Source: Candidatus Nanopelagicales bacterium (GTDB lineage: Bacteria; Actinomycetota; Actinomycetes; S36-B12). From it: a stretch of DNA of 56,324 bases. The notes beneath the pieces were generated by a model. That model had not been told where the DNA came from. It saw only the letters and a list, made by a program, of their open reading frames with translations, and did no database searches. Positions within the stretch are counted from its first letter, which is position 1; every line of letters starts with the position of its first letter. The position numbers were made by a program, and so were the translations under genes. The DNA is taken from assembly GCA_044345075.1 (NCBI GenBank), contig JBIJBU010000001.1, forward strand, positions 1-56,324, read 5' to 3'. Below, in pieces: positions 1-56,324 of the stretch.

Positions 1-1542
1 CGCGGCCATCCCCGGCGCGATGTTGCCGCGCCATTTCTCCGCATGACTCTGCCAGGCTGCTTGGGAGGTCATCGCTTCCACAGCCTCACGGGCGGTCAGC
101 CGCTGGTCATCAGAGTATTCAGGCTCATTCACTAGGGAACGTGTCATTGCGGCTGCGATGATGACCTGCCAGTCAGGCATGGTCACAGGAGCATCCGAGG
201 ACACGCATACGCGAACGCCCGAATCGATTGCAGTGCGCAGTGGCTGTCGGGCAAGGGAGCGCCGCTCGCCGAGGATCGGGACGATGATCCGTCCCATCAT
301 CCAACGGATACCGGGATTCGCATTCAAGGCAAGACCTAGCTCCGACATCCGGCTCAGATCGTCGTGAGTCACAAAGTCTCCATGAATCACGTAGTGCCGA
401 GACTTGCTTGCGGTTCCCGACTCCGCAATAGCATCGAGGAATGTCGTGATCGTTCGATCGCCGATGCTGTGAGCGCCGATCTGCCAACCGCGTGAAGCTG
501 CTGCGCGAACGATCTCCCGTAACTCAGCGACCCGCTCCTCATCGGTGTTTCCCGCCACTTGCAAGTGTCCGCAGCAGCCATCGTCGTAGGGCTCGGTGAC
601 CCAGGCGGTGCGACTACGCGGAACCCCGTCGGCAAAGACCTTGACCTGCGCGATATCTAGGTGGCTCATGCTTCCGCCGTGCGCTGGCGCGCCCCATGCG
701 TCAAGCCCCTCGGCTACCGCTCGTGCCGTGGTGCCGCCAAGGCCGCCATATAACAGCATGAGATTCGCCCGAATGATCAACTCGCCGGATGCATCGAGCT
801 GTCGATAAGCCTCAACCGCACCGAGGTCGCCGGTGCCATCCATCAATGTTCGGGCACCTGGTCCGAGTCCAGGGTCAGTGAAGGCAGTGATCCCGTGCTG
901 AAGCAGGTTGCTCTGGCTGGCAAGAATCGCCTGCTTCTGCTGGGCAACCGTGAGTGCCGGTATCGCGTCGTTGATCACACCGACCGCAGCCTCGTAGACG
1001 AGTCCGGTCGGTGAGCCATCTGCGTAACGCACGAAGATTCCGCCGGAAGGATCGGAGGTTGATTCGCCGACTCCGGCAATCTGAAGTGCCAGGGAATTGC
1101 AGACAGCTTGATGCCCGGAGAAATCACCGAGGATTACCGGGATGCTCGGGAAGATCACGTCGAGGTCAGCGGCGCAGATCGTTCCGGATGGCCCCGACCC
1201 CTGGAAGAGGTTTCCGTTCCATCCGATTCCACGAATCCAGCCATTGGGTTCCGGCTCTGCACCGGCGAGTCGATGCTGGAACTCCTCCAATGAGCGGACG
1301 TCACGCATGTCGTGGGCGGTCAGCGAGCGACCGTACTCGTATCCATGCAGATGCGAGTCATCAATGCCGGGAAGCACGGTGCGGTTACCGGCGTCAATGA
1401 CTGTCGCTCCGGACATGCTCAGCTGCGCGGCGTCGGACTGGTCAACGACTGCCGAAAACACCCCATCCTCGATAGAGAATGCCGAGATTCCCGGGCGCAG
1501 GGGGGCGAGGTTTGCGTTGATGACAATTGTGCGTTGCGACAT
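1..1542 (-). CDS. Amidohydro_3 (YtcJ-like) metal-dependent amidohydrolase. It is partial because the C-terminus lies beyond the window start.
   Basis: This ORF is not in the ORF track because it has no stop inside the window. The reverse-strand frame from ATG at 1542-1540 stays open to position 1. My translation reads MSQRTIVINANLAPLRPG...NRTVLPGIDDSHLHGYEYG...WQIGAHSIGDRTI...VCVSSDAPV. It shows the HxH metal motif and the layout of this hydrolase family. Confidence 0.75.
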   Translation of the reverse strand, partial: MSQRTIVINANLAPLRPGISAFSIEDGVFSAVVDQSDAAQLSMSGATVIDAGNRTVLPGIDDSHLHGYEYGRSLTAHDMRDVRSLEEFQHRLAGAEPEPNGWIRGIGWNGNLFQGSGPSGTICAADLDVIFPSIPVILGDFSGHQAVCNSLALQIAGVGESTSDPSGGIFVRYADGSPTGLVYEAAVGVINDAIPALTVAQQKQAILASQSNLLQHGITAFTDPGLGPGARTLMDGTGDLGAVEAYRQLDASGELIIRANLMLLYGGLGGTTARAVAEGLDAWGAPAHGGSMSHLDIAQVKVFADGVPRSRTAWVTEPYDDGCCGHLQVAGNTDEERVAELREIVRAAASRGWQIGAHSIGDRTITTFLDAIAESGTASKSRHYVIHGDFVTHDDLSRMSELGLALNANPGIRWMMGRIIVPILGERRSLARQPLRTAIDSGVRVCVSSDAPVTMPDWQVIIAAAMTRSLVNEPEYSDDQRLTAREAVEAMTSQAAWQSHAEKWRGNIAPGMAA

Positions 1543-1696
1543 AACCCGCATCGTCTCAGACAGTGGCGGCTAAGTCAGTGAGTTTCGCGGTTGACCGCTC
1601 GAATCCCATTTCGGACCCTGGTGACCAGGCAAGACGGCCTCGAATGGACACCGAGAACATGGGGTAACAGATGGGCACCGACTGTAGGGTCAAGCC

Positions 1697-2128
1697 ATGC
1701 TCAAGGGAATTGATCCTCTGCTTAGTGGTGATCTTCTGCGCATCCTCGATGACATGGGACACGGCGATGTCCTGATGATCGTGGACCGCAATTACCCGGC
1801 GGTAGCCAGCGGCCGTCCGGTGATCAGGCTCGGCGAGGTCACCGTGCTGCGTGCCGCGCAGGCGATTCTCAGCGTGTTCCCTCTCGACTCCTTCATCGAG
1901 CGTCCGCTCGAGCGCATGGAGGTCGACAACGATCCCGCCAAGACGACCCCAACTCAGGACGCCATGCTCACGCTCGCGAGTGACAGCGAGGGTCGATCGC
2001 TTGAGTACGGCATCGTGCCCCGTCTCGATTTCTACGATCGCGCTAAGTCAGCCTTCGCTGTCGTGCACACGCTCGACACCGTGCCCTACGGCTGCTTCTT
2101 CCTGCACAAGGGCGTCATCTTTGGGTAG
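1697..2128 (+). CDS. fucU: L-fucose mutarotase (RbsD/FucU family)
   Basis: The 143-aa product begins MLKGIDPLLSGDLLRILDDMGHGD and ends ...YGCFFLHKGV. It is collinear with E. coli FucU ([24 protein letters not shown]...). Confidence 0.85.
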   Translation: MLKGIDPLLSGDLLRILDDMGHGDVLMIVDRNYPAVASGRPVIRLGEVTVLRAAQAILSVFPLDSFIERPLERMEVDNDPAKTTPTQDAMLTLASDSEGRSLEYGIVPRLDFYDRAKSAFAVVHTLDTVPYGCFFLHKGVIFG

Positions 2129-2460
2129 CGAAGATTGACTAGTCCGTCTTCTCATGCACAGCGCGTTCACCGGGCATGCTGCGATGGCCCGCTTCGCATC
2201 CTTGATGAGATGGTCGGTTACGTCGGTCACTGGGCCACCTGAGTGCAGCACCGGGTAGTCCCATTCGTCGAGACCAGTGAGATCGGGAAGCACTCCGGCG
2301 AAGAAGCCGTGACCATCGCGGGTAGGCGTTTCACTGTGCGTGCGGTCATGCGTTCACGATATTGACGGTGAATCAGAACCAGACCATCTGCTGCCTAAAT
2401 CGGGGTAAGGCTTTCGTGCTCTCAATGGACTCGCCCCTCCACCTGCGTCAAGATGGTGGA

Positions 2461-3729
2461 ATGACCGCGCAATCAGATCTCGTCAGCCTCTTTTCACCCG
2501 GAACCGACGTGGTGAACGGCGAGCTGGTGATTGGCGGAGTTCCAGCCACACAGCTCGCCGCCGAATTCGGAACGCCGGCCTATGTGATCGACGAGGGCTA
2601 CCTGCGGCAACGCGTGCGCGACTATCGCGACGGCCTTGCCGCTCGCTGGCCGAATAGCCGCGTGTACTTCGCATCCAAGTCATTTCCGTCCACGCCTGTG
2701 TATCGAGTGATGGCGGAGGAGGGCATCGGTGTCGATGTTGCCGGCGGAGGCGAGATCGTGATGGCGCTGGCCGCCGGTTTTGCGGGTGCCGATCTGCTCC
2801 TGCATGGCAACGCGAAGACAGATGCCGAGCTGCGCATGGTGCTCGATGCGGGGGTCGGCCTGATCGTGATCGATAACTTCCGCGATATCGAGCGCATCGA
2901 AGAACTTGCATCGTCACCCGTCGACGTACTGGTGCGTGTGCGCCCCAATGTCGGTGCGGCGACACACACGGCGATGGCGACAGCCACTGACGCTTCGAAG
3001 TTTGGTCTGCGTCTCGATGACGCACGCGAGGCGATTCGGCGTATCGAGGCATCGACGAATCTGGTGATGAAGGGCCTGCATGTTCACGTGGGTTCGCAGA
3101 TTCTGCAGGCTGCTCCCTTCGCCGAGGCGATCGCTGCGATCGGTACGCTCGGCGATTTCGAGATCTACGATCTGGGTGGCGGCCTTGGTGAGCGTTACAC
3201 CTATGCCGACCCCGACCTAAGCCTCGATGAGTACCTCGACGCAGTCGTCGGTGCTGCGCGCGCTGCGCTGCCCGCGAATGCGCGGATCCTGCTTGAACCC
3301 GGTCGATCACTCGTCGCTCGCGCCGGGTGCACCTTGTATGAAGTGGTGAACGTCAAAGAGTCAGACAGCCCTTTGGCCCCGACCTTTGTCGCGATCAACG
3401 GAGGCATGGCCGACAACCTCGAGGTCTCGCTCTATGGTCAGCGCTTCGAGGCGACCATCGTCGATGCGGTGGGAGGCGGTGAGTCGGTCAGTCTGGTCGG
3501 ACGACACTGCGAGTCGGGCGACATGCTCTCCGAGGGCGTGCTCCTGCAGAACCCGGAGCCAGGCGACATCGTGGCCGTGCCCGTGACGGGCGCCTACTGC
3601 TTCACCATGTCGAATAACTACAACGGCGCCCTGCGGCCGCCTGTCATCTTCGTTCGCGAGGGCCAAGCCCGTGCAGTCGTGCGCAGGGAGACCTACGATG
3701 ACCTAATTGCCCGAGATATGGTGATTTAA
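2461..3729 (+). CDS. lysA: Diaminopimelate decarboxylase (PLP-dependent, Orn/DAP/Arg decarboxylase group IV)
   Basis: Supporting motifs are YFASKSF, HGNAKTDAEL, GRHCESGD and PVTGAYCFTMSNNYNGALRPPVIFV...RRETYDDL. These closely resemble actinobacterial LysA. I trimmed the ORF-track start (2362, TTG) to ATG 2461 (MTAQSDL). ATG 2425 is an alternative start. Confidence 0.8.
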   Translation: MTAQSDLVSLFSPGTDVVNGELVIGGVPATQLAAEFGTPAYVIDEGYLRQRVRDYRDGLAARWPNSRVYFASKSFPSTPVYRVMAEEGIGVDVAGGGEIVMALAAGFAGADLLLHGNAKTDAELRMVLDAGVGLIVIDNFRDIERIEELASSPVDVLVRVRPNVGAATHTAMATATDASKFGLRLDDAREAIRRIEASTNLVMKGLHVHVGSQILQAAPFAEAIAAIGTLGDFEIYDLGGGLGERYTYADPDLSLDEYLDAVVGAARAALPANARILLEPGRSLVARAGCTLYEVVNVKESDSPLAPTFVAINGGMADNLEVSLYGQRFEATIVDAVGGGESVSLVGRHCESGDMLSEGVLLQNPEPGDIVAVPVTGAYCFTMSNNYNGALRPPVIFVREGQARAVVRRETYDDLIARDMVI

Positions 3730-3823
3730 CATCGGAATTCGCGGATCTACCCATCGGTAATATCTGAGGCCGTACGATCGGCACAGCAGCTTTTCGGCTG
3801 CACCACACGTTATGGAGAACTAG

Positions 3824-4750
3824 ATGCTGAACCGACGCATGGGCGCCTCACTGGCCGCCCTGGGCGCAACCGCCCTTCTGCTCGCCGCCTGCGGCGGCTC
3901 GTCCAGCTCCACCGCCTCGAGTGCAGCTCCGGCTGCATCCACCGCAGCTTCTGAAGCTGCCGGCGTCGGTGCTTCCGCAGCCCTGCTGCCGCAGGAGTAC
4001 AAGGACAAGGGCGTCGTCAACGTCGCCAGCGACATCCCCTACCCCCCGATGGAGATCCTGAACGAAGACGGCACCGTGTCGGGTCTCGATTACGACCTGT
4101 CGCAGGCCCTCGGCCAGCAGCTGGGCGTGAAGTTCAGCTTCAACAAGCAGGCCTGGGATTCGATCATCCCGTCGCTGCAGTCGGGTAACCACGACATCAT
4201 CATGTCGGGCATGAACGACACCCTCGAGCGCCAGCAGACCCTTGACTTCGTCGATTACTTCCTCGGCGGCTTCTCGATCCTGGTCGCCAAGGGCAACCCC
4301 GATGGCATCACCTCGCTCAAGGATCTTTGCGGCAAGACTGTCGCCGAGGAGGTCGAGGTTGCTCAGATCGCTCTCATCAAGGCTGTTGCCAAGGAGTGCC
4401 CGGCCGGCCAGACCATTGAGATCATCGAACTGCCGACTGACGGCGACGCACAGAACGCCGTTCGTGCGGGCAAGGCTTCAGCAGACGTCCTCGACGCAGC
4501 AGTTGCCGGCTACAGCGCCGCAACCGCACCTGATCTCTTCGAGGTCGTCGTGGATCCCAATGAGCCCAACGGTGTCGAGCCGGTCTACACCGGCATCGGC
4601 ATTCTCAAGGAGGATTCCGGTCTGACCGCAGCACTCCAGGCTGCACTGCAGGAGCTCATGGACAATGGCACCTACATGGAGATCATGAACAAGTACGGCC
4701 TGGGCCAGTACGCGATCACTGAGGCGATCGTCAACGGCACCAAGGCCTGA
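3824..4750 (+). CDS. Polar amino-acid ABC transporter substrate-binding lipoprotein (family 3 SBP)
   Basis: The signal peptide carries a lipobox (LLLAACGGSSSS). The mature part matches the SBP_bac_3 pattern (DIPYPPME..., SGMNDTLERQ). It is followed by permease and ATPase genes. Confidence 0.85.
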   Translation: MLNRRMGASLAALGATALLLAACGGSSSSTASSAAPAASTAASEAAGVGASAALLPQEYKDKGVVNVASDIPYPPMEILNEDGTVSGLDYDLSQALGQQLGVKFSFNKQAWDSIIPSLQSGNHDIIMSGMNDTLERQQTLDFVDYFLGGFSILVAKGNPDGITSLKDLCGKTVAEEVEVAQIALIKAVAKECPAGQTIEIIELPTDGDAQNAVRAGKASADVLDAAVAGYSAATAPDLFEVVVDPNEPNGVEPVYTGIGILKEDSGLTAALQAALQELMDNGTYMEIMNKYGLGQYAITEAIVNGTKA

Positions 4751-4804
4751 TCTGACGCTGTTCAGATCTGACCTTGCATAACTGAACCGGGAAGGGGAAT
4801 CGTC

Positions 4805-5770
4805 ATGACCACCGACGTCGAGCGTTCGACGGCCGATGATGTCGTGGCGATTCCCCTTCGCCATCCCTGGCGCTGGATTGCCGCAGCAGCAGTCATCGTC
4901 ATCCTGGGACTGCTTCTCAACTCCATCTGGAACAACGAGAACATCGCCAAGCAGTACATCTGGCAGTACATCTTCGATCCGCGCATTATCAAGGGCGTCT
5001 GGATCACCCTCGCAGTCACGGTGATCGCGATGGTGATCGCCACCATCCTCGCGATCATTCTCGCGATCATGCGCATGTCATCGAACCCCGTGCTGCGCGG
5101 AGTTTCGTTCCTCTACATTTGGTTCTTCCGCGGTACCCCGTTGCTCGTACAGATTGTCTTTTGGGGGTACCTGGGCCTGCTCTACAAGCAGATTTCGCTC
5201 GGCGTTCCTCTTACCGACTTCCACATCTTCGCGGTCGACACCAACACGCTGATCCCCGCCTTCGTGGGCGGCGTGATCGCACTGAGCCTCAACGAGGCTG
5301 CCTATGCGGCCGAGATCGTGCGCGCAGGCCTGCTCTCGATCGATCACGGCCAAAAAGAGGCGGCCTACTCGCTCGGCATGGGCCCCGGCTACACGCTGCG
5401 CCGCATCATTCTTCCGCAGTCAATGAAGGTGATCATCCCGCCGATGGGCAACGAGACCATCTCGATGCTGAAGAACACCTCCCTGCTGGCCATCGTCGCT
5501 GTACCGGAGCTCTATACGGCAGCGAGCCAGATCTCCGCGGGTAACCTGCGTCAGGTTGAGCTGCTGATCGTGGCAAGTCTGTGGTACCTCTTCATCACAT
5601 CGGTACTCTCCGTCCCGCAGTTCTACCTGGAGCGCTACTACGCGCGTGGCAACTCGCGTGAGCTCCCACCGACACCTATGCAGCAGCTCAAGCGCGCGAT
5701 CGGCCGAATGCAAGGTCGAGCTGACAACCGTCGCATTGCCGCGAAGGCTCACGAGGAGGCCGGATCATGA
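4805..5770 (+). CDS. Amino-acid ABC transporter permease (His/Glu/Gln/Arg/opine family)
   Basis: The product is a multi-pass hydrophobic protein with an EAA-like loop ([22 protein letters not shown]). A GAAGGGGA RBS precedes the ATG. Its stop overlaps the next start (ATGA at 5767). Confidence 0.85.
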
Positions 5771-6537
5771 GCGAGCAAGAGCTGATGGTCGATGCCCGCG
5801 GCGTACGCAAGTGGTTCGGTTCCCATGAGGTGCTCAAATCGATCTCGCTGACAATCCCGCGTGGTGAAGTGCTCTCCCTTCTTGGCCCTTCGGGTTCCGG
5901 AAAGTCCACCTTCCTGCGCTGCATCAACCATCTCGAGAGCATTGATGGCGGACGCATCTACGTCGACGGCGAACTGATCGGATACCGGGAGCGCGGCGAC
6001 AAGATTCACGAGATGAAGCCGCGCGAGATCGCCAAGCAGCGCCGCAAGGTCGGCATGGTCTTCCAGCGTTTCAATCTCTTCCCGCACATGACAGCCCTGG
6101 GCAACATCATCGACGCACCCATGGGCGTCAATGGTGACTCCAAGGTTGATGCCACGGCTCACGCGCGTGAGCTTCTCGAGCTCGTGGGCCTGGCCGATAA
6201 AGCTGATGCCTACCCCGCACAGTTATCGGGTGGCCAGCAGCAGCGTGTGGCCATCGCCCGTGCGCTCGCGATGAAGCCGACGCTGATGCTCTTTGATGAG
6301 CCGACCTCCGCGCTCGATCCCGAGCTCGTAGGCGATGTGCTCGACGTCATGCGCAATCTTGCGAAGTCAGGCATGACCATGATCGTGGTCACGCATGAGA
6401 TTGGCTTCTCTCGTGAGGTCGCCGATCGCATGGTCTTCATGGATGACGGACTGGTGATCGAGACAGGTGCCCCTCGCGATGTGCTGGACAACCCGCAGCA
6501 CCCGCGCACCCAGGCCTTCCTCGAGTCCGTGCTCTAG
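5767..6537 (+). CDS. Amino-acid ABC transporter ATP-binding protein (GlnQ-like)
   Basis: It has Walker [10 protein letters not shown], the ABC signature [15 protein letters not shown] and Walker [13 protein letters not shown]. Confidence 0.9.
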
Positions 6538-6547
6538 CCTCAGCGAC

Positions 6548-7930
6548 ATGACACTTGTCGCCGGAGTTGATTCCTCCACCCAGTCGGTCAAAGTTGTCAT
6601 TCGCGATGCCGACTCGGGCGAACTGATTCGCGAAGCACGGGCCCCGCACCCCGAAGGCACCGCTGTTGATCCACATGCTTGGTGGTCGGCACTGGGTACT
6701 GCACTTGATGGAATGCTCGACGGCGTCTCGGCGATCGCCGTAGCCGGGCAGCAGCACGGAATGGTGGTCCTCGACTCCGCAGGCGAACCTGTGCGTGATG
6801 CGCTCTTGTGGAATGACACTCGGTCGGCAGCAGCAGCCGACGATCTCGTGCGTGAATGGGGAGGCCCCCAGGCTTGGGCCGATGCAGTCGGCAGTGTTCC
6901 AGTAGCAGCTTTTACTGTCAGCAAGGCTCGGTGGCTCGCCCAGCACGAGCCTGACAATGCCGCGCGGGCCGAGTCGATGATGCTTCCGCACGACTACCTC
7001 ACCTGGCGACTGGCCGGCTGCCCCGATGTCGCGACTACTGACCGAGGCGATGTCTCGGGTACCGGTTATTGGTCACCGGCCACCGGTGAGTACCGCGACG
7101 ATCTCTTCGAGCTGGCCTTTGGTCGACAGCTCAGGCTCCCGCGAGTGGCCGCGCCTGCGGAGATCGTCGGCGAGACTTCCGCGGGAATTGCGATTGCTCC
7201 AGGTACCGGCGACAACATGGGTGCCGCGCTTGCCCTTGAGCTCGCCCCGGGTGACGTCGTCGTGTCACTGGGCACGTCGGGCACCGCCTTCGCCTGTTCC
7301 TCCGTGCCCTCGGCCGACGCATCCGGCGCGGTTGCCGGATTCGCCGATGCCACCGGACGATTCCTGCCACTTGTCTGCACCCTCAATGCCGCGCGAATCC
7401 TGACATCCACTGCGGCGATGCTGGGTGTCGGATTCAATGAACTAGCCGAACTTGCTCTTTCGGCTCCCGCAGGCTCTGGCGGGCTGGTGCTACTGCCCTA
7501 CTTCGATGGTGAGCGCACCCCGAATCTGCCGGATGCCACAGGCTCCCTGCACGGCATCACTCGGGCGAACTACACGCCGGCGAACATCGCGCGGTCCGCA
7601 TACGAGGGAATGCTGTGTGGCCTGGCTGATGCTGTTGACGCGCTAGTCGATGTTGGCGTGAAGCCCGGGCGCATCATGCTCGTGGGCGGGGCCGCAGCCA
7701 ACACGGCAGTTGCTCAGATCGCCACCACTCTTTTTGATGCGCCTATCGAGATCCCAACTCCGGGCGAGTACGTCGCCGATGGTGCAGCTCGGCAGGCGGC
7801 ATGGGCAATCAGCGGTGCCACCGCACCGCCAGCATGGAATCTCGGTGCTGCGGGGTCACGATTCGAGGCTGCTCCGATGGCCAGCGTGCGTGAGGCCTAT
7901 GCCGCAGCGCGTGACCGCTTCACTCAGTAA
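6548..7930 (+). CDS. xylB: Xylulokinase (FGGY carbohydrate kinase)
   Basis: The sequence [17 protein letters not shown]...GQQHGMV...LWNDTRS...[10 protein letters not shown]...[12 protein letters not shown] is typical of actinobacterial XylB. I trimmed the start from 6467 to ATG 6548, just after the upstream stop. Confidence 0.8.
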
Positions 7931-8382
7931 ACGTAGACCCGAGTTCCGATCGGGGAGTTCCGGTAAAGCCATTCGGCTGCCTTGAGATCCCGGAGATTCA
8001 CGCAGCCGTGCGATGCGCCGTTGTAGCCATCCCGGCGAAAGTACTGCGAGTAGTGAATGCTCTCGGAGCCGTTGTAGAAGAGCGAGTAGGGCATCGGTGT
8101 GCCGTAGTCGGTCGATCGGTGATCCTTGGACTTTCGATAGACCCGGAAATCACCGAGATCAGTCGGGTAACGGGGTGAGCCGATGCGAATGTCCATCGTG
8201 CGCACCACCTGGCCGTCACGCACGTAGCGCAGTGCCAAGAATGTGGTGTCCACGCAGATCGTAGTCGCGATCTTGCAGGCACGTGGAATCGCCGGAAGGT
8301 CGGCATCCTCGGCGTGAGCGGAGTGCACCGGCAGGAGCCCTAGTGTCAGGGCTGCGAGAGTGAAGGCGATTGCTCGTCTCAT
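7924..8382 (-). CDS. Secreted L,D-transpeptidase (YkuD domain)
   Basis: It has a signal peptide ([24 protein letters not shown]) and the catalytic motif SHGCVNL near the C-terminus. Its start overlaps the upstream stop (ATGA at 8382-8379). Confidence 0.8.
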
Positions 8383-9920
8383 GACCGAGAGTCTAGAAGG
8401 CCCATCAGAGCCGCGATGCCGAGTACGGATCGGGGTGCGTAAGCGGTTCGCCAGAGGCCGCCGTGATTGGCGAGCGCACTGAATTGATCCATTGGATTTG
8501 CCAGGGGAGTGTCGGGATTGGCAACCGAGGCGGGATTGCGAAGATCGTGCACGAGCAGGGCGGCCATCAGCACTGTCGAAGTTGCTGGCTCGAAGATCTC
8601 GACTCCGAACCGCCCTGCACCGGCGTAGGCAGCGGAGAGTGCTCGGTTCTTGATCACTGATTGCGTGCGAGTGGCAGGTGCGAGGTTCAAGGAGACGGGA
8701 ACGCCTTGTGCACGCGAATACAGGGCACGCCAGCGCTGAATGCGCTTGGCCAGGGCGTAGTTCGGGCCCTGTTGCGGAATCAAGGAGTCATTGATGCCGA
8801 TCTCGCGACCCTCAGGGGTGACGTAGACATCGGGATAGTTCGGCTCGAACTGGCCCGCCATGCGAAGTGGCGCCTGGAAGAGAGCGGCAAAGCCGCGTGC
8901 GTCCCAACGCCGCTGCGCCTCGGTCACGGCCTCGATCGGCACCATGAATACGTCGGTAGGCGTGGCCAGGAATGCGAGCGTGATGTCGTCGCGGCGATTG
9001 ATGAGGTCATCGGCTATCGCATCTGCAGCGACTGAGAGAAGTGCGTGTGTTGCCCCATCGGCGTAGGCATACGTGCCCAGAACGAAAGGCTGATCAATGA
9101 CATCGAGCCAGGTACGGATCTCGGGTGCGTGCGTCAGCAGATTCACGCCGGCATGCTGCGCCACGTTGATGTCGTCATCCGGGTGCAACAGGCCCCCAAC
9201 AACAAAGGGCGGCTGACCCTCGGCGTCGAGTGCGATCGGGATGCGCATTGCTCCCGCAGTGCTGCGAGTCGTCTGAATCAGCTTCTCCCACAGTGTCGGG
9301 CGTGGCAGATCGACGGCGTGAATACGTGCGCCCCAGCGCAGGAGTGACCGAGTCGGACCCATCTCCGCCGAGGCACCAAGAATCGCGACATCGACATCAG
9401 TGAGATCGAGCCAGTCCGGGTTGTCGAGCACCGCGTGCATGGCCACGGCGAAACCCGGCTCGGCGATTCCGTCGCGCACCCACGTGTCGATCTGGGTGCG
9501 CAGTTCAGCCCCGAAGAGCCGCTTGCCGCGATACGGGACCGAGAGATCCTTTTCCCTCGCGGCGTGTCCGCGCACATCAACAGAGGCGAGGCCAGGTGCA
9601 GAGAACATTGCCATGGCCTCAGCAAGCGACTGCTCGACTCCATTGCGGCTCATGCGGAAACGCCGATGCGCAGACGAAAGTCCCTGCTCGGCGACACTCA
9701 GGGCAGCAGCCGGCGAAGAGGTCGCGCTGACGATGATGTCGCGCAGGGGTGTCAGGTAGCCCGATCGCCAGTCACGGGTGTGCTCGATACGAGCGGCGAG
9801 ATCTGGATCAATCTCACGGACGCTGTCAGCGAAGATGGCTCGACCGGTAGCACTCGTACTGCGCTCACCATCACCGCCGGCAGGAAAGCAGACGCCTTCC
9901 GGTGACTGATTCGATGCCAT
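8379..9920 (-). CDS. Hypothetical 513-aa protein with a possible Rossmann-like nucleotide-binding stretch
   Basis: This is a long ORF with coding-like composition. The stretch DVAILGASAEMGPTRSLLRWGARIHAVDLP resembles a GxSxxxG dinucleotide-binding loop followed by an acidic residue. I recognise no family. It is tightly packed within the minus-strand operon. Confidence 0.6.
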   Translation of the reverse strand: MASNQSPEGVCFPAGGDGERSTSATGRAIFADSVREIDPDLAARIEHTRDWRSGYLTPLRDIIVSATSSPAAALSVAEQGLSSAHRRFRMSRNGVEQSLAEAMAMFSAPGLASVDVRGHAAREKDLSVPYRGKRLFGAELRTQIDTWVRDGIAEPGFAVAMHAVLDNPDWLDLTDVDVAILGASAEMGPTRSLLRWGARIHAVDLPRPTLWEKLIQTTRSTAGAMRIPIALDAEGQPPFVVGGLLHPDDDINVAQHAGVNLLTHAPEIRTWLDVIDQPFVLGTYAYADGATHALLSVAADAIADDLINRRDDITLAFLATPTDVFMVPIEAVTEAQRRWDARGFAALFQAPLRMAGQFEPNYPDVYVTPEGREIGINDSLIPQQGPNYALAKRIQRWRALYSRAQGVPVSLNLAPATRTQSVIKNRALSAAYAGAGRFGVEIFEPATSTVLMAALLVHDLRNPASVANPDTPLANPMDQFSALANHGGLWRTAYAPRSVLGIAALMGLLDSRS

Positions 9921-9939
9921 TAGCGCAGATTAGTCGGAT

Positions 9940-11115
9940 TCAGCCGCGTTCCATCAGAAGCTTGCGATACGGCGCGAGTTCCGATGTCTTGTCGATTCCG
10001 ATAACACCGACGAGGCCTGAGTCGTCAAAGTACTCAGCGATGCATGCCTCATCGGCAGTGCCCGCAACGATCTCGATGCGCGTGGCGTTACCGGGCATGC
10101 CGAAGGACTGGATCTTGTGGCTGTACTGATCGGACCAGAACGATGGCATCGCGGTGAACGGGGTCTGCGAGACCTCGTCGCCCGCAAGCAGGGCGGCGAG
10201 AGTCTGACCAGCGCGCTTGCCCGTCTCGGTTGGCATATTCCAGTGCTCGATCCGACGCTTAGGCCCGGAGAAGAGTGCGTTGTGATGGCGGGCAATATCG
10301 CCGACTGCCACCACATTGATCGTGCCGTCAACGATCATCGCGTCATCGACCGAGAGCCCGTCGCCGAGATCGAGACCATTGCCATCGAGCCACTCGACAT
10401 TGGCCACCGAGCCCACGGCTTCCACGACGATATCGGCTGGCAGGACTGTTCCGTCATCGAGCGTGGCAGATTCGACACGGTCATCGCCGTTAAAAGATGT
10501 GACGGTGCGTCCGAGGTAAAAGTTCACGCCATTGGCTTCGTGTCGGCGACGCATCCCGGCACCCAGCTCGGCGCCCAACGGGCGAATCATCGGCTCGGCA
10601 TCGAGAGCGACGATGTTCACCTCGCAGCCAACCTTGCGAGCGGTGGCTGCAACCTCACAGCCGATAAAGCCGGCACCCATGATGAGCACCTTGGCGCCGG
10701 GAACGAGCGCCGCCCGAAGTGCGCGGGCATCCTCGGCTGTGCGCAATACGACTCGACCCGTCTGCGGGCCGGGGATCGGAAGTCTGCGGGGGCGAATGCC
10801 GGCAGCGACAGCGAGGGCATCGAACTGCAGAACAGTTCCGTCAGCGAGGGTGACGGTGCCCTCGTTGATGCTGGAGGTCACTGCAGGTGAACCGAGTTTC
10901 CAGGTGACGTCATCCACGTGGGCCTTGCGGCGGAACTCGAGATCTGCGACCTCGACTCCGCCCGCGAGCGCCTCCTTCGACAGTGGCGGTCGGTTGTACG
11001 GCAGATGGATCTCGTCACCGACGATGGTGACCTCACCTGCGTAACCTGACGCGCGCAGAGTCTCGGCTACGCGCAGACCGCCGAGGCCTGCGCCGATGAT
11101 GACGACGCCGGCCAT
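9940..11115 (-). CDS. FAD-dependent NAD(P)H:ferredoxin reductase (putidaredoxin-reductase type)
   Basis: The N-terminus is VVIIGAGLGGLRVAETLR...IVGDE.HLPYNRPPLSK. A second dinucleotide fold is VLIMGAGFIGCEVA. It sits 2 nt downstream of the ferredoxin gene. Confidence 0.85.
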   Translation of the reverse strand: MAGVVIIGAGLGGLRVAETLRASGYAGEVTIVGDEIHLPYNRPPLSKEALAGGVEVADLEFRRKAHVDDVTWKLGSPAVTSSINEGTVTLADGTVLQFDALAVAAGIRPRRLPIPGPQTGRVVLRTAEDARALRAALVPGAKVLIMGAGFIGCEVAATARKVGCEVNIVALDAEPMIRPLGAELGAGMRRRHEANGVNFYLGRTVTSFNGDDRVESATLDDGTVLPADIVVEAVGSVANVEWLDGNGLDLGDGLSVDDAMIVDGTINVVAVGDIARHHNALFSGPKRRIEHWNMPTETGKRAGQTLAALLAGDEVSQTPFTAMPSFWSDQYSHKIQSFGMPGNATRIEIVAGTADEACIAEYFDDSGLVGVIGIDKTSELAPYRKLLMERG

Positions 11116-11117
11116 GA

Positions 11118-11306
11118 CTAGGAGATCTCGATGGCCTGCATCGGGCAGACGTCAGCGGCGCTCTCGACATCAGCGCGACGATCGTCGGCAACCTCAGCGA
11201 CGTAGACGATGTGCCCGGCAGCATCGAGGGAGAAGACGTCAGGTGCCTCGAAGCAGCACTGGCCGTAGTGCTGGCACTTGTCCATGTCGATGGTGACCTT
11301 GATCAT
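11118..11306 (-). CDS. Small [3Fe-4S]-type ferredoxin of the kind that partners with P450s
   Basis: The 62-aa product is MIKVTIDMDKCQHYGQCCFEAPDVF...VCPMQAIEI. The C-x5-C...CP cysteine pattern is typical of actinobacterial P450 ferredoxins. Confidence 0.85.
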   Translation of the reverse strand: MIKVTIDMDKCQHYGQCCFEAPDVFSLDAAGHIVYVAEVADDRRADVESAADVCPMQAIEIS

Positions 11307-12184
11307 TACTTCTTCTCCTCAACGGTTGACGGGTAGAGATCCTTCGAAGGGGTGCGGATACCGCGGAACTCCCAGTCGCCGCCCTTGGCGGTCGAGATGA
11401 CCTCTTCGCTCTCGGTCGGCTGCGCACCGACATCGGTGCGAATGGGAGTGGGGCCTTCCACGATCACGTTGGTCAGCGAGCCCAGGCCCTCGACCTCGAC
11501 GGTGACGACATCACCGGGGTAGACCGTGCGCGAGAACGCCGGGGTGCCGGAGAACAGGATGTCGCCGGGCACGAGCGTGATGGTGCGCGCGATATCGGCG
11601 ACCAGGTAGTGCATGTCCCATTCCATCTCGGCGGTCGTGGAGTCCTGCTTCACGACGCCATTCACGATGGTGCGGATGCGCTTGTTGCGGAAGTCCCAGT
11701 CGGTGACCAGGCCCGGCCCGATGGGCGCCAATGTGTCAGCACCCTTGACCCGAAGCATCGAGCCGGCATCGGTATCGCGGAAGTCGTGCAGGCCGTAGTC
11801 GTTGCCGATCGTGTAGCCGGCGATGTACTCGCCTGCCTCATCGGGCGAGATGTTGCGGCAGGTCTTGCCGATGACGATGACGATCTCGCCCTCGTAGTTC
11901 AGCCACTTGCAGCCATTCGGGCGCACGACCGCGCCGTTGTGTGAATTGATTGCCGTGATGGGCTTGTGGAAGTACGTGGGAGCCGGCGGCAGCTTGGTCA
12001 TGAATTCCTGAGTACGCGAGTCGTAGTTCAGGTGAACGCAGATGATCTTCGTGGGCTCCACGGGCGCAAGGTGAGTCGCATCGGCGATCGCTACCACTCG
12101 GCCGTCGCCGGCAATGAGATTCTCGCCATCGCGCACGACCTGCACGGGTGCGCCATCGAGGAGGATCCTTCGGTATTCGGTCAC
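11306..12184 (-). CDS. Fumarylacetoacetate hydrolase (FAH) family hydrolase/isomerase/decarboxylase (HpaG-like)
   Basis: It has a duplicated-looking FAH fold. Motifs include KIICVHLNY, YEGEIVIVIGK, GYTIGNDYG and PGDILFSGTP. Confidence 0.8.
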   Translation of the reverse strand: MTEYRRILLDGAPVQVVRDGENLIAGDGRVVAIADATHLAPVEPTKIICVHLNYDSRTQEFMTKLPPAPTYFHKPITAINSHNGAVVRPNGCKWLNYEGEIVIVIGKTCRNISPDEAGEYIAGYTIGNDYGLHDFRDTDAGSMLRVKGADTLAPIGPGLVTDWDFRNKRIRTIVNGVVKQDSTTAEMEWDMHYLVADIARTITLVPGDILFSGTPAFSRTVYPGDVVTVEVEGLGSLTNVIVEGPTPIRTDVGAQPTESEEVISTAKGGDWEFRGIRTPSKDLYPSTVEEKK

Positions 12185-13095
12185 GCTTCTGCCCTTCGAG
12201 TTGTCCAGCCGGTGTCGGGTCGATCGAACCAGACATGAACCTGGCTCGTGCCAATGGAGTTTTCGTAGTCGCTGATCTGCACGCCCGGAGCTGAGAAATC
12301 ACGTTCACCGAGGGCAGCAGCCATCATCACGTAGTGCGCGAACTTCGCTTCAGGACGGACCTTGAGGAATTCCGGCATGGTGTCGAGCACGAGATCGTGA
12401 CGACCTTCCTTGAACCAGTCGAGACGCTGGTAGTCGGCCTCGCGGGCTTCCGGGCTGAAGATGTGCGAGGGATCGCTGGACTCGTGCTTGCGCAGTTCGC
12501 GCAGCGGATAGAACGTGTGCGACAGGGAACCGGTCGCGATGATGATGACCTTGCGATCGCTCTTGCGAATGGCTTCGCCGATTGCCCGACCCACGCGTAG
12601 GAAATCCTCGGTATCAGCGGTCTGACACACGCTCACCGAGATCCAGGACTTGTCAGGATTTCCCTTGCCGAGGTAACTCCAGATGTTCACGGAGGGGTAG
12701 TAGATCGGCAGGTAGTGATCATCATTCGCGGTGATCCAGGTGTCGTGCGGAGCACCCTCGGCTGCGATCAAGTGCGCGAGTTCGGGGTCGCCCTTCCAGT
12801 CGTAGGGAATGCGGCACATACCGCGCGGCAGCTCCTCGGCCGTGAAGAGACCCGAGCGACGATCCTGTGCGGTGACGATGAATTCGACTGTCGTGAACCA
12901 GTGCGAGTCGAGCAGCAGCACGGTGTCGTAGTCATAGGTGTCGAAGACGTCGCGGCGCAGTTTCTCGAGTGCCGGGACTAGCGAGATCTCCTTGCCCTCA
13001 TTGAGCTCGTAACGAGTCTCCTTCGGCAACATGATGGTCGGCACATGCGACAGCAGACCGGCTGCGACTACCTCACCCATGACTCCTACTTCCAT
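12181..13095 (-). CDS. Class III (LigB-type) extradiol ring-cleavage dioxygenase, HpaD/HpcB-like
   Basis: The N-terminal VAAGLLSHVPTIM, the ...LLLDSHWF motif and ATGSLSHTF fit the LigB/homoprotocatechuate 2,3-dioxygenase family. ATG 13080 is an alternative start. Confidence 0.75.
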   Translation of the reverse strand: MEVGVMGEVVAAGLLSHVPTIMLPKETRYELNEGKEISLVPALEKLRRDVFDTYDYDTVLLLDSHWFTTVEFIVTAQDRRSGLFTAEELPRGMCRIPYDWKGDPELAHLIAAEGAPHDTWITANDDHYLPIYYPSVNIWSYLGKGNPDKSWISVSVCQTADTEDFLRVGRAIGEAIRKSDRKVIIIATGSLSHTFYPLRELRKHESSDPSHIFSPEAREADYQRLDWFKEGRHDLVLDTMPEFLKVRPEAKFAHYVMMAAALGERDFSAPGVQISDYENSIGTSQVHVWFDRPDTGWTTRRAEA

Positions 13096-14546
13096 CCGTT
13101 CGGTGCGAACACGGTGTTCTTGACGTCAGCGTAGAAATCAAATGACCACAAGCCGCCCTCGCGACCGATGCCTGAACGCTTCGAGCCGCCGAACGGCGCT
13201 GAGAGATCGCGAACGAAGAAGCAGTTCACCCAGATCGTGCCGGCGACCAGGAACTTCGTGAAGGCCTCTGCACGCTCGCGATTGCCACTGACGACGCAGG
13301 CTGCGAGCCCGAACTCAGTGCCATTGGCGAGTGCCAGGCCTTCCTCGTCGGTGTCGAAGGTTTGCATCGTGAGAACGGGGCCGAAGACCTCTTGCGTGAG
13401 GATCTCGCTGCCCGCAGGTGCGTCGATCACGAGTGTCGGCTTGATGTAGTGAGTGCCGAGTGCGGAGTTCACTTCGCCGCCGTACGCGATCGTTGCGCCG
13501 TCGTTCTTCGCACGCTCGATGAAACCGGTGACGCGCTCCACATGCTTGAGGTGGATATTCGGCCCGATCTGGGTTTCCTCATCGCGCGGATCGCCCTGCT
13601 TGATCTGCGCAGCACGCTCAGCGAACTTTGCGGCGAACGCCTCGGCAATGCCCTTCTGTACGAGCAGTCGAGTGCCAGCAAGGCACACCTGGCCGGCGTT
13701 GTCGTACTGCTCGATCGCGAGCTCAACAGCGAGATCGAGATCGGCGTCGTCGAGGATCACTGTCGGGCTCTTGCCGCCGAGTTCGAATGAGCACGGGATC
13801 AGATTCTCAGCGGCTGCGCGAGCGACGGTCTTCGCGGTGGGCACCGAGCCGGTGAAGCAGATGCGCGAGACATCGGGATTCTCGGTGAGAGGTGCACCGG
13901 CCTCGACGCCGAAGCCCTGCACGACATTGAACACACCTGCGGGCAGGCCTGCCTCATGTGCGAGCTGTGCGAAGTACGAAGCCGTGAGCGGTGCCCACTC
14001 CGGTGGCTTGAGCACCACAGTGTCGCCCGAGGCCAGTGCCGGCCCGATGCGCCAGGTGGCGAGCATCAGTGGTGCATTCCACGGCGTGATGATTACCGCA
14101 ACACCGGAGGGATCCCAGGTGACGTGGTTGGTGTGACCGCGTGTTTCGAACTCAGGGTGCTTGAGATCGTTCATCGCGTAGTCAGCGAAGTAGCGGATGT
14201 TCATGACGACGCGGGGCATGACTCCGCGGCGATGCGAGCGCAGCAGCGAACCGTTGTCGTGAGTCTCGAGCTGGGCGAGCTCCTCGATGTGCGCCTCGAT
14301 GTTGTCGGCAACCTTGTGCAAGATCGCGCCGCGCTCCTGCGGGCTCAACTTGGCCCAGGCAGGGAAGGCGGCCTTGGCCGCGGCGACTGCGGCATCGGCT
14401 TCGGCGCGACCGCCTCGGCTGACCTGCGCGATCACGGTGCCGTCGATGGGGGAGACCGAGTCGAAGGTGTCGGCGGAAGCTACCCGCTGACCCCCGATCC
14501 AGTGCCGGGTATCAACCGTGACGCCGGCAACGGTGGCAGTCGACAT
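13086..14546 (-). CDS. NAD-dependent aldehyde dehydrogenase (HpaE-like ring-fission semialdehyde dehydrogenase)
   Basis: ALDH motifs are FTGSVPTAK, ELGGKSP and the catalytic CLAGTRL. I trimmed the start from 14684 to ATG 14546 (MSTATVAGVTVDTRHWIGG). Confidence 0.85.
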   Translation of the reverse strand: MSTATVAGVTVDTRHWIGGQRVASADTFDSVSPIDGTVIAQVSRGGRAEADAAVAAAKAAFPAWAKLSPQERGAILHKVADNIEAHIEELAQLETHDNGSLLRSHRRGVMPRVVMNIRYFADYAMNDLKHPEFETRGHTNHVTWDPSGVAVIITPWNAPLMLATWRIGPALASGDTVVLKPPEWAPLTASYFAQLAHEAGLPAGVFNVVQGFGVEAGAPLTENPDVSRICFTGSVPTAKTVARAAAENLIPCSFELGGKSPTVILDDADLDLAVELAIEQYDNAGQVCLAGTRLLVQKGIAEAFAAKFAERAAQIKQGDPRDEETQIGPNIHLKHVERVTGFIERAKNDGATIAYGGEVNSALGTHYIKPTLVIDAPAGSEILTQEVFGPVLTMQTFDTDEEGLALANGTEFGLAACVVSGNRERAEAFTKFLVAGTIWVNCFFVRDLSAPFGGSKRSGIGREGGLWSFDFYADVKNTVFAPNGWK

Positions 14547-14592
14547 CTGTGCTCTCATTCGTCGTTCGGAAAGTATGCTGATCGCAATTCTA

Positions 14593-14614
14593 GATCGTTC
14601 GGACCCTAACGGAA
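14593..14614. promoter_or_regulatory. Island operator motif, site 1 (GATCGTTCGG-AC-CCTAACGGAA)
   Basis: The left half matches the consensus perfectly and the right half matches 6/10. An extra half-site, cgTCGTTCGG, lies at 14561-14570. The site sits between the divergent starts at 14546 (-) and 14647 (+). Confidence 0.5.
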
Positions 14615-14646
14615 TACGGGTCCGGCCACCAGCCTTTGGAGGAATT

Positions 14647-15345
14647 GTGACCCGTCCGCGCATTGCGATCCTGGGCAGGTTCACCGAATCGGCGAGTGCC
14701 TTGCGCTACCGCGGTCTGGTCAGCTCCCGTGCCCTCCTGGAATACGTCTGGGCCGCCGGCGGCGACCCCATGACCTTGCTGCCTGGCAGTGACGCTGATG
14801 CTCTCGACTGGGAGGCCCGACTCCGGGGTTTTGAAGGAGTACTGCTCCCTGGTGGCGGTGATATCCGTCCGACTCGTTACGGCAAGGGTGACGATGATCC
14901 GACCCTGTACGACATGGACGACATGCAGGATGAGTCCGACTTCACACTTACCCGCTACTGCCTTGACCAGGGGATCCCGATGCTCGCGGTCTGCCGCGGC
15001 CTGCATGTGCTCAACGTGGTGACGGGCGGCACCCTTGTGGTGGACATGCCCGATCACCACCGTCATGTGGTGCACGACGTGACCTTGAGCGAGGGCGCTA
15101 CAGCCCTGGGAATCACGGATTCGCACGTGGCTGCGTCCTGCTACCACCATCAGGCGGTCGAGCGCGTGGGCGACGGGCTGACCGTCATCGGAATGTCAGC
15201 AGACGGCATCGTGGAGGCAGTCGTCGCCGATGCGAAGGCCTGGACAGTCGGCGTGCAATGGCACCCGGAGGACACCTACGCCAGCGATGAGCACCAGATG
15301 CAGCTGATGCGGCGCCTCGTGCAGGAGTCGTCGAGCGTTCTCTGA
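14647..15345 (+). CDS. Gamma-glutamyl-gamma-aminobutyrate hydrolase family protein (PuuD-like, peptidase C26 / class I GATase)
   Basis: The nucleophile motif is LAVCRGLHVLNV and the His motif is GVQWHPE. A GGAGG RBS precedes GTG 14647. I trimmed the ORF-track start at 14518 because it overlaps the divergent gene. Confidence 0.8.
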   Translation: MTRPRIAILGRFTESASALRYRGLVSSRALLEYVWAAGGDPMTLLPGSDADALDWEARLRGFEGVLLPGGGDIRPTRYGKGDDDPTLYDMDDMQDESDFTLTRYCLDQGIPMLAVCRGLHVLNVVTGGTLVVDMPDHHRHVVHDVTLSEGATALGITDSHVAASCYHHQAVERVGDGLTVIGMSADGIVEAVVADAKAWTVGVQWHPEDTYASDEHQMQLMRRLVQESSSVL

Positions 15346-15361
15346 CTAGGGCAAGGAACGG

Positions 15362-15853
15362 CTAATTCGCGGCTTGCGTGATGCGGCGCAGGATGTCGGC
15401 AGCCACGGGCTGCTCTGCCGAGGTGAGGTCGCGCACCACGTGGCGCTCAGCCTTGTTGAAGTCCGGGAAGAGCTTCTTCATCAGGCGCTTGCCCGAGGCA
15501 GTCAACTCGACCGTGACGAGGCGACCGTCCTTCTCGCCGCGCTTGCGCTCGACGAAGCCGCGGCCTTCGAGGGTGGTGAGCACCCCGCTCAGAGTGGCCT
15601 TGGAGACCCCGGCCTCGGAGGCGATCTCACGGGTCTCGGCGGTCTCCCAGATCCAGGCCACCCAGAGCACCACGAAGGCTGTCCAGGTGAGGTTGGACTT
15701 GGCCAGCACCGTGCGCTCCATGTGATTGCGGGCAGCATTGGCGGCGCGGAACAGGTTGGCGGTGACGGCCATGGCCTCGAAGTCGAGATCCATTCCGGCC
15801 AGGCGCGTAGCGACCTGGCTCTCGGTCTCGTCGAGAGTGTGCTGCCCGGGCAT
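15362..15853 (-). CDS. MarR family transcriptional regulator
   Basis: The product is 163 aa. The winged-helix region is EIASEAGVSKATLSGVLTTLEGRGFVERKRGEKDGRLVTVELTASG. Confidence 0.85.
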   Translation of the reverse strand: MPGQHTLDETESQVATRLAGMDLDFEAMAVTANLFRAANAARNHMERTVLAKSNLTWTAFVVLWVAWIWETAETREIASEAGVSKATLSGVLTTLEGRGFVERKRGEKDGRLVTVELTASGKRLMKKLFPDFNKAERHVVRDLTSAEQPVAADILRRITQAAN

Positions 15854-15867
15854 ATGGCCCCCATCTT

Positions 15868-15891
15868 GAGGTGAATCGTGAGGTGATTCGT
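15868..15891. repeat. Tandem 12-nt direct repeat GAGGTGAATCGT / GAGGTGATTCGT
   Basis: I read this directly from the sequence. It lies 15-38 nt upstream of the MarR start codon in the MarR/P450 divergent region and may be an operator. Confidence 0.5.
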
Positions 15892-15978
15892 GTGGCCTGT
15901 CGAGGCACGTGATCAGGAATTATTGCCCGAAGTCTGGCAACACTTCACATGAATCGCCACATCGGTCTACAGTACTCA

Positions 15979-16000
15979 GATAGTTCGGACCCGAACGATC
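15979..16000. promoter_or_regulatory. Island operator motif, site 2 (GATAGTTCGG-AC-CCGAACGATC)
   Basis: This is a 22-bp palindrome with one mismatch between its arms. It ends 18 nt upstream of the P450 ATG at 16019. Confidence 0.6.
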
Positions 16001-16018
16001 TTGAGTTCCGGAGGATTC

Positions 16019-17263
16019 ATGAGCACGCTGACCGATGTCACCCTGGCCGACCTGAGCCTCTTCGCTGATGGCGCCCCCTGGCAGGTCTTCGAAGATCTGC
16101 GCAAGAACTCGCCTGTCCACTGGAACGTGGAGGAGGCTCCGAACAACGGCTTCTGGTCGGTTACTCGCTACAACGACATCGTCGACGTGCTTCGCGACAC
16201 CGAGACCTACTCCAGCGAGATTGGCGCGGCCAATCTCGAGGAGCTCGACACTCGCCAGCTCGAAATCCGCAAGTCGATTCTGGAGACCGACGGCCCTCGT
16301 CACCGCGCCCTGCGCAAGATGCTGCAGCCGCAGTTCACCCCTCGCGCGCTCGCGGGCTACGAGACCTTCCTTCGCGGTATCACCGCCACGACCCTTGATC
16401 GTGCACTCGCCAAGGATCAGTTCGACTTCGTCGCCGACGTCGCCGCTGATTTCCCGATTCGCGTGCTGGCGCAGTTGCTCGACGTTCCCGAGTCCGACAT
16501 TCCTCAGCTGATCAAGTGGGGAAACAAGATGGTCGGAAATCAGGACCCCGAGCATGCCGATGTTCTCGCCGACAGCCCTGAAAGTGAGATGTACCGCGAT
16601 CTCCCGTTCCGTTCGCCGGCAGCTCTCGAGGTGTTCAAGTACGGGTACGAGCTCGCCTGGGGTCGCAAGGGTGGTAACGGAACCGACCTCGTGTCGGTGC
16701 TGATCAACACCGAGCCGTCTGACGGCATTGCTATCGATGCACGTGACTTCCGCAATTACTTCCTGCTGCTCGTCATCGCAGGCAACGAGACCACTCGCCA
16801 CACCATTACGCACACCATGAACAACCTGATGGCCAACCCCGATCAGCTTGCAATCCTTCGCGAGAAGCCCGAACTGATCCCGTGGGCCGTGGAGGAATTC
16901 CTGCGCATGGCTAGCCCGGTGCATCACTTCCGTCGTACCGCGCGGCACGAGACAGTGCTCAATGGCCAGGAGATCAAGGCCGGCGACAAGGTTGTCGTGT
17001 GGTTCGGCTCTGGCAATCGCGACGAGGAAATCTTCGCCGATCCCTACAAGTTCGACGTGCAGCGTCATCCGAATGAGCACATGTCCTTCGGCCGCGGTGG
17101 CCCGCATATGTGCCTGGGCAACTCACTCGCGCGCCTCGAGATCCAGATCATGTTCGAGGATCTTCTCTCTCGCGATGTTGATCTGATGCCCAATGGAAAA
17201 GCTGATTACGTGCTGAGCAACTTCGTGCACGGCTTCAAGCGCCTGCCGGTCAAGAAGGCGTAA
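16019..17263 (+). CDS. Cytochrome P450 monooxygenase
   Basis: The heme-binding loop is FGRGGPHMCLGNSLA, the I-helix is VIAGNETTR and the ExxR motif is EEFLR. A GGAGGA RBS precedes ATG 16019. Confidence 0.9.
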   Translation: MSTLTDVTLADLSLFADGAPWQVFEDLRKNSPVHWNVEEAPNNGFWSVTRYNDIVDVLRDTETYSSEIGAANLEELDTRQLEIRKSILETDGPRHRALRKMLQPQFTPRALAGYETFLRGITATTLDRALAKDQFDFVADVAADFPIRVLAQLLDVPESDIPQLIKWGNKMVGNQDPEHADVLADSPESEMYRDLPFRSPAALEVFKYGYELAWGRKGGNGTDLVSVLINTEPSDGIAIDARDFRNYFLLLVIAGNETTRHTITHTMNNLMANPDQLAILREKPELIPWAVEEFLRMASPVHHFRRTARHETVLNGQEIKAGDKVVVWFGSGNRDEEIFADPYKFDVQRHPNEHMSFGRGGPHMCLGNSLARLEIQIMFEDLLSRDVDLMPNGKADYVLSNFVHGFKRLPVKKA

Positions 17264-17280
17264 TTCATCCGAGCAATGAT

Positions 17281-17310
17281 GAAGGGCCGTCGACTACTCG
17301 CCGGCCCTTC
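17281..17310. terminator. Hairpin between convergent genes (probable bidirectional terminator)
   Basis: GAAGGGCCG and CGGCCCTTC form a perfect 9-bp stem around a 12-nt loop. The hairpin lies between the P450 stop (17263) and the GATase1 stop (17324). Confidence 0.55.
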
Positions 17311-17323
17311 GTCATCTCAGCTT

Positions 17324-18055
17324 TCAGTCGCGAACGAGATGCCCGAGTCCGGCCACGTTGGTGAGGAAGCTGTCGACGAGAGCATGGGCACGCTTCTGCG
17401 CCTTTGGCTCCTCGGCATATGAATAGGCAAGGAGAACATCGGGATCCTGACCGTCAGCGATGATCAAGTCGCGACCATCGCCCGGTGAGCTGTACCAGCC
17501 CTGCAGCATGTCGCCGGTGAGCTCGGGGTGGAACTGCAGTGCCAGGTTCTTGCGCAGAGTGAAGGCCTGCGACGCCCGAGAGGTGCGCGCGATCTCGGTG
17601 GCGTCCGGTGGCAGTACCCAGCGGTCATAGTGGAAGGAGAACCACGGCCCTTGGGGCACGAGTTCTTCGTCGTCGCTCCACACGCTTGTCCAGCCGATCT
17701 CGCAGTCTGGCGCGCGCCCGACGCCGCCGCCGTGCGCACGTGCCAGCAACTGACCACCGAAGCAGATGCCCATGACGGGCACACCAGCCGCATCGGCCTC
17801 GCGCAGCCATTCGACCTCGGGCAGGAGCCATGAGCCGATAGTGGAGTCATCCCAGGCCCCCCAGGGTGAGCCCATGGGGACGATGACATCGAAGGTGGTG
17901 GGGTTGGGGAACTCGTAGGTCACGACGCCGGGGGTGTTGTAGTGCGCGGCCTCGACGATGAGCTCTTCCACCACCTCAAAGCCGAGTTCGGCGAATCGCT
18001 CGGAGACGAGCCGGGGCGGGCTGAAGGCGTCGTGCTGCATGAATAGAACCCGCAT
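17324..18055 (-). CDS. Class I glutamine amidotransferase-like protein (GATase1), candidate gamma-glutamyl-amide hydrolase
   Basis: The nucleophile elbow is MGICFGGQLLA and the His motif is LQFHPE. I trimmed the start from 18391 to ATG 18055 (MRVLFMQHDAFSPP). Confidence 0.8.
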   Translation of the reverse strand: MRVLFMQHDAFSPPRLVSERFAELGFEVVEELIVEAAHYNTPGVVTYEFPNPTTFDVIVPMGSPWGAWDDSTIGSWLLPEVEWLREADAAGVPVMGICFGGQLLARAHGGGVGRAPDCEIGWTSVWSDDEELVPQGPWFSFHYDRWVLPPDATEIARTSRASQAFTLRKNLALQFHPELTGDMLQGWYSSPGDGRDLIIADGQDPDVLLAYSYAEEPKAQKRAHALVDSFLTNVAGLGHLVRD

Positions 18056-18111
18056 GCGGCAAATCCTCTCCCAAACTGGCCCCGCGGGAGGACGATTCGA
18101 CATAGGATTTC

Positions 18112-18137
18112 GAGATCGTTGGGGGCCGAACGATCTC
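18112..18137. promoter_or_regulatory. Island operator motif, site 3 (GAGATCGTTGGG-GG-CCGAACGATCTC)
   Basis: This is a 26-bp palindrome with 11/12 arm matches, the best copy. It lies between the divergent starts at 18055 (-) and 18188 (+). Confidence 0.65.
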
Positions 18138-18187
18138 TGACGATACTCACAAAGGCGAGAAACTCGCAACGGCGACAGGGGCAGCAC

Positions 18188-19537
18188 ATGCAGCAGGATT
18201 TGGCAGACGTCCGCAGGGACCTCGAGACCCAGGGCATCGACATCCTTCGGCTGCTGTGGCCCGATGTACTCGGCCTGCCGCGCTCGAAGGACATCACGGT
18301 GTCGCAGCTCGAGCGAGCGGCCGGTCACGGCCCCGCCTTCTGCCAGGCCACCTGGACAACCACGACTCGCGGTGACGTTCTCGACGGCCACGGCAGTCTT
18401 CAGGACGGACTCTCCGACATGGTGTCGCGTCTTGACGCGTCCACCATTCGCCCGATGCCGTGGGAGGAGGGCGTCGCCTACGCGATCGCTGACATTGACG
18501 AGCCGGACGGAACCCCGAATGCCATCGCGCCGCGGTCACTGCTGCGCCGCATCATCGAGGAGTACAAGGCACTCGGTCTGCTCCCGGTTGTTGGGCCCGA
18601 ACTCGAGTTCTATTTTGCGCACAAGCCGAGTGACAAGTGGGAGCGCATCCTCAACAAGACCGGCCGCGTGTACCAGACAGGTTCACTCGTCGATCCCGAC
18701 GGAACCTTCCTGTACCTGCTTCGCATGCTCGATCGCCTCAACATTGGCGCCTTTGCGGGCAACCACGAGTTCTGCCCGTCGCAGTACGAGATCAACCTGT
18801 GGCACGGCGATGCACTCGATGCTGCTGATCGCACCTTCTTGTTCAAGACCGCAATCAAGGACATCACGAATCGTCGCGGCATCATGAGCACCTTCATCGG
18901 CAAGCCGTGGGACGACGAGGGAGGCAGCGGTTTCCACCTGCACTTCTCAGTCACTGATGTCAACGGCCAGAACTTGATGGGCGAGCCCGACGGCGAGCTC
19001 TCGCTGATCTCACGGCGCATGATGGCCGGCATCCTCGAGCACGCACCTGCACTCGTGGCCTTCTGCAACCCGACCATTAACGCCTACAAGCGCCTCGGCC
19101 CCGACACCATGGCCCCTCATCGTTCGAGCTGGGGCTACGACAACCGCACCACGTTCATCCGCATCCCACCGGAGCGTGGTGCGGGCACCCGCCTCGAGGT
19201 GCGCATCGGCGACGGCGCTGCGAACCCGTATGTGATGATCGCGGTGATTCTCGCGGCGGCCCTCGATGGCCTTCGCCGTCAGCTCGACTGCCCGCCGCAC
19301 TCTGAGGGCTGGTCATACACCGACGAGAGCCGCCCGGTGCTGCCCATGACCCTCACCGATTCGCTCAATGCCATGCGTGCCGACACCTTCCTGGTCGACA
19401 TCCTGGGCGAGCCCTTCGTGCAGGCCTTCGAGACTCTCAAGCGCGACGAGGTCAAGCGTTACGAGGAGGCCGTCGAGGATCCCAGCACTCGTGAGGTGAC
19501 CGCGTGGGAGATCGCGGAGTACCTAGAGGACTATTAG
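18188..19537 (+). CDS. Glutamine synthetase family protein (GS-like gamma-glutamyl ligase), copy 1
   Basis: GS catalytic-domain motifs are GPELEFYF, NHEFCPSQYEIN, GSGFHLHFS, NAYKRL and RIPP...RLEVR. The N-terminal domain is short, as in PuuA/GlnA2-4-type ligases. I trimmed the start to ATG 18188. Confidence 0.85.
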   Translation: MQQDLADVRRDLETQGIDILRLLWPDVLGLPRSKDITVSQLERAAGHGPAFCQATWTTTTRGDVLDGHGSLQDGLSDMVSRLDASTIRPMPWEEGVAYAIADIDEPDGTPNAIAPRSLLRRIIEEYKALGLLPVVGPELEFYFAHKPSDKWERILNKTGRVYQTGSLVDPDGTFLYLLRMLDRLNIGAFAGNHEFCPSQYEINLWHGDALDAADRTFLFKTAIKDITNRRGIMSTFIGKPWDDEGGSGFHLHFSVTDVNGQNLMGEPDGELSLISRRMMAGILEHAPALVAFCNPTINAYKRLGPDTMAPHRSSWGYDNRTTFIRIPPERGAGTRLEVRIGDGAANPYVMIAVILAAALDGLRRQLDCPPHSEGWSYTDESRPVLPMTLTDSLNAMRADTFLVDILGEPFVQAFETLKRDEVKRYEEAVEDPSTREVTAWEIAEYLEDY

Positions 19538-19540
19538 AGG

Positions 19541-20386
19541 GTGCATAACTTCATCCTCACCCTGCGGTGCCCTGACGGCCCCGGCATTACCCATGCGATC
19601 ACGGGAGCATTGCTCTCGATCGGCGCGAACATCCTCGAGCAGGCGCAGTTCACCGAGCCGACCGAGAACCTGTTCTGCAACCGCACCCGCTTCGAGACAA
19701 AACTCGATGACATCGCTCGCGTGCGTGAGGCGATCGAGGCCGCGACCTCGCACCTGTCCCCGACGATCACGCTCCGCAATGAGCATGATCCGCGCCGCAT
19801 TCTGGTCATGGTGTCGAAGCAAGATCACTGCCTTGTCGATCTTCTCTACCGTCGCCAGCAGGGCGAACTGCACGTAGAGATCCCCGTCATCGTTTCGAAT
19901 CACCCTGATTGCGCACCGATCGCCGCGGCACATGGCATCCCGTTCGTTCACCTGCCGGTGACTCCGGAGACCAAGCAGGCGCAGGAGCACCGCGTGCGCG
20001 AACTGATGGTCGAGTACTCAATCGATGCGGTCGTGCTCGCCCGCTACATGCAGGTGCTCTCAGATGAGTTCTGCGCCGAGCTCGAGGGTCGCGCGATCAA
20101 CATCCATCACTCATTCCTGCCGGGCTTCAAGGGCGCTCGCCCGTATCACCAGGCATATGCGCGCGGTGTGAAGATCATCGGCGCCACTGCGCACTTCGTG
20201 TCAGCTGAGCTCGACGAAGGCCCCATCATCGAGCAAGACGTCGCACGCGTGACTCATGCGCAAGATCCCGAGCATCTTGCTGAGATCGGTCGAGATGTCG
20301 AGCGGCTCGTGCTCGCACGCTCAGTGCAGCTCTACGGCGCAGATCGCGTGATGCTCACCGGCCATCGCACGGTGATCTTTTCCTAG
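19541..20386 (+). CDS. purU: Formyltetrahydrofolate deformylase
   Basis: It has an N-terminal ACT domain (ILTLRCPDGPGITHAITGAL) and a formyltransferase core (LARYMQVLS...INIHHSFLPGFKGARPY...GVKIIGATAHFV). The GTG start lies 3 nt after the GS-like stop. Confidence 0.85.
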   Translation: MHNFILTLRCPDGPGITHAITGALLSIGANILEQAQFTEPTENLFCNRTRFETKLDDIARVREAIEAATSHLSPTITLRNEHDPRRILVMVSKQDHCLVDLLYRRQQGELHVEIPVIVSNHPDCAPIAAAHGIPFVHLPVTPETKQAQEHRVRELMVEYSIDAVVLARYMQVLSDEFCAELEGRAINIHHSFLPGFKGARPYHQAYARGVKIIGATAHFVSAELDEGPIIEQDVARVTHAQDPEHLAEIGRDVERLVLARSVQLYGADRVMLTGHRTVIFS

Positions 20387-20395
20387 TTGATCTGA

Positions 20396-21328
20396 CTATG
20401 CGGTCAGTGCGTCAACTCGACGCACGACCTCGCGGCAGAACTCTGCATGCTTGTCCCGCTCATCGATGAAGATCGACGGCTTGATACAGAAGGTGCTGAA
20501 GCCCATCTCGAGCTGAGCGGGAATGCCCTCCAGTGCCTCGGGCAATGGTGCGACGGAGTGCGCATCGGGGAACTCAACCCGGGTTCCACCGACCATCTCG
20601 ATCTCGTCAATGGAGCGACCGGCGGCCTCCAGGCCGGCCCGCAGCTTGGCGACATCGTCGGCCTTTGGGCGACCGAGGGGGTGGTACCCGCTGCCGTACT
20701 TCACGAGGCGGTTGAGCACGGGATCAGTCAGGCTCTCGCCGCCGAACCACATGGCTGGGCCCTGGGGCGTGCACGGCTTGGGGTCGATGTAGACGTCAGT
20801 GAAGTCGAAGAACTCTCCGTGGAAAGACGCGGGGGACTCGGCCCACACGCGGCTCCAGATCTCGAGATCCTCATCAAGGATCTTGCCGCGCTTGGTGAAC
20901 GGAACACCGAGCGCGTCGTATTCGTCCTTATGCCAGCTGACCGTCGGCTGAATCACGAGCCGACCCTCGGAGAGTAGGTCGAGAGTCGCGAGATCTTTCG
21001 CGAGGGCGAGCGGATGACGCAGCGGAGCGATCAGCGCGATACCGCCGACGCGAATTCGAGTGGTAGCGGCGGCGATGGCACTGAGCATCACGATCGATGA
21101 CGGCCATTCGGTCGCGGGATCCTGATTACCCGGCATCGCGTAGTCACGTGGATTCTCCATGCGACCCTCGGAGCCGGCCGAGGGGCCGAGCAGCACATGG
21201 TCGCTGATCATGATCATGTCGAAGCCGGCATCCTCGGCCTCCTGGGCCATGCGCACGATGCCGCGAATATCGCGCGGGTCGGTCATGGTCCAGTTCTCGG
21301 TGAGAACGCTGACGAGCTTCGGCTTCAT
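20396..21328 (-). CDS. LLM-class (luciferase-like) flavin/F420-dependent oxidoreductase
   Basis: The N-terminus is ...AQEAEDAGFDMIMISDHV. The overall pattern is a TIM barrel typical of the bacterial luciferase family. Confidence 0.75.
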   Translation of the reverse strand: MKPKLVSVLTENWTMTDPRDIRGIVRMAQEAEDAGFDMIMISDHVLLGPSAGSEGRMENPRDYAMPGNQDPATEWPSSIVMLSAIAAATTRIRVGGIALIAPLRHPLALAKDLATLDLLSEGRLVIQPTVSWHKDEYDALGVPFTKRGKILDEDLEIWSRVWAESPASFHGEFFDFTDVYIDPKPCTPQGPAMWFGGESLTDPVLNRLVKYGSGYHPLGRPKADDVAKLRAGLEAAGRSIDEIEMVGGTRVEFPDAHSVAPLPEALEGIPAQLEMGFSTFCIKPSIFIDERDKHAEFCREVVRRVDALTA

Positions 21329-21339
21329 GCGCTGACGAA

Positions 21340-22149
21340 CTAGATCGCAGCCGAGTTGTCGGCGAGCAGCGTGCCGCCATGGAAGGTCGTGCCGACCTCG
21401 CAGTAGTAGCCGGCGATGATCTCGTCGACAGGCAGCAGTGATGCTGGCTGATCCCAGGGTGAGTCATGCAAGGTGAGTTCGGCATCGCCGATCCACGGCT
21501 GGCCGAGATCGAGATCGACGCCGCCCATCGTGGCGAGCTGGTTCAGCGACAGCCCGGCGCCAGGCACCATCGACGGCATCACGCGGTGATGCAGCATCTT
21601 GTGACCGTTGACAAAGCCATTCGACGGTGCTGGCTCACGCAGGGTGACCTTTGCACTTGCGAGTCGATGGTCGTACGCGGCGAGTGATGCGCCGAAGGTG
21701 CCACCCTCAGCAATCCGCGGAGCAGCCTTGCCACGGTTGTACGGGCGGGTGACGAAGACACTGCCGAGCTTCTTCGGGTAGCCCTGGAACCAGCCGCGAC
21801 CGATCGCGAAGTCGGTGGTGACCCAGATCAGCACGCAGCGGCTGTAGGTGACGCCCTGGTAGGAACAGCGCACCACGACGAAGGCCTCGAGGTATTGGGC
21901 ACGCGAGGGATCGAGGAGTTCGGCGCCACCGGTGCTGCACGACTGCCAATCGGCCCAGATGAACGCGACTGCTCCGGGGTCCTCCGGCGCGAGGTCGAGC
22001 TCGGGGGGCAAGATCGCGCGCACGTTCGCCGGGTCAGTGCGGTACTCAACTGTCATCAAGGTGCCGGAGTAGTGCCAGGGCATCTCGGGAATGAGTGCCG
22101 AGCCGCCATCGGGCGTGAAGGGGGGCAAGAAGCCCTGGGAGTTCGCCAT
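21340..22149 (-). CDS. Acetoacetate decarboxylase (ADC) family protein
   Basis: MANSQGFLPPFTPDGGSALIPEMPWHYSG..LMTVEYRTDPANVRAILP is characteristic of the ADC-like fold. I trimmed the start to ATG 22149. Confidence 0.7.
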   Translation of the reverse strand: MANSQGFLPPFTPDGGSALIPEMPWHYSGTLMTVEYRTDPANVRAILPPELDLAPEDPGAVAFIWADWQSCSTGGAELLDPSRAQYLEAFVVVRCSYQGVTYSRCVLIWVTTDFAIGRGWFQGYPKKLGSVFVTRPYNRGKAAPRIAEGGTFGASLAAYDHRLASAKVTLREPAPSNGFVNGHKMLHHRVMPSMVPGAGLSLNQLATMGGVDLDLGQPWIGDAELTLHDSPWDQPASLLPVDEIIAGYYCEVGTTFHGGTLLADNSAAI

Positions 22150-22176
22150 AGTGCAGGAGCCTAGCAACTCCTCGGG

Positions 22177-22198
22177 GATCGTTTGGGCCCAAACAACC
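22177..22198. promoter_or_regulatory. Island operator motif, site 4 (GATCGTTTGG-GC-CCAAACAACC)
   Basis: It contains the perfect 14-bp palindrome GTTTGGGCCCAAAC. It lies between the divergent starts at 22149 (-) and 22254 (+, TetR). Confidence 0.55.
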
Positions 22199-22253
22199 GA
22201 TTTCCTGGATGGCCCATAGGGCACTTCCGTTCACTCGGCATTAGCCTTCGGGG

Positions 22254-22898
22254 GTGCCGCAGAAGCCCGCCCGCCAGCGCCTCAATCGCGAGGTGATCTG
22301 TGCTGCCGCCCTTGAGCTCGCGGCGGAGTCCGGCAGCCCCGATGTGAGCATGCGCGCCCTCGGCGAGCGTCTCGGTGTCGATGCTACGGCCGTGTACCGG
22401 CACTTCTCCGACAAGGACGACCTGATGCGTGCCGTCGGTGACCGAGCACTTGCCCCGGCGACCAGGGGATTCACCACCACTGACGATCCCGCCGACGATG
22501 TGCGCCGCATGTGCACCGGCATTCGCAAGGCCCTGCTCAAGAATCAGGTCGCGCTGATCATTACGTCGGCCGGCCCGACCCGAAACGCGAATGAGCTGCG
22601 CATCACCGAGGTCATGCTCGATGCCTTCCTGCGTGCGGGCATGGATCCTGACTCGGCGGCTCGGGCGTATCACGTGCTCATTGAGTACACCGTGGGATCT
22701 GCATCCCTCGATGCGCCGCTCTCGCGGAATGCGAAGGAGCGCAGGGCCACATACGACACCTGGCGTCGTGACTACCGAGCATTACCTGCGGATGAGTACC
22801 CGGCGATCCATGAACTCGTCGGTCATTTGTACCCGAGTAGTGACGACGTATTCGCCACCGGTCTCAGTGCGCTCATCGCACAACTGATGCCCGCTTAG
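22254..22898 (+). CDS. TetR family transcriptional regulator
   Basis: The N-terminal HTH is REVICAAALELAAESGSPDVSMRALGERLGVDATAVYRHFSDKDDL. The start codon is GTG. Confidence 0.85.
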   Translation: MPQKPARQRLNREVICAAALELAAESGSPDVSMRALGERLGVDATAVYRHFSDKDDLMRAVGDRALAPATRGFTTTDDPADDVRRMCTGIRKALLKNQVALIITSAGPTRNANELRITEVMLDAFLRAGMDPDSAARAYHVLIEYTVGSASLDAPLSRNAKERRATYDTWRRDYRALPADEYPAIHELVGHLYPSSDDVFATGLSALIAQLMPA

Positions 22899-22904
22899 CG
22901 CGAC

Positions 22905-24176
22905 TTAGTACACGCGGGCGTACTCGCCCTGCTCCCAATCGGTAACCGCCGACTCCCAGCGCTTCCATTCGCTGCGCTTAAGCCCGACGTAGACCTCGAC
23001 GAGATCCTTCTCGAGGTACGACTGCAACTTGGTATCGGCTTCGAGAGCATCGAGTGACTCAGCGAGTGAATGCGGAGTATGGCGATCTGTGTTCGGTGCC
23101 TCATCGGCGTCACCGAGCTGCGGGTCAGGAAGTGCAAGCTTCTCGTCGACACCATGCATGCCGGCGGCGAATAGTGCAGCGCTCAGCAGATGCGGTGTTG
23201 CACTGCCATCTGCCATGCGGTGCTCGACGCGTGTGGTGGCACCGCGCTGTCCGGGCACGCGCACGGTGGCGATGCGATTGTCGAGACCCCAGTTCGCCCA
23301 GTAGCCGCTGAGCATGCCGGGGGTCAGGCGCTTGTAGGAGTTCACGGTAGGTGCGGCGAAGGCGGTGAGTGCCTCGTGATGAGCAAGGAGTCCTGCGATG
23401 AAATGACGCGCGAGGTCGGTGATACCCAGAGGATCATCGAGGCTTGCGAACATATTCTCGCCCGCGGCATTCGCGAGGCTCATGTTCACGTGCATGCCGT
23501 TACCGACGGCATCGGCGAACGGACGTGCCATGAAGGTTGCGTCGACGCCGCGCTCGCGTGCTGTTAGGCGCACGAGCTCGCGGAAGAGCAGTGCGCAGTC
23601 GGCTGACTCGAGCGCAGGCTGGTAGTGCAGTGCAGCCTCAACCTGGCTCGGTGTGAATTCGGCGTTGACACCCTCGACCTGAAGGCGGGCCATCTCGGCG
23701 AGCTCGACCACTGCCTCGAGAGTGCCGCTCGGATCAGCGCCGGCACCAATGCCATAGACGCGATGATCAGGAACAGGCATCTTCACGAGCGGCTTCAGGC
23801 TCTCGAGCAGGAAGAACTCCATCTCGAAGCCGGTCATCGGCGTGTAACCGCGCTGGCCCCACTGATCGCAGATCATGCGCAGCTGGCGGCGTCCGTCGAG
23901 GGGAAGCTCTTCGCCATTGGTGCGGTAAAGATTCGAGAGTGCGATCTGGCGGCCGTTGATCCACGGGCGCAAGGTGGCGGAATCGATGCGCGCTTCCATG
24001 TCGGGGAAGCCCGCACTGGTGGAGTAGGTCGGCGTATCGAGGAACTCGAGATCGAGCCCCTGCACCATCACCGTGATGGCGTAGTGAGTTGGATGATCGA
24101 CGCGGTGAGTGGGAACTGTCTTGCCGTGAGTGAGCCCGAGGAGGTCGGGAAAGATCACGTCGATCTGGTCAGCCAC
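22905..24176 (-). CDS. Glutamine synthetase family protein (GS-like ligase), copy 2
   Basis: Motifs are GFEMEFFL, NAEFTPSQVEAAL, GNGMHVNMSL, NSYKRL and RVP...TRVEHR. I set the start to GTG 24176, 1 nt after the upstream TGA stop (24178-24180). The ORF-track start is 24200. Confidence 0.85.
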   Translation of the reverse strand: MADQIDVIFPDLLGLTHGKTVPTHRVDHPTHYAITVMVQGLDLEFLDTPTYSTSAGFPDMEARIDSATLRPWINGRQIALSNLYRTNGEELPLDGRRQLRMICDQWGQRGYTPMTGFEMEFFLLESLKPLVKMPVPDHRVYGIGAGADPSGTLEAVVELAEMARLQVEGVNAEFTPSQVEAALHYQPALESADCALLFRELVRLTARERGVDATFMARPFADAVGNGMHVNMSLANAAGENMFASLDDPLGITDLARHFIAGLLAHHEALTAFAAPTVNSYKRLTPGMLSGYWANWGLDNRIATVRVPGQRGATTRVEHRMADGSATPHLLSAALFAAGMHGVDEKLALPDPQLGDADEAPNTDRHTPHSLAESLDALEADTKLQSYLEKDLVEVYVGLKRSEWKRWESAVTDWEQGEYARVY

Positions 24177-24177
24177 G

Positions 24178-25239
24178 TCAGTTCGCCTCTCCGGCAGCAA
24201 CGCCGACCAGTGTTCCCTTGTCGACTACCTGATGATCATCGAGCCATACGCTGTGACCGCGCATCGGAAGATCGAAGTGACCGGCGGTGAAGCGTTGTGC
24301 ATTCTCATTCGCTCCGGTGCTGAACAGGAAGTTGCCGGCGAATGCTCGCGCCTCGGTGCCGTTGATGTCTGAGCGGTCGTAAAGCTCGAGGAAATCCCAG
24401 CGCGCACCGGTATTCATTCCGAACCCGACGTGGCTGACGGCGTAGGCGTCTTCGTCGAAGGCCTCAAGGTACGAGCGCATGAGTTCAGCCTGGTAGCCGC
24501 TGCCCTTGATCTCGACGACGTAGTCATTCTCGATGCGCATCGTGATGGGTTCAGTGATGTAGTGCTTGAAGGTCAGGTTCATGTCACCAGGTGCGAGAAC
24601 GACGGTGCCATTGACGGTGCCCTTCGCCGGGAAGGCGAGTACGAGACCACCGGGCCAGTGAGCGATCGAACCCGGTCCGGAGATAACACCGGTAGAACCT
24701 GCGGTGAATGCGCCAGCGAGCTCAACAGTGAGATCGGTGCCGAACTCACTCGTGGCGCGCATCGTCTTCGACCGCTTCATGAGTTCATGTGCGGCACTCA
24801 CGCGTTCCGCCATCACCGGATCGTGACGCATGCGTTCGTAGACCTCGGGGTGCTCAAGGCTGACCATCAAGATGCTGGTGCCCGAGGAGAGAATCGCACC
24901 GAGTTCCTTTGCATGAAGCATTCCCTCGACAGTGCAGTCGACAACGAACGGCACAGAGGACAGCGAACTGATTGCGCCGGCGAGACCGTTGAGTGCCACT
25001 GATGCGCCGGTCGAGCGGATCGCAACCGGGCCGGGGTTCGCCGGCGTGCGCATGACAACCTCGAACGGCTTTGCCCCAAGTGACTCGAGCGCGAGAATCG
25101 ATGTCTCGACGAGATCGGCGCGACTGGATGACTCGGAGAGCACGATGCACTCCATGCCCTCGGTCACTCCGTTGACCTTGAAATGCGCGGCGAAGGACTC
25201 GATCCAGCGCCATTCGGCGACAGGCGGTCGGACGGTCAT
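24178..25239 (-). CDS. NicX-like protein (2,5-dihydroxypyridine 5,6-dioxygenase / aminopeptidase-M29-like fold)
   Basis: The C-terminal half reads YAVSHVGFGMN...ARAFAGNFLFSTGANE...GHFDLPMRGHSVWLDD. It tracks what I recall of Pseudomonas putida NicX (SHIGWG, ARAFYGNFLFSTGPN, HLDIPLRNCDIYLDD), including the presumed Fe(II) ligand positions. Confidence 0.65.
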   Translation of the reverse strand: MTVRPPVAEWRWIESFAAHFKVNGVTEGMECIVLSESSSRADLVETSILALESLGAKPFEVVMRTPANPGPVAIRSTGASVALNGLAGAISSLSSVPFVVDCTVEGMLHAKELGAILSSGTSILMVSLEHPEVYERMRHDPVMAERVSAAHELMKRSKTMRATSEFGTDLTVELAGAFTAGSTGVISGPGSIAHWPGGLVLAFPAKGTVNGTVVLAPGDMNLTFKHYITEPITMRIENDYVVEIKGSGYQAELMRSYLEAFDEDAYAVSHVGFGMNTGARWDFLELYDRSDINGTEARAFAGNFLFSTGANENAQRFTAGHFDLPMRGHSVWLDDHQVVDKGTLVGVAAGEAN

Positions 25240-26030
25240 GTGGTCTCCCAGTGCTGAAGGATTGCGCGGTTCACGGCGTCAGGTGCCTCGAGGTTGAGCA
25301 GGTGCCCGGCGCCGGGAATCGTGACAAGTGTGGCACTGGGCATCAGATCAACGATGGCCTTCGAGTAGGAAGGCGGGGTTTCATCATCATCCTCGCCGAT
25401 CAGCACGAGGGTGGGCACGGTGATCTCAGGCAGGATCGCCCGCGAATCGTGTGAGGGCAGGATCGAGAGACTAGTGAGCATGCCGGCCATAGGAATGCGT
25501 GCCATCGCCTCACAGGCCTCGGGCACGACGTGCTGAGCCTCGGGCCCGGCGAGGGAGCTCAGGATCACGGGCGCCGCCGCGGCCACCGTGCCGAAGGTTT
25601 CCAGGCCCTTCAGTCGGTTATTGCGCCACTCGTCAGGGTCGGTACCGTCGAGTCCGAAAGCCGGGCTGGTGCAGATCAGGGTGAGTGAGCGCACCAACTT
25701 AGGGTGCGCATGAGTCATGTACTGGGCGATCATGCCGCCGAATGACGTGCCGACGAGGTCGACGGGGGCATCCGGGGATACCCGACGAATCAGTGCGGCC
25801 GCTCGATCGGCGTACCCCGCGAAGCTCTGCACCTCGACCGGCGCCGATTCGCCGTAACCGGGCGCATCCCAGGCCACGACCCGCTCTGCCTCGGCAAGCA
25901 CGGGCAGGTTCGGGCCCCAGGCGATGCGTGAGCCGCCGAGCCCATGAAGAAGGACGGCCACGCGGGGCCCGTCGCCTGCCTCACGCCAGGCATTCGGGCT
26001 CTCGTCGACATCGGTGATCGTGATCGGCAT
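25236..26030 (-). CDS. Alpha/beta-fold hydrolase (NicD-like deformylase/amidase candidate)
   Basis: The oxyanion region is HGLGGS, the nucleophile elbow is VGTSFGG and the C-terminal His is GAGHL. Its stop overlaps the NicX-like start (ATGA-type overlap at 25239-25236). Confidence 0.8.
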   Translation of the reverse strand: MPITITDVDESPNAWREAGDGPRVAVLLHGLGGSRIAWGPNLPVLAEAERVVAWDAPGYGESAPVEVQSFAGYADRAAALIRRVSPDAPVDLVGTSFGGMIAQYMTHAHPKLVRSLTLICTSPAFGLDGTDPDEWRNNRLKGLETFGTVAAAAPVILSSLAGPEAQHVVPEACEAMARIPMAGMLTSLSILPSHDSRAILPEITVPTLVLIGEDDDETPPSYSKAIVDLMPSATLVTIPGAGHLLNLEAPDAVNRAILQHWETT

Positions 26031-26060
26031 GTTCGAAAACTAGGGCCGCATATCAATTTA

Positions 26061-26075
26061 GTCAACAGTGTTGAC
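26061..26075. promoter_or_regulatory. Perfect palindrome GTCAAC-AGT-GTTGAC overlapping a TTGACA -35-like hexamer
   Basis: I read this directly in the AT-rich 75-bp divergent region between starts 26030 (-) and 26106 (+). TTGACA lies at 26071-26076. Confidence 0.55.
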
Positions 26076-26105
26076 ATTTCATTTTCGTTCCCTATTCTCA
26101 AGCAC

Positions 26106-27368
26106 ATGACTCCTCCGAATGCCGTTGCCGCACATGAAGGTTCCTCCGTTGCCACGGGCTCGACCGGCGGCAAGACCGGCCCGATCGGTACCCCTGACTC
26201 CACGATGACCCGCGACGAGATGGTTGCTGTTATTCGCGAGCTGGGCCCGACCTTCGACGCGCGAGCTGTCGATACCGATCTGAACGCCGAGTTCCCCTGG
26301 GGCAACTTCAATGACCTTCGTGAGCGTGGCTTCTTGGCCCTATGCGTGCCGAAGGAGTACGGCGGCATGGGTGCGAGCTACGCCGACTACATCCGCGTCT
26401 CCGAGGAAATCGGTCGTCACTGCGGCTCGACCGGCCTCACGTTCAATATGCACAATGCCACGATGCTGTGGGCTGGCCAGGTGGCTGACTTGCTCGACAT
26501 GAGCCCGGAGGAGCGCGAGACCCACGAGCGTCGGCGCGCCGAAATGTTCCGCGGGGTGGTCGAGAACGGTGAGATTCATTCGCAGCCGTTTAGCGAGGGC
26601 CTGAACCCCGGTGCACTCGCGGGCATCATGACCCGAGCGACCCCGGTCGAGGGCGGCTACCTCGTCACCGGTCGAAAGATCTTCGCCTCGCTATCCGGCG
26701 CAGCCGATCGGTACAACGTCACCTGCCAGGTCGAGGGCGAGGAATTCTTGCGCCTGCTCTCGGTTCGCTCGAAGAGCGAAGGCGTGGAGATCGTGGACGA
26801 CTGGGATCCCCTGGGCATGCGCGGCACCGTCTCGCGCACTCTGCTGCTCAAGGACGTCTTCGTCCCGGCCGATGACGAGATCATGCCCGGCGGCATGTAC
26901 GACCAGGCCGCCAAGCGCTTCCCGTATCTATTCATGTCGCTGGCGCCCTCATACCTCGGCCTGACCAAGGGAATCCTCGACTTCACCCGCAGCTACTTGC
27001 GCGGCGAGGTTGCCGGAGCAGCCAAGGGCACCGGCCGTCGCGATAACCCAATTAAGCAGTACGGGTGGGCAGAAATGAACATCAAGTACGAGCAGTCGCG
27101 CGCGATGCTTTTCAGCGTGGTCGACTCGGCCAGCCTCGACCCCGTTGAGGAGCAGATGGTGACCGCCTGGGCAGCCGTTTACACGGTCATGGAGCACGCG
27201 AACGCCGTCGCCGCCCTTGCTGTTCGGGTGTGCGGTGGCCAGGCAATGCTCAAGCATCTGCCGCTTGAGCGGATGTACCGAGACTCCCGCCTGGGATCCA
27301 CGATGTTGCCCTGGAGCGCCGAGGTCGCCCTGGAGCGCATCGGGAAATCAGGCCTGTACGACGCATAA
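26106..27368 (+). CDS. Acyl-CoA dehydrogenase-fold flavoprotein (dehydrogenase or ACAD-type monooxygenase)
   Basis: The ACAD layout is visible (GFLALCVPKEYGGMGASY, ...DPLGMRGT...). A Gly/Ser/Thr-rich N-terminal extension of about 35 aa precedes the fold. I trimmed the start to ATG 26106. Confidence 0.75.
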   Translation: MTPPNAVAAHEGSSVATGSTGGKTGPIGTPDSTMTRDEMVAVIRELGPTFDARAVDTDLNAEFPWGNFNDLRERGFLALCVPKEYGGMGASYADYIRVSEEIGRHCGSTGLTFNMHNATMLWAGQVADLLDMSPEERETHERRRAEMFRGVVENGEIHSQPFSEGLNPGALAGIMTRATPVEGGYLVTGRKIFASLSGAADRYNVTCQVEGEEFLRLLSVRSKSEGVEIVDDWDPLGMRGTVSRTLLLKDVFVPADDEIMPGGMYDQAAKRFPYLFMSLAPSYLGLTKGILDFTRSYLRGEVAGAAKGTGRRDNPIKQYGWAEMNIKYEQSRAMLFSVVDSASLDPVEEQMVTAWAAVYTVMEHANAVAALAVRVCGGQAMLKHLPLERMYRDSRLGSTMLPWSAEVALERIGKSGLYDA

Positions 27369-27400
27369 ACCTGAAGGAAGACGCGGAATCGTTACCGCGC

Positions 27401-27415
27401 CACTTTCCGAAAGTG
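27401..27415. promoter_or_regulatory. Palindrome CACTTTC-C-GAAAGTG
   Basis: I read this directly in the 129-bp spacer between the ACAD-fold gene and the permease gene. The 1-nt centre argues for a protein-binding site rather than a stable RNA hairpin. Confidence 0.35.
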
Positions 27416-27450
27416 CTTGCGCAGCGCCCCTGTTTAATCAAGTATTCGTA

Positions 27451-27472
27451 AGTCGTTCGGTTCCGTACAAGC
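27451..27472. promoter_or_regulatory. Island operator motif, site 5 (AGTCGTTCGG-TT-CCGTACAAGC)
   Basis: The left half matches 8/10 and the right half 7/10 to the consensus. It lies 26 nt upstream of the permease ATG at 27498. Confidence 0.45.
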
Positions 27473-27497
27473 TCGACCACGTCCCTCTGGAGGAGAC

Positions 27498-29039
27498 ATG
27501 TCGCAAAGGGAAAACCTCCCACAGTCAGATCAGACGCTTGGAGCCGGTGACCCGGAAACCAAGTCGACCTCGCTGAAGAAGGGCACGCTTGGCCTCCTCG
27601 GCGTCATCTTCTTCGTCATTGCTGCGGCCGCACCCGTCGCCGGCATGACGGGTGCCTTCCCGGTCGCCATCGGCATTGGAGACGGTGCGGGAGCCGCGGG
27701 CATGTTCGTCGCGGTGGGCATCGTGCTGCTGCTGTTCTCAGTCGGCTACGCGACCATGTCGCACTACGTCACCAACACCGGAGCGTTCTTTGCCTATGTC
27801 GGTCGTGGCCTGGGCATCGTCCCCGGTGTCGGCTCAGCCTTCGTATCGACCCTCGCCTACCTCACAGTCCAGTGGGGCGTTCTCGGCTTCCTGGCCGGCC
27901 AGCTCGACTTCTACATGCAGGCCAAGTTCAGCTTTGACATCGACTGGTGGATCTACGCCATCATCTTGATCGTCATCGTCTGGGTTCTCTCGGCCCTGTC
28001 GGTCGATATCGGCGCCAAGGTGCTCGGCATCTTCCTGATCATCGAGATTATCGCCCTGCTGGTGCTCGCCATCTCGATCTTGTTCCAGGGTGGCGCTGAC
28101 GGCATCGACCTGGGTGCCTCCTTCAACCCGTCGAATATCTTCGCGGGCGGTCTCACCGGTGGTGCGGGTATTGCCTTCGCCTTCGCCTTGGCCTCCTTCA
28201 TTGGCTTCGAGGCCACGGCGATCTACGGCGAGGAGTCCAAGGACCCCAAGCGCACCGTTCCTCGCGCCACTTACATCTCGGTCGTGTTCATCACGGTGCT
28301 CTTCGGCATCGTGGGCCTGGCCCTGATCAGCGGCCTCGGCGCCGAGGGTGTCTCCGACAAGGTCTTCGAAGTCACCTCAGTTGACGGTGTGCCTCTGGCT
28401 GATCCGTCGGCAGTCCTCTTCAGCCTATCGACCAGCTTCGTCGGTTCCTGGCTTACCGAGCTGTTCGCCATCATCGTGATGACCTCGCTGTTCGCCGCAA
28501 TGCTCGCCTTCCAGAACAGCGCCTCGCGCTACCTGTTCTCGATGGGTCGCGCCGGCGTGCTGTCGAAGAAGCTCGACAAGGTCAACAGCCGCCAGGCGCC
28601 GATGGTTGCCACCACCGTGGTGTCGATCCTCGCGGTGATCCTGGTGATCTTGGCCGTGATCTTCGCCTGGGATCCGATCTACCAGATCTTCTACTGGTTC
28701 GGTGCGGTCGCGGTTATCGCGATCGTCCTGACCGAGATCCTGGTCAGCCTGTCGGTCATCGTGTACTTCCGCCGCACCAAGGAAGACACTCGGGTGTGGA
28801 ACACGCTGATCGCTCCAATCCTGTCGATCATCGGCCTGGTTATCGGCGAGTACATGCTCATGAGCCGCTTCAACCTCTTCTCGGGCACTGCCTCGGGCGA
28901 GGGCGGCCCGTGGGAGATGAACACCACCGGTTGGATTCTGGTTCTCCTACCCTTCGGGATGCTCGTCGTCGGCCTCATCGTCGGCGCTGCGCGCAAGAAC
29001 AAGGAGAACTACGACGCAGTTCGCAACTTCGTCAGCTAG
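27498..29039 (+). CDS. APC superfamily amino acid/amine permease
   Basis: The 513-aa product has about 12 hydrophobic segments and the Gly-rich early helices typical of APC transporters (AAAPVAGMTGAFPVAIG). Confidence 0.8.
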   Translation: MSQRENLPQSDQTLGAGDPETKSTSLKKGTLGLLGVIFFVIAAAAPVAGMTGAFPVAIGIGDGAGAAGMFVAVGIVLLLFSVGYATMSHYVTNTGAFFAYVGRGLGIVPGVGSAFVSTLAYLTVQWGVLGFLAGQLDFYMQAKFSFDIDWWIYAIILIVIVWVLSALSVDIGAKVLGIFLIIEIIALLVLAISILFQGGADGIDLGASFNPSNIFAGGLTGGAGIAFAFALASFIGFEATAIYGEESKDPKRTVPRATYISVVFITVLFGIVGLALISGLGAEGVSDKVFEVTSVDGVPLADPSAVLFSLSTSFVGSWLTELFAIIVMTSLFAAMLAFQNSASRYLFSMGRAGVLSKKLDKVNSRQAPMVATTVVSILAVILVILAVIFAWDPIYQIFYWFGAVAVIAIVLTEILVSLSVIVYFRRTKEDTRVWNTLIAPILSIIGLVIGEYMLMSRFNLFSGTASGEGGPWEMNTTGWILVLLPFGMLVVGLIVGAARKNKENYDAVRNFVS

Positions 29040-29048
29040 TCCTGCGAA

Positions 29049-29076
29049 GGGGGATGGGCCGATTGGTCCATCCCTC
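29049..29076 (+). terminator. Intrinsic terminator-like hairpin after the permease gene
   Basis: GGGGGATGGGCC-GATT-GGTCCATCCCTC forms a 12-bp stem (two G-U pairs) with a 4-nt loop. It is followed by the T-rich tract TTCTCATTTCC. Confidence 0.6.
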
Positions 29077-29097
29077 TTCTCATTTCCGAAAACAGTG

Positions 29098-29111
29098 ATT
29101 CACTGGTGAAT
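29098..29111. promoter_or_regulatory. Perfect palindrome ATTCAC-TG-GTGAAT
   Basis: I read this directly, 16 nt upstream of the CoA-ligase ATG at 29127. It shares the GTGA(A/T)T core with the 15868-15891 tandem repeat. Confidence 0.45.
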
Positions 29112-29126
29112 GGGGCGGGAGGAACC

Positions 29127-30725
29127 ATGCGTAGTAGCCATATCGATACTTTTGCCGCGGACAACCTGCCTCCCGAGAACGAATGGCCTGATCTCATCGG
29201 CCTCGACTCCTTCAGCTACCCCGAACGGCTCAACGCTGCCGTCGAACTGCTTGAGGGAACGATCGCCCGTCATGGCGCGCAGCGCACCGCGATTGCGGGG
29301 GCCAATACTTCGTGGACTTACGGCGAGGTTCTCGATCTTGTCTCACGTTGCGCCAATGTGCTGATCGACGCGGACGTGCGTCCTGGTAATCGGGTGCTGC
29401 TTCGCGGTCCGAATAATCCCTGGCTCGCGATCTCCTGGCTGGCCGTTCTCCGTGTCGGTGGCGTAGTAGTCACCACGATGCCAATGCTGCGAGCGGGCGA
29501 ACTCGAGAAGGTCGTCGACATTGCGCAGGTGCAATTCGCAATCGTCGATCATCGCTACCTCGAAGAGTGGGACGCCGTCATCAACTTCCGCGGCACCACT
29601 ATTGCCTACGGAGGCGACTCCCACGAAGACCTGACCGCGCTGTGCGCGAAGGCACTGCCGGCGAGTCATGCATGCGATACCCATGCGGAGGATGTCGCAC
29701 TGCTTGCCTTCACATCCGGCACTACCGGCGGCCCAAAGTCGACGATGCACTTCCACCGCGACATCCTGCTGATCGCCGACACGTACTCCGCACACATCCT
29801 GGCTCCCACACCCGCGGACGTCTTCGCCGGTTCGCCGCCCATCGCCTTCACCTTCGGCCTTGGCGGACTGGTCATTTTCCCGCTGCGGGCAGGTGCCTCC
29901 ACCGTGCTATTGGAAGCTGCGTCACCGCCGGTGCTGCTGGAGGAGATCCTGCGCCACGGCATCACGTGCCTGTTCACTGCTCCCACCGCGTATCGCGCGA
30001 TGCTGGCGAATATGCCCGATGGCGGGCTACCGTCGCTGCGACGCTGTATCTCTGCAGGTGAGCACCTGCCCGAGGCGACGTGGTTGGCTTGGCGCGATGC
30101 CACTGGCCTGGAGCTCATCGACGGCATCGGGGCAACAGAGATGCTTCACATTTTCATCTCCGCACGCGTCGATGACATGGTGCCGGGTGCGACAGGCAAG
30201 CCCGTGCCTGGTTTCATCGCGCAGGTGGTCGACGAGAATCTTGAGCCGGTGCCCAACGGAACTCCGGGCCGCCTCGCGGTGAAAGGCCCTCTGGGTTGCC
30301 GCTACCTTGCCGACAAGCGCCAAGGTGTCTACGTGCAAGGCGGCTGGAACGTCACCGGTGACATCTTCGTGATCGACGAGGCTGGTCACTTCCATTACGT
30401 CTCGCGCTCCGACGACATGATCGTGTCGAGCGGCTACAACATCGCCGCACCCGAGGTCGAGAACGCACTCATGCTGCACCCGAGCGTCGCCGAGACCGCA
30501 GTAGTCGGCGCACCGGATGCGGATCGGGGCGTCATCGTGAAGGCCTTCGTCGTGCCCGCCGCAGGATTCGAGCCCGGGACTGCTCTCGCGAAGGAACTCC
30601 AGGATCACGTGAAGGCGACTATCGCCCCGTACAAGTACCCGCGCTCGATTGAATTCGTTGCCGAGTTGCCCCGTACCGCCACCGGAAAGCTGCAGCGCTT
30701 TCGGCTTAAGCAGGGCGATATCTGA
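29127..30725 (+). CDS. AMP-dependent aryl-CoA ligase (benzoate/2-aminobenzoate-CoA ligase-like)
   Basis: The AMP motif is FTSGTTGGPKS. The N-terminus, HIDTFAADNLPPENEWPDL...YPERLNAAVELLE, is typical of the benzoate/anthranilate-CoA ligase subgroup. The C-terminus is PRTATGKLQRF. A GGGAGGA RBS precedes ATG 29127. Confidence 0.8.
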   Translation: MRSSHIDTFAADNLPPENEWPDLIGLDSFSYPERLNAAVELLEGTIARHGAQRTAIAGANTSWTYGEVLDLVSRCANVLIDADVRPGNRVLLRGPNNPWLAISWLAVLRVGGVVVTTMPMLRAGELEKVVDIAQVQFAIVDHRYLEEWDAVINFRGTTIAYGGDSHEDLTALCAKALPASHACDTHAEDVALLAFTSGTTGGPKSTMHFHRDILLIADTYSAHILAPTPADVFAGSPPIAFTFGLGGLVIFPLRAGASTVLLEAASPPVLLEEILRHGITCLFTAPTAYRAMLANMPDGGLPSLRRCISAGEHLPEATWLAWRDATGLELIDGIGATEMLHIFISARVDDMVPGATGKPVPGFIAQVVDENLEPVPNGTPGRLAVKGPLGCRYLADKRQGVYVQGGWNVTGDIFVIDEAGHFHYVSRSDDMIVSSGYNIAAPEVENALMLHPSVAETAVVGAPDADRGVIVKAFVVPAAGFEPGTALAKELQDHVKATIAPYKYPRSIEFVAELPRTATGKLQRFRLKQGDI

Positions 30726-30731
30726 TTCTGC

Positions 30732-31418
30732 TCAAGACGTAAGGGCGAGAGCGAAAGCACGTTCTACTACCTGCTCATCTGCATCCGTCTCGAGCGAAGA
30801 GGCCGGTATTCGATGCCAGAGCGCCAGGAGTATGTCGCTAGCGGAACCTCTCACCTCACCGGAGATACTCTGTCCGAGATCGAAGGTTCGACCGTCATTG
30901 AGCACTATTCGCAGGCCCTCACCAGGCACCTGCATGCGTCCGCGACCCACTTGCCTGGGGATGAAGACCTCGAACACCTCAGCGACACCGTCCGCGGCGA
31001 GCGACTCACCGATCGGCTCGAAAACTCCGAGTGCACTCCTCGCGTCCCACAAATGAACCGCAGCCTCCTGTGCTTGGCGTCGATACCAAAAGGACATCAA
31101 CTTCGGCTCAGGCCCGAAAGTCCACCTGTTGTCCTGCGGGGATGAAGATCTCAGGAGGTTGCTGAGTTCGGTCACTCCCTCATCCAGCCACTCGAGGAGG
31201 AGCGCATCATCGATGGGCGATTCGACGAGGGGTAGTGGGCCATTCGTCTCGATGCACGCCTTGGCCCAACGATGCACGGTGCCCAGATGCACGGCGAGAT
31301 CACGTAACTGCCAGCCTGGGCACGGGGGCACCTGCAGGTCGAGATCAGACGACGCCACGAGCGTGACAAATGAGCGGGCGTCGCTCTCGAATGAGTTCAG
31401 GAAGTCGCTGATGACCAC
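30732..31418 (-). CDS. Mycothiol-dependent maleylpyruvate isomerase N-terminal (DinB-like) family protein
   Basis: VPPCPGWQLRDLAVHLGTVHRWA is the signature of this actinobacterial metal-binding family (TIGR03083-like). The true activity is unknown. Confidence 0.7.
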   Translation of the reverse strand: MVISDFLNSFESDARSFVTLVASSDLDLQVPPCPGWQLRDLAVHLGTVHRWAKACIETNGPLPLVESPIDDALLLEWLDEGVTELSNLLRSSSPQDNRWTFGPEPKLMSFWYRRQAQEAAVHLWDARSALGVFEPIGESLAADGVAEVFEVFIPRQVGRGRMQVPGEGLRIVLNDGRTFDLGQSISGEVRGSASDILLALWHRIPASSLETDADEQVVERAFALALTS

Positions 31419-32644
31419 GAACTGACGATAGCGGGCAGGGAGGCAATGCCATTCACGAAATTCGAATTCGTGCGCTGAACCGCACCATTGGCCTCGAAGC
31501 GGATTCCCTGCTTGATCATCTCCTCGAGCAGGATTTTGATCTCAATTCGTGCGAGCGGTGCTCCGAGGCAGTGATGCGGGCCCTTGGCCCCGAAGGAGAC
31601 CTGCGGCGGCCTGATGTCGCGGGTGATGTCGAAGTTCAGTGGGTTGGGAAACTCGGTCTCGTCGAAGTTCGCCGAGGCGTACCACATCACGACCTTGTCA
31701 TTCTCCTTGATCGGCACGCCGTGGAGCATGGTGTCCTTGGTTGCGGTGCGACGCATGTACATCACGGGCGTGGCCCAACGAATGATCTCCTCGACCGCGT
31801 TGTCGACGAGCTCGGGGCGCTCGTAGAGCAGCTCGAGTTGATCGGGATGATGAATGAAGGCGTCGATGCCATTGCTGATGGCGGTTCGAGTGGTTTCGTT
31901 GCCGGCGAATACGAGAACGTGGAACATGTTCGTGAAGTCGAAGTCGCTCAGGGGATCGCCATCGTCTTCTGCTTCGACGAGGGTGGTGACGAGATCGTCC
32001 TTCGGATTCTTGCTGCGTTCCTCGCGCATCCCCCGGCCATACTCGAAGAGAGCATGCGAGGCGGGTGAGCTGAAGGGAAGCAGTTCAAGAGGCGTGGTGT
32101 TGCCGTAGGCGTCGGGAGCGACGCCACTCGAGTCAATGAGCTCATCGGAGAGCTGCACCAGGTAATCGGTGTCTTCCTCAGGTACGCCGAGGATGTTGAC
32201 GATAACGCGAATCGGCAGTGGAGCCGAGATGGCCTGCACGATGTCGACACTGCCGGCCTCGCGGGCATCACGCAGCAACTGCGCCGCAATGTCGCGCGTG
32301 ACCTCCTCGTAGCCCTTCACCTTGCGGCCGGTGAAGGCGGGAATGCCGAGTTTGCGCAGACGTACGTGCTCGGGGGCATCGGTATCGATGATCGAGCGGC
32401 GTGCAGTCATCTGCTCTTCCGTGAGGTCAGGCAGATTCGTCATTCCGCGGGCACTCGAGTAGGTGAAGGGGTCGCGAGTGACCTCGGTGATATCGGCGTA
32501 GGTCGTCACCGCCCAGTAGGGGCGTCCTTCGTACATGCGCAGCGCCACCGGCTCGGTGCGGCGCATCTCAGCGAAGACCGCGTGCGGGATGCCGTTCGCG
32601 TATGACGCCGGGTCAGTGATGTCGATATCGAGATTTGCACTCAT
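31397..32644 (-). CDS. Cytochrome P450 monooxygenase (second copy)
   Basis: The heme loop is FGAKGPHHCLGAPLA, the I-helix is VFAGNETTR and the ExxR motif is EEIIR. Confidence 0.9.
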   Translation of the reverse strand: MSANLDIDITDPASYANGIPHAVFAEMRRTEPVALRMYEGRPYWAVTTYADITEVTRDPFTYSSARGMTNLPDLTEEQMTARRSIIDTDAPEHVRLRKLGIPAFTGRKVKGYEEVTRDIAAQLLRDAREAGSVDIVQAISAPLPIRVIVNILGVPEEDTDYLVQLSDELIDSSGVAPDAYGNTTPLELLPFSSPASHALFEYGRGMREERSKNPKDDLVTTLVEAEDDGDPLSDFDFTNMFHVLVFAGNETTRTAISNGIDAFIHHPDQLELLYERPELVDNAVEEIIRWATPVMYMRRTATKDTMLHGVPIKENDKVVMWYASANFDETEFPNPLNFDITRDIRPPQVSFGAKGPHHCLGAPLARIEIKILLEEMIKQGIRFEANGAVQRTNSNFVNGIASLPAIVSSWSSATS

Positions 32645-33642
32645 GCAGTGGCTCCGGGAACGAGCACGAAGCGACCGTTGACCTTGCCTTCGTGCAGACG
32701 ATCGTGAGCAATCTGTGCCTGCTCAAGCGCGAGCACCTCCACCTCGGAATGCAGGTCATGCTGCTGCGCGAGGGCGACGAGATCGGCCAGCTGATCACGT
32801 GAACCCCACACCGATGTCATGAAGTGCGCCTCATGGGGAACAACTCCGAAGCCGAAGGGGATCGTGCCGCCGAAGAGCCCGACGGTCACGCTGATGCCTT
32901 GGCGTGCCACGTGATCTCGGGCGGTCTGCACGGTGGCTTCTGCGCCGACGAAATCCACCACGGCCGTGAACGTGCCTTCCACTTCACCTGGGGCGACAGC
33001 CGAGTCAGCGCCGAGTCGAAGTGCGAGTTCGCGCTTCTGCGGTGAGGCATCGACGACGACGATCTCGGCCTCGGAGCGGATGCGCAGGAACTGCAGCCCG
33101 TACTGGCCGAGACCTCCGACCCCGATCACGAGTGCGCGCGGATGGGGCACTCCCTTGCTCGGCGCTGCGGCCAGGAAAGGCAGGGTGTGATCGACAGCGC
33201 GGTACGCGGTCAGGCCACCACAGGCCAGCGGTGCTGCCTTGGCGGGGTCGAGGTCGCCGATCGGTACGAGGTAGTAGTCGTCCTTGATCCAGATTCGGTC
33301 GGCATAACCGCCGGGGGTGAACAGACCGATCTCCTGGCTGTTGGGGCAGATCATTTCCTGTTGCGAGTCGCAGGCGAAGCAGCCGGGCTGGCGGCAGCCC
33401 CAGCACGCATAGACCAGGCAGTTGCCGAGGGTCGGATGCGCGACCACCACTTCATGCCCCATGGTTACGGGCATGGGAACGGGGAAGTCCCCGGCGGACA
33501 CGTGGAGGTCGGAGTGGCAGATTCCGCAGGCCAGCACGTCGAGGACGGACTGGTGGGGGCCACCGGCGGGATCGATCACCGGGTCAGGGACATCGAGTAA
33601 CTCCAGCGGGGTACCGGGCGATGTCAGGACAACGGCGCGCAT
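32641..33642 (-). CDS. Zinc-dependent alcohol dehydrogenase (MDR family)
   Basis: The catalytic zinc site is GICHSDLH, the structural zinc cluster is CWGCRQPGCFAC and the NAD fold is VIGVGGLGQYG. I trimmed the start to ATG 33642. The stop overlaps the P450 start. Confidence 0.85.
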   Translation of the reverse strand: MRAVVLTSPGTPLELLDVPDPVIDPAGGPHQSVLDVLACGICHSDLHVSAGDFPVPMPVTMGHEVVVAHPTLGNCLVYACWGCRQPGCFACDSQQEMICPNSQEIGLFTPGGYADRIWIKDDYYLVPIGDLDPAKAAPLACGGLTAYRAVDHTLPFLAAAPSKGVPHPRALVIGVGGLGQYGLQFLRIRSEAEIVVVDASPQKRELALRLGADSAVAPGEVEGTFTAVVDFVGAEATVQTARDHVARQGISVTVGLFGGTIPFGFGVVPHEAHFMTSVWGSRDQLADLVALAQQHDLHSEVEVLALEQAQIAHDRLHEGKVNGRFVLVPGATA

Positions 33643-33696
33643 CGGGCCTACTTTCTGCGATATTTCCCCATGAAGGGCCTGGTCTGAGACTACATT

Positions 33697-33708
33697 TATC
33701 AAGTATCC
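33697..33708. promoter_or_regulatory. Direct repeat TATCA-AG-TATCC (candidate GntR operator, copy A)
   Basis: It lies in the AT-rich divergent region between 33642 (-) and 33731 (+). It shares the 9-mer CATTTATCA with 38076-38084. Confidence 0.4.
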
Positions 33709-33730
33709 ATTTCACCTTTTTGGAGGATTC

Positions 33731-35074
33731 ATGTCCTGGGACCCCGCCGAGCGCGATCGCGTTGCCGCCCTGTGCGAGGAACACGGCGTGCACACCGTCG
33801 AGTGCGTGATCGTCGACAGCTGGGGTATGCCCCGCGGCAAGCGACTGCCGGTCAAGCAGTTCCTGCGCGGCTCGGGCTACGCCATCGCCAGCGTGGTCTA
33901 CAGCTGGGATCCCACCTGCTTCATCTTCGACACCCCCTGGGTCTCCGTTGATGGCGGTGTTCCCGACATGCACGCAATCCCTGATCTCTCCAGCTTCCGC
34001 ATCGCGGGCTGGACGGACGGCGTTGCGATCGTCATGTGCGACACGGTGACGGTCGATGGCCACGAGCCGATCGCGATGGATGCCCGCAACATGCTCAAGA
34101 AGCAGCTCGCTCGCGCAGAAGCGCTGGGCTATGGCGTCGATGCAGCATCCGAGCTCGAGTGCCACTTCTTCACACCCGACTGGAAGCCGATCTACGACGA
34201 CATCAACTGCTACTCCATATACCGCGGCTGGGAGATGGAGCCCTTCATGCTCGATATCCGCGAGTCGCTGCGCAAGACCGGCATCGAGGTCGAGGCTTGC
34301 AATGTCGAGTACGGCCCGGGTCAGACCGAGATCAACGTGCGCTACGGCCCGATGCTGAAGATGGCCGACGACACCGTGTACTTCAAGTACATCGTCCGCC
34401 TGTGTGCCAAGCGCCACGGCCTCAACGTCACCTTCATGGCGAAGCCGTTCATCTCGGAGGCCGGTAATGGCATGCACATTCACCAGTCGCTGACCAAGGA
34501 TGGCAAGAACGCCTTCGCGGCGCAGGACGAAGACACGGTGCTCGGCAATGCACTGATGCGCAAGTACCTCACGGGTTTGCTCGCGCATCACAAGGAACTG
34601 CAGTTGATCATGACCCCGACGATCAGCGGCTACAAGCGACTGCAGGATTACTCCTTCTCGCCGACACAGGTCACCTGGGGACTCGATCACCGACTCGTCG
34701 GCGTGCGTTCCATCGTCGGTGCCGGCCCTGCCAATCGCCTTGAAGCCCGCTGGGCTGCAGCAGATGCGAATCCGTACCTGGTGTTCGCAGGCGTTCTTGC
34801 CGCCGGCCTCGACGGAATTGAGAGCGACTACGAGCTCATGCCTCAGACCACGGGCGACCCGCATGCGGAGGAGCAATGGGAGCGACTTCCTACGAGCATC
34901 GACGGTGCGATAGACAACTTCGACTCGGCATTCACTCGCGAGGTATTCGGTGATATCTTCGTCGACAACTTCCTATTCATGCAGCGCCGAGAGTATGACG
35001 AATTCATGGCGAATGCCGAGCAGGGCGACGATGTCAGTGAGTGGGAACTCAATCGCTACCGGGCGGTGATCTAG
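33731..35074 (+). CDS. Glutamine synthetase family protein (GS-like ligase), copy 3
   Basis: Motifs are ASELECHFF, NVEYGPGQTEIN, GNGMHIHQSL, SGYKRL and VRS...NRLEAR. A GGAGGA RBS precedes the ATG. Confidence 0.85.
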   Translation: MSWDPAERDRVAALCEEHGVHTVECVIVDSWGMPRGKRLPVKQFLRGSGYAIASVVYSWDPTCFIFDTPWVSVDGGVPDMHAIPDLSSFRIAGWTDGVAIVMCDTVTVDGHEPIAMDARNMLKKQLARAEALGYGVDAASELECHFFTPDWKPIYDDINCYSIYRGWEMEPFMLDIRESLRKTGIEVEACNVEYGPGQTEINVRYGPMLKMADDTVYFKYIVRLCAKRHGLNVTFMAKPFISEAGNGMHIHQSLTKDGKNAFAAQDEDTVLGNALMRKYLTGLLAHHKELQLIMTPTISGYKRLQDYSFSPTQVTWGLDHRLVGVRSIVGAGPANRLEARWAAADANPYLVFAGVLAAGLDGIESDYELMPQTTGDPHAEEQWERLPTSIDGAIDNFDSAFTREVFGDIFVDNFLFMQRREYDEFMANAEQGDDVSEWELNRYRAVI

Positions 35075-35776
35075 ATGGCGCACATTTTGATGATCAGCCA
35101 TGAGCCCGAGGCGGCACCAGGGGTCATCGGTGAACTCCTGGCCGAGCAGGGCCATGATGTCGAGCGGCACATCATCCTCACCGATCCGGCGAATCCCGAC
35201 ACCAACTTCCCTGACGTCAATGACTTCGACGCCGTGATCGCCTTCGGCTCCTTCTCCAATGTCTATGACGAGAAGTCACGAGTATGGGTCGAACCTGAGA
35301 TTGAGCTCATCCGCTCGACCATGCGCGATGACGTTCCCTACCTCGGACTCTGCTTCGGCGGGCAGCTGCTCACCGAGAGCCTGGGCGGTTATGTCGAGAG
35401 AGCGCCGGATGGCAGCGATGAGGTCGGCCTGCTGAGCATTGAGCCGACCGGAGCCACGATGCCCATTCCGCAGGGCCCGTGGTTCACCTGGCACGAGGAT
35501 CGCATGATCCTGCCGGCTGATGTCGAGATCCTCGCCGAGACCCCTGATGCCGTTCAGTTGTTCCGCAAGGGTCGGGCAGTCGGCACGCAGTTCCATCCTG
35601 AGGCCAATGTCGAACTCGTGTCGGGCTGGATTCGCATCGGGCCTGATCACGTTCCCGATTACACATCCGCCGACCAGATCCTCGGAGACCTCGCTCGCGC
35701 GAGCGAGGCTACGCGCGCGAACTGCGCGGCCCTTCTTGACTGGTTCCTGCGCGATGTCGCCGAGGTAGATGCGTGA
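35075..35776 (+). CDS. Class I glutamine amidotransferase-like protein (GATase1), a paralog of 17324-18055
   Basis: The nucleophile elbow is LGLCFGGQLLT and the His motif is TQFHPE. The ATG immediately follows the GS-like stop (TAGATG). Confidence 0.8.
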   Translation: MAHILMISHEPEAAPGVIGELLAEQGHDVERHIILTDPANPDTNFPDVNDFDAVIAFGSFSNVYDEKSRVWVEPEIELIRSTMRDDVPYLGLCFGGQLLTESLGGYVERAPDGSDEVGLLSIEPTGATMPIPQGPWFTWHEDRMILPADVEILAETPDAVQLFRKGRAVGTQFHPEANVELVSGWIRIGPDHVPDYTSADQILGDLARASEATRANCAALLDWFLRDVAEVDA

Positions 35777-36912
35777 GCGCACCCCTCGAAGGGGTTGTCG
35801 TCGTCTCCCTCGAGCAGGCCATCTCGGCGCCGTTTGCCACTCGGCAACTCGCCGACCTCGGCGCGACGGTCATCAAGATTGAGCGCCCCGAGGGCGACTT
35901 TGCCCGTGCCTACGACAGCAATGTCCAGGGGGAGTCCGCATTCTTCGTGTGGGCGAACCGCGGCAAGCAATCGGTAGTGCTCGACATCAAGAACGCTGAT
36001 GACCTAGCCGCTTTCTGGGCACTGGTCGCCGGTGCTGATGTATTCATGCACAACATTGCTCCTGCATCGGCAGCGCGCCTCGGCATCGATGCGCAGACCT
36101 TGCATGCGAAGTACCCGTCACTCATTGCCTGCGAGGTCTCCGGCTACGGCCCGGGCGGGCCGCGCAGCGATGACAAGGCCTATGACCTCGCGATCCAGGC
36201 TGAGGCAGGTGCCTTCAGCGTCACCGGTGATGCGGAGATGAGCAAGGTCGGCTTCTCCGTCGCCGATATCGCATCGGGGATGTACGCGCTGTCGAGCGTG
36301 CTTGCCGCACTGGTGCGTCGTGATCGCACCGGCGAAGGCGCCGCCATTGGCGTTTCGATGCTCGATTCACTCACCGAATGGCTCTCGGCGCCCCTGTATG
36401 CCGCCGCTCACGGCGGTGGGCAGGCTCCGCGCACCGGACGTCGTCATCACGCGATCGCCCCTTACGGCACCTTCGGTCTTGCTGATGGACGCACAGTGTT
36501 GCTGGCCATTCAGAACGATCGCGAGTGGGCGGCCTTCGCCGAGCTGGTGCTCGCAGATGTTGCCTTGGCCACAGACTTGCGCTTTGCTACCAACGCCGTG
36601 CGGATTGCGAATGTCGATGAACTCGAGGCGGTCATCACCGCTCGGTTCGCGAGTGCTCCCGCCGATGAGATCCGCGCGAGCCTTGCCGCTGCAGGCATTG
36701 CCACGGCAAACGTCAACGACCTCGCGCATGTGTGGCAGCACGAGCAACTACGGGCGCGCGATCGGTTCACCGATGTCGAGCTTCCGAATGGGCGCATCGA
36801 GATGCTGAAGTCACCCTTCGACATCAGCGAATGGGCACCGGGCGCACAATCAGTGCCCGCGCTCGGCGAGCACGATGCGGCGACAGTGCGCCGGATCGCG
36901 GAAACCGACTAG
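35773..36912 (+). CDS. Family III CoA-transferase (CaiB/BaiF)
   Basis: The N-terminus is LEGVVVVSLEQAISAPFATRQLADLGATVIKIERPEGD. A GTGA overlap links it to the upstream gene. Confidence 0.85.
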   Translation: MSAPLEGVVVVSLEQAISAPFATRQLADLGATVIKIERPEGDFARAYDSNVQGESAFFVWANRGKQSVVLDIKNADDLAAFWALVAGADVFMHNIAPASAARLGIDAQTLHAKYPSLIACEVSGYGPGGPRSDDKAYDLAIQAEAGAFSVTGDAEMSKVGFSVADIASGMYALSSVLAALVRRDRTGEGAAIGVSMLDSLTEWLSAPLYAAAHGGGQAPRTGRRHHAIAPYGTFGLADGRTVLLAIQNDREWAAFAELVLADVALATDLRFATNAVRIANVDELEAVITARFASAPADEIRASLAAAGIATANVNDLAHVWQHEQLRARDRFTDVELPNGRIEMLKSPFDISEWAPGAQSVPALGEHDAATVRRIAETD

Positions 36913-38063
36913 TACGACTTCGGCAGCCCCAGCACGTGCTGACCTACATAGGCGAGCACGAGATTGTTGTTGATGGGCGCCACCTGGTAGAGCCGAGTCT
37001 CGCGGAACTTGCGCTCGATGTCGTACTCGACGGCGAAGCCGAATCCACCGTGTGTGTCGAGTGCGGCATTCGCTGCGGCCCACGATGCTTCCGAGCACAG
37101 CAGCTTGGCCATGTTCGCCTCAGCTGCACACTTCACGTGCGCGTCGTACTTTGCGGCGGCATCGAAGCGCATCAGGTCAGCGGCGCGCAGTTGCGCGTAC
37201 GCCTTGGCGAGCGGGAACTGCACGCCCTGATTCGAGCCGATCGGCTTGTCGAAGACTACGCGCTCATTGGCGTAGGCAACCGCCTTCTCCAGAAGGAACC
37301 GGCCATCACCGATGCACTCTGCGGCGATCAGGATTCGCTCGGCATTCATCCCGTCGAGGATGTACCGGAAGCCTTTGCCCTCCTCGCCGACGAGCGCATC
37401 AGCAGGGATGATCACGTCGTCGAGGAAAACCTCGGTCGTGTTGTGATTCATCATCGTCTTGATGGGCTTGATCGTGATGCCCTCGACCTCGCGCATGTTG
37501 ATGAGAAAGGTCGACAGGCCTTCAGTCGGCTTCTCGCACTCGTCGTACGGAGTCGTGCGCGCGAGCAGCAGCATCAAGTCTGAGTAGAGAGCGCGTGAGG
37601 TCCAGATCTTCTGGCCATTAATGCGCCAGCCCTCAGGCACGCGCTCGGCCTTGGTGCGAATTCGAGTGGTCTCTGAGCCAGCGCCGGGCTCGGTGACACC
37701 GAAGGCCTGCAGGCGCAGGGTGCCGTTGGCGATCTGCGGTAGGTAGTGCTGCTTTTGCTCGGTACTGCCGTGACGCAAGATCGTGCCCATCACGTACATC
37801 TGTGCATGGCAGGCAGCGGGGTTACCACCGGAAGCAGCGATCTCCTCCATGATGATCGAGGCCTCGGTGAGGGTGGCTCCGCCGCCTCCATACTCCTCGG
37901 GGATTAGGGCAGCCAGGTACCCGGCCTGGGTCAGGGCGTTGACGAACTCCTGCGGGTAGGTTTCAGGCTCGAGCCCGCGCCAGTATTCGCCGGGGTAGGC
38001 CTCGCAGATCTCGCGCACGCCGGCGCGAAGGTCGTCATACTCGGGGATATCGGTCAGCTTCAC
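36909..38063 (-). CDS. Acyl-CoA dehydrogenase
   Basis: It is a canonical ACAD of 384 aa. Motifs are FGVTEPGAGSE, WITNG-like ING.KIWTS and the C-terminal YEGTN-like QVAPINNN. Confidence 0.85.
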   Translation of the reverse strand: MKLTDIPEYDDLRAGVREICEAYPGEYWRGLEPETYPQEFVNALTQAGYLAALIPEEYGGGGATLTEASIIMEEIAASGGNPAACHAQMYVMGTILRHGSTEQKQHYLPQIANGTLRLQAFGVTEPGAGSETTRIRTKAERVPEGWRINGQKIWTSRALYSDLMLLLARTTPYDECEKPTEGLSTFLINMREVEGITIKPIKTMMNHNTTEVFLDDVIIPADALVGEEGKGFRYILDGMNAERILIAAECIGDGRFLLEKAVAYANERVVFDKPIGSNQGVQFPLAKAYAQLRAADLMRFDAAAKYDAHVKCAAEANMAKLLCSEASWAAANAALDTHGGFGFAVEYDIERKFRETRLYQVAPINNNLVLAYVGQHVLGLPKSY

Positions 38064-38073
38064 AGGCTATTTG

Positions 38074-38085
38074 TATCATTTATCA
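38074..38085. promoter_or_regulatory. Direct repeat TATCA-TT-TATCA (candidate GntR operator, copy B)
   Basis: It lies in the 43-bp region between the ACAD start (38063, -) and the GntR start (38107, +). Confidence 0.4.
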
Positions 38086-38106
38086 GAAATCTGGGCAGGA
38101 GGAATC

Positions 38107-38793
38107 GTGGCAAAGGATGCGGTCGACCGCGTACCGAGGCGGCGCAACCTCGCCGACGACGTCGCCGATCACATTCGCGAGGCGATTCTTACCGGTCGGA
38201 TGCGCCCTGGCACCCGAGTCGACCAGGACGCCATTGCCGAGGATCTCGGGGTTTCCCGGCTTCCGGTGCGTGAAGCTCTGATCGCCCTGGATCAAGAGGG
38301 CCTGATCGCCACCATCCCCCGACGCGGTTCGCGAGTTCAGCAACTATCGCCTGACGACATCATCGATCACTACGAGCTCTTCGGTCAGGTGGCCGGGCTT
38401 GCTACCGCGCGTGCGGTCACGCGTATCGATGATGCGGGCATTGCTCGCCTTGCCGAGCTCCATGCGCAGATGGAGGCGACACCTGACAAGGCCGAGCGTC
38501 AGCGCCTGAACTTCGAGTTCCACCGCACCATCAACACAGCCGCAGGCAGCAAAAGAATCAACTCGATGCTGCGCCTGCTCTCGAAGTCACTGCCGATGCC
38601 CTATGTCGACTTCCCCGACGAGTGGCTCCATGATGCGAGTGAGCAGCATGACGAGATCATGGCGGCTTTCACGAAGCGAGATTCCGCCGCTGCCCAGCGA
38701 GCAATGCAAAATCACATCAGCTCGAGCGGCCGTCATGCGATCGATGTGCTGACTGCCATGGGCTTCTTCGAGCCGGTCGAATCAGACGACTGA
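38107..38793 (+). CDS. GntR family transcriptional regulator (FadR/FCD subfamily)
   Basis: The wHTH is LADDVADHIREAILTGRMRPGTRVDQDAIAEDLGVSRLPVREAL. The C-terminus is helical and FCD-like. An AGGAGG RBS precedes GTG 38107. Confidence 0.85.
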   Translation: MAKDAVDRVPRRRNLADDVADHIREAILTGRMRPGTRVDQDAIAEDLGVSRLPVREALIALDQEGLIATIPRRGSRVQQLSPDDIIDHYELFGQVAGLATARAVTRIDDAGIARLAELHAQMEATPDKAERQRLNFEFHRTINTAAGSKRINSMLRLLSKSLPMPYVDFPDEWLHDASEQHDEIMAAFTKRDSAAAQRAMQNHISSSGRHAIDVLTAMGFFEPVESDD

Positions 38794-39753
38794 TCAGCGA
38801 GATCGCTCGGCGATGTACACGCCGCCGAGGAGGAGTGCACCACCAGCGATCTGAATCGGTGTCAGCACTTCGTTGAGGATCACCCACGCGATGATGGCGG
38901 CAAGGATCGGCTCCGTCATGCCGATGGCGGAGACCTGAGATGCATTGATGTTGCGAAGAGCCGAAACTTCAAGCCAGAACGGCACTGCGGTACCGATCAC
39001 GACCATCCAGATGGCCAAGGACCACAACGGCCAGCCGTTCTCCGCGAGACCGACGTGTGCTGAAGGGTTCGTGAGCTCATGCCACGGGAATGACCACCAC
39101 GGTTGCACGATGGCCCAGAACGCTGTGGCGATGGCGAAGCCCCACATCGTGACCGAGACTGAATCCCGATTGAACGGTGCACTTACCGCCTTGTCGCCCG
39201 AGATGTAGTACACCGCGAGCGCCGAGGCTGCGCCAAGACCGCACAGAACTCCGATCGGATTGAGGCTGAATCCGCTCCACACCTGAGCTACCAAGGCAAG
39301 ACCGCCGAGTGCGAGCACCAGTCCGATCCAGACCCCGCGACCCACGTGCCGGTGCATACCGAACTTCCAGATCAACGCGACAATGATCGGCGCAGTGAAC
39401 TCGAGCAGTAACGCGATGCTGATCGGCAATCGCGAAATGGCCATGAAGTAGAGCAATTGCGTGAAGGTGACGCCGATGAGGCCGAAAGCAATGAGCGCAG
39501 GCCACTCTGCGCGCTTGACCTTAAAAGCCGAAGGCCGAGTGAGCGCCAAGATGACGCCGATGATGACGAAAGCGGCTGTGACGCGAAGCTGAGCCAGTCG
39601 AGTGGCCTCGATTCCGCTCAGCAGCAGTGACTTGGAGACCGTCGCATTGGTGGCGAAACAGATCGCGGCGATGATGACGAGCGCGTAGCCGAGTCGGGCG
39701 TTAGCGCGGTGGGAGAGTGGCCCGCCGGGCAGGACCTCGGCGAGATCGCTCAC
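38794..39753 (-). CDS. EamA/DMT family transporter
   Basis: It has ten predicted hydrophobic segments arranged as two EamA-like halves. Confidence 0.8.
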   Translation of the reverse strand: MSDLAEVLPGGPLSHRANARLGYALVIIAAICFATNATVSKSLLLSGIEATRLAQLRVTAAFVIIGVILALTRPSAFKVKRAEWPALIAFGLIGVTFTQLLYFMAISRLPISIALLLEFTAPIIVALIWKFGMHRHVGRGVWIGLVLALGGLALVAQVWSGFSLNPIGVLCGLGAASALAVYYISGDKAVSAPFNRDSVSVTMWGFAIATAFWAIVQPWWSFPWHELTNPSAHVGLAENGWPLWSLAIWMVVIGTAVPFWLEVSALRNINASQVSAIGMTEPILAAIIAWVILNEVLTPIQIAGGALLLGGVYIAERSR

Positions 39754-40910
39754 GCTCCTGCTGCCCGGTAGACCCCCATGGTCTGCTCGGCGATTGCCGC
39801 CCAGCCGAAATCCTCCACCGCTCGGGCGCGTCCAGCCTTGCCCATCTCCCGTGCACGTGACGGATCCGCCACCATGGCATTCACTGCGTCGGAAAAGGCA
39901 CGTTCGAATCCGGTCAGCGAATCAGGGGTATACGGAACGAGGGTGCCGGTAACTCCATCAACGACGACCTCGGGGATTCCGCCGACAGCGCTTGCCACGA
40001 CGGCGGTCTCGCAGGCCATGGCTTCCAAGTTCACGATGCCGAGCGGTTCGTACACAGAAGGGCAGACGAAGGCGAGCGCATGCGAGAACAGCTGGATCAG
40101 CTGAGGCCGCGCGGCTGGCTCCTGGATCCAGATGACCGAGCCGTCGCCACGCAACTCTCGGAGCGACGCCACCGCGTTGGCGACCTCGACTCCGATCTCT
40201 GGTGTATCGGGGGAGGAAGCGCACAGCACGAGCACGACGTTGTCATCGAACTGACGTGCGGCGTTCAGCAAATGCATGATGCCCTTTTGTCGCGTGATAC
40301 GACCGACGAAGAGCACGTAAGGCCGTGATTGGTCAATGCCGTACTGCTCGAGAGCGGTGGTGTCGGAGTCGTAGTGGTAGACGTCAGTCGGAACGCCGTT
40401 GTGCACGACATGAACCTTTGCGGGATCGACATAGGGGTACGAGTTCAGTACGTCGGTGCGCATGCCGTTGCTCACCGCGATGATGGCTTGGGCGTCGTTG
40501 TATGCAGTGCGCTCGACCCACGATGACACGCGGTAACCGCCGCCCAGCTGCTCTTCCTTCCACGGCCGCATCGGCTCGAGGGAGTGCGCGGTGATCACGT
40601 GGGGTACGCCGTGCATGAGGCCACCGACCTGGCCGGCGAAGTTCGCGTACCAGGTATGGGAGTGCAGGATGTCGACACCCGTCGTGGCCTGCACCATGTC
40701 GAGATCGACCCCGAGCACCTGGAGTGCGGGGTTGGCTCCCTCGAGGAAGCCGGGCACCTGATGTGCCATGGCGTCTGGGCGCGGGGCACCGAAGCAGTGC
40801 ACGTCGACCTCGGCCAGGTGCCTGAGTTGGGCCACCAGTTGGTCGACGTGAACCCCGGCGCCGCCGTAAATCTCCGGTGGCCATTCGCGGGTCAGCATTC
40901 CGATGCGCAT
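39750..40910 (-). CDS. glgA: Actinobacterial glycogen synthase (GT4, Corynebacterium-type; GlgM-like alpha-maltose-1-phosphate synthase)
   Basis: MRIGMLTREWPPEIYGGAGVHV is the signature N-terminus of this family. It is divergent from glgC, as in mycobacteria. Confidence 0.85.
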   Translation of the reverse strand: MRIGMLTREWPPEIYGGAGVHVDQLVAQLRHLAEVDVHCFGAPRPDAMAHQVPGFLEGANPALQVLGVDLDMVQATTGVDILHSHTWYANFAGQVGGLMHGVPHVITAHSLEPMRPWKEEQLGGGYRVSSWVERTAYNDAQAIIAVSNGMRTDVLNSYPYVDPAKVHVVHNGVPTDVYHYDSDTTALEQYGIDQSRPYVLFVGRITRQKGIMHLLNAARQFDDNVVLVLCASSPDTPEIGVEVANAVASLRELRGDGSVIWIQEPAARPQLIQLFSHALAFVCPSVYEPLGIVNLEAMACETAVVASAVGGIPEVVVDGVTGTLVPYTPDSLTGFERAFSDAVNAMVADPSRAREMGKAGRARAVEDFGWAAIAEQTMGVYRAAGA

Positions 40911-41013
40911 GCGTGAAGCCTAATGCCGTGGAATTCGCAGAAGGATTGGCAATGTTCTGAAAGTTCTCGCCGAGTTCTCCCGTTGGCCGCTTCCAATCAC
41001 TAGTGTTTCAGAT

Positions 41014-42237
41014 GTGACGATGTCCCCCCATGTTCTCTGCATCGTCCTTGCGGGTGGCGAGGGCAAGCGCCTCATGCCGCTGACCGCAGATCGAGCCAAG
41101 CCCGCTGTCCCCTTCGGCGGTTCATACCGGCTGGTCGACTTCGTCCTTTCAAATCTCATCAATGCGGGCCTTCGACGCGTGTGCGTGCTCACCCAGTACA
41201 AGTCGCACTCGCTCGACCGCCACATCACCACCACGTGGCGAATGCCCACACTGCTCGGTGATTACGTCACCCCGGTACCAGCGCAGCAGCGCTTGGGCCC
41301 GCGTTGGTACACCGGCTCGGCGGATGCGATCTTCCAGAGTCTTAACCTCGTGTACGACGAGAACCCTGAATACGTCGTCGTCTTCGGAGCCGATCACGTG
41401 TACCGCATGGATCCGATGCAGATGATCGAGGCGCACATTGACTCCGGTGCCGGGGTTACGGTGGCCGGCATTCGCGTGCCCAAGGCTGAGGCACGCGACT
41501 TCGGCGTGATCGAGACCTCACCCGATGGGCGCAAGATCACGCAGTTCCTTGAGAAGCCGGCGAATCCGCCGACGATCCCTGGAGACGATGACCACAGTTT
41601 TGCGTCGATGGGCAACTACGTCTTCACCACTGAGGTCTTGCTCGAAGCGCTGCGCACCGACGCCGCTGACCTGACATCAATTCATGACATGGGCACGAAC
41701 ATCATCCCGATGCTCACCGCGGCCGGTCAGGCGTTCGTGTATGACTTCGACCAGAACATCGTGCCCGGTGCCACTGAGCGCGACACCGGTTACTGGCGTG
41801 ATGTAGGCACCCTGGATAGCTACCACGATGCCCACATGGATCTTGTCTCCGTGCACCCGATCTTTAATCTGTACAACCGTCGGTGGCCGATCTTGTCGAA
41901 CCTTCCGTCATTGCCCCCGGCCAAATTCGTCGAGGGTGGCAATGCCCACGAGTCGATGGTGGGCTCGGGCACGATCGTGTCGGGGGCGCATGTGCGCACC
42001 TCTGTCCTGGCGTCGAGCGTGTATATCGACTCAGGTGCTTACGTGGAGGGCAGCGTCGTGTTGCCAGGCGCTCGCGTGGGCCGCAACGCCGTCGTCAGGC
42101 GTGCGATTCTCGACAAGAATGTCGTGATCCCTGATGGTGCGCAGATCGGGGTCGATCTTGAGCGCGATCGCGAGTTGTACACCGTCAGCGAGGGCGGAAT
42201 CGTGGTCATCGGCAAGGGCGTGACTGCGGCTCTGTGA
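41014..42237 (+). CDS. glgC: Glucose-1-phosphate adenylyltransferase
   Basis: Motifs are [35 protein letters not shown] and the C-terminal left-handed beta-helix repeats. ATG 41020 is an alternative start. Confidence 0.9.
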
Positions 42238-42257
42238 GCCCCACGCATACTGGATAA

Positions 42258-43550
42258 GTGACCACCATGACTCAGAGTGCTCGGCGGATCCTGGCTGTAG
42301 CTCTATCCGTCGTGGCCGTCATAGCTTTTAGCCCGGCCCAGGCGCAAGCTGCTTCGCCGAGAATCATCGGCGGTAGCCCAATTGAGATCACTTCGGCACC
42401 GTGGCAAGTACTGCTGCGCATCAACGGCACAACGCAGTGCGGCGGAGCCAGCATCAGTGATTCCTGGATTCTCACCGCGGCCCACTGCATGAACGGGATT
42501 GGCCCTGGGCAGGTCGAGGCGTACGTCGGCGTCACGGACCAAAATCGTCTCTCTCGTGATCGCCTGGCCCCGGTTAGCCAGGTGATCGTGCATCCCAATT
42601 GGAACCCCTCCACCTACTCCAATGATCTTGCCCTGATTGGTCTCGCTGCCCCACTTGCGTTCAGCCCATCGGTGCAACAGGTCGCCCTTCCACTGGTGCA
42701 AGATGCCAATGCCTGGCCCGCGTCAGGAGAACAGGCAACCATCAGTGGGTGGGGCTCGACTACGCCGAGTGGTGCATCATCTGCATTGCTACGTGCGGCA
42801 ACTGTGCAGATCCTCTCCGCACCATCCGAAGCGAAATGTGGAGAGTACGGCGCCAGTTATGTCCCGGGTAATCATGTGTGCGCCGGAATGCCGCAGGGTG
42901 GTGTTGATGCGTGCCAGGGTGATAGCGGCGGTCCGCTCACCGTTGCCTACAACGGCACGCCGGTGCTCGCGGGAATCGTCAGCAGTGGTAGCGGCTGCGC
43001 TGACCCGAAGTTTCCGGGTCTGTACAGCAGGGTCACGTCTTTCCTCCCGTGGTTGCGTCAGTACGTCGCACTTCCGCAGTCTCCACCGGGCGCACCGACC
43101 GGCGTCGAAGTCAAGGCATTACAGGGCGGCCGAGTGTTCGTGAGTTGGGTGCCGCCGGTCAATGACGGTGGAGCAGCAATCTCGTATGTCGCGTCATCGT
43201 CGGCCGATCAGCGCAGCTGCACTGCTGAAGTCACCTCGTGTGTTATCTCCGGACTCTCGGTTGGCGCCTCGTACACCTTCACGGTTACCTCGGGTAACTC
43301 GATCGGTCTGAGTGCTCCCAGCGCGGCAAGCTCAGCGGTCACCGCTGTCAGCGGGACGGGGCGCGTTGGTTCCACTGTTCGCAAAGCCACGGTGCTGCGA
43401 TGGGCCGGACGTGCGAGCGGGAACATTGTCGTGCTGTCGAAAGCACAATGCGTCGCCACAAGCCGTGGCGTCGTGCTGAACCGTGCCGGGTACTGCTCGG
43501 TCAAGGTCACCGGATCAAGTAAGAAGGTCGTGATCCTCGCTGTCGCCTAG
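42258..43550 (+). CDS. Secreted trypsin-like (S1) serine protease with an FN3-like and a further C-terminal domain
   Basis: It has a signal peptide, then IIGG..., LTAAHC (His), the Asp region NDLALI and GDSGGPL (Ser). A PPGAP linker leads into an FN3-like segment (VSWVPPVNDGGAAISYV). Confidence 0.85.
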   Translation: MTTMTQSARRILAVALSVVAVIAFSPAQAQAASPRIIGGSPIEITSAPWQVLLRINGTTQCGGASISDSWILTAAHCMNGIGPGQVEAYVGVTDQNRLSRDRLAPVSQVIVHPNWNPSTYSNDLALIGLAAPLAFSPSVQQVALPLVQDANAWPASGEQATISGWGSTTPSGASSALLRAATVQILSAPSEAKCGEYGASYVPGNHVCAGMPQGGVDACQGDSGGPLTVAYNGTPVLAGIVSSGSGCADPKFPGLYSRVTSFLPWLRQYVALPQSPPGAPTGVEVKALQGGRVFVSWVPPVNDGGAAISYVASSSADQRSCTAEVTSCVISGLSVGASYTFTVTSGNSIGLSAPSAASSAVTAVSGTGRVGSTVRKATVLRWAGRASGNIVVLSKAQCVATSRGVVLNRAGYCSVKVTGSSKKVVILAVA

Positions 43551-44471
43551 CGGCGCAGAATGTCGCTCAATCGCGACAGCCTGAATCTCTCCATCAACAA
43601 ATGCTCGGTGAATCACGATAAATGCACCAGGGGAGAGCTTCGGCTCAAGTCGGGAATCATCTGCTGACATGCCGAGCGTCTTCGCGACAGTGGACATGAT
43701 CGTGGGCAGTACCGGGCGATGTGAGCAGATCACGGCGGGATCGGGTGACTGCACGATGCGGGCCACAACCTTGGCGGCCTTCTTGGAATGTGCCTCGTGA
43801 CCCTCTTCGCTCAGCGAGCTCTCCAGGTTGAGTTCATTGTCGGTTGCTTCTGCGAAAAGTCTTACAGTTTCGGCGCATCGCGTGGCGGTCGAGGTGTGGA
43901 CGGCAGCGATGCCATACGCACTTAACACCGCAGTCAGTGCTTGTGCTTGACGGCGACCCTTCCCGGTCAGTGGCCGGAGTGCATCGACCGTGCCCTCGTA
44001 CTCGGATCGCTTCACGGCCTTGGCGTGGCGCAAGATCATGAGTGGCGAAGTCGGTGGCAGGGCAAGCGCCTCGAGAACTAGCGCGTGATCATGTGCGTAG
44101 GTCAAGAGGTCGGAGGAGTACGAGACTGGAATCCAGCGGATCTCGTCAATCTCCTGGTCTGGGCTAAAGCCATTATCTGAACGAATGTTGCCGATCCAGT
44201 AGTCGACGATCTTCGGCCGGTCAAGGGCGATGTACGACTGTCGAGCGAGCGGAGCGCCGAGGGTCACGGTGAGACCGGTCTCCTCGATGCACTCGCGCAC
44301 TGCTGTCTCGATCAAATGTTCGCCGGGGTCGACCTTGCCCTTGGGAAGCGACCAGTCACTTCGGTGAGGACGATGGACCACAAGCACTTCCGGTGCCGAG
44401 TCGCGATTGCGCAGCACGACTACACCTGCAGCCCGAACGGCAGATTCCGTGGAGTCGTCGCTCACAGCCAC
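43515..44471 (-). CDS. mutT1: Nudix hydrolase fused to a histidine-phosphatase (SixA-like) domain, MutT1-like
   Basis: The Nudix box is GKVDPGEHLIETAVRECIEETG. The C-terminal histidine-phosphatase motif is ILRHAKA. Its position downstream of ppk1 matches the mycobacterial ppk1-mutT1 neighbourhood. Confidence 0.75.
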   Translation of the reverse strand: MAVSDDSTESAVRAAGVVVLRNRDSAPEVLVVHRPHRSDWSLPKGKVDPGEHLIETAVRECIEETGLTVTLGAPLARQSYIALDRPKIVDYWIGNIRSDNGFSPDQEIDEIRWIPVSYSSDLLTYAHDHALVLEALALPPTSPLMILRHAKAVKRSEYEGTVDALRPLTGKGRRQAQALTAVLSAYGIAAVHTSTATRCAETVRLFAEATDNELNLESSLSEEGHEAHSKKAAKVVARIVQSPDPAVICSHRPVLPTIMSTVAKTLGMSADDSRLEPKLSPGAFIVIHRAFVDGEIQAVAIERHSAPLGDSEDHDLLT

Positions 44472-45976
44472 TCCACCTTGCGCGCTGCCTTCTTGATGTC
44501 AGGCCAGGCGTCCATGAAGCGGTATCGATCCATGATCTCCTCGTCACTCTCGTAGGCGAAGAGACGACCGAGGAGCAATCCGACACCGCCGGGGGTGGTC
44601 GGCGCGGCAGCGAGTGAGCGCAGTGCTTCCTGTGCGACGAATGCATCGTGGTGAATACCGAGAAGTCCGGTCGCGATGGACAGCGCGTGTGCGAGCCGCT
44701 TGACCGGCTTGCCTTCGAGGGGGGCGAGTGCGTCCATCGCATACCGGGCACGCTTCGCGAGGATTCGAGCGTGATGCCACTCGGCCGCGGGGCTGTCAAT
44801 CTCGAGCTCCCGGACCGCGTGCCTGAATTGATCCCAGGCAGTCGTGGCAAGTCGTTGCATGCTCTCGGAGTAATCGGCATAGGCAATGGGGAGCGCGCTC
44901 GGGTTCTGGGCGGCGTCGATGAGATCCTCGATGAGGTACTGGTGGCGATCACTCCGGAGTGCTGCGAGAGCACTCGACCGGGCGGACTGCAGGCGTTGGC
45001 CCACGCGCGCCGTGAGGAACTCACTCACGCGGGCGGCGTCTTCTTCCTCGAGTGAGCCAGCGTGGTCAAGAAGGCGCTCGAGGAGTACCTCGGTGTCGCG
45101 AATGGCTCCGAGCTCGGAGGCCACCCAGGCGAGTTCATCGCTGATGCGAGCACGCCACTGTGGATCGAAGAAGTCACCGTACGTATGCAAGAACGAACGC
45201 AGTCGACGCGCGGCAACACGCATCTGGTGAGCGGCATCGGGGGCGTCGCGGCGCACGTCGACATCAGCGAGCATGAGTGCCCGAACGCCAAGACCGATGG
45301 CGTACCTGATGACGTCGACGGCCATGACGTGTGAGGAAGGGAGTTTGGGCTCCGGCACATCGCATTCACCGCTCGCCCGTGAGCCAAGTGCAGAGGCAGC
45401 CTTGCTCGACGTGCCGATGGCGCCGCCGGCCGCAATGAATTGATTCACCACGTATTGCATGCAAGCGAGAGAAGCAGGGTCATCGGCGTCAGTTGCCTCG
45501 ACCTCGATCTCTCGGAAGTGGGAGTCCGGTACGCCCGGCAGGCGCACCGTGACACGATCGTCGACGACTTCAGCGAGCATGCGTCCGGTGGAATCCACGA
45601 TTGAAGCCGGGGCACGGAGTGTCTCCACCACGACCTGGGCCTTGAGCGGCTTCTCGCCGATCAGCGGGGAGACGATGTCGCCAAGACGGGCTGGCACGTG
45701 CTCGGAGAGTTCGAGCCTGACCTCATCTCGATCGCCTGCGGCGCCACTTGCGACGGGGATTTTCAGATGCCAGCCCTGATCTAGGCCGCCCTCGCGCCTG
45801 CGCAGGGTCATGCGCCAGCGGAAGAGAGTCAGTTCATCGGTGTCGTAATAGTCGGCGTGCATCTGGAATGCCGGCCCTCGACGTGCCCGAAAGTCGCCGA
45901 GTTGATCGAGCACAGGTGAGATGTCGAAGGCATCGTCGACTCGGATCTTGCGCTCAACCTCTCGGTAAGTCGCCAT
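44462..45976 (-). CDS. CYTH and CHAD domain-containing protein
   Basis: The N-terminus is EVERKIRV (the CYTH ExExK motif). The long helical C-terminal half carries repeated His/Arg-rich CHAD motifs (HQMRVAARRLRS, HHARILAKRARYA). Confidence 0.8.
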   Translation of the reverse strand: MATYREVERKIRVDDAFDISPVLDQLGDFRARRGPAFQMHADYYDTDELTLFRWRMTLRRREGGLDQGWHLKIPVASGAAGDRDEVRLELSEHVPARLGDIVSPLIGEKPLKAQVVVETLRAPASIVDSTGRMLAEVVDDRVTVRLPGVPDSHFREIEVEATDADDPASLACMQYVVNQFIAAGGAIGTSSKAASALGSRASGECDVPEPKLPSSHVMAVDVIRYAIGLGVRALMLADVDVRRDAPDAAHQMRVAARRLRSFLHTYGDFFDPQWRARISDELAWVASELGAIRDTEVLLERLLDHAGSLEEEDAARVSEFLTARVGQRLQSARSSALAALRSDRHQYLIEDLIDAAQNPSALPIAYADYSESMQRLATTAWDQFRHAVRELEIDSPAAEWHHARILAKRARYAMDALAPLEGKPVKRLAHALSIATGLLGIHHDAFVAQEALRSLAAAPTTPGGVGLLLGRLFAYESDEEIMDRYRFMDAWPDIKKAARKVEWL

Positions 45977-48099
45977 CAGCGTGTTTCACGTCGATTCTGT
46001 CGCGCCAGGAGAGTCTCCTGATAGTCGCGAAGTCGCTGGCCATCGCTGCCCACAGTGACGCGATCCCAGCTGCCGTCACTGTGCAGATGCCAGGCGGAGG
46101 TTGCAGGGTCGAAGGCAAGAGTGAAGAGCCCGCTCACCTCGCTGATCTGATCGGGCTGCACGAGCAGCACGAGGGTCTCGACTCGGCGATCAAGGTTGCG
46201 ATGCATCATGTCGGCGGAGCCGATCCAGACTTCCTTCTCTCCGCCGTTCTCGAAGCAGTAAGCGCGGGAATGCTCGAGGAAGCGTCCGAGAATACTGATG
46301 ACCTCGATGTTCTCGCTCAGGCCGGGAACGCCAGGGCGCAGAGCGCAGATTCCGCGAACGAAGACCTGCACGGGAACTCCCGCCATCGATGCACGGTAGA
46401 GGGAATCAATGATGCCCTCGTCGACAAGTGCATTCGTCTTGAACTGAATGCCCGCGGGCCGGCCGGCCTGATGGTGCTCAATCTCGCGCTCGACGCGTTC
46501 GACGAGACCGGTACGCACCGAGTGAGGGGCGACCAGCAGTCGGGAGTAATCCGTGTTCATCGAGTAGCCGGAAAGCACGTTGAACAGGTTGCTGACGTCT
46601 TCGCCCACCTGGTCATCGCAGGTAATGAGGCCGAAATCCTCATACAGTCGCGCGGTCTTGGGGTGGTAGTTGCCGGTGCCAAGGTGCGTGTAACGACGCA
46701 GGCGGTCACCGTCATTTCGCACGACCATCGAAAGCTTGCAATGAGTCTTCAAGCCGACTAGACCGTAAACGACGTGCACGCCGGCCTCTTCGAGCTTGCG
46801 TCCCCAGTCGATGTTGTTCTGCTCGTCGAAACGAGCCTTGATCTCGACGAGAGCAAGTACCTGCTTACCCATTTGTGCGGCATCGATGAGTGCCTCGGTG
46901 ATCGGCGAGTCACCTGAGGTTCGATACAGGGTCTGCTTGATGGCGAGCACATGCGGATCCCGAGCGGCTTGCTCCAAGAACAGTTGCACGCTGGTGCTGA
47001 ACGAGTCATAGGGATGGTGCAGGAAAACATCGTGCTCGCGCACCGTGGCCAGCACCTCAGGTGCGGTGGAGGATTCCACCTGATTGAGCTGTCGCGAGGT
47101 GCTGGGTACGAACTTCGGCTGCTTGAGGTCATCGCGATCGAGGCCGACGATTGTCCAGAGACCAGTCAGATCGAGGGGACCGGGAATGCGGAAGACCTCG
47201 TGCTCGTTGATATCGAGCTCGCTGACGAGCAGTTCGAGAACATGCGCTGAGATAGAAGCCTCGACCTCAAGGCGCACCGGTGGGCCGAAACGCCGACGCA
47301 TGAGTTCGCGCTCGAGTGCGAGCAGCAGATTCTCGGCGTCATCCTCTTCGACCTCGAGATCCTCGTTACGTGTCACGCGGAATGCGTGATGTTCGAGGAT
47401 CTGCATTCCCGGGAAGAGATCGTTCAGGTGCGCGGCGATGATGTCCTCGAGAGGCACGAATCGCTGAGAGCCCACCGATACGAAGCGCGGAAGTGACGGC
47501 GGCACCTTCACGCGCGCGAAGAGCTCTGTGCCGGTGATCGGGTTGCGCACGACGACTGCGAGATTGAGCGAGAGTCCGCTGATGTAAGGGAACGGGTGAG
47601 AGGGATCTACTGCCAGCGGAGTGAGCACCGGGAAGACCTGACCGTCGAAGAACGGCTCAGTGGCATCGCGCTCGGCTTCAGTGAGCTCGGCCCAACGCAG
47701 CAGCTCGATGCCGTTGTTGCGAAGCGCGGGCATCACCTCTTCATGGAAGACGTTGGCGTGCTCGCGCTGAAGTGCATGGGCTCGCACCCAGATGTTCTCG
47801 AGAACTTCGCGCGGCGTCAGGCCGCTGGCCGCGCGCACGGCGATGCCGGTGGCAATTCGACGCTTGAGGCCGGCCACGCGAACCATGAAGAACTCGTCGA
47901 GGTTGCTGGCGAAGATGGCGAGGAACTTGGCCCGCTCGAGCGGGGGCAGGGTGTCGTCCTCGGCGAGCTCGAGCACGCGCTGATTGAAATCGAGCCAGGA
48001 GAGCTCGCGGTCCAAGAAACGGTCGGCCGGGAGGTCGCCGCCTTGCACTGGAAGCGGGGTCGGCTGAGCCTCAGTGGGGGAAGTTTGCTCTAGGGACAC
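45976..48099 (-). CDS. ppk1: Polyphosphate kinase 1
   Basis: The 707-aa product has the N-terminal [16 protein letters not shown] and the autophosphorylated-His region [17 protein letters not shown]. The C-terminal PLD-like domains contain [14 protein letters not shown]. Confidence 0.92.
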
Positions 48100-48122
48100 G
48101 CCCCCATGGTGGCACAGGGGGG

Positions 48123-49064
48123 TTAACGGGTGGCAACCGTGCGGTGACGGTACAGAACATCGGTATCCCAGCGTGAGAAGCCAAGCCCCTCATAGAGACG
48201 AATAGCCGAGGTGTTCCGCGCATCGACGTAGAGCATCGCCTGGGAGAGCCCGAGGCCGCGCAGGTGGTGCAGGCCGGCCAAGGTCAACGCCCGGCCCAGG
48301 CCGCGCCCGGCGTAGTCGGGATCGACCCCCACGACGTAGACCTCGCCGATCGCGTCATGGTCGTGGCCGCCGCCGCTCTTTCGCCCGTGAACCTTTGTCC
48401 AGTGGAAGCCGACCACGGTGCCCTCATGCTCGGCAATGAGGAAGCCTGCGGCTGAGAACCAAGGCTCATCCATACGTCGGCGCAAGTCCTCGAGGGTCCA
48501 GCCGCCCTGGTCAGGCAGATCGGCGAAGGCTCGGCCATTGATCCGCAGCCAGGCTTCGTCATCGACGCCGGGCTCGAATGCGCGAATCGTGCACCCCTCG
48601 GGCAGCACTGCCGCGGAGAGCGGCGCGAACAGTGAGCGACGCATCTGCCACAAAACCCTGCTCTGCTCGAAGCCCATCGAGCGTGCCAGTCGCGCGGCAG
48701 CAGCCTGCTCGCCATGTGCCCAGAGTCGAAGGCCCTCGTTCGACGTGAGTTCGAGCAGTGTCGTGATCATGAGGCGGCCAATGCCCTCGCGGCGTGCGGC
48801 CGGCTCGACTGCGAGCTCAGCGCTTGGCCCTTCGACCATGTCGGTGCAGTCGAGATGCGCGTAGCCGACGATGGTTGATGAGTCATCGCGCACGAGTACG
48901 TGTCGACCGCCGTCATCACCGCCGTGACGCAGGTGAAGGAAGACATGTTCAGAGAGCGGGTGCAGTCCGTCGGCGGAGGTGACGTGCTCGATGAGTGAGA
49001 TGACTCCCGAGAGCTCTTCGGAGTCGAGGTGCTCGACTGTGCTGACAGTGAGCATCATGCTCAT
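48123..49064 (-). CDS. mshD: Mycothiol synthase (tandem GNAT acetyltransferase)
   Basis: It has two GNAT halves, the second with [15 protein letters not shown] and [18 protein letters not shown]. It sits next to the glnR-like gene, as Rv0818/Rv0819 do in M. tuberculosis. Confidence 0.8.
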
Positions 49065-49783
49065 ACCAGTGAAGGGTTGATGGCCAGTTCGTCGTCGACA
49101 GTGCCTTCACCCATAGGCACGAAGCGGTAGCCGACATTGCGAACGGTGCCGATCAGCGATTCATGCTCAACGCCGAGTTTTGCGCGCAGGCGACGCACGT
49201 GAACATCGACGGTGCGAGTGCCGCCGAAGTAGTCGTAGCCCCAGACTTCCTGGAGGAGAAGGGCGCGAGTGAACACGCGGCCCGGATGCTGGGCAAGGTA
49301 CTTCAGCAGTTCGAATTCCTTGAAGGTGAGATCTAGAGTGCGACCGCGCAACTTCGCGGTGTAGGTGGCCTCGTCGACCATCAGTTCGCCGCTGCGGATT
49401 TCCTCAGGCTCCGAGTTTGTCACGCCCGTAGCCTCGCCGATGCGAGATACCGCGAGACGAAGACGTGCCTCGAGTTCGGCCGGAGAGATCGTGTCGAGCA
49501 GGATTTCGTCCATCCCCCAGTCCCACTGAACGGCAGCCAGACCACCCTCAGTGGTGACGAGGAGAACCGGAACATCGACGCCGGTCTGGCGGATCAGGCG
49601 GGTCAGGCCGCGAACGGCTGGCAGGTCGCGACGGCCATCGATGATGAGCGCATCGCAGTTAGGAGCATCGAGAAGGGCCGTGGGCTCTGCGGGCAAGGCT
49701 CGAACGTGGTGGGCAAGAAGCCCGAGCGCCGGCAGCACCTCGGACGAAGGTTCCATGGCGCGGGTGAGGAGAAGAAGTCTCAT
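49061..49783 (-). CDS. glnR: Orphan OmpR-family response regulator, GlnR-type
   Basis: [58 protein letters not shown] closely parallels what I recall of Streptomyces GlnR. The wHTH is [54 protein letters not shown] trimmed the start to ATG 49783. No kinase gene is adjacent. Confidence 0.75.
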
Positions 49784-49894
49784 GTCACCACCTTTCGCCC
49801 GGGGGAAAGCCCCAAGGCTACGGCATCGGGAACAATGGGCGCTCGGCCGGCAAGTGTTGCCAAGGGAAATCCCGGACGGAAGAGGAGGTGGCTG

Positions 49895-50677
49895 ATGGGT
49901 ACGGAGCTGGAATCGACGTGGCTCACCGCCTCCGACGGCACCGCTATCAGCACCGGGCACCTGCCCCATGAAGGCGAGCTATGCCTGGTCGTGGCGCACG
50001 GCTTCACGGGGCAATGGCGCTCGGAGCGGGTTCAGAAGGTGATCAAGGTGCTGTCCCGGTCGGCCGCGGTCATCGTCGTGGATATGCGTGGTCATGGGGA
50101 GTCAGGCGGGGTGACCACTATCGGTCATGAGGAGATTCGCGATGTCTCGGCCGCTGTGGCCTGGGCGCGTGAGCTCGGTTATCGCCGTGTCGTGACGATC
50201 GGCTTCTCGATGGGTGGCGCGGTGGTTCTGCGTCAAGCCGCATTCCCTGAGGGCGAGAGCGATCAGGTCGATGCCGTGATCGCCGTGAGTGCCCCGGCGT
50301 TCTGGTACTACCGCGGCACCAAAGTCATGCGACGCATGCATCACGTGGTGGCCTCCCGAGTTGGGCGCACCTTCATGCGTACCCGCGGCACTCGCATTGA
50401 CTCGCAAGGCTGGCCGGACCCGATGCCGGCGGCGCCGGTCGAGGCCATCAGTCTCTACCCACATCTCCCCGTGCTGATCGTCCACGGTGATGTCGACCGC
50501 TACTTCCCGCTTGAGCACCCACGTGCCCTGCACGCTGCTGCTGTCGCGGGCGGAAACGAGAATGTCCAGCTCTGGGAGATTTCCGGCTTCGGACATGCTG
50601 AGTCGGCGATTGACGATGAGACACTTGAGCGCATTGTTGGCTGGGTTCGGGAACAGATGACGAGGGTGGAGGGTTAA
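49895..50677 (+). CDS. Alpha/beta-fold hydrolase
   Basis: Motifs are VVAHGFTG, the nucleophile elbow GFSMGG and the C-terminal GFGHAE. A GAGGAGG RBS precedes ATG 49895. Confidence 0.8.
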
Positions 50678-50684
50678 CGCTGTT

Positions 50685-51167
50685 ATGACCGGTGTCTGGA
50701 TCCTCATCCTCGCTCTCGCCGCGGCAACCGCCTTCGGGCTGTGGCGTCGCGCAACCGACGGCCGGATGAAATCGACTGGTGACGGCCTGCCGGTGCCGTT
50801 GCCTGATGACGCACCGTCTGCTGATCTGCATGACGCTGTCCACGATGAGCACGGCGGAGATGTGCTGACCGCCGCGGCGATCGGAACCTCGCTGGGCGAG
50901 GTGGCCACCTTGGTGCAGTTCTCGAGTGCCTTCTGCCAGCCCTGTCGCGCCACCCGCCGAATCCTCGATGAAGTGACTCAGATGGTTCCGGGCGTCACCC
51001 ATGTCGAGATCGATGCGGAGTCGAATCTCGAGCTCGTGCGTCAGCTCGACATTCGCCGCACGCCCACCGTGCTCGTGCTCGACAAGCGTGGAGCCATCCG
51101 CAAGCGGGCTAGTGGGGCGCCACGGAAGGTTGATGTCATCGCTGCTATCGGCGAGGTCAGCGGCTGA
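50685..51167 (+). CDS. Membrane-anchored thioredoxin-fold protein
   Basis: An N-terminal hydrophobic helix is followed by the CxxC motif FSSAFCQPCR and the cis-Pro region RRTPTVLV. Confidence 0.75.
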   Translation: MTGVWILILALAAATAFGLWRRATDGRMKSTGDGLPVPLPDDAPSADLHDAVHDEHGGDVLTAAAIGTSLGEVATLVQFSSAFCQPCRATRRILDEVTQMVPGVTHVEIDAESNLELVRQLDIRRTPTVLVLDKRGAIRKRASGAPRKVDVIAAIGEVSG

Positions 51168-51257
51168 GCTGCAAGCAGTTCGCAATTGCCCGACCCTGAG
51201 ATTGGGCCCGATCGGCTCCTCCTAGCGTTTACGTAGAGAGAGACCGAAGGAGCACCT

Positions 51258-51704
51258 ATGACCACCGAGATCTGCACCCGCACCGAGATCGATCCTCGTG
51301 GCCCCCGCTTCGGCGGCACGATCACCACGATCGTGCTGGCCATTGCACTTGTCACGGTCGGAACCCCGCTCTCCGATGTGCTTGTTGTTTGGCAGGCCCT
51401 TGTCTTCGGCCTGGGCGCCATCGTCGGCCTCCACGCGCAGCCCTACGGCATCTTGTACCGCAAGCTCATCGGCCCGCGTCTTGCTCCGCCGCAGTTGCTC
51501 GAAGATGCTGCGCCACCGCGATTCGCTCAGGCTGTCGGCCTGATCTTCATGATCGTTGCTCTCATCTCGATCGCCCTCGGTGCGACTGTGGTTGCTGCCA
51601 TCGCCATCGGCTTCGCTCTGGCGGCGGCATTCCTCAATGCTGCATTCAACTTCTGCCTCGGCTGCGAGATGTACCTGCTCGGTGCGCGCCTGCGCCACCG
51701 CTAG
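51258..51704 (+). CDS. DUF4395-like small membrane protein
   Basis: It begins DPRGPRFGG and has several hydrophobic helices. The C-terminal FNFCLGCEMY motif matches my memory of the DUF4395 proteins that accompany thioredoxin-like genes in actinobacteria. Confidence 0.6.
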   Translation: MTTEICTRTEIDPRGPRFGGTITTIVLAIALVTVGTPLSDVLVVWQALVFGLGAIVGLHAQPYGILYRKLIGPRLAPPQLLEDAAPPRFAQAVGLIFMIVALISIALGATVVAAIAIGFALAAAFLNAAFNFCLGCEMYLLGARLRHR

Positions 51705-51712
51705 GGGTAGGG

Positions 51713-52738
51713 CTAAGGAACGATGACAGCGCGGCCGTCGACACGACCTGCGCGAAGATCATCGACCGCACGCTGAGCATCATCCAGCGAATATGTCGTC
51801 ACGGTTGACTCGATTCGACCCTCACGCGCGAGTGCGACAACTTCGGCCATCTCGGGTGCAGAGCCCCAGTTGGTCGTTGTGACCACTGACTCCGGTGGCA
51901 TCGTGAAGAAGCTTAGTTCGGTGCTACCACCACCGAGACCGACGATGTTGAGCATTCCGCGTGCCGCGAGAAGTGAACGCCCGCTGGCGAGTGAAGCGTC
52001 ATTGCCAACGAAGTCGAGAACAGCGGAGCATGCTCCGGCGAGATCATGCTCGGCCATGGCGTCATTGAAATTCGCATCGGTCGGATCAAGTGCGAGATCG
52101 GCTCCGAGTTCGAGGGCTCGTGCCCGCTTCGCCGGATCAGGATCGAGACCGACAATGCGAGCATCGCTTAGCAGGTTCAGGTACTGAATGCCGAACTGGC
52201 CCAGACCACCGAGGCCAATCGCCACGGCAGTGCTGCCGGGTTCGAGATGCGTGAGTGCGCGCTGCACGGCGCGATACGGAGTCAGCCCCGCATCGGTGAG
52301 ACCAGCGGCCTTCACCGGATCGAGCTCGCCGATCGGAACAAGATGACGCTCAGCCGGGACGATCATGTAGTCCGCGAAACCACCGGGAATGCCGATGCCA
52401 TTCATCGAGAGCACCTGAACCGAGCACATGTTCTCCAAGCCGGACAGGCACGTGGGGCATGAACCACAGCCCTGCGCACCGAATACCGCGACGGCATCGC
52501 CCACGGCAACCGACGTGACACCTGCGCCGATCTCCTCGACGATTCCTGCAGTCTCATGACCGAGTACTGCAGGGAAGCCGGGAAGGATCGCAGGATCACC
52601 GTCGATCAGATGCAGGTCGGTGTGGCAGAGTCCGGCGGCGGTCACCTTGATGAGCACTTCACCAGTCGCAGGCGCCGGACGAGGAATATCGGTGATCGAC
52701 AGGAGCTCGCCGTAGCCGTTCAGTACGACTGCACGCAT
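51713..52738 (-). CDS. Zinc-dependent NAD(P) alcohol dehydrogenase (MDR family)
   Basis: The catalytic zinc site is GLCHTDLH, the structural zinc cluster is GCGSCPTCLSG and the NAD fold is AIGLGGLGQFG. Confidence 0.85.
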   Translation of the reverse strand: MRAVVLNGYGELLSITDIPRPAPATGEVLIKVTAAGLCHTDLHLIDGDPAILPGFPAVLGHETAGIVEEIGAGVTSVAVGDAVAVFGAQGCGSCPTCLSGLENMCSVQVLSMNGIGIPGGFADYMIVPAERHLVPIGELDPVKAAGLTDAGLTPYRAVQRALTHLEPGSTAVAIGLGGLGQFGIQYLNLLSDARIVGLDPDPAKRARALELGADLALDPTDANFNDAMAEHDLAGACSAVLDFVGNDASLASGRSLLAARGMLNIVGLGGGSTELSFFTMPPESVVTTTNWGSAPEMAEVVALAREGRIESTVTTYSLDDAQRAVDDLRAGRVDGRAVIVP

Positions 52739-52752
52739 GGTCGTCCCTCGTT

Positions 52753-53502
52753 CTAGCGGAACTGCGCTACGCGCTGTTCTGTGTCATCGATGGAATATGA
52801 AGTGGACCATTCATAGGCGAGGCCCTCAGCAAGCTCGAGCTCATCCGCAGCGCGGTAAAGATCCTTGTACGCGAGCAGCGCGCCTTTGCTGTGACCGGCG
52901 ATGGTTGCTGTGAGTGCGTCGACAGCTGCGCTGAGCTCTTCGAGCGGATGAGATGCGCAGGCGAGCCCCCACTCTGCAGACTGAACGCCAGTGAAGGTCA
53001 TCGCGGAGTAGGAGATGAGTCGAGCGCGCTGTGGGCCGACGAGTCGCGGAAGTCGCTGACTCATTCCCCACGACGGGCGCAGGCCCCACTTGCCATGCGT
53101 ATCTCCGAACTTCGCTTCATTTGCGGCGATGATCAGATCGCAGGCGAGCGCGAGCTCGAGTGCACCGGTGAAACAGAAGCCGTTGATCTTGGCGATGACG
53201 ATGGCTTCGAGTGAGGCGATCGCGTCAATGACCGCGCGTGCGGGAACGTCGAGATAGTCACCGACGGCTCCACCTTCGAGTGATCTTGCGCCGAGAGCCT
53301 TGAGATCGACGCCGGCACTGAACGCGCGACCCTCACCGGTGATGATCACCGCGCGGATTGTCGGGTCAGTAGCGATCTTTGAGAGGGCGTCGGCAATTTC
53401 GCCGAGCATCACCACGGTGATCGCATTCATTGCCTCAGGGCGATTCAGGGTGATCGTTGCGGTGGGGGAGTCAATCTCAAGACGAATCTGTTCGTAGGTC
53501 AT
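52753..53502 (-). CDS. Enoyl-CoA hydratase/isomerase (crotonase) family protein
   Basis: Motifs are LNRPEAMNAI, GEGRAFSAGVDLK and NGFCFTGALELALACD. Confidence 0.85.
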   Translation of the reverse strand: MTYEQIRLEIDSPTATITLNRPEAMNAITVVMLGEIADALSKIATDPTIRAVIITGEGRAFSAGVDLKALGARSLEGGAVGDYLDVPARAVIDAIASLEAIVIAKINGFCFTGALELALACDLIIAANEAKFGDTHGKWGLRPSWGMSQRLPRLVGPQRARLISYSAMTFTGVQSAEWGLACASHPLEELSAAVDALTATIAGHSKGALLAYKDLYRAADELELAEGLAYEWSTSYSIDDTEQRVAQFR

Positions 53503-53557
53503 GGACGCAACCTACTTATGGCAGCTGCGGCAGGCAGGCGTTCGTCCCGAAAGTGAC

Positions 53558-53592
53558 GAATCTCCCCGCCCAACGTGCGGGCAGGGAGATTC
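53558..53592 (-). terminator. Long hairpin downstream of the small minus-strand gene
   Basis: GAATCTCCC and GGGAGATTC form a 9-bp outer stem. An inner GCCC/GGGC pairing extends it. The hairpin lies between the stop at 53610 and the next gene start at 53502. Confidence 0.5.
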
Positions 53593-53609
53593 GAGAGTTG
53601 AGCGGAGGG

Positions 53610-53906
53610 TTAGTCCTCGTGGCCCGGCTTGGTCGGCTCGAAGCCGGCGGCCTTGAGCATCTTGCGGAAATCGACGATCTGCTGCTCACCGCAGTCGTGG
53701 CCCTTGGGGCGGTCGAAGAATTCCATCTGGTCGCCCACGTGGATCTTGAACTTGCCGCTGTGGTTCTCCTCGACGGTGCCGACGGCCTCGAGCAGGCTGA
53801 TGGCGTCGTGCCAGCGCACGTTGTGGCTGGTCGGGTGGGCGAAGATCGCCGTGAGAGTGTCGGTGTGGTGGTTGTTCAGGTGCACCGGCTGATCTTGGTT
53901 GGTCAT
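53610..53906 (-). CDS. Hypothetical small His-rich protein (98 aa)
   Basis: I trimmed the ORF to ATG 53906 (MTNQDQPVHLNNHHTDTLTAIFAHPTSHNVRWHDAISLLEAVG...). The composition looks coding. I recognise no family. Confidence 0.5.
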   Translation of the reverse strand: MTNQDQPVHLNNHHTDTLTAIFAHPTSHNVRWHDAISLLEAVGTVEENHSGKFKIHVGDQMEFFDRPKGHDCGEQQIVDFRKMLKAAGFEPTKPGHED

Positions 53907-53971
53907 CACTGCCTCTCGAAGATGCGCCTCGTCGTTGATGCGCCTGAAGCAGAGCGTACGTGATGGGGAAT

Positions 53972-54008
53972 GTTGAAGGGGCACCCCTCAAGGGGGTACC
54001 CCTTCAAC
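53972..54008 (-). terminator. Strong hairpin immediately 3' of tRNA-Ser(CGA)
   Basis: GTTGAAGGGG and CCCCTTCAAC form a perfect 10-bp outer stem. It encloses two GGGG-NN-CCCC mini-palindromes and abuts the tRNA 3' end. Confidence 0.6.
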
Positions 54009-54009
54009 A

Positions 54010-54099
54010 TGGCGGTGGCGGTGGGATTTGAACCCACGGTGAGCTTTCACCCACACACGCTTTCGAGGCGTGCTCCTTTGGCCGCTCGGACACGCCACC
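54010..54099 (-). tRNA. tRNA-Ser (anticodon CGA), CCA encoded
   Basis: The reverse complement reads GGTGGCG-TG-TCCGAGCGGCCAAAGGAG-CACGC-CT-CGA-AA-GCGTG, then a long variable arm, then GTGGGTTCAAATCCCAC-CGCCACC-G-CCA. The cloverleaf folds by hand. Confidence 0.9.
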
Positions 54100-54120
54100 G
54101 CAGAAAAGCCTACAAGCACG

Positions 54121-54153
54121 AAGCGGGACGAACCGAATCGGTCCGTCCCGCTT
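54121..54153 (-). terminator. Hairpin 3' of tRNA-Ser(GGA)
   Basis: AAGCGGGACG and CGTCCCGCTT form a perfect 10-bp stem. On the minus strand it is followed by a CTTTTC tract. Confidence 0.6.
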
Positions 54154-54164
54154 ACGTATCAGCG

Positions 54165-54249
54165 CGGAGGATAGGGGATTTGAACCCCTGAGGGGTTTCC
54201 CCCAACCCGCGTTCCAGGCGAGCGCCATAGGCCACTAGGCGAATCCTCC
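54165..54249 (-). tRNA. tRNA-Ser (anticodon GGA), CCA not encoded
   Basis: The reverse complement reads GGAGGAT-TC-GCCTAGTGGCCTATGGC-G-CTCGC-CT-GGA-AC-GCGGG, then a long variable arm, then AGGGGTTCAAATCCCCT-ATCCTCC-G. Confidence 0.88.
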
Positions 54250-54311
54250 GTGGGAGAGGCTACAAGTTGGGGCACTTGGTGAGCCAATCGCCTGCCGCGT
54301 ACCCTTATGTC

Positions 54312-54399
54312 GACCCCTCGTGCGGCGTCATCTCGCTGAACCCCCCCAGGGCCGGAAGGCAGCAAGGGCAGGCGGGCTCTGATGGGTGTGCGGGGGGTC
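54312..54399 (+). ncRNA. ffs: Signal recognition particle RNA (small 4.5S-type); ends approximate
   Basis: The conserved domain IV core CCAGGGCCGGAAGGCAGCAAGGGCAGG compares with E. coli AGGUCCGGAAGGAAGCAGCCAAGGCAG. The flanks GACCCCTCGTGCGGCG and TGTGCGGGGGGTC pair into a long closing helix. It sits in the classical position just upstream of dnaX. Confidence 0.75.
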
Positions 54400-54438
54400 C
54401 CTTGTCTCTTCTCGGGCGCATAAGGTTGCGGGGTGTCC

Positions 54439-56324
54439 ATGGCCCTGTATCGCACCTATCGCCCCGCGCGACTCGACGATGTCGTGGGCCAAGATCACGT
54501 CACTGACCCATTGCGTCGCGCCCTTGAGAACGATCGCGTCGCACATGCGTATCTCTTCTCCGGCCCGCGCGGCTGCGGCAAGACCTCGACCGCACGCATC
54601 CTCGCTCGTTCACTGAACTGCGAGAAGGGCCCGACCCCTGATCCGTGCGGTGAATGCCAGAGCTGCCTTGATCTTGCGGCCAATGGCTCCGGTTCCATCG
54701 ATGTCATCGAGCTCGACGCTGCTAGTCATGGTGGTGTCGACGACACTCGTGATCTCCGCGAACGCGCGATGTTCGCGCCGGCTTCGTCGCGCTACAAGAT
54801 CTACATCATCGACGAGGCTCACATGGTTACCACGGCAGGCTTCAATGCCCTGCTGAAGTTGGTGGAAGAGCCACCCGAGCACGTGCGCTTCATCTTCGCC
54901 ACGACCGAGGCCGACAAGGTCCTTCCGACCATTCGCTCGCGCACGCACAACTACACGTTCCGTCTCGTGTCAGCGCGAACTTTGCAGCAGCACCTGGCAA
55001 CGGTGTGCGAGGCAGAAGGCGTGCCCGCCGAGGCGAATGCCCTCGCACTCATCGCTCGCGCCGGTGCGGGCAGTGTTCGTGACAGCCTCTCGATCCTCAG
55101 TCAGGTCATCTCAGGCTCGGGCCCCGATGGCGTCACGTACGCAACTGCGGTCGCGCAGTTGGGCATGACAGATTCCACGCTGCTTGATGCCACCGTCGAC
55201 GCACTCGCCGCGCACGATGGCGCTGCGCTCTTCACGGTGATTGATCAGGTGATGGATGCCGGTCATGATCCCCGTCGTTTCGTCACCGATCTTCTCGAGC
55301 GCATGCGCAATCTGATCGTGCTGCAGCATGTGAGTGGCGCTGCCCAACTCGGCCTCATCGATGCACCCGAAGACGAAATTGCCCGCCAGGTCGATCAATC
55401 CGCGCTGTTCGGAGCTTCAGAACTCGCGCGCGCTTCTGACGTTGTCAGTGAAGGACTCAGCGGACTCAAGGGTGCAACGGCGCCGCGTCTGCATCTTGAA
55501 TTGATGGCAGCCAAGCTGCTCTTGCCCGCGGCCGACTCTGATGAGCGTGGCACTCGTGCGCGACTCGATCAGCTCGAGCGCCGCATCTCGTCAGGTGAAT
55601 TCCATCAGGCCGCTCACCCTGCCGATGCACCGATCGCGGCACCGGCCGCTGCGGTCGCCGCTCCTGCTGCACCCGCGATACCGGTTCCGCCTGTCGCACC
55701 CGCGGTCTCCGCTCCGGCTGCCGAGGCACCTGCCGCAGCGGCATCTGAGGCACCCTCGCGTCCGAAGAAGCTCAGCGATGTCGCGCCCTCGACCAAGAAG
55801 GAGTCGGCTGCGTCGCGTCCGCCGATGAAGCCGGCGGAGAAGGCCGCTGCAGTTGAGGCCGAAGCCGCTGCCGCCGAGCCGGTTGTCGCGCCGTCGAACC
55901 CGAACGCCTCGCTGCCGCAGCTCGTGTCCATGTGGCCGGCAATTCTTGATGCGACCAAGTCGTACTCGCGCGTGGCATGGATGGTCTTCAGCGACTCGGC
56001 CCCGCTCTCGCTCGAGAATGGCGTTCTCGCGGTCGGTGTCGAGAATGCGAGCAAGGCGGCGAACGCCAAGGCAAGCGGTCATGATGAGCGACTGCGCCAG
56101 GCGGTACTCGATGTTTTCCGAACTGATGTGCGCATTGACATCGTGCTTGCGCCCAATGCCACCGCACGTCTAGTGAATGCGGCTCCCGTCGATGCATCAG
56201 ACGATTCCGGTGATTCATCAGCACCTGCTGTCGCCATCGTGGTCGAGCCCGATGCGCCCAGCATTGATGACGAGGATCTCGATGACACCTCAGGTGTCGA
56301 CTTGATCATGCGCGAGCTCGGCGG
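54439..56324 (+). CDS. dnaX: DNA polymerase III subunit gamma/tau, partial (the 3' end runs off the window)
   Basis: This ORF is not in the ORF track because it has no stop. From ATG 54439 it reads MALYRTYRPARLDDVVGQDHV...AHAYLFSGPRGCGKTSTARILA..LNC...PCGECQSC...IDEAHM. A Pro/Ala-rich linker spans about 55590-55900. The frame is open to 56324 and ends ...GVDLIMRELGG. Confidence 0.92.
   Translation, partial: MALYRTYRPARLDDVVGQDHVTDPLRRALENDRVAHAYLFSGPRGCGKTSTARILARSLNCEKGPTPDPCGECQSCLDLAANGSGSIDVIELDAASHGGVDDTRDLRERAMFAPASSRYKIYIIDEAHMVTTAGFNALLKLVEEPPEHVRFIFATTEADKVLPTIRSRTHNYTFRLVSARTLQQHLATVCEAEGVPAEANALALIARAGAGSVRDSLSILSQVISGSGPDGVTYATAVAQLGMTDSTLLDATVDALAAHDGAALFTVIDQVMDAGHDPRRFVTDLLERMRNLIVLQHVSGAAQLGLIDAPEDEIARQVDQSALFGASELARASDVVSEGLSGLKGATAPRLHLELMAAKLLLPAADSDERGTRARLDQLERRISSGEFHQAAHPADAPIAAPAAAVAAPAAPAIPVPPVAPAVSAPAAEAPAAAASEAPSRPKKLSDVAPSTKKESAASRPPMKPAEKAAAVEAEAAAAEPVVAPSNPNASLPQLVSMWPAILDATKSYSRVAWMVFSDSAPLSLENGVLAVGVENASKAANAKASGHDERLRQAVLDVFRTDVRIDIVLAPNATARLVNAAPVDASDDSGDSSAPAVAIVVEPDAPSIDDEDLDDTSGVDLIMRELG

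Follow-up and report, generated by a model that had tools for sequence, protein, structure and literature searches.

An uncultured freshwater Candidatus Nanopelagicales bacterium carries, in the stretch of 56,324 nucleotides analysed here (the window), a cluster of ~30 kb which we interpret as a conserved catabolic supercluster of the chromosome, with three gamma-glutamyl-organic-amine synthetases (GoaS type) of ancient divergence at its core. Three glutamine synthetase-like (GS-like) enzymes probably add glutamate to amines ahead of P450 and ring-opening breakdown; the known gamma-glutamylation strategy is here joined to aromatic ring-cleavage routes, with which it is not known to have been linked before. 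What the sequence shows is which genes the cluster contains, the type of its ligases, its putative regulon, its synteny and its modularity; for the explanation as a whole, including the routes of its modules A, B and C, we consider the chances about even.

Gene content and conservation of the cluster

The genes listed in the original prediction, i.e. three GS-like, three GATase/C26 and two P450 genes plus those for a ferredoxin (Fdx) and its reductase (FdR), were all found in place (Table 1), as were the dehydrogenases, CoA enzymes (a CoA-transferase and two ACAD-fold proteins), permease, MarR, TetR and GntR regulators, NicX-like protein and aryl-CoA ligase. The LigB, FAH, ALDH, PurU, F420-type LLM and ADC genes, which it had left unnamed, prove central, and the cluster starts one gene before position 9940, the start given previously, with the gene of a 513-aa protein. 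In ALDH-LigB-FAH-Fdx-FdR, GS1-PurU, abH-NicX-GS2, ADH-P450b-MDMPI and GS3-GATb-CoAT, stop and start codons overlap or abut, which joins these genes in operons.

Table 1. Features of the cluster and their positions in the window.
Feature	Position	Strand	Remarks
Cluster	8379-38793		
Module A	8379-22224		
513-aa protein	8379-9920	-	motif VAILGASAEMG, Rossmann-like
FdR	9940-11115	-	Pyr_redox_2/Reductase_C
Fdx, 62 aa, 4Fe-4S	11118-11306	-	Fer4_15
FAH-family HpaG-like decarboxylase/isomerase	11306-12184	-	Pfam
LigB-type extradiol dioxygenase	12181-13095	-	Pfam
HpaE-like semialdehyde dehydrogenase (ALDH)	13086-14546 or 14558	-	Pfam
O1, operator-like palindrome	14592-14615		between ALDH and C26; one half degenerate
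PuuD-type Peptidase_C26 gamma-glutamyl-amide hydrolase (C26)	14647-15345	+	Pfam 2.7e-39
MarR-family regulator	15362-15853	-	HpaR-like
O2, operator-like palindrome	15978-16001		AGATAGTTCGGACCCGAACGATCT; 18 nt upstream of P450a start codon
Cytochrome P450a	16019-17263	+	Pfam
GATa, class I GATase-like hydrolase	17324-18055	-	stand-alone, TdnT/AdoT type
O3, operator-like palindrome	18113-18136		between GATa and GS1
GS-like ligase 1 (GS1)	18188-19537	+	Gln-synt_C; GoaS type
PurU formyltetrahydrofolate deformylase	19541-20386	+	TIGR00655
F420-dependent LLM-class oxidoreductase	20396-21328	-	
ADC-family MppR/Sbi00515-like enzyme	21340-22148	-	
O4, operator-like palindrome	22176-22199		~30 nt upstream of ADC start
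TetR-family regulator	22254-22898	+	accompanies module B in other taxa
Module B operon (abH, NicX-like, GS2)	22905-26030	-	start/stop codons overlap or abut
GS-like ligase 2 (GS2)	22905-24176	-	Gln-synt_C
NicX-like Fe(II) dioxygenase	24178-25239	-	
Alpha/beta hydrolase (abH)	25236-26030	-	
Single palindrome	26060-26076		AGTCAACAGTGTTGACA
ACAD-fold protein (ACADa)	26106-27368	+	weak ACAD, DszC, SfnB, HsaA matches
APC-family permease	27498-29039	+	
Benzoate-CoA-ligase-family enzyme	29127-30725	+	
MDMPI/DinB-family protein	30732-31418	-	
Cytochrome P450b	31397-32644	-	
Zn-ADH	32641-33642	-	
Module C operon (GS3, GATb, CoA-transferase)	33731-36912	+	
GS-like ligase 3 (GS3)	33731-35074	+	Gln-synt_C
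GATb, class I GATase-like hydrolase	35075-35776	+	
Family III CoA-transferase	35773-36912	+	
Acyl-CoA dehydrogenase (ACAD fold)	36909-38063	-	
GntR/FCD regulator	38071-38793	+	

The region had been regarded as an island, with accessory status left to genome comparison. Both ideas were rejected: GC content is flat over the entire window (0.61-0.64), no mobility genes were found in the cluster or the right flank to ~46 kb (called genes) or among the left-flank ORFs, read by eye, and the gene order recurs in related Candidatus Nanopelagicales MAGs (65-98% protein identity), being kept down to ~65-70%. Such shared order at these identities indicates that the grouping is not due to chance. The only tRNAs of the window lie at 54 kb.

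Modules A, B and C are real and separable, and each has counterparts in other phyla. Counterparts were found in Streptomyces lunaelactis pSLUN1, a Novosphingobium plasmid, Ensifer adhaerens p1 and Mesorhizobium loti pML2037. To this extent the predicted multi-module organization stands, but the sets are not three simple copies of ligase, hydrolase and P450: module A also holds Hpa-like ring cleavage, PurU and the F420 enzyme, while module B has in the window neither a P450 nor a GATase-like/C26 hydrolase of its own, and instead has a probable flavin monooxygenase and the NicX-like enzyme. Nor are they independent, since in one Acidimicrobiia locus a single ligase lies amid parts of both A and B, which indicates that the modules are functionally related.

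Three ligases with an altered ammonium site

GS1, GS2 and GS3 match Gln-synt_C (E 1e-82 to 3e-90) and all retain E129, E131, E212, E220, H269, R321, R339, R344, E357 and R359, with metal, ATP and glutamate ligands kept, but have lost ammonium-site residues (M, L and F stand in place of E327, V, V and C in place of Y179, and G, V and A in place of N264, respectively), the same pattern as in PuuA, IpuC and AdoQ. Their bit scores were 189-241 with the pTC1 IpuC homologue, 155-194 with E. coli PuuA and 114-132 with E. coli GlnA, and they score far under the cut-offs that NCBIfam sets for GlnA, type III GS (GSIII) and PuuA (GGputSyn). Judging from these residues and scores, they are amine-glutamylating ligases and not glutamine synthetases, in agreement with the original prediction. 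They are mutually only ~30% identical, and a phylogeny with a small set of references, only one of them a true GS, grouped each with a different outside clade; GS1 is 46% identical to the pSLUN1 ligase. The Ensifer ligase encoded near a NicX-like gene showed 27% identity to each of the three, so that the ligases accompanying NicX-like genes across phyla are not orthologous, a point that counts against the scheme proposed below.

Module A combines Ipu-like and Hpa-like gene sets

Module A unites two sets, an Ipu-like one (ligase, P450 and hydrolase) and an Hpa-like one for meta-cleavage. The parts of the former (GS-like, P450, Fdx, FdR, GATase1 and PuuD-like hydrolase) are also those of the Ipu clusters of pTC1 and pYJNG, and Fdx and FdR, which are P450 redox partners, are 38% and 32% identical to their counterparts in the pTC1 cluster. 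The PDB entries nearest to P450a belong to the CYP125/124/126 group, and its identity is 41% and 39% to P450s adjoining GS-like genes in Novosphingobium and M. loti, and 29% to the Ipu P450; the P450a/P450b group adjoins such ligases in four distant lineages. Both P450s are nearest to lipid- and steroid-hydroxylating CYP125/124 enzymes, which does not favour the proposed scheme. The GATase-like proteins proved to be stand-alone, as anticipated, with intact Cys-His-Glu triads, and align with TdnT/AdoT and PuuD types; GATa and GATb are 29-32% identical to AdoT from the Sphingobium YBL2 aniline dioxygenase cluster. The C26 protein, in which the catalytic Cys and the His-Glu pair are conserved, is 49% identical to the S. 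lunaelactis hydrolase, and its top NCBIfam match is gamma-glutamyl-GABA hydrolase (74 bits vs a cut-off of 266).

The FAH, LigB and ALDH genes overlap at their start and stop codons and are thus translationally coupled. Their top NCBIfam matches are HpaG-C, HpaD_Fe and HpaE, all under cut-off; that these three and C26 stay below the curated thresholds of their Hpa/Puu namesakes weighs against the proposal. LigB is nearest to HpaD (8iq8) in the PDB and also matches 2-aminophenol 1,6-dioxygenase beta subunits (~1e-8), HpaD being a better match than AmnB. Orthologues of the trio (59-75%) lie beside GS-like genes in Novosphingobium and Streptomyces, as part of a core comprising GS-like, LigB (59-64%), FAH (72-75%), ADC (50-59%), ALDH and MarR genes in Novosphingobium and S. 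lunaelactis. The HpaB, HpaC, HpaF, HpaH and HpaI genes of the Hpa system are absent here. The ADC enzyme, whose gene adjoins FAH in two related loci, is nearest to MppR (2e-51) and Sbi00515 (3e-43). PurU exceeds its TIGR00655 cut-off (318 vs 286 bits) and starts 3 nt past the end of GS1; neither it nor the F420 enzyme has a firm role in our scheme, which also speaks against it.

The Streptomyces cluster differs in having no P450, an extra tyrosine-decarboxylase-like PLP enzyme and a PuuC-like ALDH (top NCBIfam match PuuC, 554 bits) whose stop codon overlaps the start of the PuuD-like hydrolase. The lack of a hydroxylase, together with the PuuC/PuuD-like pair and the decarboxylase, suggests a substrate that already has two hydroxyl groups on its ring and whose amino group is aliphatic. 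Module A of the window has one ALDH, with no second, PuuC-like one, and the window has no PLP decarboxylase gene, both points against the proposal. Three related loci do have PLP decarboxylases within module A, and these Nanopelagicales enzymes are at least as similar to diaminobutyrate or aspartate decarboxylases as to tyrosine decarboxylases, which likewise tells against it.

The module A operon ends, 19 nt after FdR, with the gene of the conserved 513-aa protein, which belongs to no known family: Pfam and NCBIfam searches gave no match, and its >5900 homologues are all annotated as 'hypothetical'. Its AF2 model (pLDDT 73, pTM 0.80) matched no PDB fold at E<1e-3, most weak matches being SDR/reductase Rossmann domains. 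The gene adjoins module A genes in the same three loci.

Candidate operators

Each of the four divergent promoter regions in module A contains the palindrome AGATCGTTCGG-NN-CCGAACGATCT (O1 to O4). None is expected by chance (for O2, none in 100 shuffles), and at least 12 related loci have kept the element near the GS gene; in Ilumatobacteraceae it lies ~65 nt upstream of a GS2-type gene. From these candidate operators, module A is predicted to form a single MarR-type regulon, and the putative operator shared by GS1, GATa, P450a and C26 connects them with the LigB-FAH-ALDH operon and ADC. The single palindrome AGTCAACAGTGTTGACA, in the intergenic region between the hydrolase and ACADa, overlaps a -35-like TTGACA and is a possible TetR operator, a weak candidate because it occurs in one copy only and 12 of 100 shuffles also match.

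Modules B and C

The NicX-like protein matches P. putida NicX (7CN3) with an E value of 2e-51. In NicX, Glu177 binds dihydroxypyridine, whereas the subfamily found here lacks this residue and has smaller pocket residues. ACADa is probably the oxygenase component of a two-component flavin monooxygenase, given that its Ensifer orthologue (41%) is encoded in the same operon as a flavin reductase; this IS-flanked operon comprises NicX-like, ACAD-fold, hydrolase, TetR, GS-like, flavin reductase and permease genes. Among 12 Nanopelagicales-like loci, each of the genes for NicX, ACADa and TetR was found in 11.

Module C is an Ipu-like set that includes CoA enzymes. Its Zn-ADH, P450b and MDMPI/DinB genes overlap and are divergent from GS3. 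The M. loti counterpart shares the P450 (45% identical to P450b), GS (41%) and CoA-transferase (34%), and further holds a PuuD-like hydrolase, ADH, permease and GntR regulator.

Proposed routes and alternative explanations

All substrates and the order of steps in the cluster are what we infer, starting with module A, which would carry out the glutamyl-shielded breakdown of a tyramine/dopamine-type amine, ending in Puu intermediates. An arylethylamine of this type, possibly methylated, would be taken up, or made in some relatives by the adjacent PLP decarboxylase, and joined to glutamate by GS1. P450a, with ferredoxin and reductase, would then act on the glutamylated intermediate, hydroxylating or demethylating it to a catechol, whose ring LigB would open with the amine still shielded. 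The HpaE-like ALDH, the HpaG-like FAH and the ADC enzyme, the latter standing in for HpaH and HpaI, would yield pyruvate, CO2 and gamma-glutamyl-gamma-aminobutyraldehyde; after oxidation of this aldehyde, the C26 hydrolase would free GABA and glutamate. GATa might be a TdnT-like auxiliary hydrolase, and PurU might handle C1 units. Derived from the known HPC pathway, the established Hpa steps would convert the dopamine side chain into exactly this Puu intermediate. In module B, GS2 would glutamylate another, probably aromatic, amine, to be hydroxylated by the flavin monooxygenase and cleaved by the NicX-like dioxygenase, of altered specificity, with the alpha/beta hydrolase acting on the product. 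Module C would be an Ipu-like alkylamine route (ligase, P450b, ADH and GATb) leading into CoA-transferase and acyl-CoA dehydrogenase steps.

We consider it unlikely that the cluster holds three independent copies of ligase, hydrolase and P450 for unrelated amines (polyamine, alkylamine, aminopyridine), with ring-cleavage and CoA genes belonging to separate pathways. The divergence of the ligases, their different outside clades and the occurrence of the modules apart in other genomes would fit, but the putative operator linking GS1, GATa, P450a and C26 to ring cleavage and ADC, the ligase, LigB, FAH and ADC core repeated across phyla, the composition of module B and the Acidimicrobiia locus argue against it. 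Similarly doubtful is an analogy with aniline oxygenases, in which the ligases would glutamylate ring-bound aromatic amines (anilines, aminophenols, aminobenzoates), a P450 or flavin monooxygenase would replace the Atd/Tdn Rieske oxygenase and release glutamine, and LigB or the NicX-like enzyme would cleave the free catechol or aminophenol, GATa and GATb being TdnT-like. Their alignment with AdoT, the LigB matches to 2-aminophenol 1,6-dioxygenase, and a NicX-like pocket fitting a non-pyridine substrate are consistent with this; against it stand the absence of a Rieske oxygenase from the window, the closer match of LigB to HpaD and the gene content of the Streptomyces cluster.

The glutamyl-shielded scheme also has to be weighed against unrelated standard pathways lying side by side (homoprotocatechuate meta, nicotinate/2,5-dihydroxypyridine and Puu-like polyamine), as the top family matches to HpaD, HpaE, HpaG, HpaR, NicX and the PuuD family might suggest. 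This is improbable: those matches are all under equivalog cut-offs, NicC, NicF, NicE and PuuB are absent along with the Hpa genes named above, Glu177 is missing, and both the putative operator and the synteny across phyla connect the ligases with the cleavage genes. Biosynthesis of a gamma-glutamylated or DOPA-derived natural product, in which LigB would be a dioxygenase of the DOPA type and the F420 enzyme a reductase similar to LmbY, appears very improbable. F420-dependent LLM and MppR-like enzymes do occur in antibiotic biosynthesis, and relatives have PLP decarboxylases nearby, but NRPS, PKS and tailoring genes are absent, while uptake-type permeases, repressor-type regulators and degradative ALDH, FAH and CoA-level enzymes are present, and planktonic lineages with small genomes have kept the cluster.

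Gene content and organization of the cluster

The gene map was drawn from the ORF listing of the window together with Pfam and NCBIfam scans, and operons were defined by overlapping or abutting stop and start codons (see the table below). All genes named in the original prediction, which had described an island with three ligase/hydrolase sets and two P450s, were recovered with the same boundaries. In module A, the set around the glutamine synthetase (GS)-like ligase GS1, the operon ALDH-LigB-FAH-Fdx-FdR is followed, after a gap of 19 nt behind FdR, by the gene for a 513-aa protein. Further operons are GS1-PurU, ADC-LLM, hydrolase-NicX-GS2, ADH-P450b-MDMPI and GS3-GATb-CoAT.

Genes and other features of the cluster, with predicted operators
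Feature	Position	Strand	Remarks
513-aa protein	8379-9920	-	no family
Ferredoxin reductase (FdR)	9940-11115	-	
4Fe-4S ferredoxin (Fdx)	11118-11306	-	
FAH family	11306-12184	-	HpaG-like
LigB-type dioxygenase	12181-13095	-	
ALDH	13086-14546	-	HpaE-like
O1, operator-like palindrome	14592-14615		between ALDH and C26; one half degenerate
Peptidase_C26 (C26)	14647-15345	+	PuuD family
MarR	15362-15853	-	
O2, operator-like palindrome	15978-16001		between MarR and P450a
P450a	16019-17263	+	
GATase1 (GATa)	17324-18055	-	
O3, operator-like palindrome	18113-18136		between GATa and GS1
GS1	18188-19537	+	
PurU	19541-20386	+	equivalog cut-off passed
F420-type LLM oxidoreductase	20396-21328	-	
ADC family	21340-22148	-	
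O4, operator-like palindrome	22176-22199		between ADC and TetR
TetR	22254-22898	+	
GS2	22905-24176	-	
NicX-like	24178-25239	-	
Alpha/beta hydrolase	25236-26030	-	
Palindrome AGTCAACAGTGTTGACA	26060-26076		between hydrolase and ACADa
ACAD-fold protein (ACADa)	26106-27368	+	
APC permease	27498-29039	+	
Benzoate-CoA-ligase family	29127-30725	+	
MDMPI/DinB family	30732-31418	-	
P450b	31397-32644	-	
Zn-ADH	32641-33642	-	
GS3	33731-35074	+	
GATase1 (GATb)	35075-35776	+	
CoA-transferase III (CoAT)	35773-36912	+	
Acyl-CoA dehydrogenase (ACADb)	36909-38063	-	
GntR/FCD	38071-38793	+	
Two tRNA-Ser genes	54010-54405		CGA and GGA anticodons

Ligases and hydrolase-like proteins

The three ligases share about 30% identity with one another and match Gln-synt_C with E values of 1e-82 to 3e-90. 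Aligned with E. coli GlnA, E. coli PuuA, the IpuC homologue of pTC1 and the aniline-dioxygenase ligase of Sphingobium YBL2, all of them keep the metal, ATP and glutamate ligands E129, E131, E212, E220, H269, R321, R339, R344, E357 and R359. In GS1, GS2 and GS3, respectively, the catalytic flap residue E327 is replaced by M, L and F, Y179 by V, V and C, and N264 by G, V and A. The amine ligases PuuA (Y, V and A at the positions of E327, Y179 and N264) and IpuC (W, T and A) match this pattern. With the GlnA model (TIGR00653) the scores were 247, 235 and 220 bits against a cut-off of 429, with the model for GMAS and type III GS (TIGR03105) 262, 243 and 224 bits against 470, and with the PuuA model (GGputSyn) 222-247 bits against 650. 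Identity amounts to 29-30% with PuuA and 28-33% with AdoQ; GS1 and GS3 are 35% identical to the pTC1 IpuC homologue, to which GS3 is the nearest of the three (241 bits). The best 120 matches of GS1 were unnamed metagenome proteins without exception.

A small neighbour-joining tree resolved three clades, in which GS3 grouped with the M. loti ligase and IpuC, GS2 with ligases of Ilumatobacteraceae and Novosphingobium, with which it has H271N in common, and GS1 with the S. lunaelactis ligase. Because a single true GS serves as its root, the residue signature is stronger evidence than the tree. The exchange of the ATP-site His271 of GS for Asn runs throughout the GS2 clade (L087, a Novosphingobium plasmid, 14980-16275; L067, Ilumatobacteraceae, 9989-11302). 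A class of gamma-glutamyl-organic-amine synthetases ('GoaS') has been described for NpaA1 (PMC11335346). Judged by the lost ammonium-site and flap residues, and by scores far below the GlnA, GMAS and PuuA cut-offs, GS1, GS2 and GS3 are predicted amine ligases of this class, which includes PuuA, IpuC, AtdA1 and NpaA1, and not glutamine synthetases.

Among the hydrolase-like proteins, C26 aligns with PuuD (74 bits in the PuuD model against a cut-off of 266) and GATa and GATb with the TdnT/AdoT type. The alignment showed the catalytic Cys and the His-Glu pair kept in the three of them. They are stand-alone proteins, and none had a synthase partner. The alternatives that the original prediction had held against itself, true GlnA proteins and subunits of biosynthetic amidotransferases, thus fit neither the signature and scores of the ligases nor these intact, partnerless hydrolases.

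Probable operator and regulon of module A, and its relatives

A repeat search uncovered the palindrome AGATCGTTCGG-NN-CCGAACGATCT at four places (O1 to O4), one in every intergenic region of module A that separates divergent genes. No match is expected in shuffled sequence. The palindrome also stands at GS-proximal positions in at least 12 related loci, lying in Ilumatobacteraceae upstream of the GS2-type gene at a distance of about 65 nt, and is probably the MarR operator. Since the four divergent promoter regions share it, the ligase, P450a, both hydrolases, Fdx/FdR, LigB, ALDH, FAH, the 513-aa protein, PurU, ADC and the F420 enzyme are most likely under one MarR-type repressor.

The core of this set was found beside GS-like ligases in other phyla, namely on the Novosphingobium plasmid (LigB 59%, FAH 72%, ADC 50% and ALDH 48% identical, with MarR, P450 and ferredoxin) and on plasmid pSLUN1 of S. 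lunaelactis (LigB 64%, FAH 75%, ADC 59% and ALDH 64%, with MarR and without P450 or GATase1). The S. lunaelactis locus also carries a tyrosine-decarboxylase-like PLP enzyme and a second ALDH, for which PuuC is the best model (554 bits) and whose stop codon overlaps the start of a PuuD-family hydrolase gene. The LigB orthologues of both plasmids (L087, 12679-13536; L090, pSLUN1, 4587-5561) are named 'catechol 1,2-dioxygenase' in RefSeq, which looks wrong given their 59% and 64% identity to the LigB-family extradiol-type enzyme of the window.

The module A operon ends with the gene for the 513-aa protein, which belongs to no Pfam or NCBIfam family, carries a Rossmann-like VAILGASAEMG motif and has more than 5900 homologues, all 'hypothetical'. 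No named relative appeared among its best 120 matches, all unnamed metagenome proteins, and its AF2 model (pLDDT 73, pTM 0.80) gave no significant fold match in the PDB. Relatives have its gene flanked by one for a PLP decarboxylase and one for a ThDP enzyme. The decarboxylase gene, of group II, was located around it in L088 (401-1810), L098 (8566-13192) and L099 (8568-13195), the last two of which also have the ThDP-dependent enzyme. As the window has neither, these genes were either lost here or gained there.

Module B: a NicX-like enzyme with a probable ACAD-fold oxygenase

The hydrolase-NicX-GS2 operon, with the divergent ACADa gene and a nearby TetR gene, is a separate unit: NicX, ACADa and TetR are each found in 11 of the 12 Nanopelagicales-like loci, and the unit also occurs in Acidimicrobiia. 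An operon on plasmid p1 of Ensifer adhaerens contains genes for a NicX-like protein (47% identical), an ACAD-fold protein (41%), a hydrolase, TetR, a GS-like ligase, a flavin reductase and an APC permease. On account of that flavin reductase, the ACAD-fold protein would be the oxygenase of a two-component monooxygenase, and the module recalls the logic of hydroxylase, ring cleavage and hydrolase of HsaAB/HsaC/HsaD. The Ensifer ligase is 27% identical to each of GS1, GS2 and GS3 and is not a GS2 orthologue, so ligases may have joined this trio on more than one occasion. IS3 and IS30 transposases, together with toxin-antitoxin genes, enclose the seven-gene Ensifer operon (L100, 9319-25017), and the Rhizobiales version of module B therefore looks mobile.

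Module B resembles the NicX/Hpo system with NicD/Nfo in fold family, in the four Fe(II) ligands and in the adjacent alpha/beta hydrolase, but differs in having Ser/Thr for Glu177 and a constant pairing with an ACAD-fold oxygenase, TetR and a GS-like ligase; NicC, NicF and NicE are absent from the window. The Fe(II) ligands H265, S302, H318 and D320, as defined in PMC7910607, are all kept in the NicX-like protein, as are H105, H189 and R293. The His105-Glu177-His189 network is incomplete, Glu177 being Ser in the window and Ser/Thr in seven ligase-associated relatives, at a position where the HMMER alignment confidence is moderate. Furthermore, all ligase-associated members have Gly for C76 and Ala or Gly for V175, which leaves smaller pocket residues, and E308 is not conserved. 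In NicX, Glu177 hydrogen-bonds N1 and O1 of 2,5-dihydroxypyridine (PMC7910607); its loss, along with the smaller pocket residues, makes that compound an unlikely substrate of module B, and a glutamylated hydroxy-arylamide can be put forward, speculatively, in its place. The members without Glu177 (also in L067, 13968-15050, and L100, 11983-13032) always occur with the ACAD-fold oxygenase, hydrolase, TetR and GS-like ligase. The palindrome AGTCAACAGTGTTGACA overlaps a -35-like TTGACA; present in a single copy and matched in 12 of 100 shuffles, it may be a TetR operator, as a weak lead.

Module C and the P450s

In module C the operon GS3-GATb-CoAT diverges from ADH-P450b-MDMPI, and ACADb and GntR adjoin. 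A partial counterpart on M. loti pML2037 (P450 45%, ligase 41% and CoA-transferase 34% identical) also has a PuuD-like hydrolase, ADH, permease, GntR and an ACAD annotated as 3-sulfinopropanoyl-CoA desulfinase. That function was rejected for ACADb (29% identity; 194 bits against a cut-off of 600). The most economical reading of module C is an Ipu-like alkylamine route to a CoA ester.

P450a shares 40% identity with P450b, and the two are 37-45% identical to the ligase-adjacent P450s of Novosphingobium and M. loti and 29% to the Ipu P450, of which they are not orthologues. A CYP151-type (morpholine/piperidine) assignment was discarded, as their closest relatives in the PDB are CYP125/124/126.

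Comparison with known systems and a possible shielded ring cleavage

Putrescine, isopropylamine, anilines and polyamines are known cases of amines that are glutamylated before being oxidised. To our knowledge, and in the literature searched, the glutamyl group comes off no later than the entry of the carbon into central or ring-cleavage pathways. In the window, ligase genes are probably co-regulated with, and are conserved beside, complete ring-cleavage sets.

The likeness to the Ipu pathway (Pseudomonas sp. KIE171; Paenarthrobacter aurescens TC1 pTC1/pTC2; Microbacterium pYJNG), in which a P450 hydroxylates the glutamylated amine (PMC6776027), is one of parts list: a GS-like ligase, P450 with ferredoxin and reductase, and amidotransferase-like hydrolases of GATase and PuuD type are clustered in the window, along with ADH/ALDH and an APC permease. 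Module A differs from it by the complete LigB/ALDH/FAH/ADC ring-cleavage set under a common operator, and module C by the CoA-transferase and acyl-CoA dehydrogenase. The aniline and 1-naphthylamine dioxygenase systems (AtdA1-A5, TdnQTA1A2B, AdoQTA1A2B, NpaA1-A5) likewise have a ligase and a TdnT-type GATase-like protein beside oxygenase and ring-cleavage genes, their oxygenase substrate is the glutamylated amine and the active-site signature of their ligases is alike. They employ, however, a Rieske dioxygenase in place of a P450 or two-component flavin monooxygenase; the window has no Rieske gene, VanA-type ones appearing only in L089 and L098, and is not an aniline dioxygenase cluster. The E. 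coli Puu pathway (PuuA/B/C/D) shields the amine during oxidation for the same reason as proposed here for module A, and C26 is of the PuuD family, but no PuuB-type oxidase is present in the window, which sets it apart from a Puu pathway, and in module A the carbon skeleton would come from an aromatic ring. What module A has in common with the Hpa pathway is an operon or regulon that combines a LigB-type dioxygenase and a semialdehyde dehydrogenase with a FAH-family decarboxylase/isomerase and an HpaR-like regulator of the MarR family; it differs by an ADC-family enzyme, closest to MppR and Sbi00515, and by co-regulation with ligase, P450 and hydrolases. HpaB, HpaC, HpaF, HpaH and HpaI are absent and the module A proteins score 129 (HpaD_Fe), 512 (HpaE) and 197 bits (HpaG-C) against cut-offs of 316, 638 and 276, so that it is not an Hpa pathway as such.

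In the homoprotocatechuate route, extradiol cleavage is followed by semialdehyde oxidation, isomerisation/decarboxylation, hydration and aldol cleavage, yielding pyruvate and an aldehyde of two ring carbons plus the side chain. If the side chain were that of gamma-glutamyl-dopamine, this aldehyde would be gamma-glutamyl-gamma-aminobutyraldehyde, the Puu intermediate, from which PuuC/PuuD-type enzymes would form GABA and glutamate. P450a would add the second ring hydroxyl, converting a tyramine-type into a dopamine-type amine, or alternatively would demethylate; methylated substrates are hinted at by the position of PurU behind GS1 and by the VanA-type demethylase of L089 and L098. MppR and Sbi00515 form Schiff bases with 2-oxo acids and carry out aldol/dehydration chemistry, for which reason one ADC-family enzyme could take the place of both HpaH and HpaI. 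GATa would possibly be a TdnT-like safety valve, and the glutamyl shield would prevent cyclisation of a free amine onto the ring-fission aldehyde. Such a scheme would account for the PuuD-family hydrolase within an Hpa-like operon, the PuuC/PuuD-like pair of Streptomyces, the PLP decarboxylases, the amino-acid-type permeases and the lack of HpaH and HpaI. Against it, every Hpa and Puu namesake falls below its equivalog cut-off, the HpaE-like ALDH is the only one in the window's module A, the PLP decarboxylases of Nanopelagicales are of ambiguous specificity and CYP125/124 lipid hydroxylases are the closest relatives of the P450s. We consider the scheme, with the substrates it assigns to module A, somewhat short of an even chance.

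GoaS-dependent amine catabolism as the general mechanism, which the original prediction had also proposed, is well supported at the sequence level, and the best explanation as a whole lies between this reading and the module A scheme, being about equally likely to hold or to fail. A wider joint reading can be offered tentatively and is rather unlikely to be right in all its parts. In it, the glutamyl protecting group would be retained through hydroxylation and ring fission, tyramine/dopamine-type amines giving pyruvate and gamma-glutamyl-GABA-aldehyde; the NicX subfamily that lacks Glu177, whose constant partners are a two-component flavin monooxygenase and a GoaS ligase, would have a glutamylated (hetero)aromatic amide and not 2,5-dihydroxypyridine as the compound it cleaves; and the two routes would be widely distributed among abundant uncultured Actinomycetota of fresh water, and would occur in cultured bacteria on Streptomyces, Novosphingobium and Ensifer plasmids. 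In the literature searched, of incomplete coverage, we found no description of a catabolic route through gamma-glutamyl tyramine or dopamine, and nothing relevant on PDB entries 5GJ7 and 5Z8T. Shielded cleavage, if true, would explain how bacteria open the ring of aminoethyl-catechols while the amine is kept from cyclising with the ring-fission aldehyde, give a function to the ADC-family enzyme, the NicX subfamily and a large family of unknown proteins, and suggest aromatic amines as substrates of abundant, not yet cultivable freshwater Actinomycetota. Each module is carried by cultured strains, namely S. lunaelactis MM109, Novosphingobium sp. EMRT-2, Ensifer adhaerens W2-B9 and M. loti NZP2037, so the steps are directly testable.

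Relations between modules and conservation of the cluster

The original prediction, in which each module activates a different amine, is partly supported. The P450s are related, and in Acidimicrobiia (L052, L055, L060) one GS2-type ligase, with the module A operator ahead of it, stands amid genes of both modules A and B. Two ligases are found in L075, L078 and L079. The modules are separable and resemble a toolkit in which related glutamyl-dependent amine routes are reshuffled between lineages, rather than three unrelated pathways.

A scan of species-representative genomes placed the window in uncultured Candidatus Nanopelagicales/Actinomycetota MAGs. When all window proteins were compared by tblastn with 80 fetched loci, the complete gene order was recovered at 95-98% identity in MAGs, and an identical order at 65-75% identity in L018, L021, L026, L031 and L040, as far as their 10-kb flanks reach. 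Identical copies of the GS3 protein, with unchanged neighbours, are present on many lake metagenome contigs. The flat GC content (0.61-0.64 over the whole window), the position of the only tRNAs at 54 kb and the lack of mobility genes among the called genes of the cluster and right flank (ORFs scanned to about 46 kb) agree with this conserved order in describing a chromosomal cluster and not the island first proposed. The module content of the cluster varies by lineage: L088 has module A alone, followed by unrelated genes, L089 lacks the NicX part and has an extra VanA-type Rieske demethylase, and L098 and L099 have two further genes around that of the 513-aa protein, for a PLP decarboxylase and a ThDP enzyme. 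A plasmid origin was rejected, a megablast of 22 kb against plasmids having returned only short purU-type matches.

Both flanks look like housekeeping regions, with ORFs that, judged by eye, resemble an amino-acid ABC transporter, a sugar kinase and an L,D-transpeptidase on the left, and EamA, glycogen-type GT4, GlgC-like and CYTH-CHAD genes on the right. Rfam revealed no regulatory RNA in the cluster, and promoter and terminator sites were no more numerous than in shuffles. The two tRNA-Ser genes, of housekeeping type, lie beside a small SRP RNA about 15 kb outside the cluster. In one related MAG, a rifampin ADP-ribosyltransferase (Arr-ms) gene is inserted between C26 and MarR of module A (L089, 4711-5205).

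Follow-up and report, generated by a model that had tools for sequence, protein, structure and literature searches.

A conserved 22-bp pseudo-palindrome as the predicted operator of a local MarR-type repressor in an amine-degradation island of freshwater Actinobacteria

The window analysed here, a 56,324-nucleotide stretch from a Candidatus Nanopelagicales bacterium, carries a 22-bp palindrome before several physically separate gene modules, which raises the question of whether one regulator controls them all and, if so, which one. The original prediction claimed five copies, all intergenic and upstream of start codons. Each was found where it had been placed, with the letters that had been read there, and the surrounding gene assignments hold by Pfam and, for the ferredoxin, by its open reading frame. 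Site S1 (GATCGTTGGGGGCCGAACGATC, 18114–18135) lies in the divergent promoter region of a glutamine amidotransferase-like gene (GATase) on the minus strand and a GS-like ligase gene (GS-like-1) on the plus strand, and its extended form, 18112–18137, bears GA/TC flanks. S2 (GATAGTTCGGACCCGAACGATC, 15979–16000) lies between a MarR-family regulator gene (15362–15853, minus strand; Pfam MarR PF01047, 53.4 bits) and a cytochrome P450 gene, P450-1, the ATG of which begins 18 bp past the end of the site. S3 (GATCGTTTGGGCCCAAACAACC, 22177–22198) is the ADC-proximal site, in an intergenic region that is common here to ADC and a TetR-family gene. S4 (GATCGTTCGGACCCTAACGGAA, 14593–14614) sits between the Aldh-LigB-FAH-Fdx-FdR operon on the minus strand and a Peptidase_C26 gene on the plus strand, and S5 (AGTCGTTCGGTTCCGTACAAGC, 27451–27472) is permease-proximal, upstream of an APC permease gene. 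An extra half-site, proposed at 14561–14570, does exist, but it has no matching second arm, and the nearest orthologs do not keep it.

In terms of sequence, the consensus of the five 22-bp pseudo-palindromes is GATCGTTCGG-AT-CCGAACGATC. Scored against the consensus of the original prediction, GATCGTTCGGNNCCGAACGATC, sites S1, S2, S3, S4, and S5 match at 19, 19, 16, 16, and 15 of 20 positions, and they are exactly the top five positions of the whole-window scan, all of them intergenic. Relative to 200 dinucleotide-preserving shuffles of the whole 56-kb window, five positions were observed at ≥15/20 (0.69 expected), four at ≥16/20 (0.055 expected), and two at ≥17/20 (0.01 expected). The 8-mer TCGTTCGG occurs five times in the 56 kb, each copy inside the intergenic regions of the five sites. 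The same five sites also top the window when scored with a non-circular weight matrix, for which all 124 unique sites came from other genomes (S2, 30.1 bits; S1, 27.6 bits; S3, 23.8 bits; S4, 23.8 bits; S5, 18.1 bits). The best non-site position reaches 10.8 bits, and the rest of the window (∼36 kb) is essentially without the motif. A KstR-type pattern is absent from the operator motif, and pattern comparison bears out the earlier statement that it is not a KstR, AmtR, or GlnR box.

The genes originally listed as served by the palindrome are correctly assigned at all five sites. S4 is shared by the Aldh operon (9940–14546, minus strand) and the γ-glutamyl hydrolase-like (PuuD-like) Peptidase_C26 gene (14647–15345, plus strand). 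The products of the operon, which may extend to an unassigned ORF at 8379–9920, are an aldehyde dehydrogenase, a LigB-type extradiol dioxygenase, an FAA-hydrolase-family enzyme, a 62-residue ferredoxin (11118–11306), and a ferredoxin reductase. P450-1 (16019–17263, plus strand) belongs to a CYP125/124/153-like clade by Pfam and PDB sequence search. S1 serves the class-I GATase gene (17324–18055, minus strand; Pfam) and the unit comprising GS-like-1 and a formyltransferase-domain (PurU-like) gene (18188–20386, plus strand; Pfam and NCBIfam), the NCBIfam matches of GS-like-1 to γ-glutamylputrescine-synthetase-like and type III GS-like models all being below cut-off. S3 serves an ADC/MppR-like enzyme gene followed by a luciferase-like monooxygenase gene, LLM (20396–22149, minus strand; Pfam and NCBIfam), and S5 serves the APC-family amino-acid/amine permease gene (27498–29039, plus strand; Pfam), possibly co-transcribed with an AMP-ligase gene (29106–30725). 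The locus appears to be a previously uncharacterised amine-degradation island of freshwater Actinobacteria, in which nine transcription units are predicted to be tied into one regulon.

Conservation of the motif was examined in 80 orthologous loci from Nanopelagicales and Microbacteriaceae (GS-like identity 54–98%, GC content 45–70%), and in up to all 80 of them it precedes the leading genes of the same operons: Aldh, C26 hydrolase, MarR/P450, GATase/GS-like, ADC, and APC permease. At a score of ≥14/20, which background windows reach in 6.6% of cases, the motif is found upstream of GATase in 63/70 loci, MarR in 41/57, Aldh in 30/49, the C26 orthologs in 21/32, ADC in 50/58, and the APC orthologs in 42/46; S1-type sites precede GS1 orthologs in 68/75 loci and S2-type sites precede P450-1 orthologs in 44/56. 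All 27 Aldh/C26 intergenic regions contain one site. Genes internal to operons have an upstream motif at ≥14/20 in 0–1 loci, genes of the second module (GS2 to AMP-ligase, P450-2 to GntR) in 0–2, and neither group reaches ≥16/20. Among the orthologs of the Aldh operon only the first gene, Aldh, is preceded by the motif, with none upstream of LigB, FAH, or FdR, and LLM has none except where it faces APC. Within 1.14 Mb of sequence, 262 of 272 matrix hits fall ≤300 bp upstream of the motif-bearing genes of the cluster. With the motif kept at the same promoters and essentially absent elsewhere, the proposal of one regulator for physically separate modules is strongly supported, as is its predicted reach to the ferredoxin and ferredoxin reductase needed by the P450.

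It could be argued that only S1 and S2 are functional and that S3–S5 resemble them by chance, as the consensus came from the very sites scored and only 6–8 of 10 arm positions are complementary in S3–S5. The other-genome matrix, which is independent of these sites, nevertheless separates S3–S5 (18–24 bits) from the best non-site, and their promoters have orthologous sites in most loci. The imperfections of S2, S4, and S5 are, moreover, promoter-class-specific and conserved: the asymmetric right arm of S4, with T at position 15, is kept in 31/41 loci, and a non-A at position 16 is kept in 22/33 sites of the S5 class. A chance origin of S3–S5 is extremely improbable, and just as little credence is given to a role of the palindromes as RNA, in 5′-UTR hairpins acting on stability, attenuation, or translation. 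The GS1 and P450 transcripts would include the element, which is placed after the putative −10 but ahead of the ribosome-binding site, and at position pair 4/19 complementary double changes number 13 versus 4.2 expected. Pairing as such, however, is not conserved: typical sites are likewise complementary at only 6–8 of 10 arm positions, one-sided deviations that break complementarity predominate, and just 1 of 156 sites is fully palindromic. Positions 6, 9, 14, and 17 are 93–99% invariant as bases across GC contents of 45–70%, and divergent promoters, one on each strand, share a single central element. That base identity and not base pairing is conserved indicates protein–DNA recognition, and the palindrome is predicted to be a conserved repressor-binding site. 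Positions 6 and 17 are the most informative and are separated by 11 bp, about one helical turn.

As for the protein, the original prediction preferred the TetR-family protein encoded at 22254–22898 as the simplest candidate to bind the palindrome and coordinate the island. Palindromes of this size are typical targets of TetR dimers, the gene encodes a TetR_N HTH domain, and S3, located 56 bp upstream of its start, had been taken as a copy in its own promoter. Only 8/80 loci encode a TetR homolog, however, and in 64 loci that lack one the site upstream of GS-like-1 is still in place. In those 8 loci the TetR homolog is always accompanied by an accessory GS2-M29-hydrolase-ACAD module, and the TetR module is placed between ADC and the permease. 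S3 is better described as the probable ancestral ADC-proximal operator: the site is present wherever ADC is and, with either TetR or the permease as neighbour, lies 9–28 bp from the ADC start, with two sites in 31/37 ADC/APC intergenic regions and one in 7/7 ADC/TetR regions. The other TetR-linked genes (GS2, M29, hydrolase, ACAD, and AMP-ligase) have no motif upstream, and the TetR module has another invariant palindrome at its divergent promoter, GTCAAC-N3-GTTGAC (26061–26075), which is conserved and belongs to that module. Coordination by TetR is very unlikely, and the regulator originally named as the alternative, MarR, fits. No other regulator of the window tracks the motif across loci, and in all 57 loci with an ortholog the promoter that drives MarR carries the motif, with the site ≤300 bp from the MarR start in 50 and, in the other 7, at the head of a same-strand unit in which MarR is the distal gene. 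MarR orthologs of 54–70% identity have an invariant recognition helix and wing, as the motif has an invariant core. From this co-localisation we infer that the operators belong to one cluster-specific factor, most probably a homodimer of MarR. Co-localisation does not equal binding, and a factor whose gene lies outside the cluster, another local paralog or a broader regulator, might occupy the operator while MarR controls something else or only fine-tunes expression. In one locus (L001), a perfect S1-type site accompanies the GATase/GS pair on a 10.6-kb contig that lacks MarR; this contig holds an IS fragment, so its context appears rearranged. The motif scan extended over the window and 1.14 Mb of flanks, and a second, unlinked regulator of equal specificity is conceivable. 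Over that extent, however, the motif is essentially limited to cluster promoters, MarR is always under motif control as an autoregulated local repressor should be, and no regulator besides MarR is conserved in the loci, which leaves an outside regulator unlikely.

At the two promoters examined, those of GS-like-1 and P450-1, the arrangement of promoter elements is consistent with a repressor. In the GS-like-1 promoter, a −10-like hexamer, TAGGAT (18104–18109, plus strand), ends 4–5 bp before S1, and an ungapped alignment of GS1-upstream regions from ∼60 loci keeps the block cTAGTATc at this position. A consensus scan yields a promoter-like TTCACA-18-TACAGT for P450-1 (15944–15973, plus strand) that ends 5 bp before S2, and the P450-1 orthologs have TAnnnT-like hexamers at the same offset from the operator. 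These −10 elements are putative, assigned by consensus matching; an operator that starts ∼5 bp past a conserved −10-like hexamer fits repression. Without inducer, a MarR dimer would sit on the operator just downstream of the −10, at about +1 to +22 in the promoters examined. Occupancy of the five operator regions would repress nine transcription units: Aldh-LigB-FAH-Fdx-FdR, C26 hydrolase, marR, P450-1, GATase, GS-like-1/PurU, ADC/LLM, APC permease, and TetR, the last incidentally as a neighbour; marR would be autoregulated through S2. By analogy with other catabolic MarR regulators, a small molecule, whether an imported amine or an aromatic or γ-glutamylated intermediate, would release the repressor.

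The proposed system, a local MarR-type repressor with its operator, is reminiscent of the catabolic MarR-family repressors HpaR (hpa-meta operon of Escherichia coli W and Yersinia), PcaV (Streptomyces coelicolor), and OhrR. Shared features are the winged-HTH MarR domain, a gene inside the catabolic cluster that it would control, a pseudo-palindromic operator of ∼20 bp (here with positions 6 and 17 spaced 11 bp apart) that abuts or overlaps the −10/+1 region, and, presumably here, autoregulation. The neighbouring genes also resemble hpaD, hpaE, and hpaG. The relation to HpaR is at the family level only (54 bits with the HpaR model versus a cut-off of 121), as is the best PDB match of MarR (E-value 7e-9). 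HpaR sites have the form TTAA-N4-TTAA (PMC7180172), to which the island operator is unrelated in sequence, and the island regulator would govern five operator regions and nine transcription units in place of one or two promoters. The divergent-promoter position of the palindromic operator, with a TetR gene adjoining one copy, also recalls TetR/tetO, QacR, and KstR, but the distribution of the island TetR across genomes does not follow that of the motif. In terms of enzymology, the island resembles the γ-glutamylation clusters for aniline (AtdA1/A2 or TdnQ/T), 1-naphthylamine (NpaA1), isopropylamine (Ipu), and putrescine (Puu), with precedents for aniline and naphthylamine given in PMC11335346 and PMC4539516. 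Like these clusters, it has a GS-like ligase, a class-I GATase-like protein, a PuuD-like γ-glutamyl hydrolase, an oxygenase with redox partners, and ring-cleavage-type enzymes. The oxygenase differs, being a P450 of the CYP125/124/153 clade and not a Rieske dioxygenase, and so do the downstream genes, which here are LigB/HpaD-like, HpaE-like, HpaG-like, and MppR/ADC-like.

The five copies of the 22-bp pseudo-palindrome were read directly from the sequence, in agreement with the original prediction: S1 at 18114–18135 (GATCGTTGGGGGCCGAACGATC; 19/20 scored positions matching the consensus), S2 at 15979–16000 (GATAGTTCGGACCCGAACGATC; 19/20), S3 at 22177–22198 (GATCGTTTGGGCCCAAACAACC; 16/20), S4 at 14593–14614 (GATCGTTCGGACCCTAACGGAA; 16/20), and S5 at 27451–27472 (AGTCGTTCGGTTCCGTACAAGC; 15/20). 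A scan of the 56,324 bp of the window (62% GC) with the consensus GATCGTTCGGNNCCGAACGATC, compared with 200 dinucleotide-preserving shuffles, yields five matches of ≥15/20 (0.69 expected), four of ≥16/20 (0.055 expected), and two of ≥17/20 (0.01 expected), and the top five positions are precisely S1–S5. The 8-mer TCGTTCGG occurs five times in the window, always in the intergenic regions that hold S1–S5. As the consensus was derived from these same sites, the scan was repeated with an independent weight matrix built from 124 unique sites of other genomes only. This matrix assigns 30.1 bits to S2, 27.6 to S1, 23.8 to both S3 and S4, and 18.1 to S5, and the best non-site position in the window scores 10.8 bits, a gap which indicates that the set of five is complete and contains no false sites. 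The half-site TCGTCGTTCGG (14561–14570), 23 bp to the left of S4, lacks a second arm and is not kept in the closest orthologous loci (L003–L005); it is probably fortuitous or lineage-specific. The pair GATCGTTCG and CGAACGATC (448–456 and 506–514), 49 bp apart, is not recognized by the matrix and was dropped as a site.

Pfam and NCBIfam scans bear out the gene labels of the original prediction. The Aldh-LigB-FAH-ferredoxin-ferredoxin reductase operon runs on the minus strand from 14546 down to 9940 and is followed along the window by a PuuD-like Peptidase_C26 gene (C26, 14647–15345), the MarR gene (15853 down to 15362), P450-1 (16019–17263), a class-I glutamine amidotransferase-like gene (GATase, 18055 down to 17324), GS-like-1 with a PurU-like gene (18188–20386), and an ADC/MppR-like gene with a luciferase-like monooxygenase (22149 down to 20396). 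Beyond these lie the TetR gene (22254–22898) and an accessory module of GS-like-2, an M29-like gene, an α/β-hydrolase (24200–26030, minus strand), and an ACAD-like gene (to 27368), then the APC permease (27498–29039) and an AMP-ligase. A third module, comprising P450-2, ADH, GS-like-3, GATase, CoA-transferase, ACAD, and a GntR/FCD regulator, extends to 38793. The island (8379–38793) thus encodes three GS-like ligases (starting at 18188, 22905, and 33731), three GATase/C26-type proteins, two P450s, and three candidate regulators, MarR, TetR, and GntR; it consists of three modules with a different regulator each, and the 22-bp motif is found only in the first. P450-1 is nearest to the CYP125/124/126/153 ω-hydroxylase clade. 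hpaD-, hpaE-, and hpaG-like genes encode the dioxygenase, dehydrogenase, and FAA-hydrolase, and the ADC-like gene is similar to MppR. No Pfam family matches a 513-residue ORF (8379–9920, minus strand) that immediately follows the ferredoxin reductase; orthologs with 66–69% identity occupy the same position in L003, L005, L011, and L014, and the ORF may be an additional member of the Aldh operon.

Conservation of the motif was assessed in 80 orthologous loci from species-representative genomes, anchored on GS-like-1 (GS1) with up to 10 kb of flank per side. The closest loci belong to freshwater Nanopelagicales and acSTL-type MAGs (87–98% identity), and the remainder are mostly from Microbacteriaceae (54–70% identity), including Frigoribacterium, Lacisediminihabitans, Salinibacterium, Rhodoglobus, Aurantimicrobium, and Rhodoluna; the GC content of the loci ranges from 45 to 70%. 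Searches with the window proteins (tblastn) define a conserved core of FdR-FAH-LigB-Aldh, C26, MarR, P450-1, GATase, GS-like-1, ADC, and the APC permease. A best consensus match of ≥14/20 within 250 bp of the start codon is present upstream of GS1 in 68/75 loci, GATase in 63/70, P450-1 in 44/56, MarR in 41/57, Aldh in 30/49, C26 in 21/32, ADC in 50/58, and APC in 42/46, compared with 6.6% of background 260-bp windows. The motif is kept exactly upstream of operon-leading genes: at the same ≥14/20 threshold, the internal operon genes FdR, FAH, and LigB have zero or one upstream match in these loci, and genes of the second and third modules have zero to two, none of which reaches 16/20. When the matrix is applied at ≥17 bits to 1.14 Mb, 262 of its 272 hits fall within 300 bp upstream of target genes, nine lie elsewhere, and only one is inside a gene. 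Within the sequence available, the motif is therefore not equally frequent in coding sequence, and its sites are conserved in orthologous promoters. Its confinement to the same operon-leading promoters across loci supports the proposal that a single regulator serves separate modules.

The substitution pattern of 156 unique orthologous sites distinguishes a DNA site from an RNA hairpin. Most departures from the consensus fall on one side only and disrupt arm complementarity; typically 6–8 of 10 arm positions are complementary, and the palindrome is perfect in 1 of the 156 sites. Compensatory double changes occur at or below independent expectation at most pairs, with the clearest excess at pair 4/19 (13 versus 4.2 expected). 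What is conserved is base identity and not pairing, the signature of a protein-read DNA element, and the RNA-hairpin reading is rejected on this pattern. The departures from symmetry noticed in the original prediction are likewise not noise, as they are specific to site class and conserved across orthologous sites. Position 4 is non-C in 45/53 P450 sites versus C in 74/75 GS1 sites, and position 15 is T in 31/41 Aldh sites versus G in 51/75 GS1 sites. Position 16 is non-A in 22/33 permease-proximal sites and A in 74/75 GS1, 41/41 Aldh, and 53/53 P450 sites. S2, S4, and S5 of the window bear exactly these class-specific bases, which suggests tuned affinities or overlapping promoter constraints.

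As the protein that reads this element, MarR is the best candidate and in our judgment probably the right one; it had originally been named as the alternative to TetR. Its winged-helix domain is recognized by PF01047 (53.4 bits; cut-off 24.6), its sequence matches 40 MarR structures in the PDB, and the orthologs listed by a profile search, at least 120, are all annotated only as “MarR family transcriptional regulator.” Among the 57 loci with a MarR ortholog, 50 carry a site no more than 300 bp upstream of the MarR start; the other seven have a rearranged gene order in which MarR lies distally, behind GATase or P450-1, in a same-strand unit that is itself headed by a site, such that MarR is under motif control in every arrangement. 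In the window, S2 occupies the MarR/P450 intergenic region, the regulator's own promoter region. The recognition helix and wing of MarR (SKATL.GV..TLE and DGRLV.V) do not vary among orthologs with 54–70% identity, in parallel with motif positions 6, 9, 14, and 17, which are 93–99% invariant in sites of other genomes. From this co-occurrence and the conserved DNA-reading residues, a MarR dimer is proposed as the direct, sequence-specific binder. Between the most informative half-site positions, 6 and 17, the distance is 11 bp, close to one helical turn. As in MarR-DNA complexes, this spacing is well suited to a dimer whose winged helices read two consecutive major grooves on the same DNA face; taken alone, the spacing is also compatible with a TetR-type dimer.

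TetR, which had been preferred because a copy of the motif lies in its own promoter, is rejected as the binder on both its phyletic pattern and the origin of S3. Only 8 of the 80 loci have a TetR homolog, always with the GS2-M29-hydrolase-ACAD module, and the GS1 operator is found without any TetR homolog in 64 loci. No 22-bp motif is present upstream of GS2, M29, hydrolase, ACAD1, or AMP-ligase in the orthologous loci. In the common arrangement, ADC (minus strand) and APC (plus strand) are divergent neighbors with a spacer of ∼340–370 bp, which contains two sites in 31/37 loci, one 10–30 bp from the ADC start and one beside the APC start; the ADC/TetR spacer has only the ADC-proximal site in 7/7 TetR-carrying loci. 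S3 and S5, at 28 bp from the ADC start and 25 bp from the APC start, respectively, flank the TetR module; they are the ADC-proximal and APC-proximal sites of the common arrangement, and the copy in the TetR promoter is explained by this history. The GntR/FCD regulator (38071–38793) is also rejected, since only one locus (L007) has a homolog and the genes of the GntR module have no motif nearby.

TetR is more readily associated with a different element, a perfect 15-bp palindrome, GTCAACAGTGTTGAC (26061–26075), in the divergent α/β-hydrolase/ACAD-like spacer (26031–26105). The palindrome overlaps the TTGACA −35-like hexamer of a TTGACA-16-TATTCT promoter-like element (26071–26098), and GTCAAC-N3-GTTGACA is invariant between variable flanks in the three TetR-containing loci that cover the spacer (L014, position 17671; L016, 9653; L076, 8388). 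It is likely to be the operator of TetR, through which TetR would control the GS2-M29-hydrolase/ACAD module. The ACAD-like gene, as a mechanical ORF (25944–27368, plus strand), overlaps the hydrolase gene by 87 bp; the conserved ATGAC at ∼26105, past both the palindrome and the promoter-like element, is a more likely start than 25944.

In a Nanopelagicales MAG contig (L001), the GATase/GS-like-1 pair has an S1-type operator with the same sequence as in the window (region 2889–3203). The pair is surrounded by a DDE transposase fragment, a Lon_C-domain protein, and an MFS transporter, and MarR and the rest of the core genes are missing. This contig has undergone either rearrangement or mis-assembly. 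It was considered as a counter-example to MarR and set aside, since a short contig that bears an IS fragment and encodes no regulator of any kind is uninformative on this point.

In terms of promoter geometry, an operator-anchored alignment of GS1-upstream regions reveals a conserved cTAGTATc block that ends ∼5 bp before the operator, with TAGGAT (18104–18109) as its counterpart in the window, and in many genomes the RBS and ATG come within 13–20 bp after the operator. Ahead of S2 lies TTCACA-18-TACAGT, whose last base is 15973, and orthologous P450 promoters have TAnnnT-like hexamers at the same offset. At both GS1 and P450, a conserved −10-like hexamer ends ∼5 bp ahead of the operator. With start sites predicted from these elements, the operator would cover roughly +1 to +22 at the GS1 and P450 promoters, a placement that fits repression, which could proceed by polymerase occlusion or by blocked promoter clearance. 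On the model of HpaR and PcaV, a small-molecule effector would release MarR. The system would thus be a local, autoregulated MarR-type repressor with its operator, conventional in mechanism.

In line with the original prediction, which recognized no such operator in it, the motif does not correspond to a KstR, AmtR, or GlnR box: the consensus strings TnnAACnnGTTnnA, CTAT-N6-ATAG, and GTnAC-N6-GnAAC, respectively, have no match anywhere in the window. A literature search, with the operator databases RegPrecise, CollecTF, and PRODORIC outside its scope, returned nothing relevant on the cluster or the motif string, or on γ-glutamyl aromatic amines with a P450. The best PDB match of MarR has E = 7e-9, and the best named relative is HpaR, whose equivalog model TIGR02337 is the top NCBIfam hit, yet at 54.0 bits falls below the cut-off of 121.2. 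The operator type differs as well, since HpaR operators are of the TTAA-N4-TTAA type (PMC7180172), which has no occurrence in the window. The MarR of the window is not an HpaR ortholog.

In a 30-kb island whose three GS-like genes are accompanied by two P450s and three regulators, the motif provides an evidence-based boundary of one functional module. The Aldh operon, C26, P450-1, GATase, GS-like-1, ADC, and the permease form one putative MarR regulon, to which the TetR-linked and GntR-linked modules do not belong. The operator thereby shows which island genes belong together in a widespread, uncharacterized amine-catabolic pathway of freshwater and marine Actinobacteria. A broader reading is tentative and, taken as a whole, rather doubtful: the operator may delimit an undescribed regulon of nine transcription units, conserved at the family-to-order level in abundant freshwater and marine Actinobacteria (Nanopelagicales and Luna-type Microbacteriaceae), for amine catabolism via γ-glutamylation and a P450 with an HpaD/E/G-like ring-cleavage branch, in which class-specific departures set graded derepression. 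Departures at positions 4 (P450), 15 (Aldh), and 16 (permease) would then set the order of derepression as uptake, then activation, then ring cleavage, and a single MarR sensor would respond to an ecologically relevant amine. Because culturable Microbacteriaceae share this regulon with many uncultured freshwater Actinobacteria, pathway and inducer studies in isolates should be transferable to the uncultured lineages. The MarR/operator pair is also a ready candidate biosensor for the substrate of the pathway. As the proposed mechanism is that of an ordinary local repressor, the value of the system lies in annotation and ecology and not in new regulatory principles.

Between P450-1 and GATase, L012 encodes a group II pyridoxal-dependent decarboxylase (7639–9159; Pfam Pyridoxal_deC, 197 bits). 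A P450-1/GATase gap of the same size (∼1.4 kb), judged by gap size only, is present in loci that include L013, L017, L019, L021, L027–L030, L040, L041, L046, L059, and L064, and the window has no decarboxylase gene at this position. The gene hints that in decarboxylase-type loci intracellular conversion of an amino acid may supply the amine substrate.

Follow-up and report, generated by a model that had tools for sequence, protein, structure and literature searches.

The window analysed here, a 56,324-nt stretch of a Candidatus Nanopelagicales genome (contig JBIJBU010000001.1), contains a group of genes around a cytochrome P450 that a preliminary description had delimited to positions 14647–20386 and called Ipu-like. 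The six genes named in that description (PuuD-like, MarR, P450, GATase1, GS-like ligase and PurU) all lie where it placed them, and the ligase, P450 and GATase1 genes do fall within 3.5 kb (16019–19537). The features of the wider region are listed below with their predicted functions.

8379–9920, − strand: protein of 513 aa, unknown family; penultimate gene of the ring-cleavage operon
9940–11115, − strand: ferredoxin reductase (FdR), putative P450 redox partner (Pyr_redox_2 + Reductase_C)
11118–11306, − strand: single-cluster ferredoxin (Fd) of 62 aa, putative P450 redox partner (PF13459 Fer4_15, E = 8e-13)
11306–12184, − strand: FAH-family enzyme resembling the HpaG C-terminal domain, meta-cleavage decarboxylase/isomerase (PF01557, E = 3e-54)
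12181–13095, − strand: LigB-type (class III) extradiol ring-cleavage dioxygenase (PF02900)
13086–14546, − strand: HpaE-like aldehyde dehydrogenase (ALDH), ring-fission semialdehyde dehydrogenase (PF00171, E = 4e-152)
14593–14614, unstranded: operator site 1, degenerate, 3 mismatches, in the ALDH/PuuD spacer
14647–15345, + strand: PuuD-like C26 gamma-glutamyl amidohydrolase, accessory (PF07722, E = 4.5e-39)
15362–15853, − strand: MarR-family repressor (PF01047)
15978–16001, unstranded: operator site 2, 1 mismatch, ending 18 nt before the P450 ATG
16019–17263, + strand: cytochrome P450 related to CYP125/124/126 (PF00067, E = 1.2e-27)
17324–18055, − strand: GATase1, stand-alone class I GATase-fold amidohydrolase (PF00117)
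18113–18136, unstranded: operator site 3, perfect palindrome AGATCGTT-N8-AACGATCT, in the GATase1/ligase spacer
18188–19537, + strand: GS-like gamma-glutamyl-amine ligase (PF00120, E = 1.4e-84)
19541–20386, + strand: PurU, formyl-THF deformylase (TIGR00655, 318 bits, cut-off 286)
20396–21328, − strand: F420-type LLM oxidoreductase, accessory (TIGR03619, 182 bits, cut-off 167)
21340–22149, − strand: ADC-fold Schiff-base enzyme of the MppR/Sbi00515 type (PF06314)
22177–22198, unstranded: operator site 4, 2 mismatches, in the ADC/TetR spacer, 28 nt upstream of the ADC-fold gene
27498–29039, + strand: APC-family permease (PF13520 + PF00324)

An antisense open reading frame at 15920–17107 (− strand), longer than that of the P450, has no family match and was rejected as spurious. 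In the window, an inserted module separates the permease from the rest of the cluster, and a degenerate half-operator lies near the permease at about 27450–27473.

Residue comparison agrees with the earlier view of the ligase as GS-like rather than a genuine glutamine synthetase. It has lost its ammonium site (FDGSS replaced by RGDVL, the Y179 loop deleted, E327 replaced by Met) but retains the residues for metal, ATP and glutamate. The same pattern, with D50, Y179 and E327 lost, is seen in GlnA4 and in PauA7 (PA5508), and PauA7 glutamylates aromatic monoamines (PMC6529630). These enzymes are, however, distant from the window ligase (4HPP, 98 bits) and are not associated with P450 or ring-cleavage genes. 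In the P450 the motifs FGRGGPHMCLG, AGNETT and EEFLR are all present, and its PDB matches are an ancestral reconstruction of CYP125 (360 bits) and the extant CYP125, 126 and 124 (about 232 bits). Its nearest solved relatives, CYP125, 124, 126, 142 and 153, hydroxylate aliphatic termini rather than aromatic rings, which counts against ring hydroxylation by this P450. GATase1 has an intact triad (motifs GICFGGQ and FHPE), and its best PDB match is 7D54, a stand-alone glutaminase-type GATase of M. smegmatis (E = 1e-58).

The top NCBIfam matches of the lower-pathway proteins are HpaD, HpaE, HpaG-C and HpaR, with every Hpa-like protein scoring under its equivalog cut-off: 129 bits versus 316 for LigB (HpaD_Fe), 512 versus 638 for the aldehyde dehydrogenase (HpaE), 197 versus 276 for the FAH enzyme (HpaG-C-term) and 54 versus 121 for the MarR protein (HpaR). 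LigB keeps the histidines of HVP, DSHW and GSLSH, and its best PDB match (8IQ8) is a 3,4-dihydroxyphenylacetate 2,3-dioxygenase. The ADC-fold protein matches MppR (4JM3, 178 bits) and Sbi00515 (4ZBO, 152 bits), its K126 aligning with the conserved catalytic lysine K122 of Sbi00515, and we propose that it serves as the hydratase-aldolase of the lower pathway. The cluster thus resembles the Hpa system in its LigB-type dioxygenase, semialdehyde dehydrogenase, FAH decarboxylase/isomerase and MarR-family regulator (HpaR in Hpa), but it lacks HpaBC, HpaF, HpaH and HpaI, and the MppR/Sbi00515-type enzyme would replace the hydratase and the aldolase. HpaB was not found in the genome of the window or in five other carriers, nor a copper amine oxidase in four of the five genomes examined, which argues that there is no alternative upper route. 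GabT exceeded the equivalog cut-off in each of five genomes examined, in line with an ability to use GABA.

True orthologues of the cluster genes occur in about 80 other loci (46–99% identity); those of the P450 (61–99% identity) were found in 80 loci and on one Streptomyces plasmid. The plasmid, from Streptomyces canus, bears the same gene set at 46–76% identity (49% for FdR). Synteny was assessed in those 32 loci, from freshwater MAGs and cultured Microbacteriaceae, whose P450 orthologue is flanked by 6.5 kb or more on each side. All 32 contain LigB, ALDH, the ligase and MarR; the ADC-fold enzyme, GATase1, Fd and FAH are each found in 31, FdR in 30 and the APC permease in 29, where it adjoins the ADC-fold gene (49–72% identity). 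The ligase, the P450 and the GATase1 hydrolase therefore form a real conserved functional unit, as had been claimed, but the limits first drawn around it were too narrow: the flagged genes belong to a larger co-regulated cluster that also includes FdR-Fd-FAH-LigB-ALDH, the MppR-like ADC-fold gene and the permease, and this composition favours an aromatic over an alkyl amine. The preliminary description had noted that no ferredoxin lies within 14647–20386 and had presumed the distant ferredoxin and reductase to be the partners of the P450, an assignment that their conservation in 30–31 of the 32 loci supports.

Two of the genes originally counted in the module are not part of its core. PurU scores above both NCBIfam cut-offs and its gene starts 3 nt downstream of the ligase in the same direction, yet just 2 of the 32 full loci have it in the cluster, and in other carriers it is located elsewhere. 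The genome has no other true purU: this is a single-copy housekeeping gene, located here only in this lineage, that probably lies outside the pathway. The PuuD-like protein has an intact nucleophile motif (AVCRG) and WHPE but scores 74 bits against a PuuD equivalog cut-off of 266; since no more than 12 of the 32 loci have its gene, it cannot serve as a universal final hydrolase. The F420-type LLM oxidoreductase occurs in 6 of the 32 loci, and the S. canus cluster also has one (57% identical). The 513-aa protein, which has no match in Pfam or NCBIfam and an AF2 model with a pLDDT of 40, is kept after FdR or a decarboxylase only in the window's own lineage (7 of 32 loci), and its role in the pathway is uncertain.

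The palindromes reported earlier, one 18 nt before the P450 and one in the 132-nt spacer from which GATase1 and the ligase diverge, are present, and comparison of spacers across loci identifies them as conserved operators. Sites 2 and 3 are the sole strong copies in the 2.07-Mb genome, and site 2 lies directly downstream of a promoter-like TTCACA-18-TACAGT. The window contains 10 matches to the palindrome at ≤3 mismatches versus 3.3 expected, a number reached in none of 100 shuffles. The core ATCGTT-N8-AACGAT (≤1 mismatch) is found in the GATase1/ligase spacer of 52 of 56 loci. Operator sites also occur in the MarR/P450 spacer (38/76 loci), upstream of the ADC-fold gene (28/41) and, equivalent to site 1, upstream of ALDH (14/55), so that this single conserved operator connects the units of the cluster. 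The MarR protein, encoded in every full-flank locus, probably binds the palindrome; in the S. canus cluster neither a MarR gene nor the palindrome was found. The best explanation, which we hold with modest confidence, is that the genes at 14647–20386 make up the upper half of a single MarR-controlled catabolic regulon that covers at least 9940–22198 together with the permease at 27498–29039.

Group II amino-acid decarboxylases (PF00282) have joined the cluster twice, independently, in relatives of the window. In every Microbacteriaceae locus a decarboxylase of the first type comes after the P450, and the second type, 35% identical to it, follows FdR in loci labelled Nanopelagicales. This double recruitment supports an origin of the amine by decarboxylation of an amino acid. 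The best solved relatives of these enzymes include aromatic amino-acid decarboxylases; their best NCBIfam matches, diaminobutyrate and aspartate decarboxylases, are sub-threshold and make the specificity ambiguous, which weakens the case for an aromatic amine. It is also weakened by the window's own cluster, which has no decarboxylase, and the two homologues on other contigs of its genome are only 46–54% identical.

These results lead us to suggest, as somewhat the better bet, that the cluster encodes a single aromatic-amine pathway of glutamylation, P450 oxidation and meta-cleavage, whose likely substrate is tyramine, dopamine or a similar aromatic biogenic amine. We infer the substrate, the position of P450 attack and the order of steps from sequence comparisons. 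The APC permease would take up the amine or its parent amino acid, from which the cluster-encoded group II PLP decarboxylase would produce the amine in relatives. The GS-like ligase would then use ATP to link the amine nitrogen to glutamate through its gamma-carboxyl, and the P450, served by Fd and FdR from the neighbouring operon, would oxidise the gamma-glutamyl amide, in our preferred version by ring hydroxylation to a catechol. LigB would cleave the ring, and the HpaE-like dehydrogenase, the FAH decarboxylase/isomerase and the MppR-like hydratase-aldolase would yield pyruvate and an aldehyde. Glutamate would be freed by GATase1, together with the PuuD-like hydrolase where present. The MarR protein probably represses all units via the ATCGTT-N8-AACGAT operator. 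Protection by the glutamyl group would make sense because ring-cleaved DOPA bearing a free amine spontaneously cyclises (PMC11926856). Within this aromatic-amine pathway, we consider only tentatively that the protection lasts through ring cleavage, and give slightly less weight still to hydrolysis or N-dealkylation before cleavage. Our literature search found no published description of a glutamylation/P450/ring-cleavage route.

The P450 might instead hydroxylate the carbon beside the amide nitrogen, so that the carbinolamide collapses to glutamine and an arylacetaldehyde, GATase1 acting as a glutaminase; from dopamine, the aldehyde dehydrogenase would yield homoprotocatechuate for Hpa-type meta-cleavage to pyruvate and succinic semialdehyde. 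Such an oxidative N-dealkylation suits the relationship of the P450 to aliphatic C–H hydroxylases and that of GATase1 to a stand-alone glutaminase crystallised with glutamine, and it gives the lower enzymes their canonical substrates, in line with their best matches to HpaD, HpaE, HpaG and HpaR, although these all lie well under the equivalog cut-offs. We nevertheless regard it as unlikely: with tyramine it requires a 4-hydroxyphenylacetate 3-hydroxylase and HpaB is missing in six of six genomes, it needs two aldehyde oxidations where the core contains one ALDH, and neither the PuuD-like hydrolase nor the CN-hydrolase has a role in it.

The Ipu pathway converts isopropylamine to L-alaninol in Pseudomonas sp. 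KIE171, and a homologous cluster lies on pTC1 of Paenarthrobacter aurescens TC1. A route of this kind here, in which a short alkylamine is glutamylated, hydroxylated at a methyl or alkyl carbon and hydrolysed to an amino alcohol, with the ring-cleavage genes as unrelated neighbours, would fit a P450 related to terminal-methyl hydroxylases. The TC1 ipu cluster has the same three families along with Fd and FdR (PMC1713258), and in both clusters a gamma-glutamyl ligase of the GS-like type occurs together with a class I P450, its ferredoxin and reductase, and gamma-glutamyl hydrolases of the GATase1 type, the shared logic being glutamylation, oxidation and hydrolysis in turn. As an analogy, the label Ipu-like can stand; as a statement of orthology it cannot, the identities to the TC1 proteins (35% for the ligase, 29% for the P450, 31–34% for the hydrolases) being no better than those of other paralogues in the window, among them GS_3, which is as close to IpuC as the ligase is. 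In the 32 full loci the three genes never occur without LigB and ALDH, with which they have an operator in common, and the ferredoxin and reductase of the P450 are encoded inside the ring-cleavage operon. This tie by synteny and operator to extradiol cleavage, the MppR-like enzyme and the APC permease, the decarboxylases recruited twice in relatives and the lack of an amino-alcohol ADH or ALDH branch in this module set the cluster apart from Ipu, and we regard an alkylamine route as improbable. Slightly less credible still is an aniline-type route, with an arylamine glutamylated in the manner of AtdA1, the anilide ortho-hydroxylated by the P450, 2-aminophenol freed by GATase1 and LigB acting as a 2-aminophenol 1,6-dioxygenase. 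Aniline and naphthylamine clusters are typified by an adjacent GS-like/GATase-like pair (PMC11335346), which in AtdA1-A5, TdnQTA1A2B and NpaA1-A5 acts on the aromatic amine before ring oxygenation, and beta subunits of 2-aminophenol dioxygenase are the second-best solved relatives of LigB. LigB matches HpaD better, however (65 bits versus 37), and lacks a gene for a partner alpha subunit; the oxygenase here is a P450 instead of a Rieske dioxygenase, none of which was found among the genes scanned; and ordinary GS (217 bits) matches the ligase at least as well as AtdA1 does (7CQL, 165 bits). PLP decarboxylases do not produce arylamines, and those of the relatives point to an arylalkylamine.

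In the aromatic-amine pathway that we prefer, a close parallel for the protecting group is the Puu pathway of E. coli (PuuA, PuuB, PuuC and PuuD; putrescine), in which gamma-glutamylation likewise protects an amine during oxidation elsewhere in the molecule and a PuuD-family hydrolase takes part. The cluster differs from Puu in having no PuuB oxidase and in a ligase, ALDH and hydrolase that all score far under the Puu equivalog cut-offs, and the carbon skeleton would derive from an aromatic ring, not a diamine. The cluster is conserved in common lake actinobacteria. If the glutamyl group is retained through cleavage, carbon counting along the homoprotocatechuate route predicts that the aldehyde would be gamma-glutamyl-4-aminobutanal and the last intermediate gamma-Glu-GABA, both of which are intermediates of the E. 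coli Puu pathway.

The window is an entire 56-kb contig from an actinobacterial genome of 2.07 Mb (94% complete, 62% GC). All six genes named in the preliminary description are found in it, with coordinates refined as follows.

14647-15345, plus strand: PuuD/C26-type hydrolase
15362-15853, minus strand: MarR regulator
16019-17263, plus strand: P450
17324-18055, minus strand: GATase1-type hydrolase
18188-19537, plus strand: GS-like ligase
19541-20386, plus strand: PurU

The catalytic motifs of the P450, both hydrolases and PurU are intact. Over the P450 gene, the longest open reading frame is one of the minus strand (15920-17107), which we rejected as the P450 gene: it matches no family, and the plus strand encodes the P450 domain. 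The interval between the convergent P450 and GATase1 genes (17264-17323) contains a GC-rich hairpin (AAGGGCCG...CGGCCCTT) that resembles a bidirectional terminator, and that is not listed by a simple terminator scan.

The minus strand also carries a ring-cleavage operon, which consists, in order, of an HpaE-like ALDH (13086-14546), a LigB-type extradiol dioxygenase (12181-13095), an HpaG-C-like enzyme of the FAH family (11306-12184), a ferredoxin (11118-11306), a ferredoxin reductase (9940-11115) and a 513-amino-acid protein (8379-9920). The ferredoxin and reductase at 9940-11306, previously presumed to be partners of the P450, are real and form the tail of this operon. The 513-amino-acid protein has no family match and is found after the reductase or a decarboxylase, with 64-95% identity, in the window's lineage only; an AF2 model built from 10 sequences was unusable (mean pLDDT 40). 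On the 3' side of PurU lie an F420-type LLM oxidoreductase (20396-21328) and an ADC-fold protein (21340-22149), both on the minus strand. The window additionally carries two further GS-like genes. At 30732-36912 there is another, paralogous combination of P450, GS-like ligase and GATase1, accompanied by genes for a Zn-ADH, a CoA-transferase and a mycothiol-type isomerase-fold protein. The two P450s share 40% identity, and at two of the compared loci (L017 and L019) this second combination directly follows the APC permease.

A scan for orthologues of the P450 with one genome per species yielded 80 loci with 67-100% identity. The carriers are freshwater metagenome-assembled genomes (MAGs) labelled Nanopelagicales or acI/acSTL and cultured Microbacteriaceae of the genera Salinibacterium, Rhodoglobus, Lacisediminihabitans, Frigoribacterium, Glaciihabitans and Marisediminicola, among them Lacisediminihabitans profunda and the strains Salinibacterium amurskyense DSM 16400 and Rhodoglobus aureus JCM 12762. 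Three lake MAG contigs with P450 orthologues at 85-89% identity (L011, L012 and L014) are titled 'Bifidobacterium breve' in their records, which is almost certainly a taxonomic mislabel. Gene content was counted at 32 loci, those flanked by 6.5 kb or more on both sides.

Occurrence of cluster genes at the 32 loci
LigB, ALDH, MarR, ligase: 32 of 32 each
ADC-fold protein, GATase1, ferredoxin, FAH: 31 of 32 each
Ferredoxin reductase: 30 of 32
APC permease: 29 of 32
PuuD-like hydrolase: 12 of 32
LLM oxidoreductase: 6 of 32
PurU: 2 of 32

The functional unit is one of about 12 genes, compared with the six flagged in the preliminary description. PurU, which had been counted among those six, does not hold its place as a pathway member, as there is a single purU per genome, situated in the cluster at only two of the 32 loci and outside it in most carriers. 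The protein scores above the equivalog cut-offs (318 bits against 286 for TIGR00655 and 373 against 223 for NF004684), and exactly one purU above cut-off is present in each of six genomes, within the cluster only in the window's lineage and 15-36 kb away from it in two complete chromosomes. The same distribution led us to reject one-carbon release, for example by demethylation, as a conserved feature signalled by PurU. We read it as a housekeeping gene and a lineage-specific neighbour, probably co-transcribed with the ligase in the window, and it should not be annotated as a pathway member.

The position of the second hydrolase is variably filled, which hints that a second amide hydrolysis matters. 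A PuuD-like C26 enzyme occupies it in the window and in 12 of the 32 loci, and some Microbacteriaceae carry both a PuuD-like enzyme and a carbon-nitrogen hydrolase. The latter (PF00795) directly follows the ferredoxin reductase in about 20 Microbacteriaceae loci (L079:3708-4523 and L037:2990-3832, both minus strand). The window lacks this enzyme, which may substitute for the PuuD-like hydrolase without being homologous to it.

A more distant version of the cluster is found on the linear, mobilizable plasmid NZ_CP107732.1 of Streptomyces canus (48993-74219), where a ligase with 46% identity is directly followed by a P450 with 61% identity. Divergent from these two genes are those for ferredoxin, ferredoxin reductase, ADC-fold protein, ALDH, LigB and FAH, which are followed by a TetR gene in place of MarR, a second P450 with its own ferredoxin, LLM and the APC permease. 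Protein identities to the window's cluster range from 43% to 76%, and no GATase1 or PuuD gene is present within the 25 kb shown. The cluster adjoins a transposase and integrases, and this plasmid setting suggests that its core has been horizontally transferred. The second P450 was dismissed as a conserved second hydroxylase because it has no orthologue in the 80 loci.

The ligase contains a GS catalytic domain (PF00120, E = 1.4e-84) and retains the NHE, QYE, GSGFHLH, NAYKR, NRTTFIRIP and RLEVR motifs, which comprise metal, ATP and glutamate residues. The residues of the ammonium site (D50/S53, Y179 and E327) are not conserved in it, whereas all are kept in the genome's own GlnA; in an alignment of the two proteins, the ligase has RGDVL in place of FDGSS and Met in place of E327, and its Y179 loop is missing. 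The ammonium site is lost in the same pattern in PauA7 and GlnA4, from which this criterion is taken, and PauA7 glutamylates aromatic monoamines (PMC6529630). The ligase falls well below the cut-off of the gamma-glutamylputrescine synthetase equivalog NF045547 (244 bits against 650). The annotation labels "glutamine synthetase" and "glutamine amidotransferase" are misleading here.

The set had been described as Ipu-like, and we compared it with the ipu cluster on plasmid pTC1 of Paenarthrobacter aurescens TC1 (CP000475). The genome paper describes that cluster as highly homologous to several ipu genes of KIE171 (PMC1713258). Identity to the TC1 proteins is 35% for the ligase, 29% for the P450 and 32% for the ferredoxin reductase; the two GATase1-type hydrolases, both with intact triads, are 31-34% identical to their TC1 counterparts, partly over short stretches. 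The ligase is not an IpuC orthologue: at 35%, GS_3, its paralogue in the window, comes just as near to the IpuC homologue of TC1, and true orthologues share 46-97%. By convention a CYP family is delimited at 40% identity, and the P450 falls outside the family of the Ipu enzyme. As in Ipu, a dedicated ferredoxin and reductase are present in the cluster (30-31 of 32 loci), but here they lie inside the ring-cleavage operon and not beside the P450. What stands of the Ipu-like reading are the enzyme families and the logic of the pathway; with identities this low and GS_3 as near to IpuC as the ligase is, orthology is not part of the resemblance. A short alkylamine substrate with an amino-alcohol product, as in Ipu, would suit these enzyme families, but the gene context, with its ring-cleavage genes and decarboxylases, speaks against it, and we regard such a pathway as improbable.

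The organization of the cluster points to common regulation. Both previously reported operators were recovered: operator 3 is a perfect AGATCGTT-N8-AACGATCT palindrome at 18113-18136, inside the 132-nt spacer between GATase1 and the ligase, and operator 2 is a copy with one mismatch at 15978-16001, which ends 18 nt 5' of the P450 ATG and is directly preceded by a promoter-like TTCACA-18-TACAGT. These are the only strong copies of the palindrome genome-wide; a half-site is present upstream of the APC permease, and two weaker copies were located in the window.

14593-14614: weaker copy in the spacer between ALDH and the PuuD-like gene
22177-22198: weaker copy 28 nt upstream of the ADC-fold gene

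Searching the compared loci for the core ATCGTT-N8-AACGAT, we found the operator in the GATase1-ligase spacer at 52 of 56 loci (at most one mismatch in 12) and, with at most two mismatches, in the MarR-P450 spacer at 38 of 76, upstream of the ADC-fold gene at 28 of 41 and upstream of ALDH at 14 of 55. The S. canus cluster, which has TetR and no MarR, contains no such site. MarR likely binds this operator, since it is the only regulator common to every operator-bearing locus, and the ligase, P450, hydrolase, ring-cleavage and ADC/permease units likely constitute one regulon.

A clue to the substrate comes from decarboxylase genes in the related loci. Every Microbacteriaceae locus has a 456-amino-acid group II PLP decarboxylase (PF00282) about 20 nt 3' of the P450 (e.g., L079:11276-12646, plus strand), and many Nanopelagicales-labelled loci have a different PF00282 decarboxylase after the ferredoxin reductase in the ring-cleavage operon (e.g., L017:2435-3844, minus strand). 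The two types are about 35% identical. That such genes were inserted twice, independently and at separate sites, speaks for an amino acid as the precursor of the amine. Neither gene is present in the cluster of the window, and homologues with 46-54% identity are found on contigs C23 and C58 of the same genome; the in-cluster decarboxylase has been lost in the window's genus. Among the best solved relatives of both types are aromatic amino-acid decarboxylases, namely 4OBU, a gut-bacterial tryptophan decarboxylase, and the DOPA decarboxylase 7XIN, but also the lysine decarboxylase DesA, so the enzymes may, but need not, act on aromatic amino acids. Combined with a catechol-type lower pathway, the decarboxylases favour an arylalkylamine substrate such as tyramine or dopamine. 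In the window's genome, the gene most similar to the Nanopelagicales-type decarboxylase (54% identity) lies on contig C58, in the region 475-4758, where it shares 4 nt with the end of an FAD-linked oxidase gene (PF01565/PF02913); the two may form a separate small amine or acid module. At the Microbacteriaceae locus L079, an open reading frame of 122 amino acids with no family match (12677-13045, plus strand) lies between the decarboxylase and GATase1; it is 80-99% identical across Salinibacterium and Rhodoglobus loci.

The lower-pathway genes resemble the Hpa set, with best NCBIfam matches to HpaE (ALDH, 512 bits against a cut-off of 638), HpaD (LigB, 129 against 316), the HpaG C-terminal domain (FAH, 197 against 276) and HpaR (MarR, 54 against 121), all below equivalog cut-offs. 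Neither the window's genome (94% complete) nor any of five other carriers yielded HpaB (PF03241) of the HpaBC hydroxylase, and of five genomes checked for copper amine oxidase, four lack it; the usual route to homoprotocatechuate is missing. Neither the HpaH hydratase nor the HpaI aldolase was seen among the cluster genes scanned. Unlike in the Hpa pathway, their place is taken here by the conserved ADC-fold protein (PF06314, E = 2e-57), whose nearest solved relatives are MppR and Sbi00515 and whose K126 aligns with the Schiff-base lysine K122 of Sbi00515. It scores 192 bits against the MppR equivalog cut-off of 380. Enzymes of the Sbi00515 type interconvert 2-oxo-3-enoates with pyruvate and an aldehyde, a reaction which, by analogy, would be the hydratase-aldolase step absent from the Hpa-like set.

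Judging from gene content, we assign the cluster to the class of gamma-glutamylation-dependent amine catabolism, here apparently joined to meta-cleavage. In a single pathway, the amine would be supplied by import or decarboxylation and then gamma-glutamylated and oxidised by the P450; extradiol cleavage would be followed by dehydrogenation, decarboxylation/isomerisation and a hydratase-aldolase cleavage, and the amide would be hydrolysed. The order of steps that we prefer, although tentatively, would begin with tyramine, which is converted to gamma-glutamyl-tyramine and, by ring hydroxylation by the P450, to gamma-glutamyl-dopamine. The glutamyl group would be kept through ring opening and trimming, and the masked nitrogen would prevent a cyclisation of the betalamic-acid type. 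Such protection is chemically sensible, given the spontaneous cyclisation of ring-cleaved DOPA whose amine is free (PMC11926856). Carbon counting along the Hpa route would give pyruvate, CO2 and gamma-glutamyl-4-aminobutanal, the last being oxidised to gamma-Glu-GABA, the substrate of PuuD-type hydrolases and the point at which the route would feed into the final steps of Puu catabolism; GabT is above cut-off in all five genomes checked. It is possible that abundant lake actinobacteria, some of which have genomes as small as 1.2-2.4 Mb, and cold-water Microbacteriaceae degrade tyrosine-derived amines by an undescribed route with a glutamyl protecting group.

Alternatively, hydroxylation by the P450 at the carbon adjacent to nitrogen would liberate glutamine and an arylacetaldehyde, a reaction that agrees with the aliphatic hydroxylases related to the P450 and with the glutaminase-like nearest relative of GATase1. 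Without HpaB, however, this scheme works for dopamine only, and it requires two aldehyde oxidations; we consider it rather unlikely. A pathway of the aniline type (AtdA/Tdn/Npa) would share the adjacent GS-like and GATase-like genes, which are divergent neighbours at 31 of the 32 loci, but the Rieske two-component dioxygenase of those systems is not seen here, with no Rieske domain detected by Pfam scan among the genes of 7924-40910, and this reading appears very improbable. The literature searched contains no description of the cluster, nor of bacterial catabolism via gamma-glutamyl-tyramine or gamma-glutamyl-dopamine.

If the route with the glutamyl protecting group is correct, the cluster would represent a new branch of gamma-glutamylation-dependent amine catabolism, in which a glutamyl moiety protects the amine while the aromatic ring is cleaved, and the usual hydratase and aldolase give way to an ADC-fold enzyme of the MppR-like kind. 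The existence of cultured carriers makes direct testing possible. In the window's order, about 40 of 201 sampled genomes carry a P450 orthologue with 60% identity or more, among them very small genomes of 1.2-1.8 Mb, and the cluster could therefore be an important sink in lakes for tyrosine or aromatic biogenic amines.

Follow-up and report, generated by a model that had tools for sequence, protein, structure and literature searches.

The structure of NicX places Glu177 and His189 beside the O1/N1 edge of its substrate (PMC7910607). In arylamine pathways, pairs of GS-like and GAT-like proteins are a standard feature (bioRxiv 10.1101/2024.12.29.630347; see also PMC11335346, PMC4539516). In the skatole cluster of Rhodococcus ruber, a two-component flavin monooxygenase accompanies an arylamine system made up of GS-like, GAT-like and oxygenase components (bioRxiv 10.1101/2024.12.29.630347). 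The locus described here lies in a 56,324-nt stretch of DNA from a Candidatus Nanopelagicales bacterium (the window) and brings together genes for a NicX-like dioxygenase, an alpha/beta hydrolase and a GS-like ligase, facing those for an ACAD-fold protein, an APC permease and an aryl-CoA ligase. The six genes are real and the module is a widely conserved, undescribed catabolic unit. A literature search returned no paper describing the combination of a NicX-like enzyme, a flavin hydroxylase, a hydrolase and a GS-like ligase, in keeping with a preliminary description that had placed it in no known pathway.

Gene organization, conservation and regulation

Pfam and NCBIfam assignments agree with the labels previously given to the six ORFs (Table 1). 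The minus strand carries, in order of position, the GS-like, NicX-like and hydrolase genes; the facing plus-strand ORFs (the first spanning 25944-27368) encode the ACAD-fold protein, the permease and the aryl-CoA ligase, so that the ORF map bears out the divergent layout first proposed. Translational coupling of the minus-strand genes, also proposed, is evident at both junctions. The hydrolase stop overlaps the NicX-like start in an ATGA at 25239-25236, and a single base separates the NicX-like TGA (24180-24178) from the GTG of the GS-like gene at 24176. An alternative TTG start at 24200 would make the GS-like gene overlap the NicX-like gene instead; coupling follows from either start. The placement of a GS-like amide ligase gene inside the operon is upheld, the Gln-synt_C match having an E value of 3e-90. 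The most likely start of the ACAD-fold gene is the ATG at 26106; from 25944, the reading frame would run across the start of the hydrolase gene on the other strand.

Neighbouring genes were counted within a 10-kb radius in 36 loci with full flanks; other counts come from sets of 57, 80 and 87 loci. Within 10 kb of the NicX-like gene, the ACAD and hydrolase genes each occur in 34 of the 36 loci and a GS-like gene in 28; the ACAD gene lies no more than 3 kb away in 54 of 57 loci. The triad of ACAD, NicX-like (36/36) and hydrolase genes is the most conserved unit, a point counted for the reading that we favour below. Carriers include freshwater, marine and soil bacteria, and orthologous modules are found on plasmids of Alphaproteobacteria. 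Altogether, the gene set is kept as a unit in many genomes from several phyla.

The promoter-like site between the divergent genes matches at 10 of 12 positions. The palindrome overlapping its -35-like TTGACA occurs once in the window (chance expectation, 0.09) and recurs unchanged at the corresponding intergenic site of 11 related loci, those of Kineosporia and Ilumatobacteraceae among them. From this conservation, it is a probable operator for the module's regulator. Each of the four Alphaproteobacteria modules, like most Actinomycetota loci, has a TetR gene at its flank. In the reading favoured below the module is self-regulated, and the conserved palindrome is counted for that reading.

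Table 1. Features of the locus. Positions are those of the window; the last column gives the basis of each assignment.
Feature	Position	Strand	Basis
Accessory set, often co-localised: ferredoxin reductase, HpaG-like FAH, HpaD-like LigB dioxygenase, HpaE-like ALDH	9940..19537	.	Family assignments
Accessory set, further: Peptidase_C26, MarR, CYP125-like P450, GATase-like hydrolase, GS1	9940..19537	.	Family assignments
F420-type LLM oxidoreductase	20396-21328	-	F420 LLM TIGR03619 above cut-off
MppR/ADC-family enzyme	21340-22224	-	NCBIfam MppR E 1.5e-56
TetR-family regulator, candidate repressor of the module	22254..22898	+	Pfam TetR_N, TetR_C_1
GS-like ATP-dependent gamma-glutamyl ligase (GS2)	22905..24176 (GTG) or to 24200 (TTG)	-	Gln-synt_C
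NicX-subfamily Fe(II) ring-cleavage dioxygenase, 353 aa	24178..25239	-	phmmer, AF2 model, conserved residues
Alpha/beta-fold serine hydrolase, 264 aa	25236..26030	-	Pfam/NCBIfam best matches, nucleophile elbow
Divergent promoter region, palindrome GTCAACAGTGTTGAC overlapping -35-like TTGACA	26061..26098	+	Site match, conservation
ACAD-fold group-D flavin-dependent monooxygenase, oxygenase component	26106..27368	+	PDB matches, flavin reductase elsewhere
APC-superfamily permease, presumed substrate uptake	27498..29039	+	Pfam AA_permease_2
Aryl-CoA ligase, benzoate/anthranilate type	29106..30725	+	NCBIfam benz_CoA_lig, PDB match

Dioxygenase, monooxygenase and hydrolase

The NicX-like protein matches NicX (7CN3) with an E value of 2e-51 in phmmer, and its AF2 model superposes on the same structure with a TM of 0.85-0.87 and an rmsd of 2.3-2.6 Å. 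An M29 aminopeptidase identity was rejected, with a TM of 0.53-0.62 to such enzymes and a Pfam M29 score of 20.9 where the cut-off is 27 bits; the protein falls with NicX. Homologues carry PF26233:NicX and are labelled 2,5-dihydroxypyridine 5,6-dioxygenase by JGI. The three segments named in the preliminary description as the Fe(II) site (SHVGFG, FLFSTGAN and GHFDLP) are all present; in P. putida NicX they correspond to His265, Ser302 and His318/Asp320. The alignment retains every one of the four Fe(II) ligands, keeping the residues just named and also His105, His189 and Arg293.

Three further positions are altered: Glu177 is Ser, Val175 is Ala and Glu308 is Asn. Throughout the clade, and likewise in an Alphaproteobacteria sister clade, Glu177 is replaced by Ser or Thr and Val175 by Ala or Gly, and Glu308 is lost; three canonical NicX proteins, encoded in nicE-nicD-nicX-nicF clusters, retain all three residues. 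As judged from alignment and model, the protein is a true NicX homologue in a distinct subfamily. The homology, the Fe ligands and these replacements are counted for the favoured reading. With an alignment at 33-35% identity and a single crystal structure as the basis, loss of Glu177, the residue that holds 2,5-dihydroxypyridine (2,5-DHP) by its N1-H/C2=O edge, means that plain 2,5-DHP is probably not the substrate, and the small residues in this part of the pocket point to one that is probably bulkier there. The predicted ring would be benzo-fused, N-substituted or 2-(acyl)amino-substituted.

The top PDB matches of the ACAD-fold protein are 5Z8T ('Flavin-containing monooxygenase') and 5GJ7, followed by DszC, TdsC and nitrososynthases. 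Its best structural neighbours are flavin monooxygenases, indole-binding TdsC among them, which is counted for the favoured reading. A flavin reductase is encoded inside the module in at least 13 other loci, likewise counted for it; its absence from the window itself is counted against that reading. The protein is a group-D two-component flavin monooxygenase and thus the hydroxylase of the route; the PDB neighbours and the flavin reductases of the module led us to reject a CoA-ester dehydrogenase role. The flavoprotein fold noted earlier stands, and the so-called Gly/Ser-rich N-terminal extension amounts to about 33 poorly conserved residues (residues 1-20, pLDDT <50).

For the hydrolase, the best matches are Pfam Abhydrolase_1/6 and NCBIfam PcaD/PcaDC, every one below cut-off, the closest curated family being that of the enol-lactonase PcaD. 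It has a GTSFG nucleophile elbow, and an Asp and a His that align with those of other hydrolases. Similarity to canonical NicD is limited to E values of 5e-6 and 0.008, versus 1e-22 to 1e-27 (32-33% identity) for the hydrolases of the Ensifer and Aminobacter modules. It was therefore rejected as a NicD orthologue, and the earlier term NicD-like holds for the fold only.

Ligase, permease and accessory genes

Curated GS, PuuA and type III models all place GS2 below cut-off, and the three GS-like proteins of the window score 235-246 bits against a GlnA cut-off of 429. Structurally characterised GS-like ligases in the PDB are no closer to GS2 than ordinary GS, the best non-GS ligase match being the glutamate-methylamine ligase 9QUR (E 4.5e-45). 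Of 80 loci, 33 have a GS-like gene as the next gene after the NicX-like one, and in four more a flavin reductase gene stands between the two. These partners fall into two lineages that are not orthologous to each other, unlike the NicX-like, ACAD and APC genes, each of which is orthologous from phylum to phylum; such a pattern suits a ligase with a peripheral place late in the route and is counted for the favoured reading. Directly after the ligase, a gamma-glutamyl hydrolase is encoded in Flexivirga, Ornithinimicrobium and locus L092, and this is counted for the favoured reading. Flexivirga caeni has a compact module (TetR-ACAD / ABH-NicX-Fre-GS-C26), and in modules of this type the flavin monooxygenase and the NicX-like enzyme are the sole oxygenases. 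The window holds three ligase genes and three hydrolase genes.

The APC permease is 37% identical to that of the Ensifer module (E 8e-82), and 17 loci have an APC gene. Its conservation suggests a charged amine or amino-acid substrate rather than a neutral heterocycle like indole, and is counted against the favoured reading. The aryl-CoA ligase scores 347.6 with benz_CoA_lig (cut-off 375), and its best PDB match, anthranilate-CoA ligase 4WV3 (E 9e-87), is counted for a link to anthranilate. Its type and its position in the divergent unit are as first described, but a CoA ligase belongs to the module in only about 11 of 87 loci and is a minority accessory; homologues (51-88% identity) adjoin the module in L002, L003, L007, L009, L010, L014, L015, L021, L040 and Shinella L087.

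The MppR/ADC-family enzyme and the LLM oxidoreductase are probable downstream steps. TetR and MppR/ADC genes follow the GS-like gene in ten loci (L001, L003, L004, L007, L008, L010, L012-L015), eight of which have the LLM gene next. Within 10 kb of the NicX-like gene, P450 genes occur in 19 of the 36 full-flank loci, GATase and ADC genes in 13 each and LigB genes in 10; in Acidimicrobiia and 'Ca. Poriferisocius' loci, accessory and core genes are interleaved. About half of the loci combine P450 and GATase genes with either LigB or a gentisate/5-aminosalicylate-type dioxygenase pathway. We regard these genes as a second ring-cleavage route, counted for the favoured reading; they could also be separate amine pathways sharing one island, counted against it. 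The P450 is CYP125/124-like (an alkyl hydroxylase family) and paired with GATase-like hydrolases. PurU, 4 nt after GS1, recurs only in close relatives. A kynureninase gene lies two genes (~2 kb) upstream of the Streptosporangium module, beyond an amino-acid permease gene; it is counted for the anthranilate link, and its restriction to one genome against the favoured reading.

Candidate routes

Tentatively, we favour hydroxylation, cleavage and hydrolysis of a 5-hydroxy-2-pyridone-like ring that is bulkier along its N1/C2 edge, with the GS-like ligase handling the amine nitrogen. The flavin monooxygenase, with a reductase partner encoded within or outside the cluster, would hydroxylate an N-containing aromatic ring to a 5-hydroxy-2-pyridone-like HO-C=CH-N motif. 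Cleavage of this C-C bond by the NicX-subfamily dioxygenase would leave a carboxylate together with an N-formyl (or N-acyl) product, from which the serine hydrolase would take off the formyl or acyl group. Nitrogen would be released as an amine instead of maleamate and taken by the ligase for ATP-dependent gamma-glutamylation; together with a C26/GATase gamma-glutamyl hydrolase, the ligase would stand in for the NicF amidase and the NicE isomerase. The data show the NicX homology with its metal site, the altered pocket, the conserved gene set, the palindrome and the near-absence of NicF and NicE; the order of the reactions, the kind of substrate and a ligase acting after ring opening are inferred from them. 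In a concrete version, favoured with low confidence, an indoxyl- or hydroxyquinolone-like ring would yield an N-formyl arylamine, e.g. N-formylanthranilate, and the arylamine derived from it, once glutamylated or activated with CoA, would go on to the products of the P450 and LigB (or gentisate-type) genes.

That glutamylation comes first is rather unlikely. A (hetero)aromatic amine (aminobenzoate, aminophenol, tyramine-like) would enter by the APC permease and be gamma-glutamylated, the monooxygenase would hydroxylate the gamma-glutamyl amide para to the nitrogen, and the NicX-like enzyme would open the N-acyl-p-aminophenol-like ring by a hydroquinone-type cleavage; the hydrolase and C26 enzyme would free formate or an acid, glutamate and ammonia. 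The scheme parallels known gamma-glutamyl routes for aniline (AtdA1/A2) and 4-aminobenzoate, except that the oxygenases differ. It explains more easily the compact seven-gene modules with ligase, C26 and just two oxygenases, and agrees with the conserved permease and the GS-like/GAT-like pairs of arylamine pathways. SadA and SadB are ACAD-fold monooxygenases that attack anilines and 4-aminophenol, and the residues at positions 177 and 175 would give room for an N-acyl chain para to the hydroxyl; however, we know of no NicX-family enzyme that cleaves a carbocyclic ring. The triad also lacks a GS-like gene within 10 kb in 8 of the 36 loci, the ligase comes from two unrelated lineages beside orthologous oxygenases, GS2 is no closer to characterised GS-like ligases than to ordinary GS, and the frequent second ring-cleavage pathway would be left unexplained.

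An ordinary 2,5-DHP pathway for hydroxypyridines, nicotinate or picolinate is improbable. The monooxygenase would produce 2,5-DHP, from which the NicX-like enzyme and hydrolase would form maleamate, to be processed by an unlinked or non-orthologous amidase and isomerase; the GS-like protein would assimilate ammonia or be unrelated. Retention of the Fe ligands, His105 and His189, and the JGI label, agree with this, whereas the clade-wide loss of Glu177 and Glu308, both kept in true nic-cluster NicX, the lack of NicD orthology and GS-like scores far under the GlnA cut-off do not. Moreover, NicF and NicE are missing, as had been claimed: tblastn with NicE, NicF, NicD and NicC of two canonical nic clusters returned nothing reportable from the window, and NicF is encoded in hardly any of the 80-plus loci and NicE in just two. 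In these two (L054, L068) a maleate isomerase 63-70% identical to NicE adjoins the module within a gentisate-type operon, which accounts for an isomerase without NicX. A nitrilase-superfamily hydrolase in four Acidimicrobiales loci and in Aminobacter, accompanied in two of them by maleate isomerase, speaks for the pathway. Two nearby genes suggested as NicE replacements were rejected, the mycothiol-type isomerase (MDMPI) gene recurring in 1 of 80 loci and the FAH hydrolase gene being part of an HpaD/HpaE/HpaG-like meta-cleavage set.

Most doubtful is an N-alkyl ring, such as an N-methyl-5-hydroxy-2-pyridone formed from an N-alkyl pyridinium compound (trigonelline, homarine or a relative of these). 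Its opening and hydrolysis would free a primary alkylamine for trapping by the GS-like ligase as in the gamma-glutamylmethylamide and isopropylamine routes. The small residue replacing Glu177 beside substrate N1, the 9QUR match, PurU next to GS1, the P450 with GATase-like hydrolases (as in Ipu logic) and the suitability of a zwitterionic betaine for an APC permease speak for it. Against it, the module has no molybdenum hydroxylase or Rieske-type enzyme to begin ring hydroxylation of a pyridinium carboxylate, N-methylglutamate pathway genes were not seen, PurU is confined to close relatives, and LigB, gentisate-type sets and aryl-CoA ligase are left unexplained.

The preferred sequence of hydroxylation, cleavage and hydrolysis would share its logic with NicC-NicX-NicD of nicotinate breakdown, the module's hydroxylase and hydrolase not being orthologous to NicC and NicD, and has in the Rhodococcus ruber skatole cluster a precedent for a flavin monooxygenase joined to a GS-like arylamine system.

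The NicX-like dioxygenase and its substrate pocket

The preliminary description had assigned the central minus-strand gene of the module to the NicX family of ring-opening dioxygenases, with an intact metal site, and this assignment is borne out. A phmmer comparison with P. putida NicX (7CN3) aligns residues 6-346, the whole length of the protein, at E 2e-51. An AlphaFold model (pLDDT 82.9) matches 7CN3 and 7CUP in Foldseek with E 1.7e-37 and TM 0.85-0.87, and homologues of the protein carry PF26233:NicX. Grouping with M29 aminopeptidases and loss of the metal ligands had been named as the outcome that would speak against the assignment; the result was the opposite, with a NicX fold and all ligands kept. 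The M29 family (AmpS, AmpT, PepS) is related only distantly in fold (TM 0.53-0.62), and the context of the module is one of catabolic oxygenases rather than peptidase functions. Aminopeptidase identity was rejected on three grounds: a Pfam score under the cut-off, a TM of about 0.55 and the presence of the NicX metal site. The RefSeq label of NicX-like proteins, "peptidase M29 / leucyl aminopeptidase", is a mis-annotation.

In NicX, Fe(II) is liganded by His265, Ser302, His318 and Asp320, while His105, Glu177 and His189 form a substrate-holding network in which Glu177 lies beside N1 and O1 of 2,5-dihydroxypyridine (2,5-DHP), the sole substrate with reported activity in the structure paper (PMC7910607). 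We aligned the window protein with P. putida NicX, with the NicX proteins of Cupriavidus and Pannonibacter, whose clusters have the canonical order nicE-nicD-nicX-nicF, and with members of its own clade. All four Fe(II) ligands are kept in the window protein and in every aligned clade member, as are His105, His189 and Arg293 in the NicX-like clade. Elsewhere in the pocket, the window clade has Ser in place of Glu177, Ala in place of Val175 and Asn, Val or Thr in place of Glu308, and it also lacks two residues following position 308 and carries an extra "EG" ahead of Leu104-His105. The Alphaproteobacteria sister clade has Thr at 177, Gly at 175 and Tyr at 308; the three canonical NicX proteins retain Glu177 and Glu308. 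The substrate-holding network thus keeps both histidines and loses Glu177. By sequence and fold, the window protein is a NicX-family dioxygenase that lacks one of the features defining 2,5-DHP recognition.

The family at large is diverse at this position. An all-against-library search (P0241-P0390; E <= 1e-30) yielded 146 NicX-family clusters at 50% identity, and most full-length representatives keep the His/Ser/His/Asp iron site. Residue 177 is Gln in 25 of the 72 aligned sequences, Glu in 12, Ser in 9 and Thr in 4, with other residues in the remainder. Since Glu177 is present in only some 12 of 72 members, many further specificities may exist, and much of the family may act on substrates yet to be characterised.

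Gene organization and conservation of the module

All six genes of the originally reported interval were recovered from ORF listings and from Pfam and NCBIfam scans, with one correction. As listed, the ORF for the ACAD-fold protein would overlap the divergent hydrolase gene, and the in-frame ATG at 26106 is the likely start. The hydrolase stop overlaps the NicX-like start (ATGA), and the GTG of the GS-like gene lies one base after the NicX-like TGA. Window G+C is about 62%.

Features of the window and of related loci. Window genes were called from an ORF listing with Pfam and NCBIfam scans; L numbers denote related loci carrying a NicX-like gene.
Feature	Position	Strand	Remarks
PLP decarboxylase (Orn/Lys/Arg-type), then polar amino-acid ABC transporter	2362-6537		
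Ferredoxin reductase	9940-11115	-	5 kb from P450a
ALDH ORF	13086-14684		5' end over-extended
Peptidase_C26 (PuuD-like)	14518-15345	+	overlaps 5' end of ALDH ORF
P450a	16001-17263	+	CYP125/124-like; E 1.7e-106 to 8VXI
GATase/C26 hydrolase	17324-18391		
GS1, GS-like ligase	18119-19537		
PurU	19541-20386	+	above curated cut-off; starts 4 nt past GS1
GS2, GS-like ligase	22905-24200 (22905-24176 from GTG)	-	Gln-synt_C, E 3e-90
NicX-like protein, 353 aa	24178-25239	-	sole Pfam match a sub-threshold Peptidase_M29
Alpha/beta hydrolase	25236-26030	-	Pfam Abhydrolase_1/6
ACAD-fold protein	25944-27368 (ORF as listed)	+	
Palindrome	26061-26075		
Divergent promoter region	26061-26098		
APC permease	27498-29039	+	ORF
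AMP-binding CoA ligase	29106-30725	+	benz_CoA_lig 347.6 bits, cut-off 375
Second module	31397-38063		P450b, Zn-ADH, GS3, GATase-b, family III CoA-transferase, ACAD2
GS3, GS-like ligase	33731-35074		
GATase/C26 hydrolase	35075-35776		
Polyphosphate kinase adjoining CYTH-CHAD protein	44462-48099		
SRPBCC domain, L084-L087	~14369-14880		Polyketide_cyc2, N-terminal on hydrolase
Polyketide_cyc2 gene and DUF4166 gene, L092	11911-12531		after TetR gene
Replacement operon, L054, L056, L067, L068	~2.7-7.8 kb		Acidimicrobiales
Replacement operon, L085	8245-11865		Aminobacter

A promoter-like site (TTGACA, 16 nt, TATTCT) lies just upstream of ATG 26106, and its -35 element is overlapped by the palindrome GTCAACAGTGTTGAC. 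This GTCAACA-N-TGTTGAC element, in the divergent region between the ACAD-fold and hydrolase genes, occurs once in the window against 0.09 copies expected by chance. An identical palindrome is found in the corresponding intergenic region of 11 loci (L001, L003, L007, L009, L011, L013, L047, L050, L059, L071 and L091), across orders as far as Kineosporia and Ilumatobacteraceae. We regard GTCAACANTGTTGAC as the probable operator for a regulator of the module, with TetR as the candidate; together, the palindrome and the ever-present TetR gene support a single regulated unit.

To survey relatives, two clade-specific peptide patterns were matched against species-representative genomes. More than 600 stretches were hit, at least 559 of which were confirmed as relatives, and 80 loci were fetched. 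Carriers are mostly Actinomycetota: Nanopelagicales-like freshwater MAGs (94-95% identity), Ilumatobacteraceae and other Acidimicrobiia, "Ca. Poriferisocius" sponge symbionts, Nocardioides, Streptosporangium, Flexivirga and Ornithinimicrobium; Acidobacteriota contribute a few. Near-identical Actinomycetota-type modules also occur in a "Rubricoccaceae" (Bacteroidota/Rhodothermota) MAG (L010, JBEIHR010000004.1) and a "Bifidobacteriaceae" MAG (L005, CAYFLO010000300.1), where the taxon labels may reflect binning errors or recent transfer.

Neighbours were counted by tblastn of the window proteins on loci with complete flanks, 57 at 3 kb and 36 at 10 kb. Within 3 kb of the NicX-like gene, the ACAD-fold gene is found in 54 loci, the hydrolase in 45 and a GS-like gene in 26; within 10 kb the numbers are 34, 34 and 28, followed by P450 (19), GATase and MppR/ADC (13 each) and LigB (10). 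The proposal that the gene set is conserved as a unit elsewhere is upheld by these counts. Gene order varies: hydrolase, NicX-like, GS-like in 18 loci, with a flavin reductase inserted in 4 more, and ACAD, NicX-like, GS-like in 11. Compact forms occur in Kineosporia (TetR, GS, flavin reductase, NicX and hydrolase facing ACAD) and in Flexivirga caeni (TetR-ACAD facing hydrolase-NicX-flavin reductase-GS-C26).

A plasmid protein search retrieved the same module at 45-47% identity from the Alphaproteobacteria Ensifer adhaerens, Sinorhizobium sp. RAC02, Shinella sp. PSBB067 and Aminobacter aminovorans, in the order NicX-like, ACAD, (SRPBCC-)hydrolase, TetR, GS-like, flavin reductase, APC permease. 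In Shinella, a CoA ligase sharing 55% identity with that of the window is present as well. Between the window and Ensifer, the NicX-like, ACAD-fold and APC proteins (46%, 41% and 37% identity) look orthologous. Cultured carriers include Flexivirga caeni BO-16, Kineosporia sp. A_224, Streptosporangium sp. NPDC051022, A. aminovorans KCTC 2477 and the Ensifer, Shinella and Sinorhizobium strains.

Two enzymes of the nicotinate pathway, the maleamate amidase NicF and the maleate isomerase NicE, had been reported missing, and indeed neither has a match in the window. De novo ORF clustering of 84 loci gave no recurrent isochorismatase, Asp/Glu-racemase or Rieske oxygenase family, and direct searches placed a NicE-like gene only in L054 and L068, there within a gentisate-type operon. 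The suggestion that nearby MDMPI or FAH genes replace NicE chemistry did not hold up: the MDMPI recurs in 1 of 80 loci, and the FAH goes with HpaD- and HpaE-like genes.

Partner enzymes and neighbouring genes

The best PDB matches of the ACAD-fold protein (E 9e-40) are 5Z8T, labelled "Flavin-containing monooxygenase" in Foldseek, and 5GJ7; no literature citing either entry was found. Next come DszC, TdsC (including indole complexes) and nitrososynthases. A Flavin_Reduct gene, not found in the window, forms part of the module in at least 13 other loci (L016, L017, L021, L036, L040, L065, L081-L087, L091, L092). ACAD fold, monooxygenase relatives and a partner reductase elsewhere place the protein with the group-D two-component flavin-dependent monooxygenases (DszC, HsaA, C2-HpaH type), and it is best read as the oxygenase half of such a system. 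For the same reasons it is unlikely to be an acyl-CoA dehydrogenase partnering the CoA ligase. The alignment of the catalytic Glu used the window's second ACAD, a protein without the classic YEGT motif. In L081-L083, the reductase is followed by a 158-aa protein with no family match, confined to those contigs; a CHAD gene abutting the minimal module in the same loci is probably a coincidence.

The hydrolase had been called "NicD-like". Its alpha/beta fold and Ser-Asp-His triad support the name, as the GTSFG elbow, the Asp of GEDDD and the His of GAGHL align with NicD and other hydrolases, but NicD orthology was rejected: in BLASTP, the NicD proteins from two canonical clusters align to it with E values of 5e-6 (62 aa) and 0.008. 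The module hydrolase domains of Ensifer and Aminobacter are 32-33% identical to it (E 1e-22 to 1e-27), and the closest curated family is the PcaD enol-lactonase, under its cut-off. In the Alphaproteobacteria (L084-L087) the hydrolase bears an SRPBCC domain, and L092 has a separate gene for one; the association is not conserved in other loci.

For GS2, Pfam detects only the Gln-synt_C catalytic domain. The ~425-aa protein scores well below the GlnA (235.1 bits, cut-off 429), type III (242.7/469.6) and PuuA-type (248/650) models, and does not class as a bona fide GlnA; it has no special kinship to structurally solved GS-like ligases. The protein can be described as a GS-like ligase with a predicted, unspecified amine substrate. 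The GS-like partners of the modules fall into two lineages, only 27% identical to each other; within one of them, proteins from Alphaproteobacteria and from some Actinomycetota share 66-76% identity. In L017, L065 and L092 the gene immediately after the ligase encodes a C26 hydrolase; none of the three GATase/C26 hydrolases of the window island adjoins GS2. The true start of the ALDH gene, whose listed ORF overlaps one of them, is probably further downstream. PurU, a formyltetrahydrofolate deformylase that recurs only in close relatives, hints at one-carbon traffic tied to one gamma-glutamyl route. The CoA ligase has the anthranilate-CoA ligase 4WV3 as its best solved relative (E 9e-87), ahead of benzoate-CoA ligases.

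The island further contains two P450s, a ferredoxin reductase, an HpaD-like LigB dioxygenase with an HpaE-like aldehyde dehydrogenase and an HpaG-like FAH, an MppR/ADC-family enzyme and an F420-type LLM oxidoreductase. P450a resembles the reconstructed CYP125 ancestor (8VXI); CYP125 enzymes carry out terminal alkyl hydroxylation. No ferredoxin gene was identified. In Acidimicrobiia and "Ca. Poriferisocius", the stretch between hydrolase-GS and ACAD-NicX is occupied by P450, LigB, ADC and GATase genes. Four other Acidimicrobiales loci and Aminobacter have, instead of the LigB set, an operon that faces the core module and encodes a CYP125-like P450, a hydrolase of the nitrilase superfamily, a cupin resembling gentisate/5-aminosalicylate-1,2-dioxygenase and an FAH; L054 and L068 add a maleate isomerase 63-70% identical to NicE. 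The LigB and gentisate-type sets thus represent a variable second aromatic ring-cleavage route, often beside a constant core. As a group, P450b, ADH, GS3 and ACAD2 of the second module reappear some 6 kb away from the NicX-like gene in genomes of "Ca. Poriferisocius" and further Acidimicrobiales (L032, L041-L043, L052, L064, L074, L078), with a branched-chain-type ABC transporter between the two. In Streptosporangium only, a kynureninase gene lies two genes from the module.

Proposed route and relation to known systems

Altogether, these data show a co-regulated, conserved core of three enzymes: a two-component flavin monooxygenase, a dioxygenase of the NicX subfamily and a serine hydrolase. 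A GS-like ligase usually accompanies them, and a gamma-glutamyl hydrolase, an APC permease and a TetR regulator often do. The remodelled pocket, together with partner genes that stay fixed across carriers as different as freshwater plankton, sponge symbionts and soil rhizobia, makes a second NicX-family specificity likely in this subfamily. We envisage that the flavin monooxygenase would hydroxylate an N-heterocycle, following NicC-like logic, that the dioxygenase would cut the HO-C=CH-N bond, and that the hydrolase would take off an N-formyl or N-acyl group. The substrate would be bulkier than 2,5-DHP on its N1/C2 edge, and the nitrogen would depart as an amine and then be gamma-glutamylated; an indoxyl- or hydroxyquinolone-type ring opened to N-formylanthranilate would be an example. 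The anthranilate-type CoA ligase and the single kynureninase point loosely to anthranilate-like products. Belief and doubt are about evenly balanced, in our judgement, for the reading as a whole: that the module is a widespread catabolic route new to the literature, that its novel NicX subfamily opens not 2,5-DHP but a heterocycle of the benzo-fused, N-substituted or acylamino kind, and that the nitrogen moves on in the form of a gamma-glutamyl amide and is not set free from maleamate.

The main rival reverses the order, with glutamylation of an arylamine or aminoalkylphenol coming first; it draws support from the compact modules, which have no oxygenases beyond the flavin monooxygenase and the NicX-like enzyme, and from the conserved APC permease. 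Ring opening before glutamylation is favoured because 8 of 36 loci contain the ACAD-NicX-hydrolase triad but lack a GS-like gene nearby, because the ligase is the sole non-orthologous, replaceable part, and because the P450/GATase and second-dioxygenase sets resemble arylamine processing after heterocycle opening. The skt skatole/aniline cluster of Rhodococcus ruber R1 offers a precedent, with a two-component flavin monooxygenase and reductase opening an N-heterocycle (bioRxiv 10.1101/2024.12.29.630347). An N-alkylpyridone substrate is less likely, as is a plain 2,5-DHP pathway, which would suit the Fe(II) site but not the loss of Glu177.

If true, this route would widen the substrate range of the NicX family and would be the first link between the cleavage of N-heterocycles and gamma-glutamylation. 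Besides Acidobacteriota and rhizobial plasmids, the module is found mainly in aquatic Actinomycetota, some of them very abundant, so the degraded compound is probably a common natural N-containing aromatic; its identification would close a gap in the cycling of dissolved organic nitrogen. Recognition of the module would also correct the widespread peptidase label. The combination had been thought undescribed, and full-text searches turned up no publication that connects NicX homologues to GS-like ligases, ACAD-fold monooxygenases, gamma-glutamylation or aminophenols.

The nearest known system is the nicotinate pathway (NicC-NicX-NicD-NicF-NicE of P. putida KT2440, with its Hpo/Nfo, Pic and Hpa variants). 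Like it, the module has a NicX-family enzyme with the same Fe(II) ligands, preceded by a predicted ring hydroxylase and accompanied in its operon by an alpha/beta hydrolase, and its predicted chemistry would be shared: hydroxylate, cleave beside the ring nitrogen, deformylate. Its hydroxylase, however, is a two-component ACAD-fold enzyme rather than a single-component FAD enzyme, its hydrolase is not orthologous to NicD, and Glu177 and Glu308 are lost from the pocket. Linkage to NicF and NicE fails as well, NicF being absent and NicE confined to two loci; what the module has instead is a GS-like ligase, an APC permease, a TetR regulator and, in many cases, a gamma-glutamyl hydrolase.

Arylamine gamma-glutamyl systems (AtdA1-A5/TdnQ for aniline; NpaA1 for 1-naphthylamine, PMC11335346; the skt cluster) share with the module a GS-like ligase and a GATase/C26 hydrolase beside oxygenases and ring-cleavage genes. 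Unlike AtdA1-A5 and TdnQTA1A2B, the module has no Rieske dioxygenase and thus is not of the aniline-dioxygenase type; its oxygenases are the group-D flavin monooxygenase, the NicX-family dioxygenase and, in many loci, a CYP125-like P450. In the Puu (putrescine) and Ipu (isopropylamine) pathways, a GS-like ligase acts first, the gamma-glutamyl amide is oxidized, and a PuuD/C26 or GATase-type hydrolase follows. The window island holds three ligase/hydrolase pairs of this kind and shares with Ipu a P450 plus ferredoxin reductase, whereas Puu and Ipu act on aliphatic amines without a ring-cleavage dioxygenase and none is tied to a NicX homologue. In conclusion, the module works like a lower nicotinate pathway fused to a gamma-glutamyl amine pathway.
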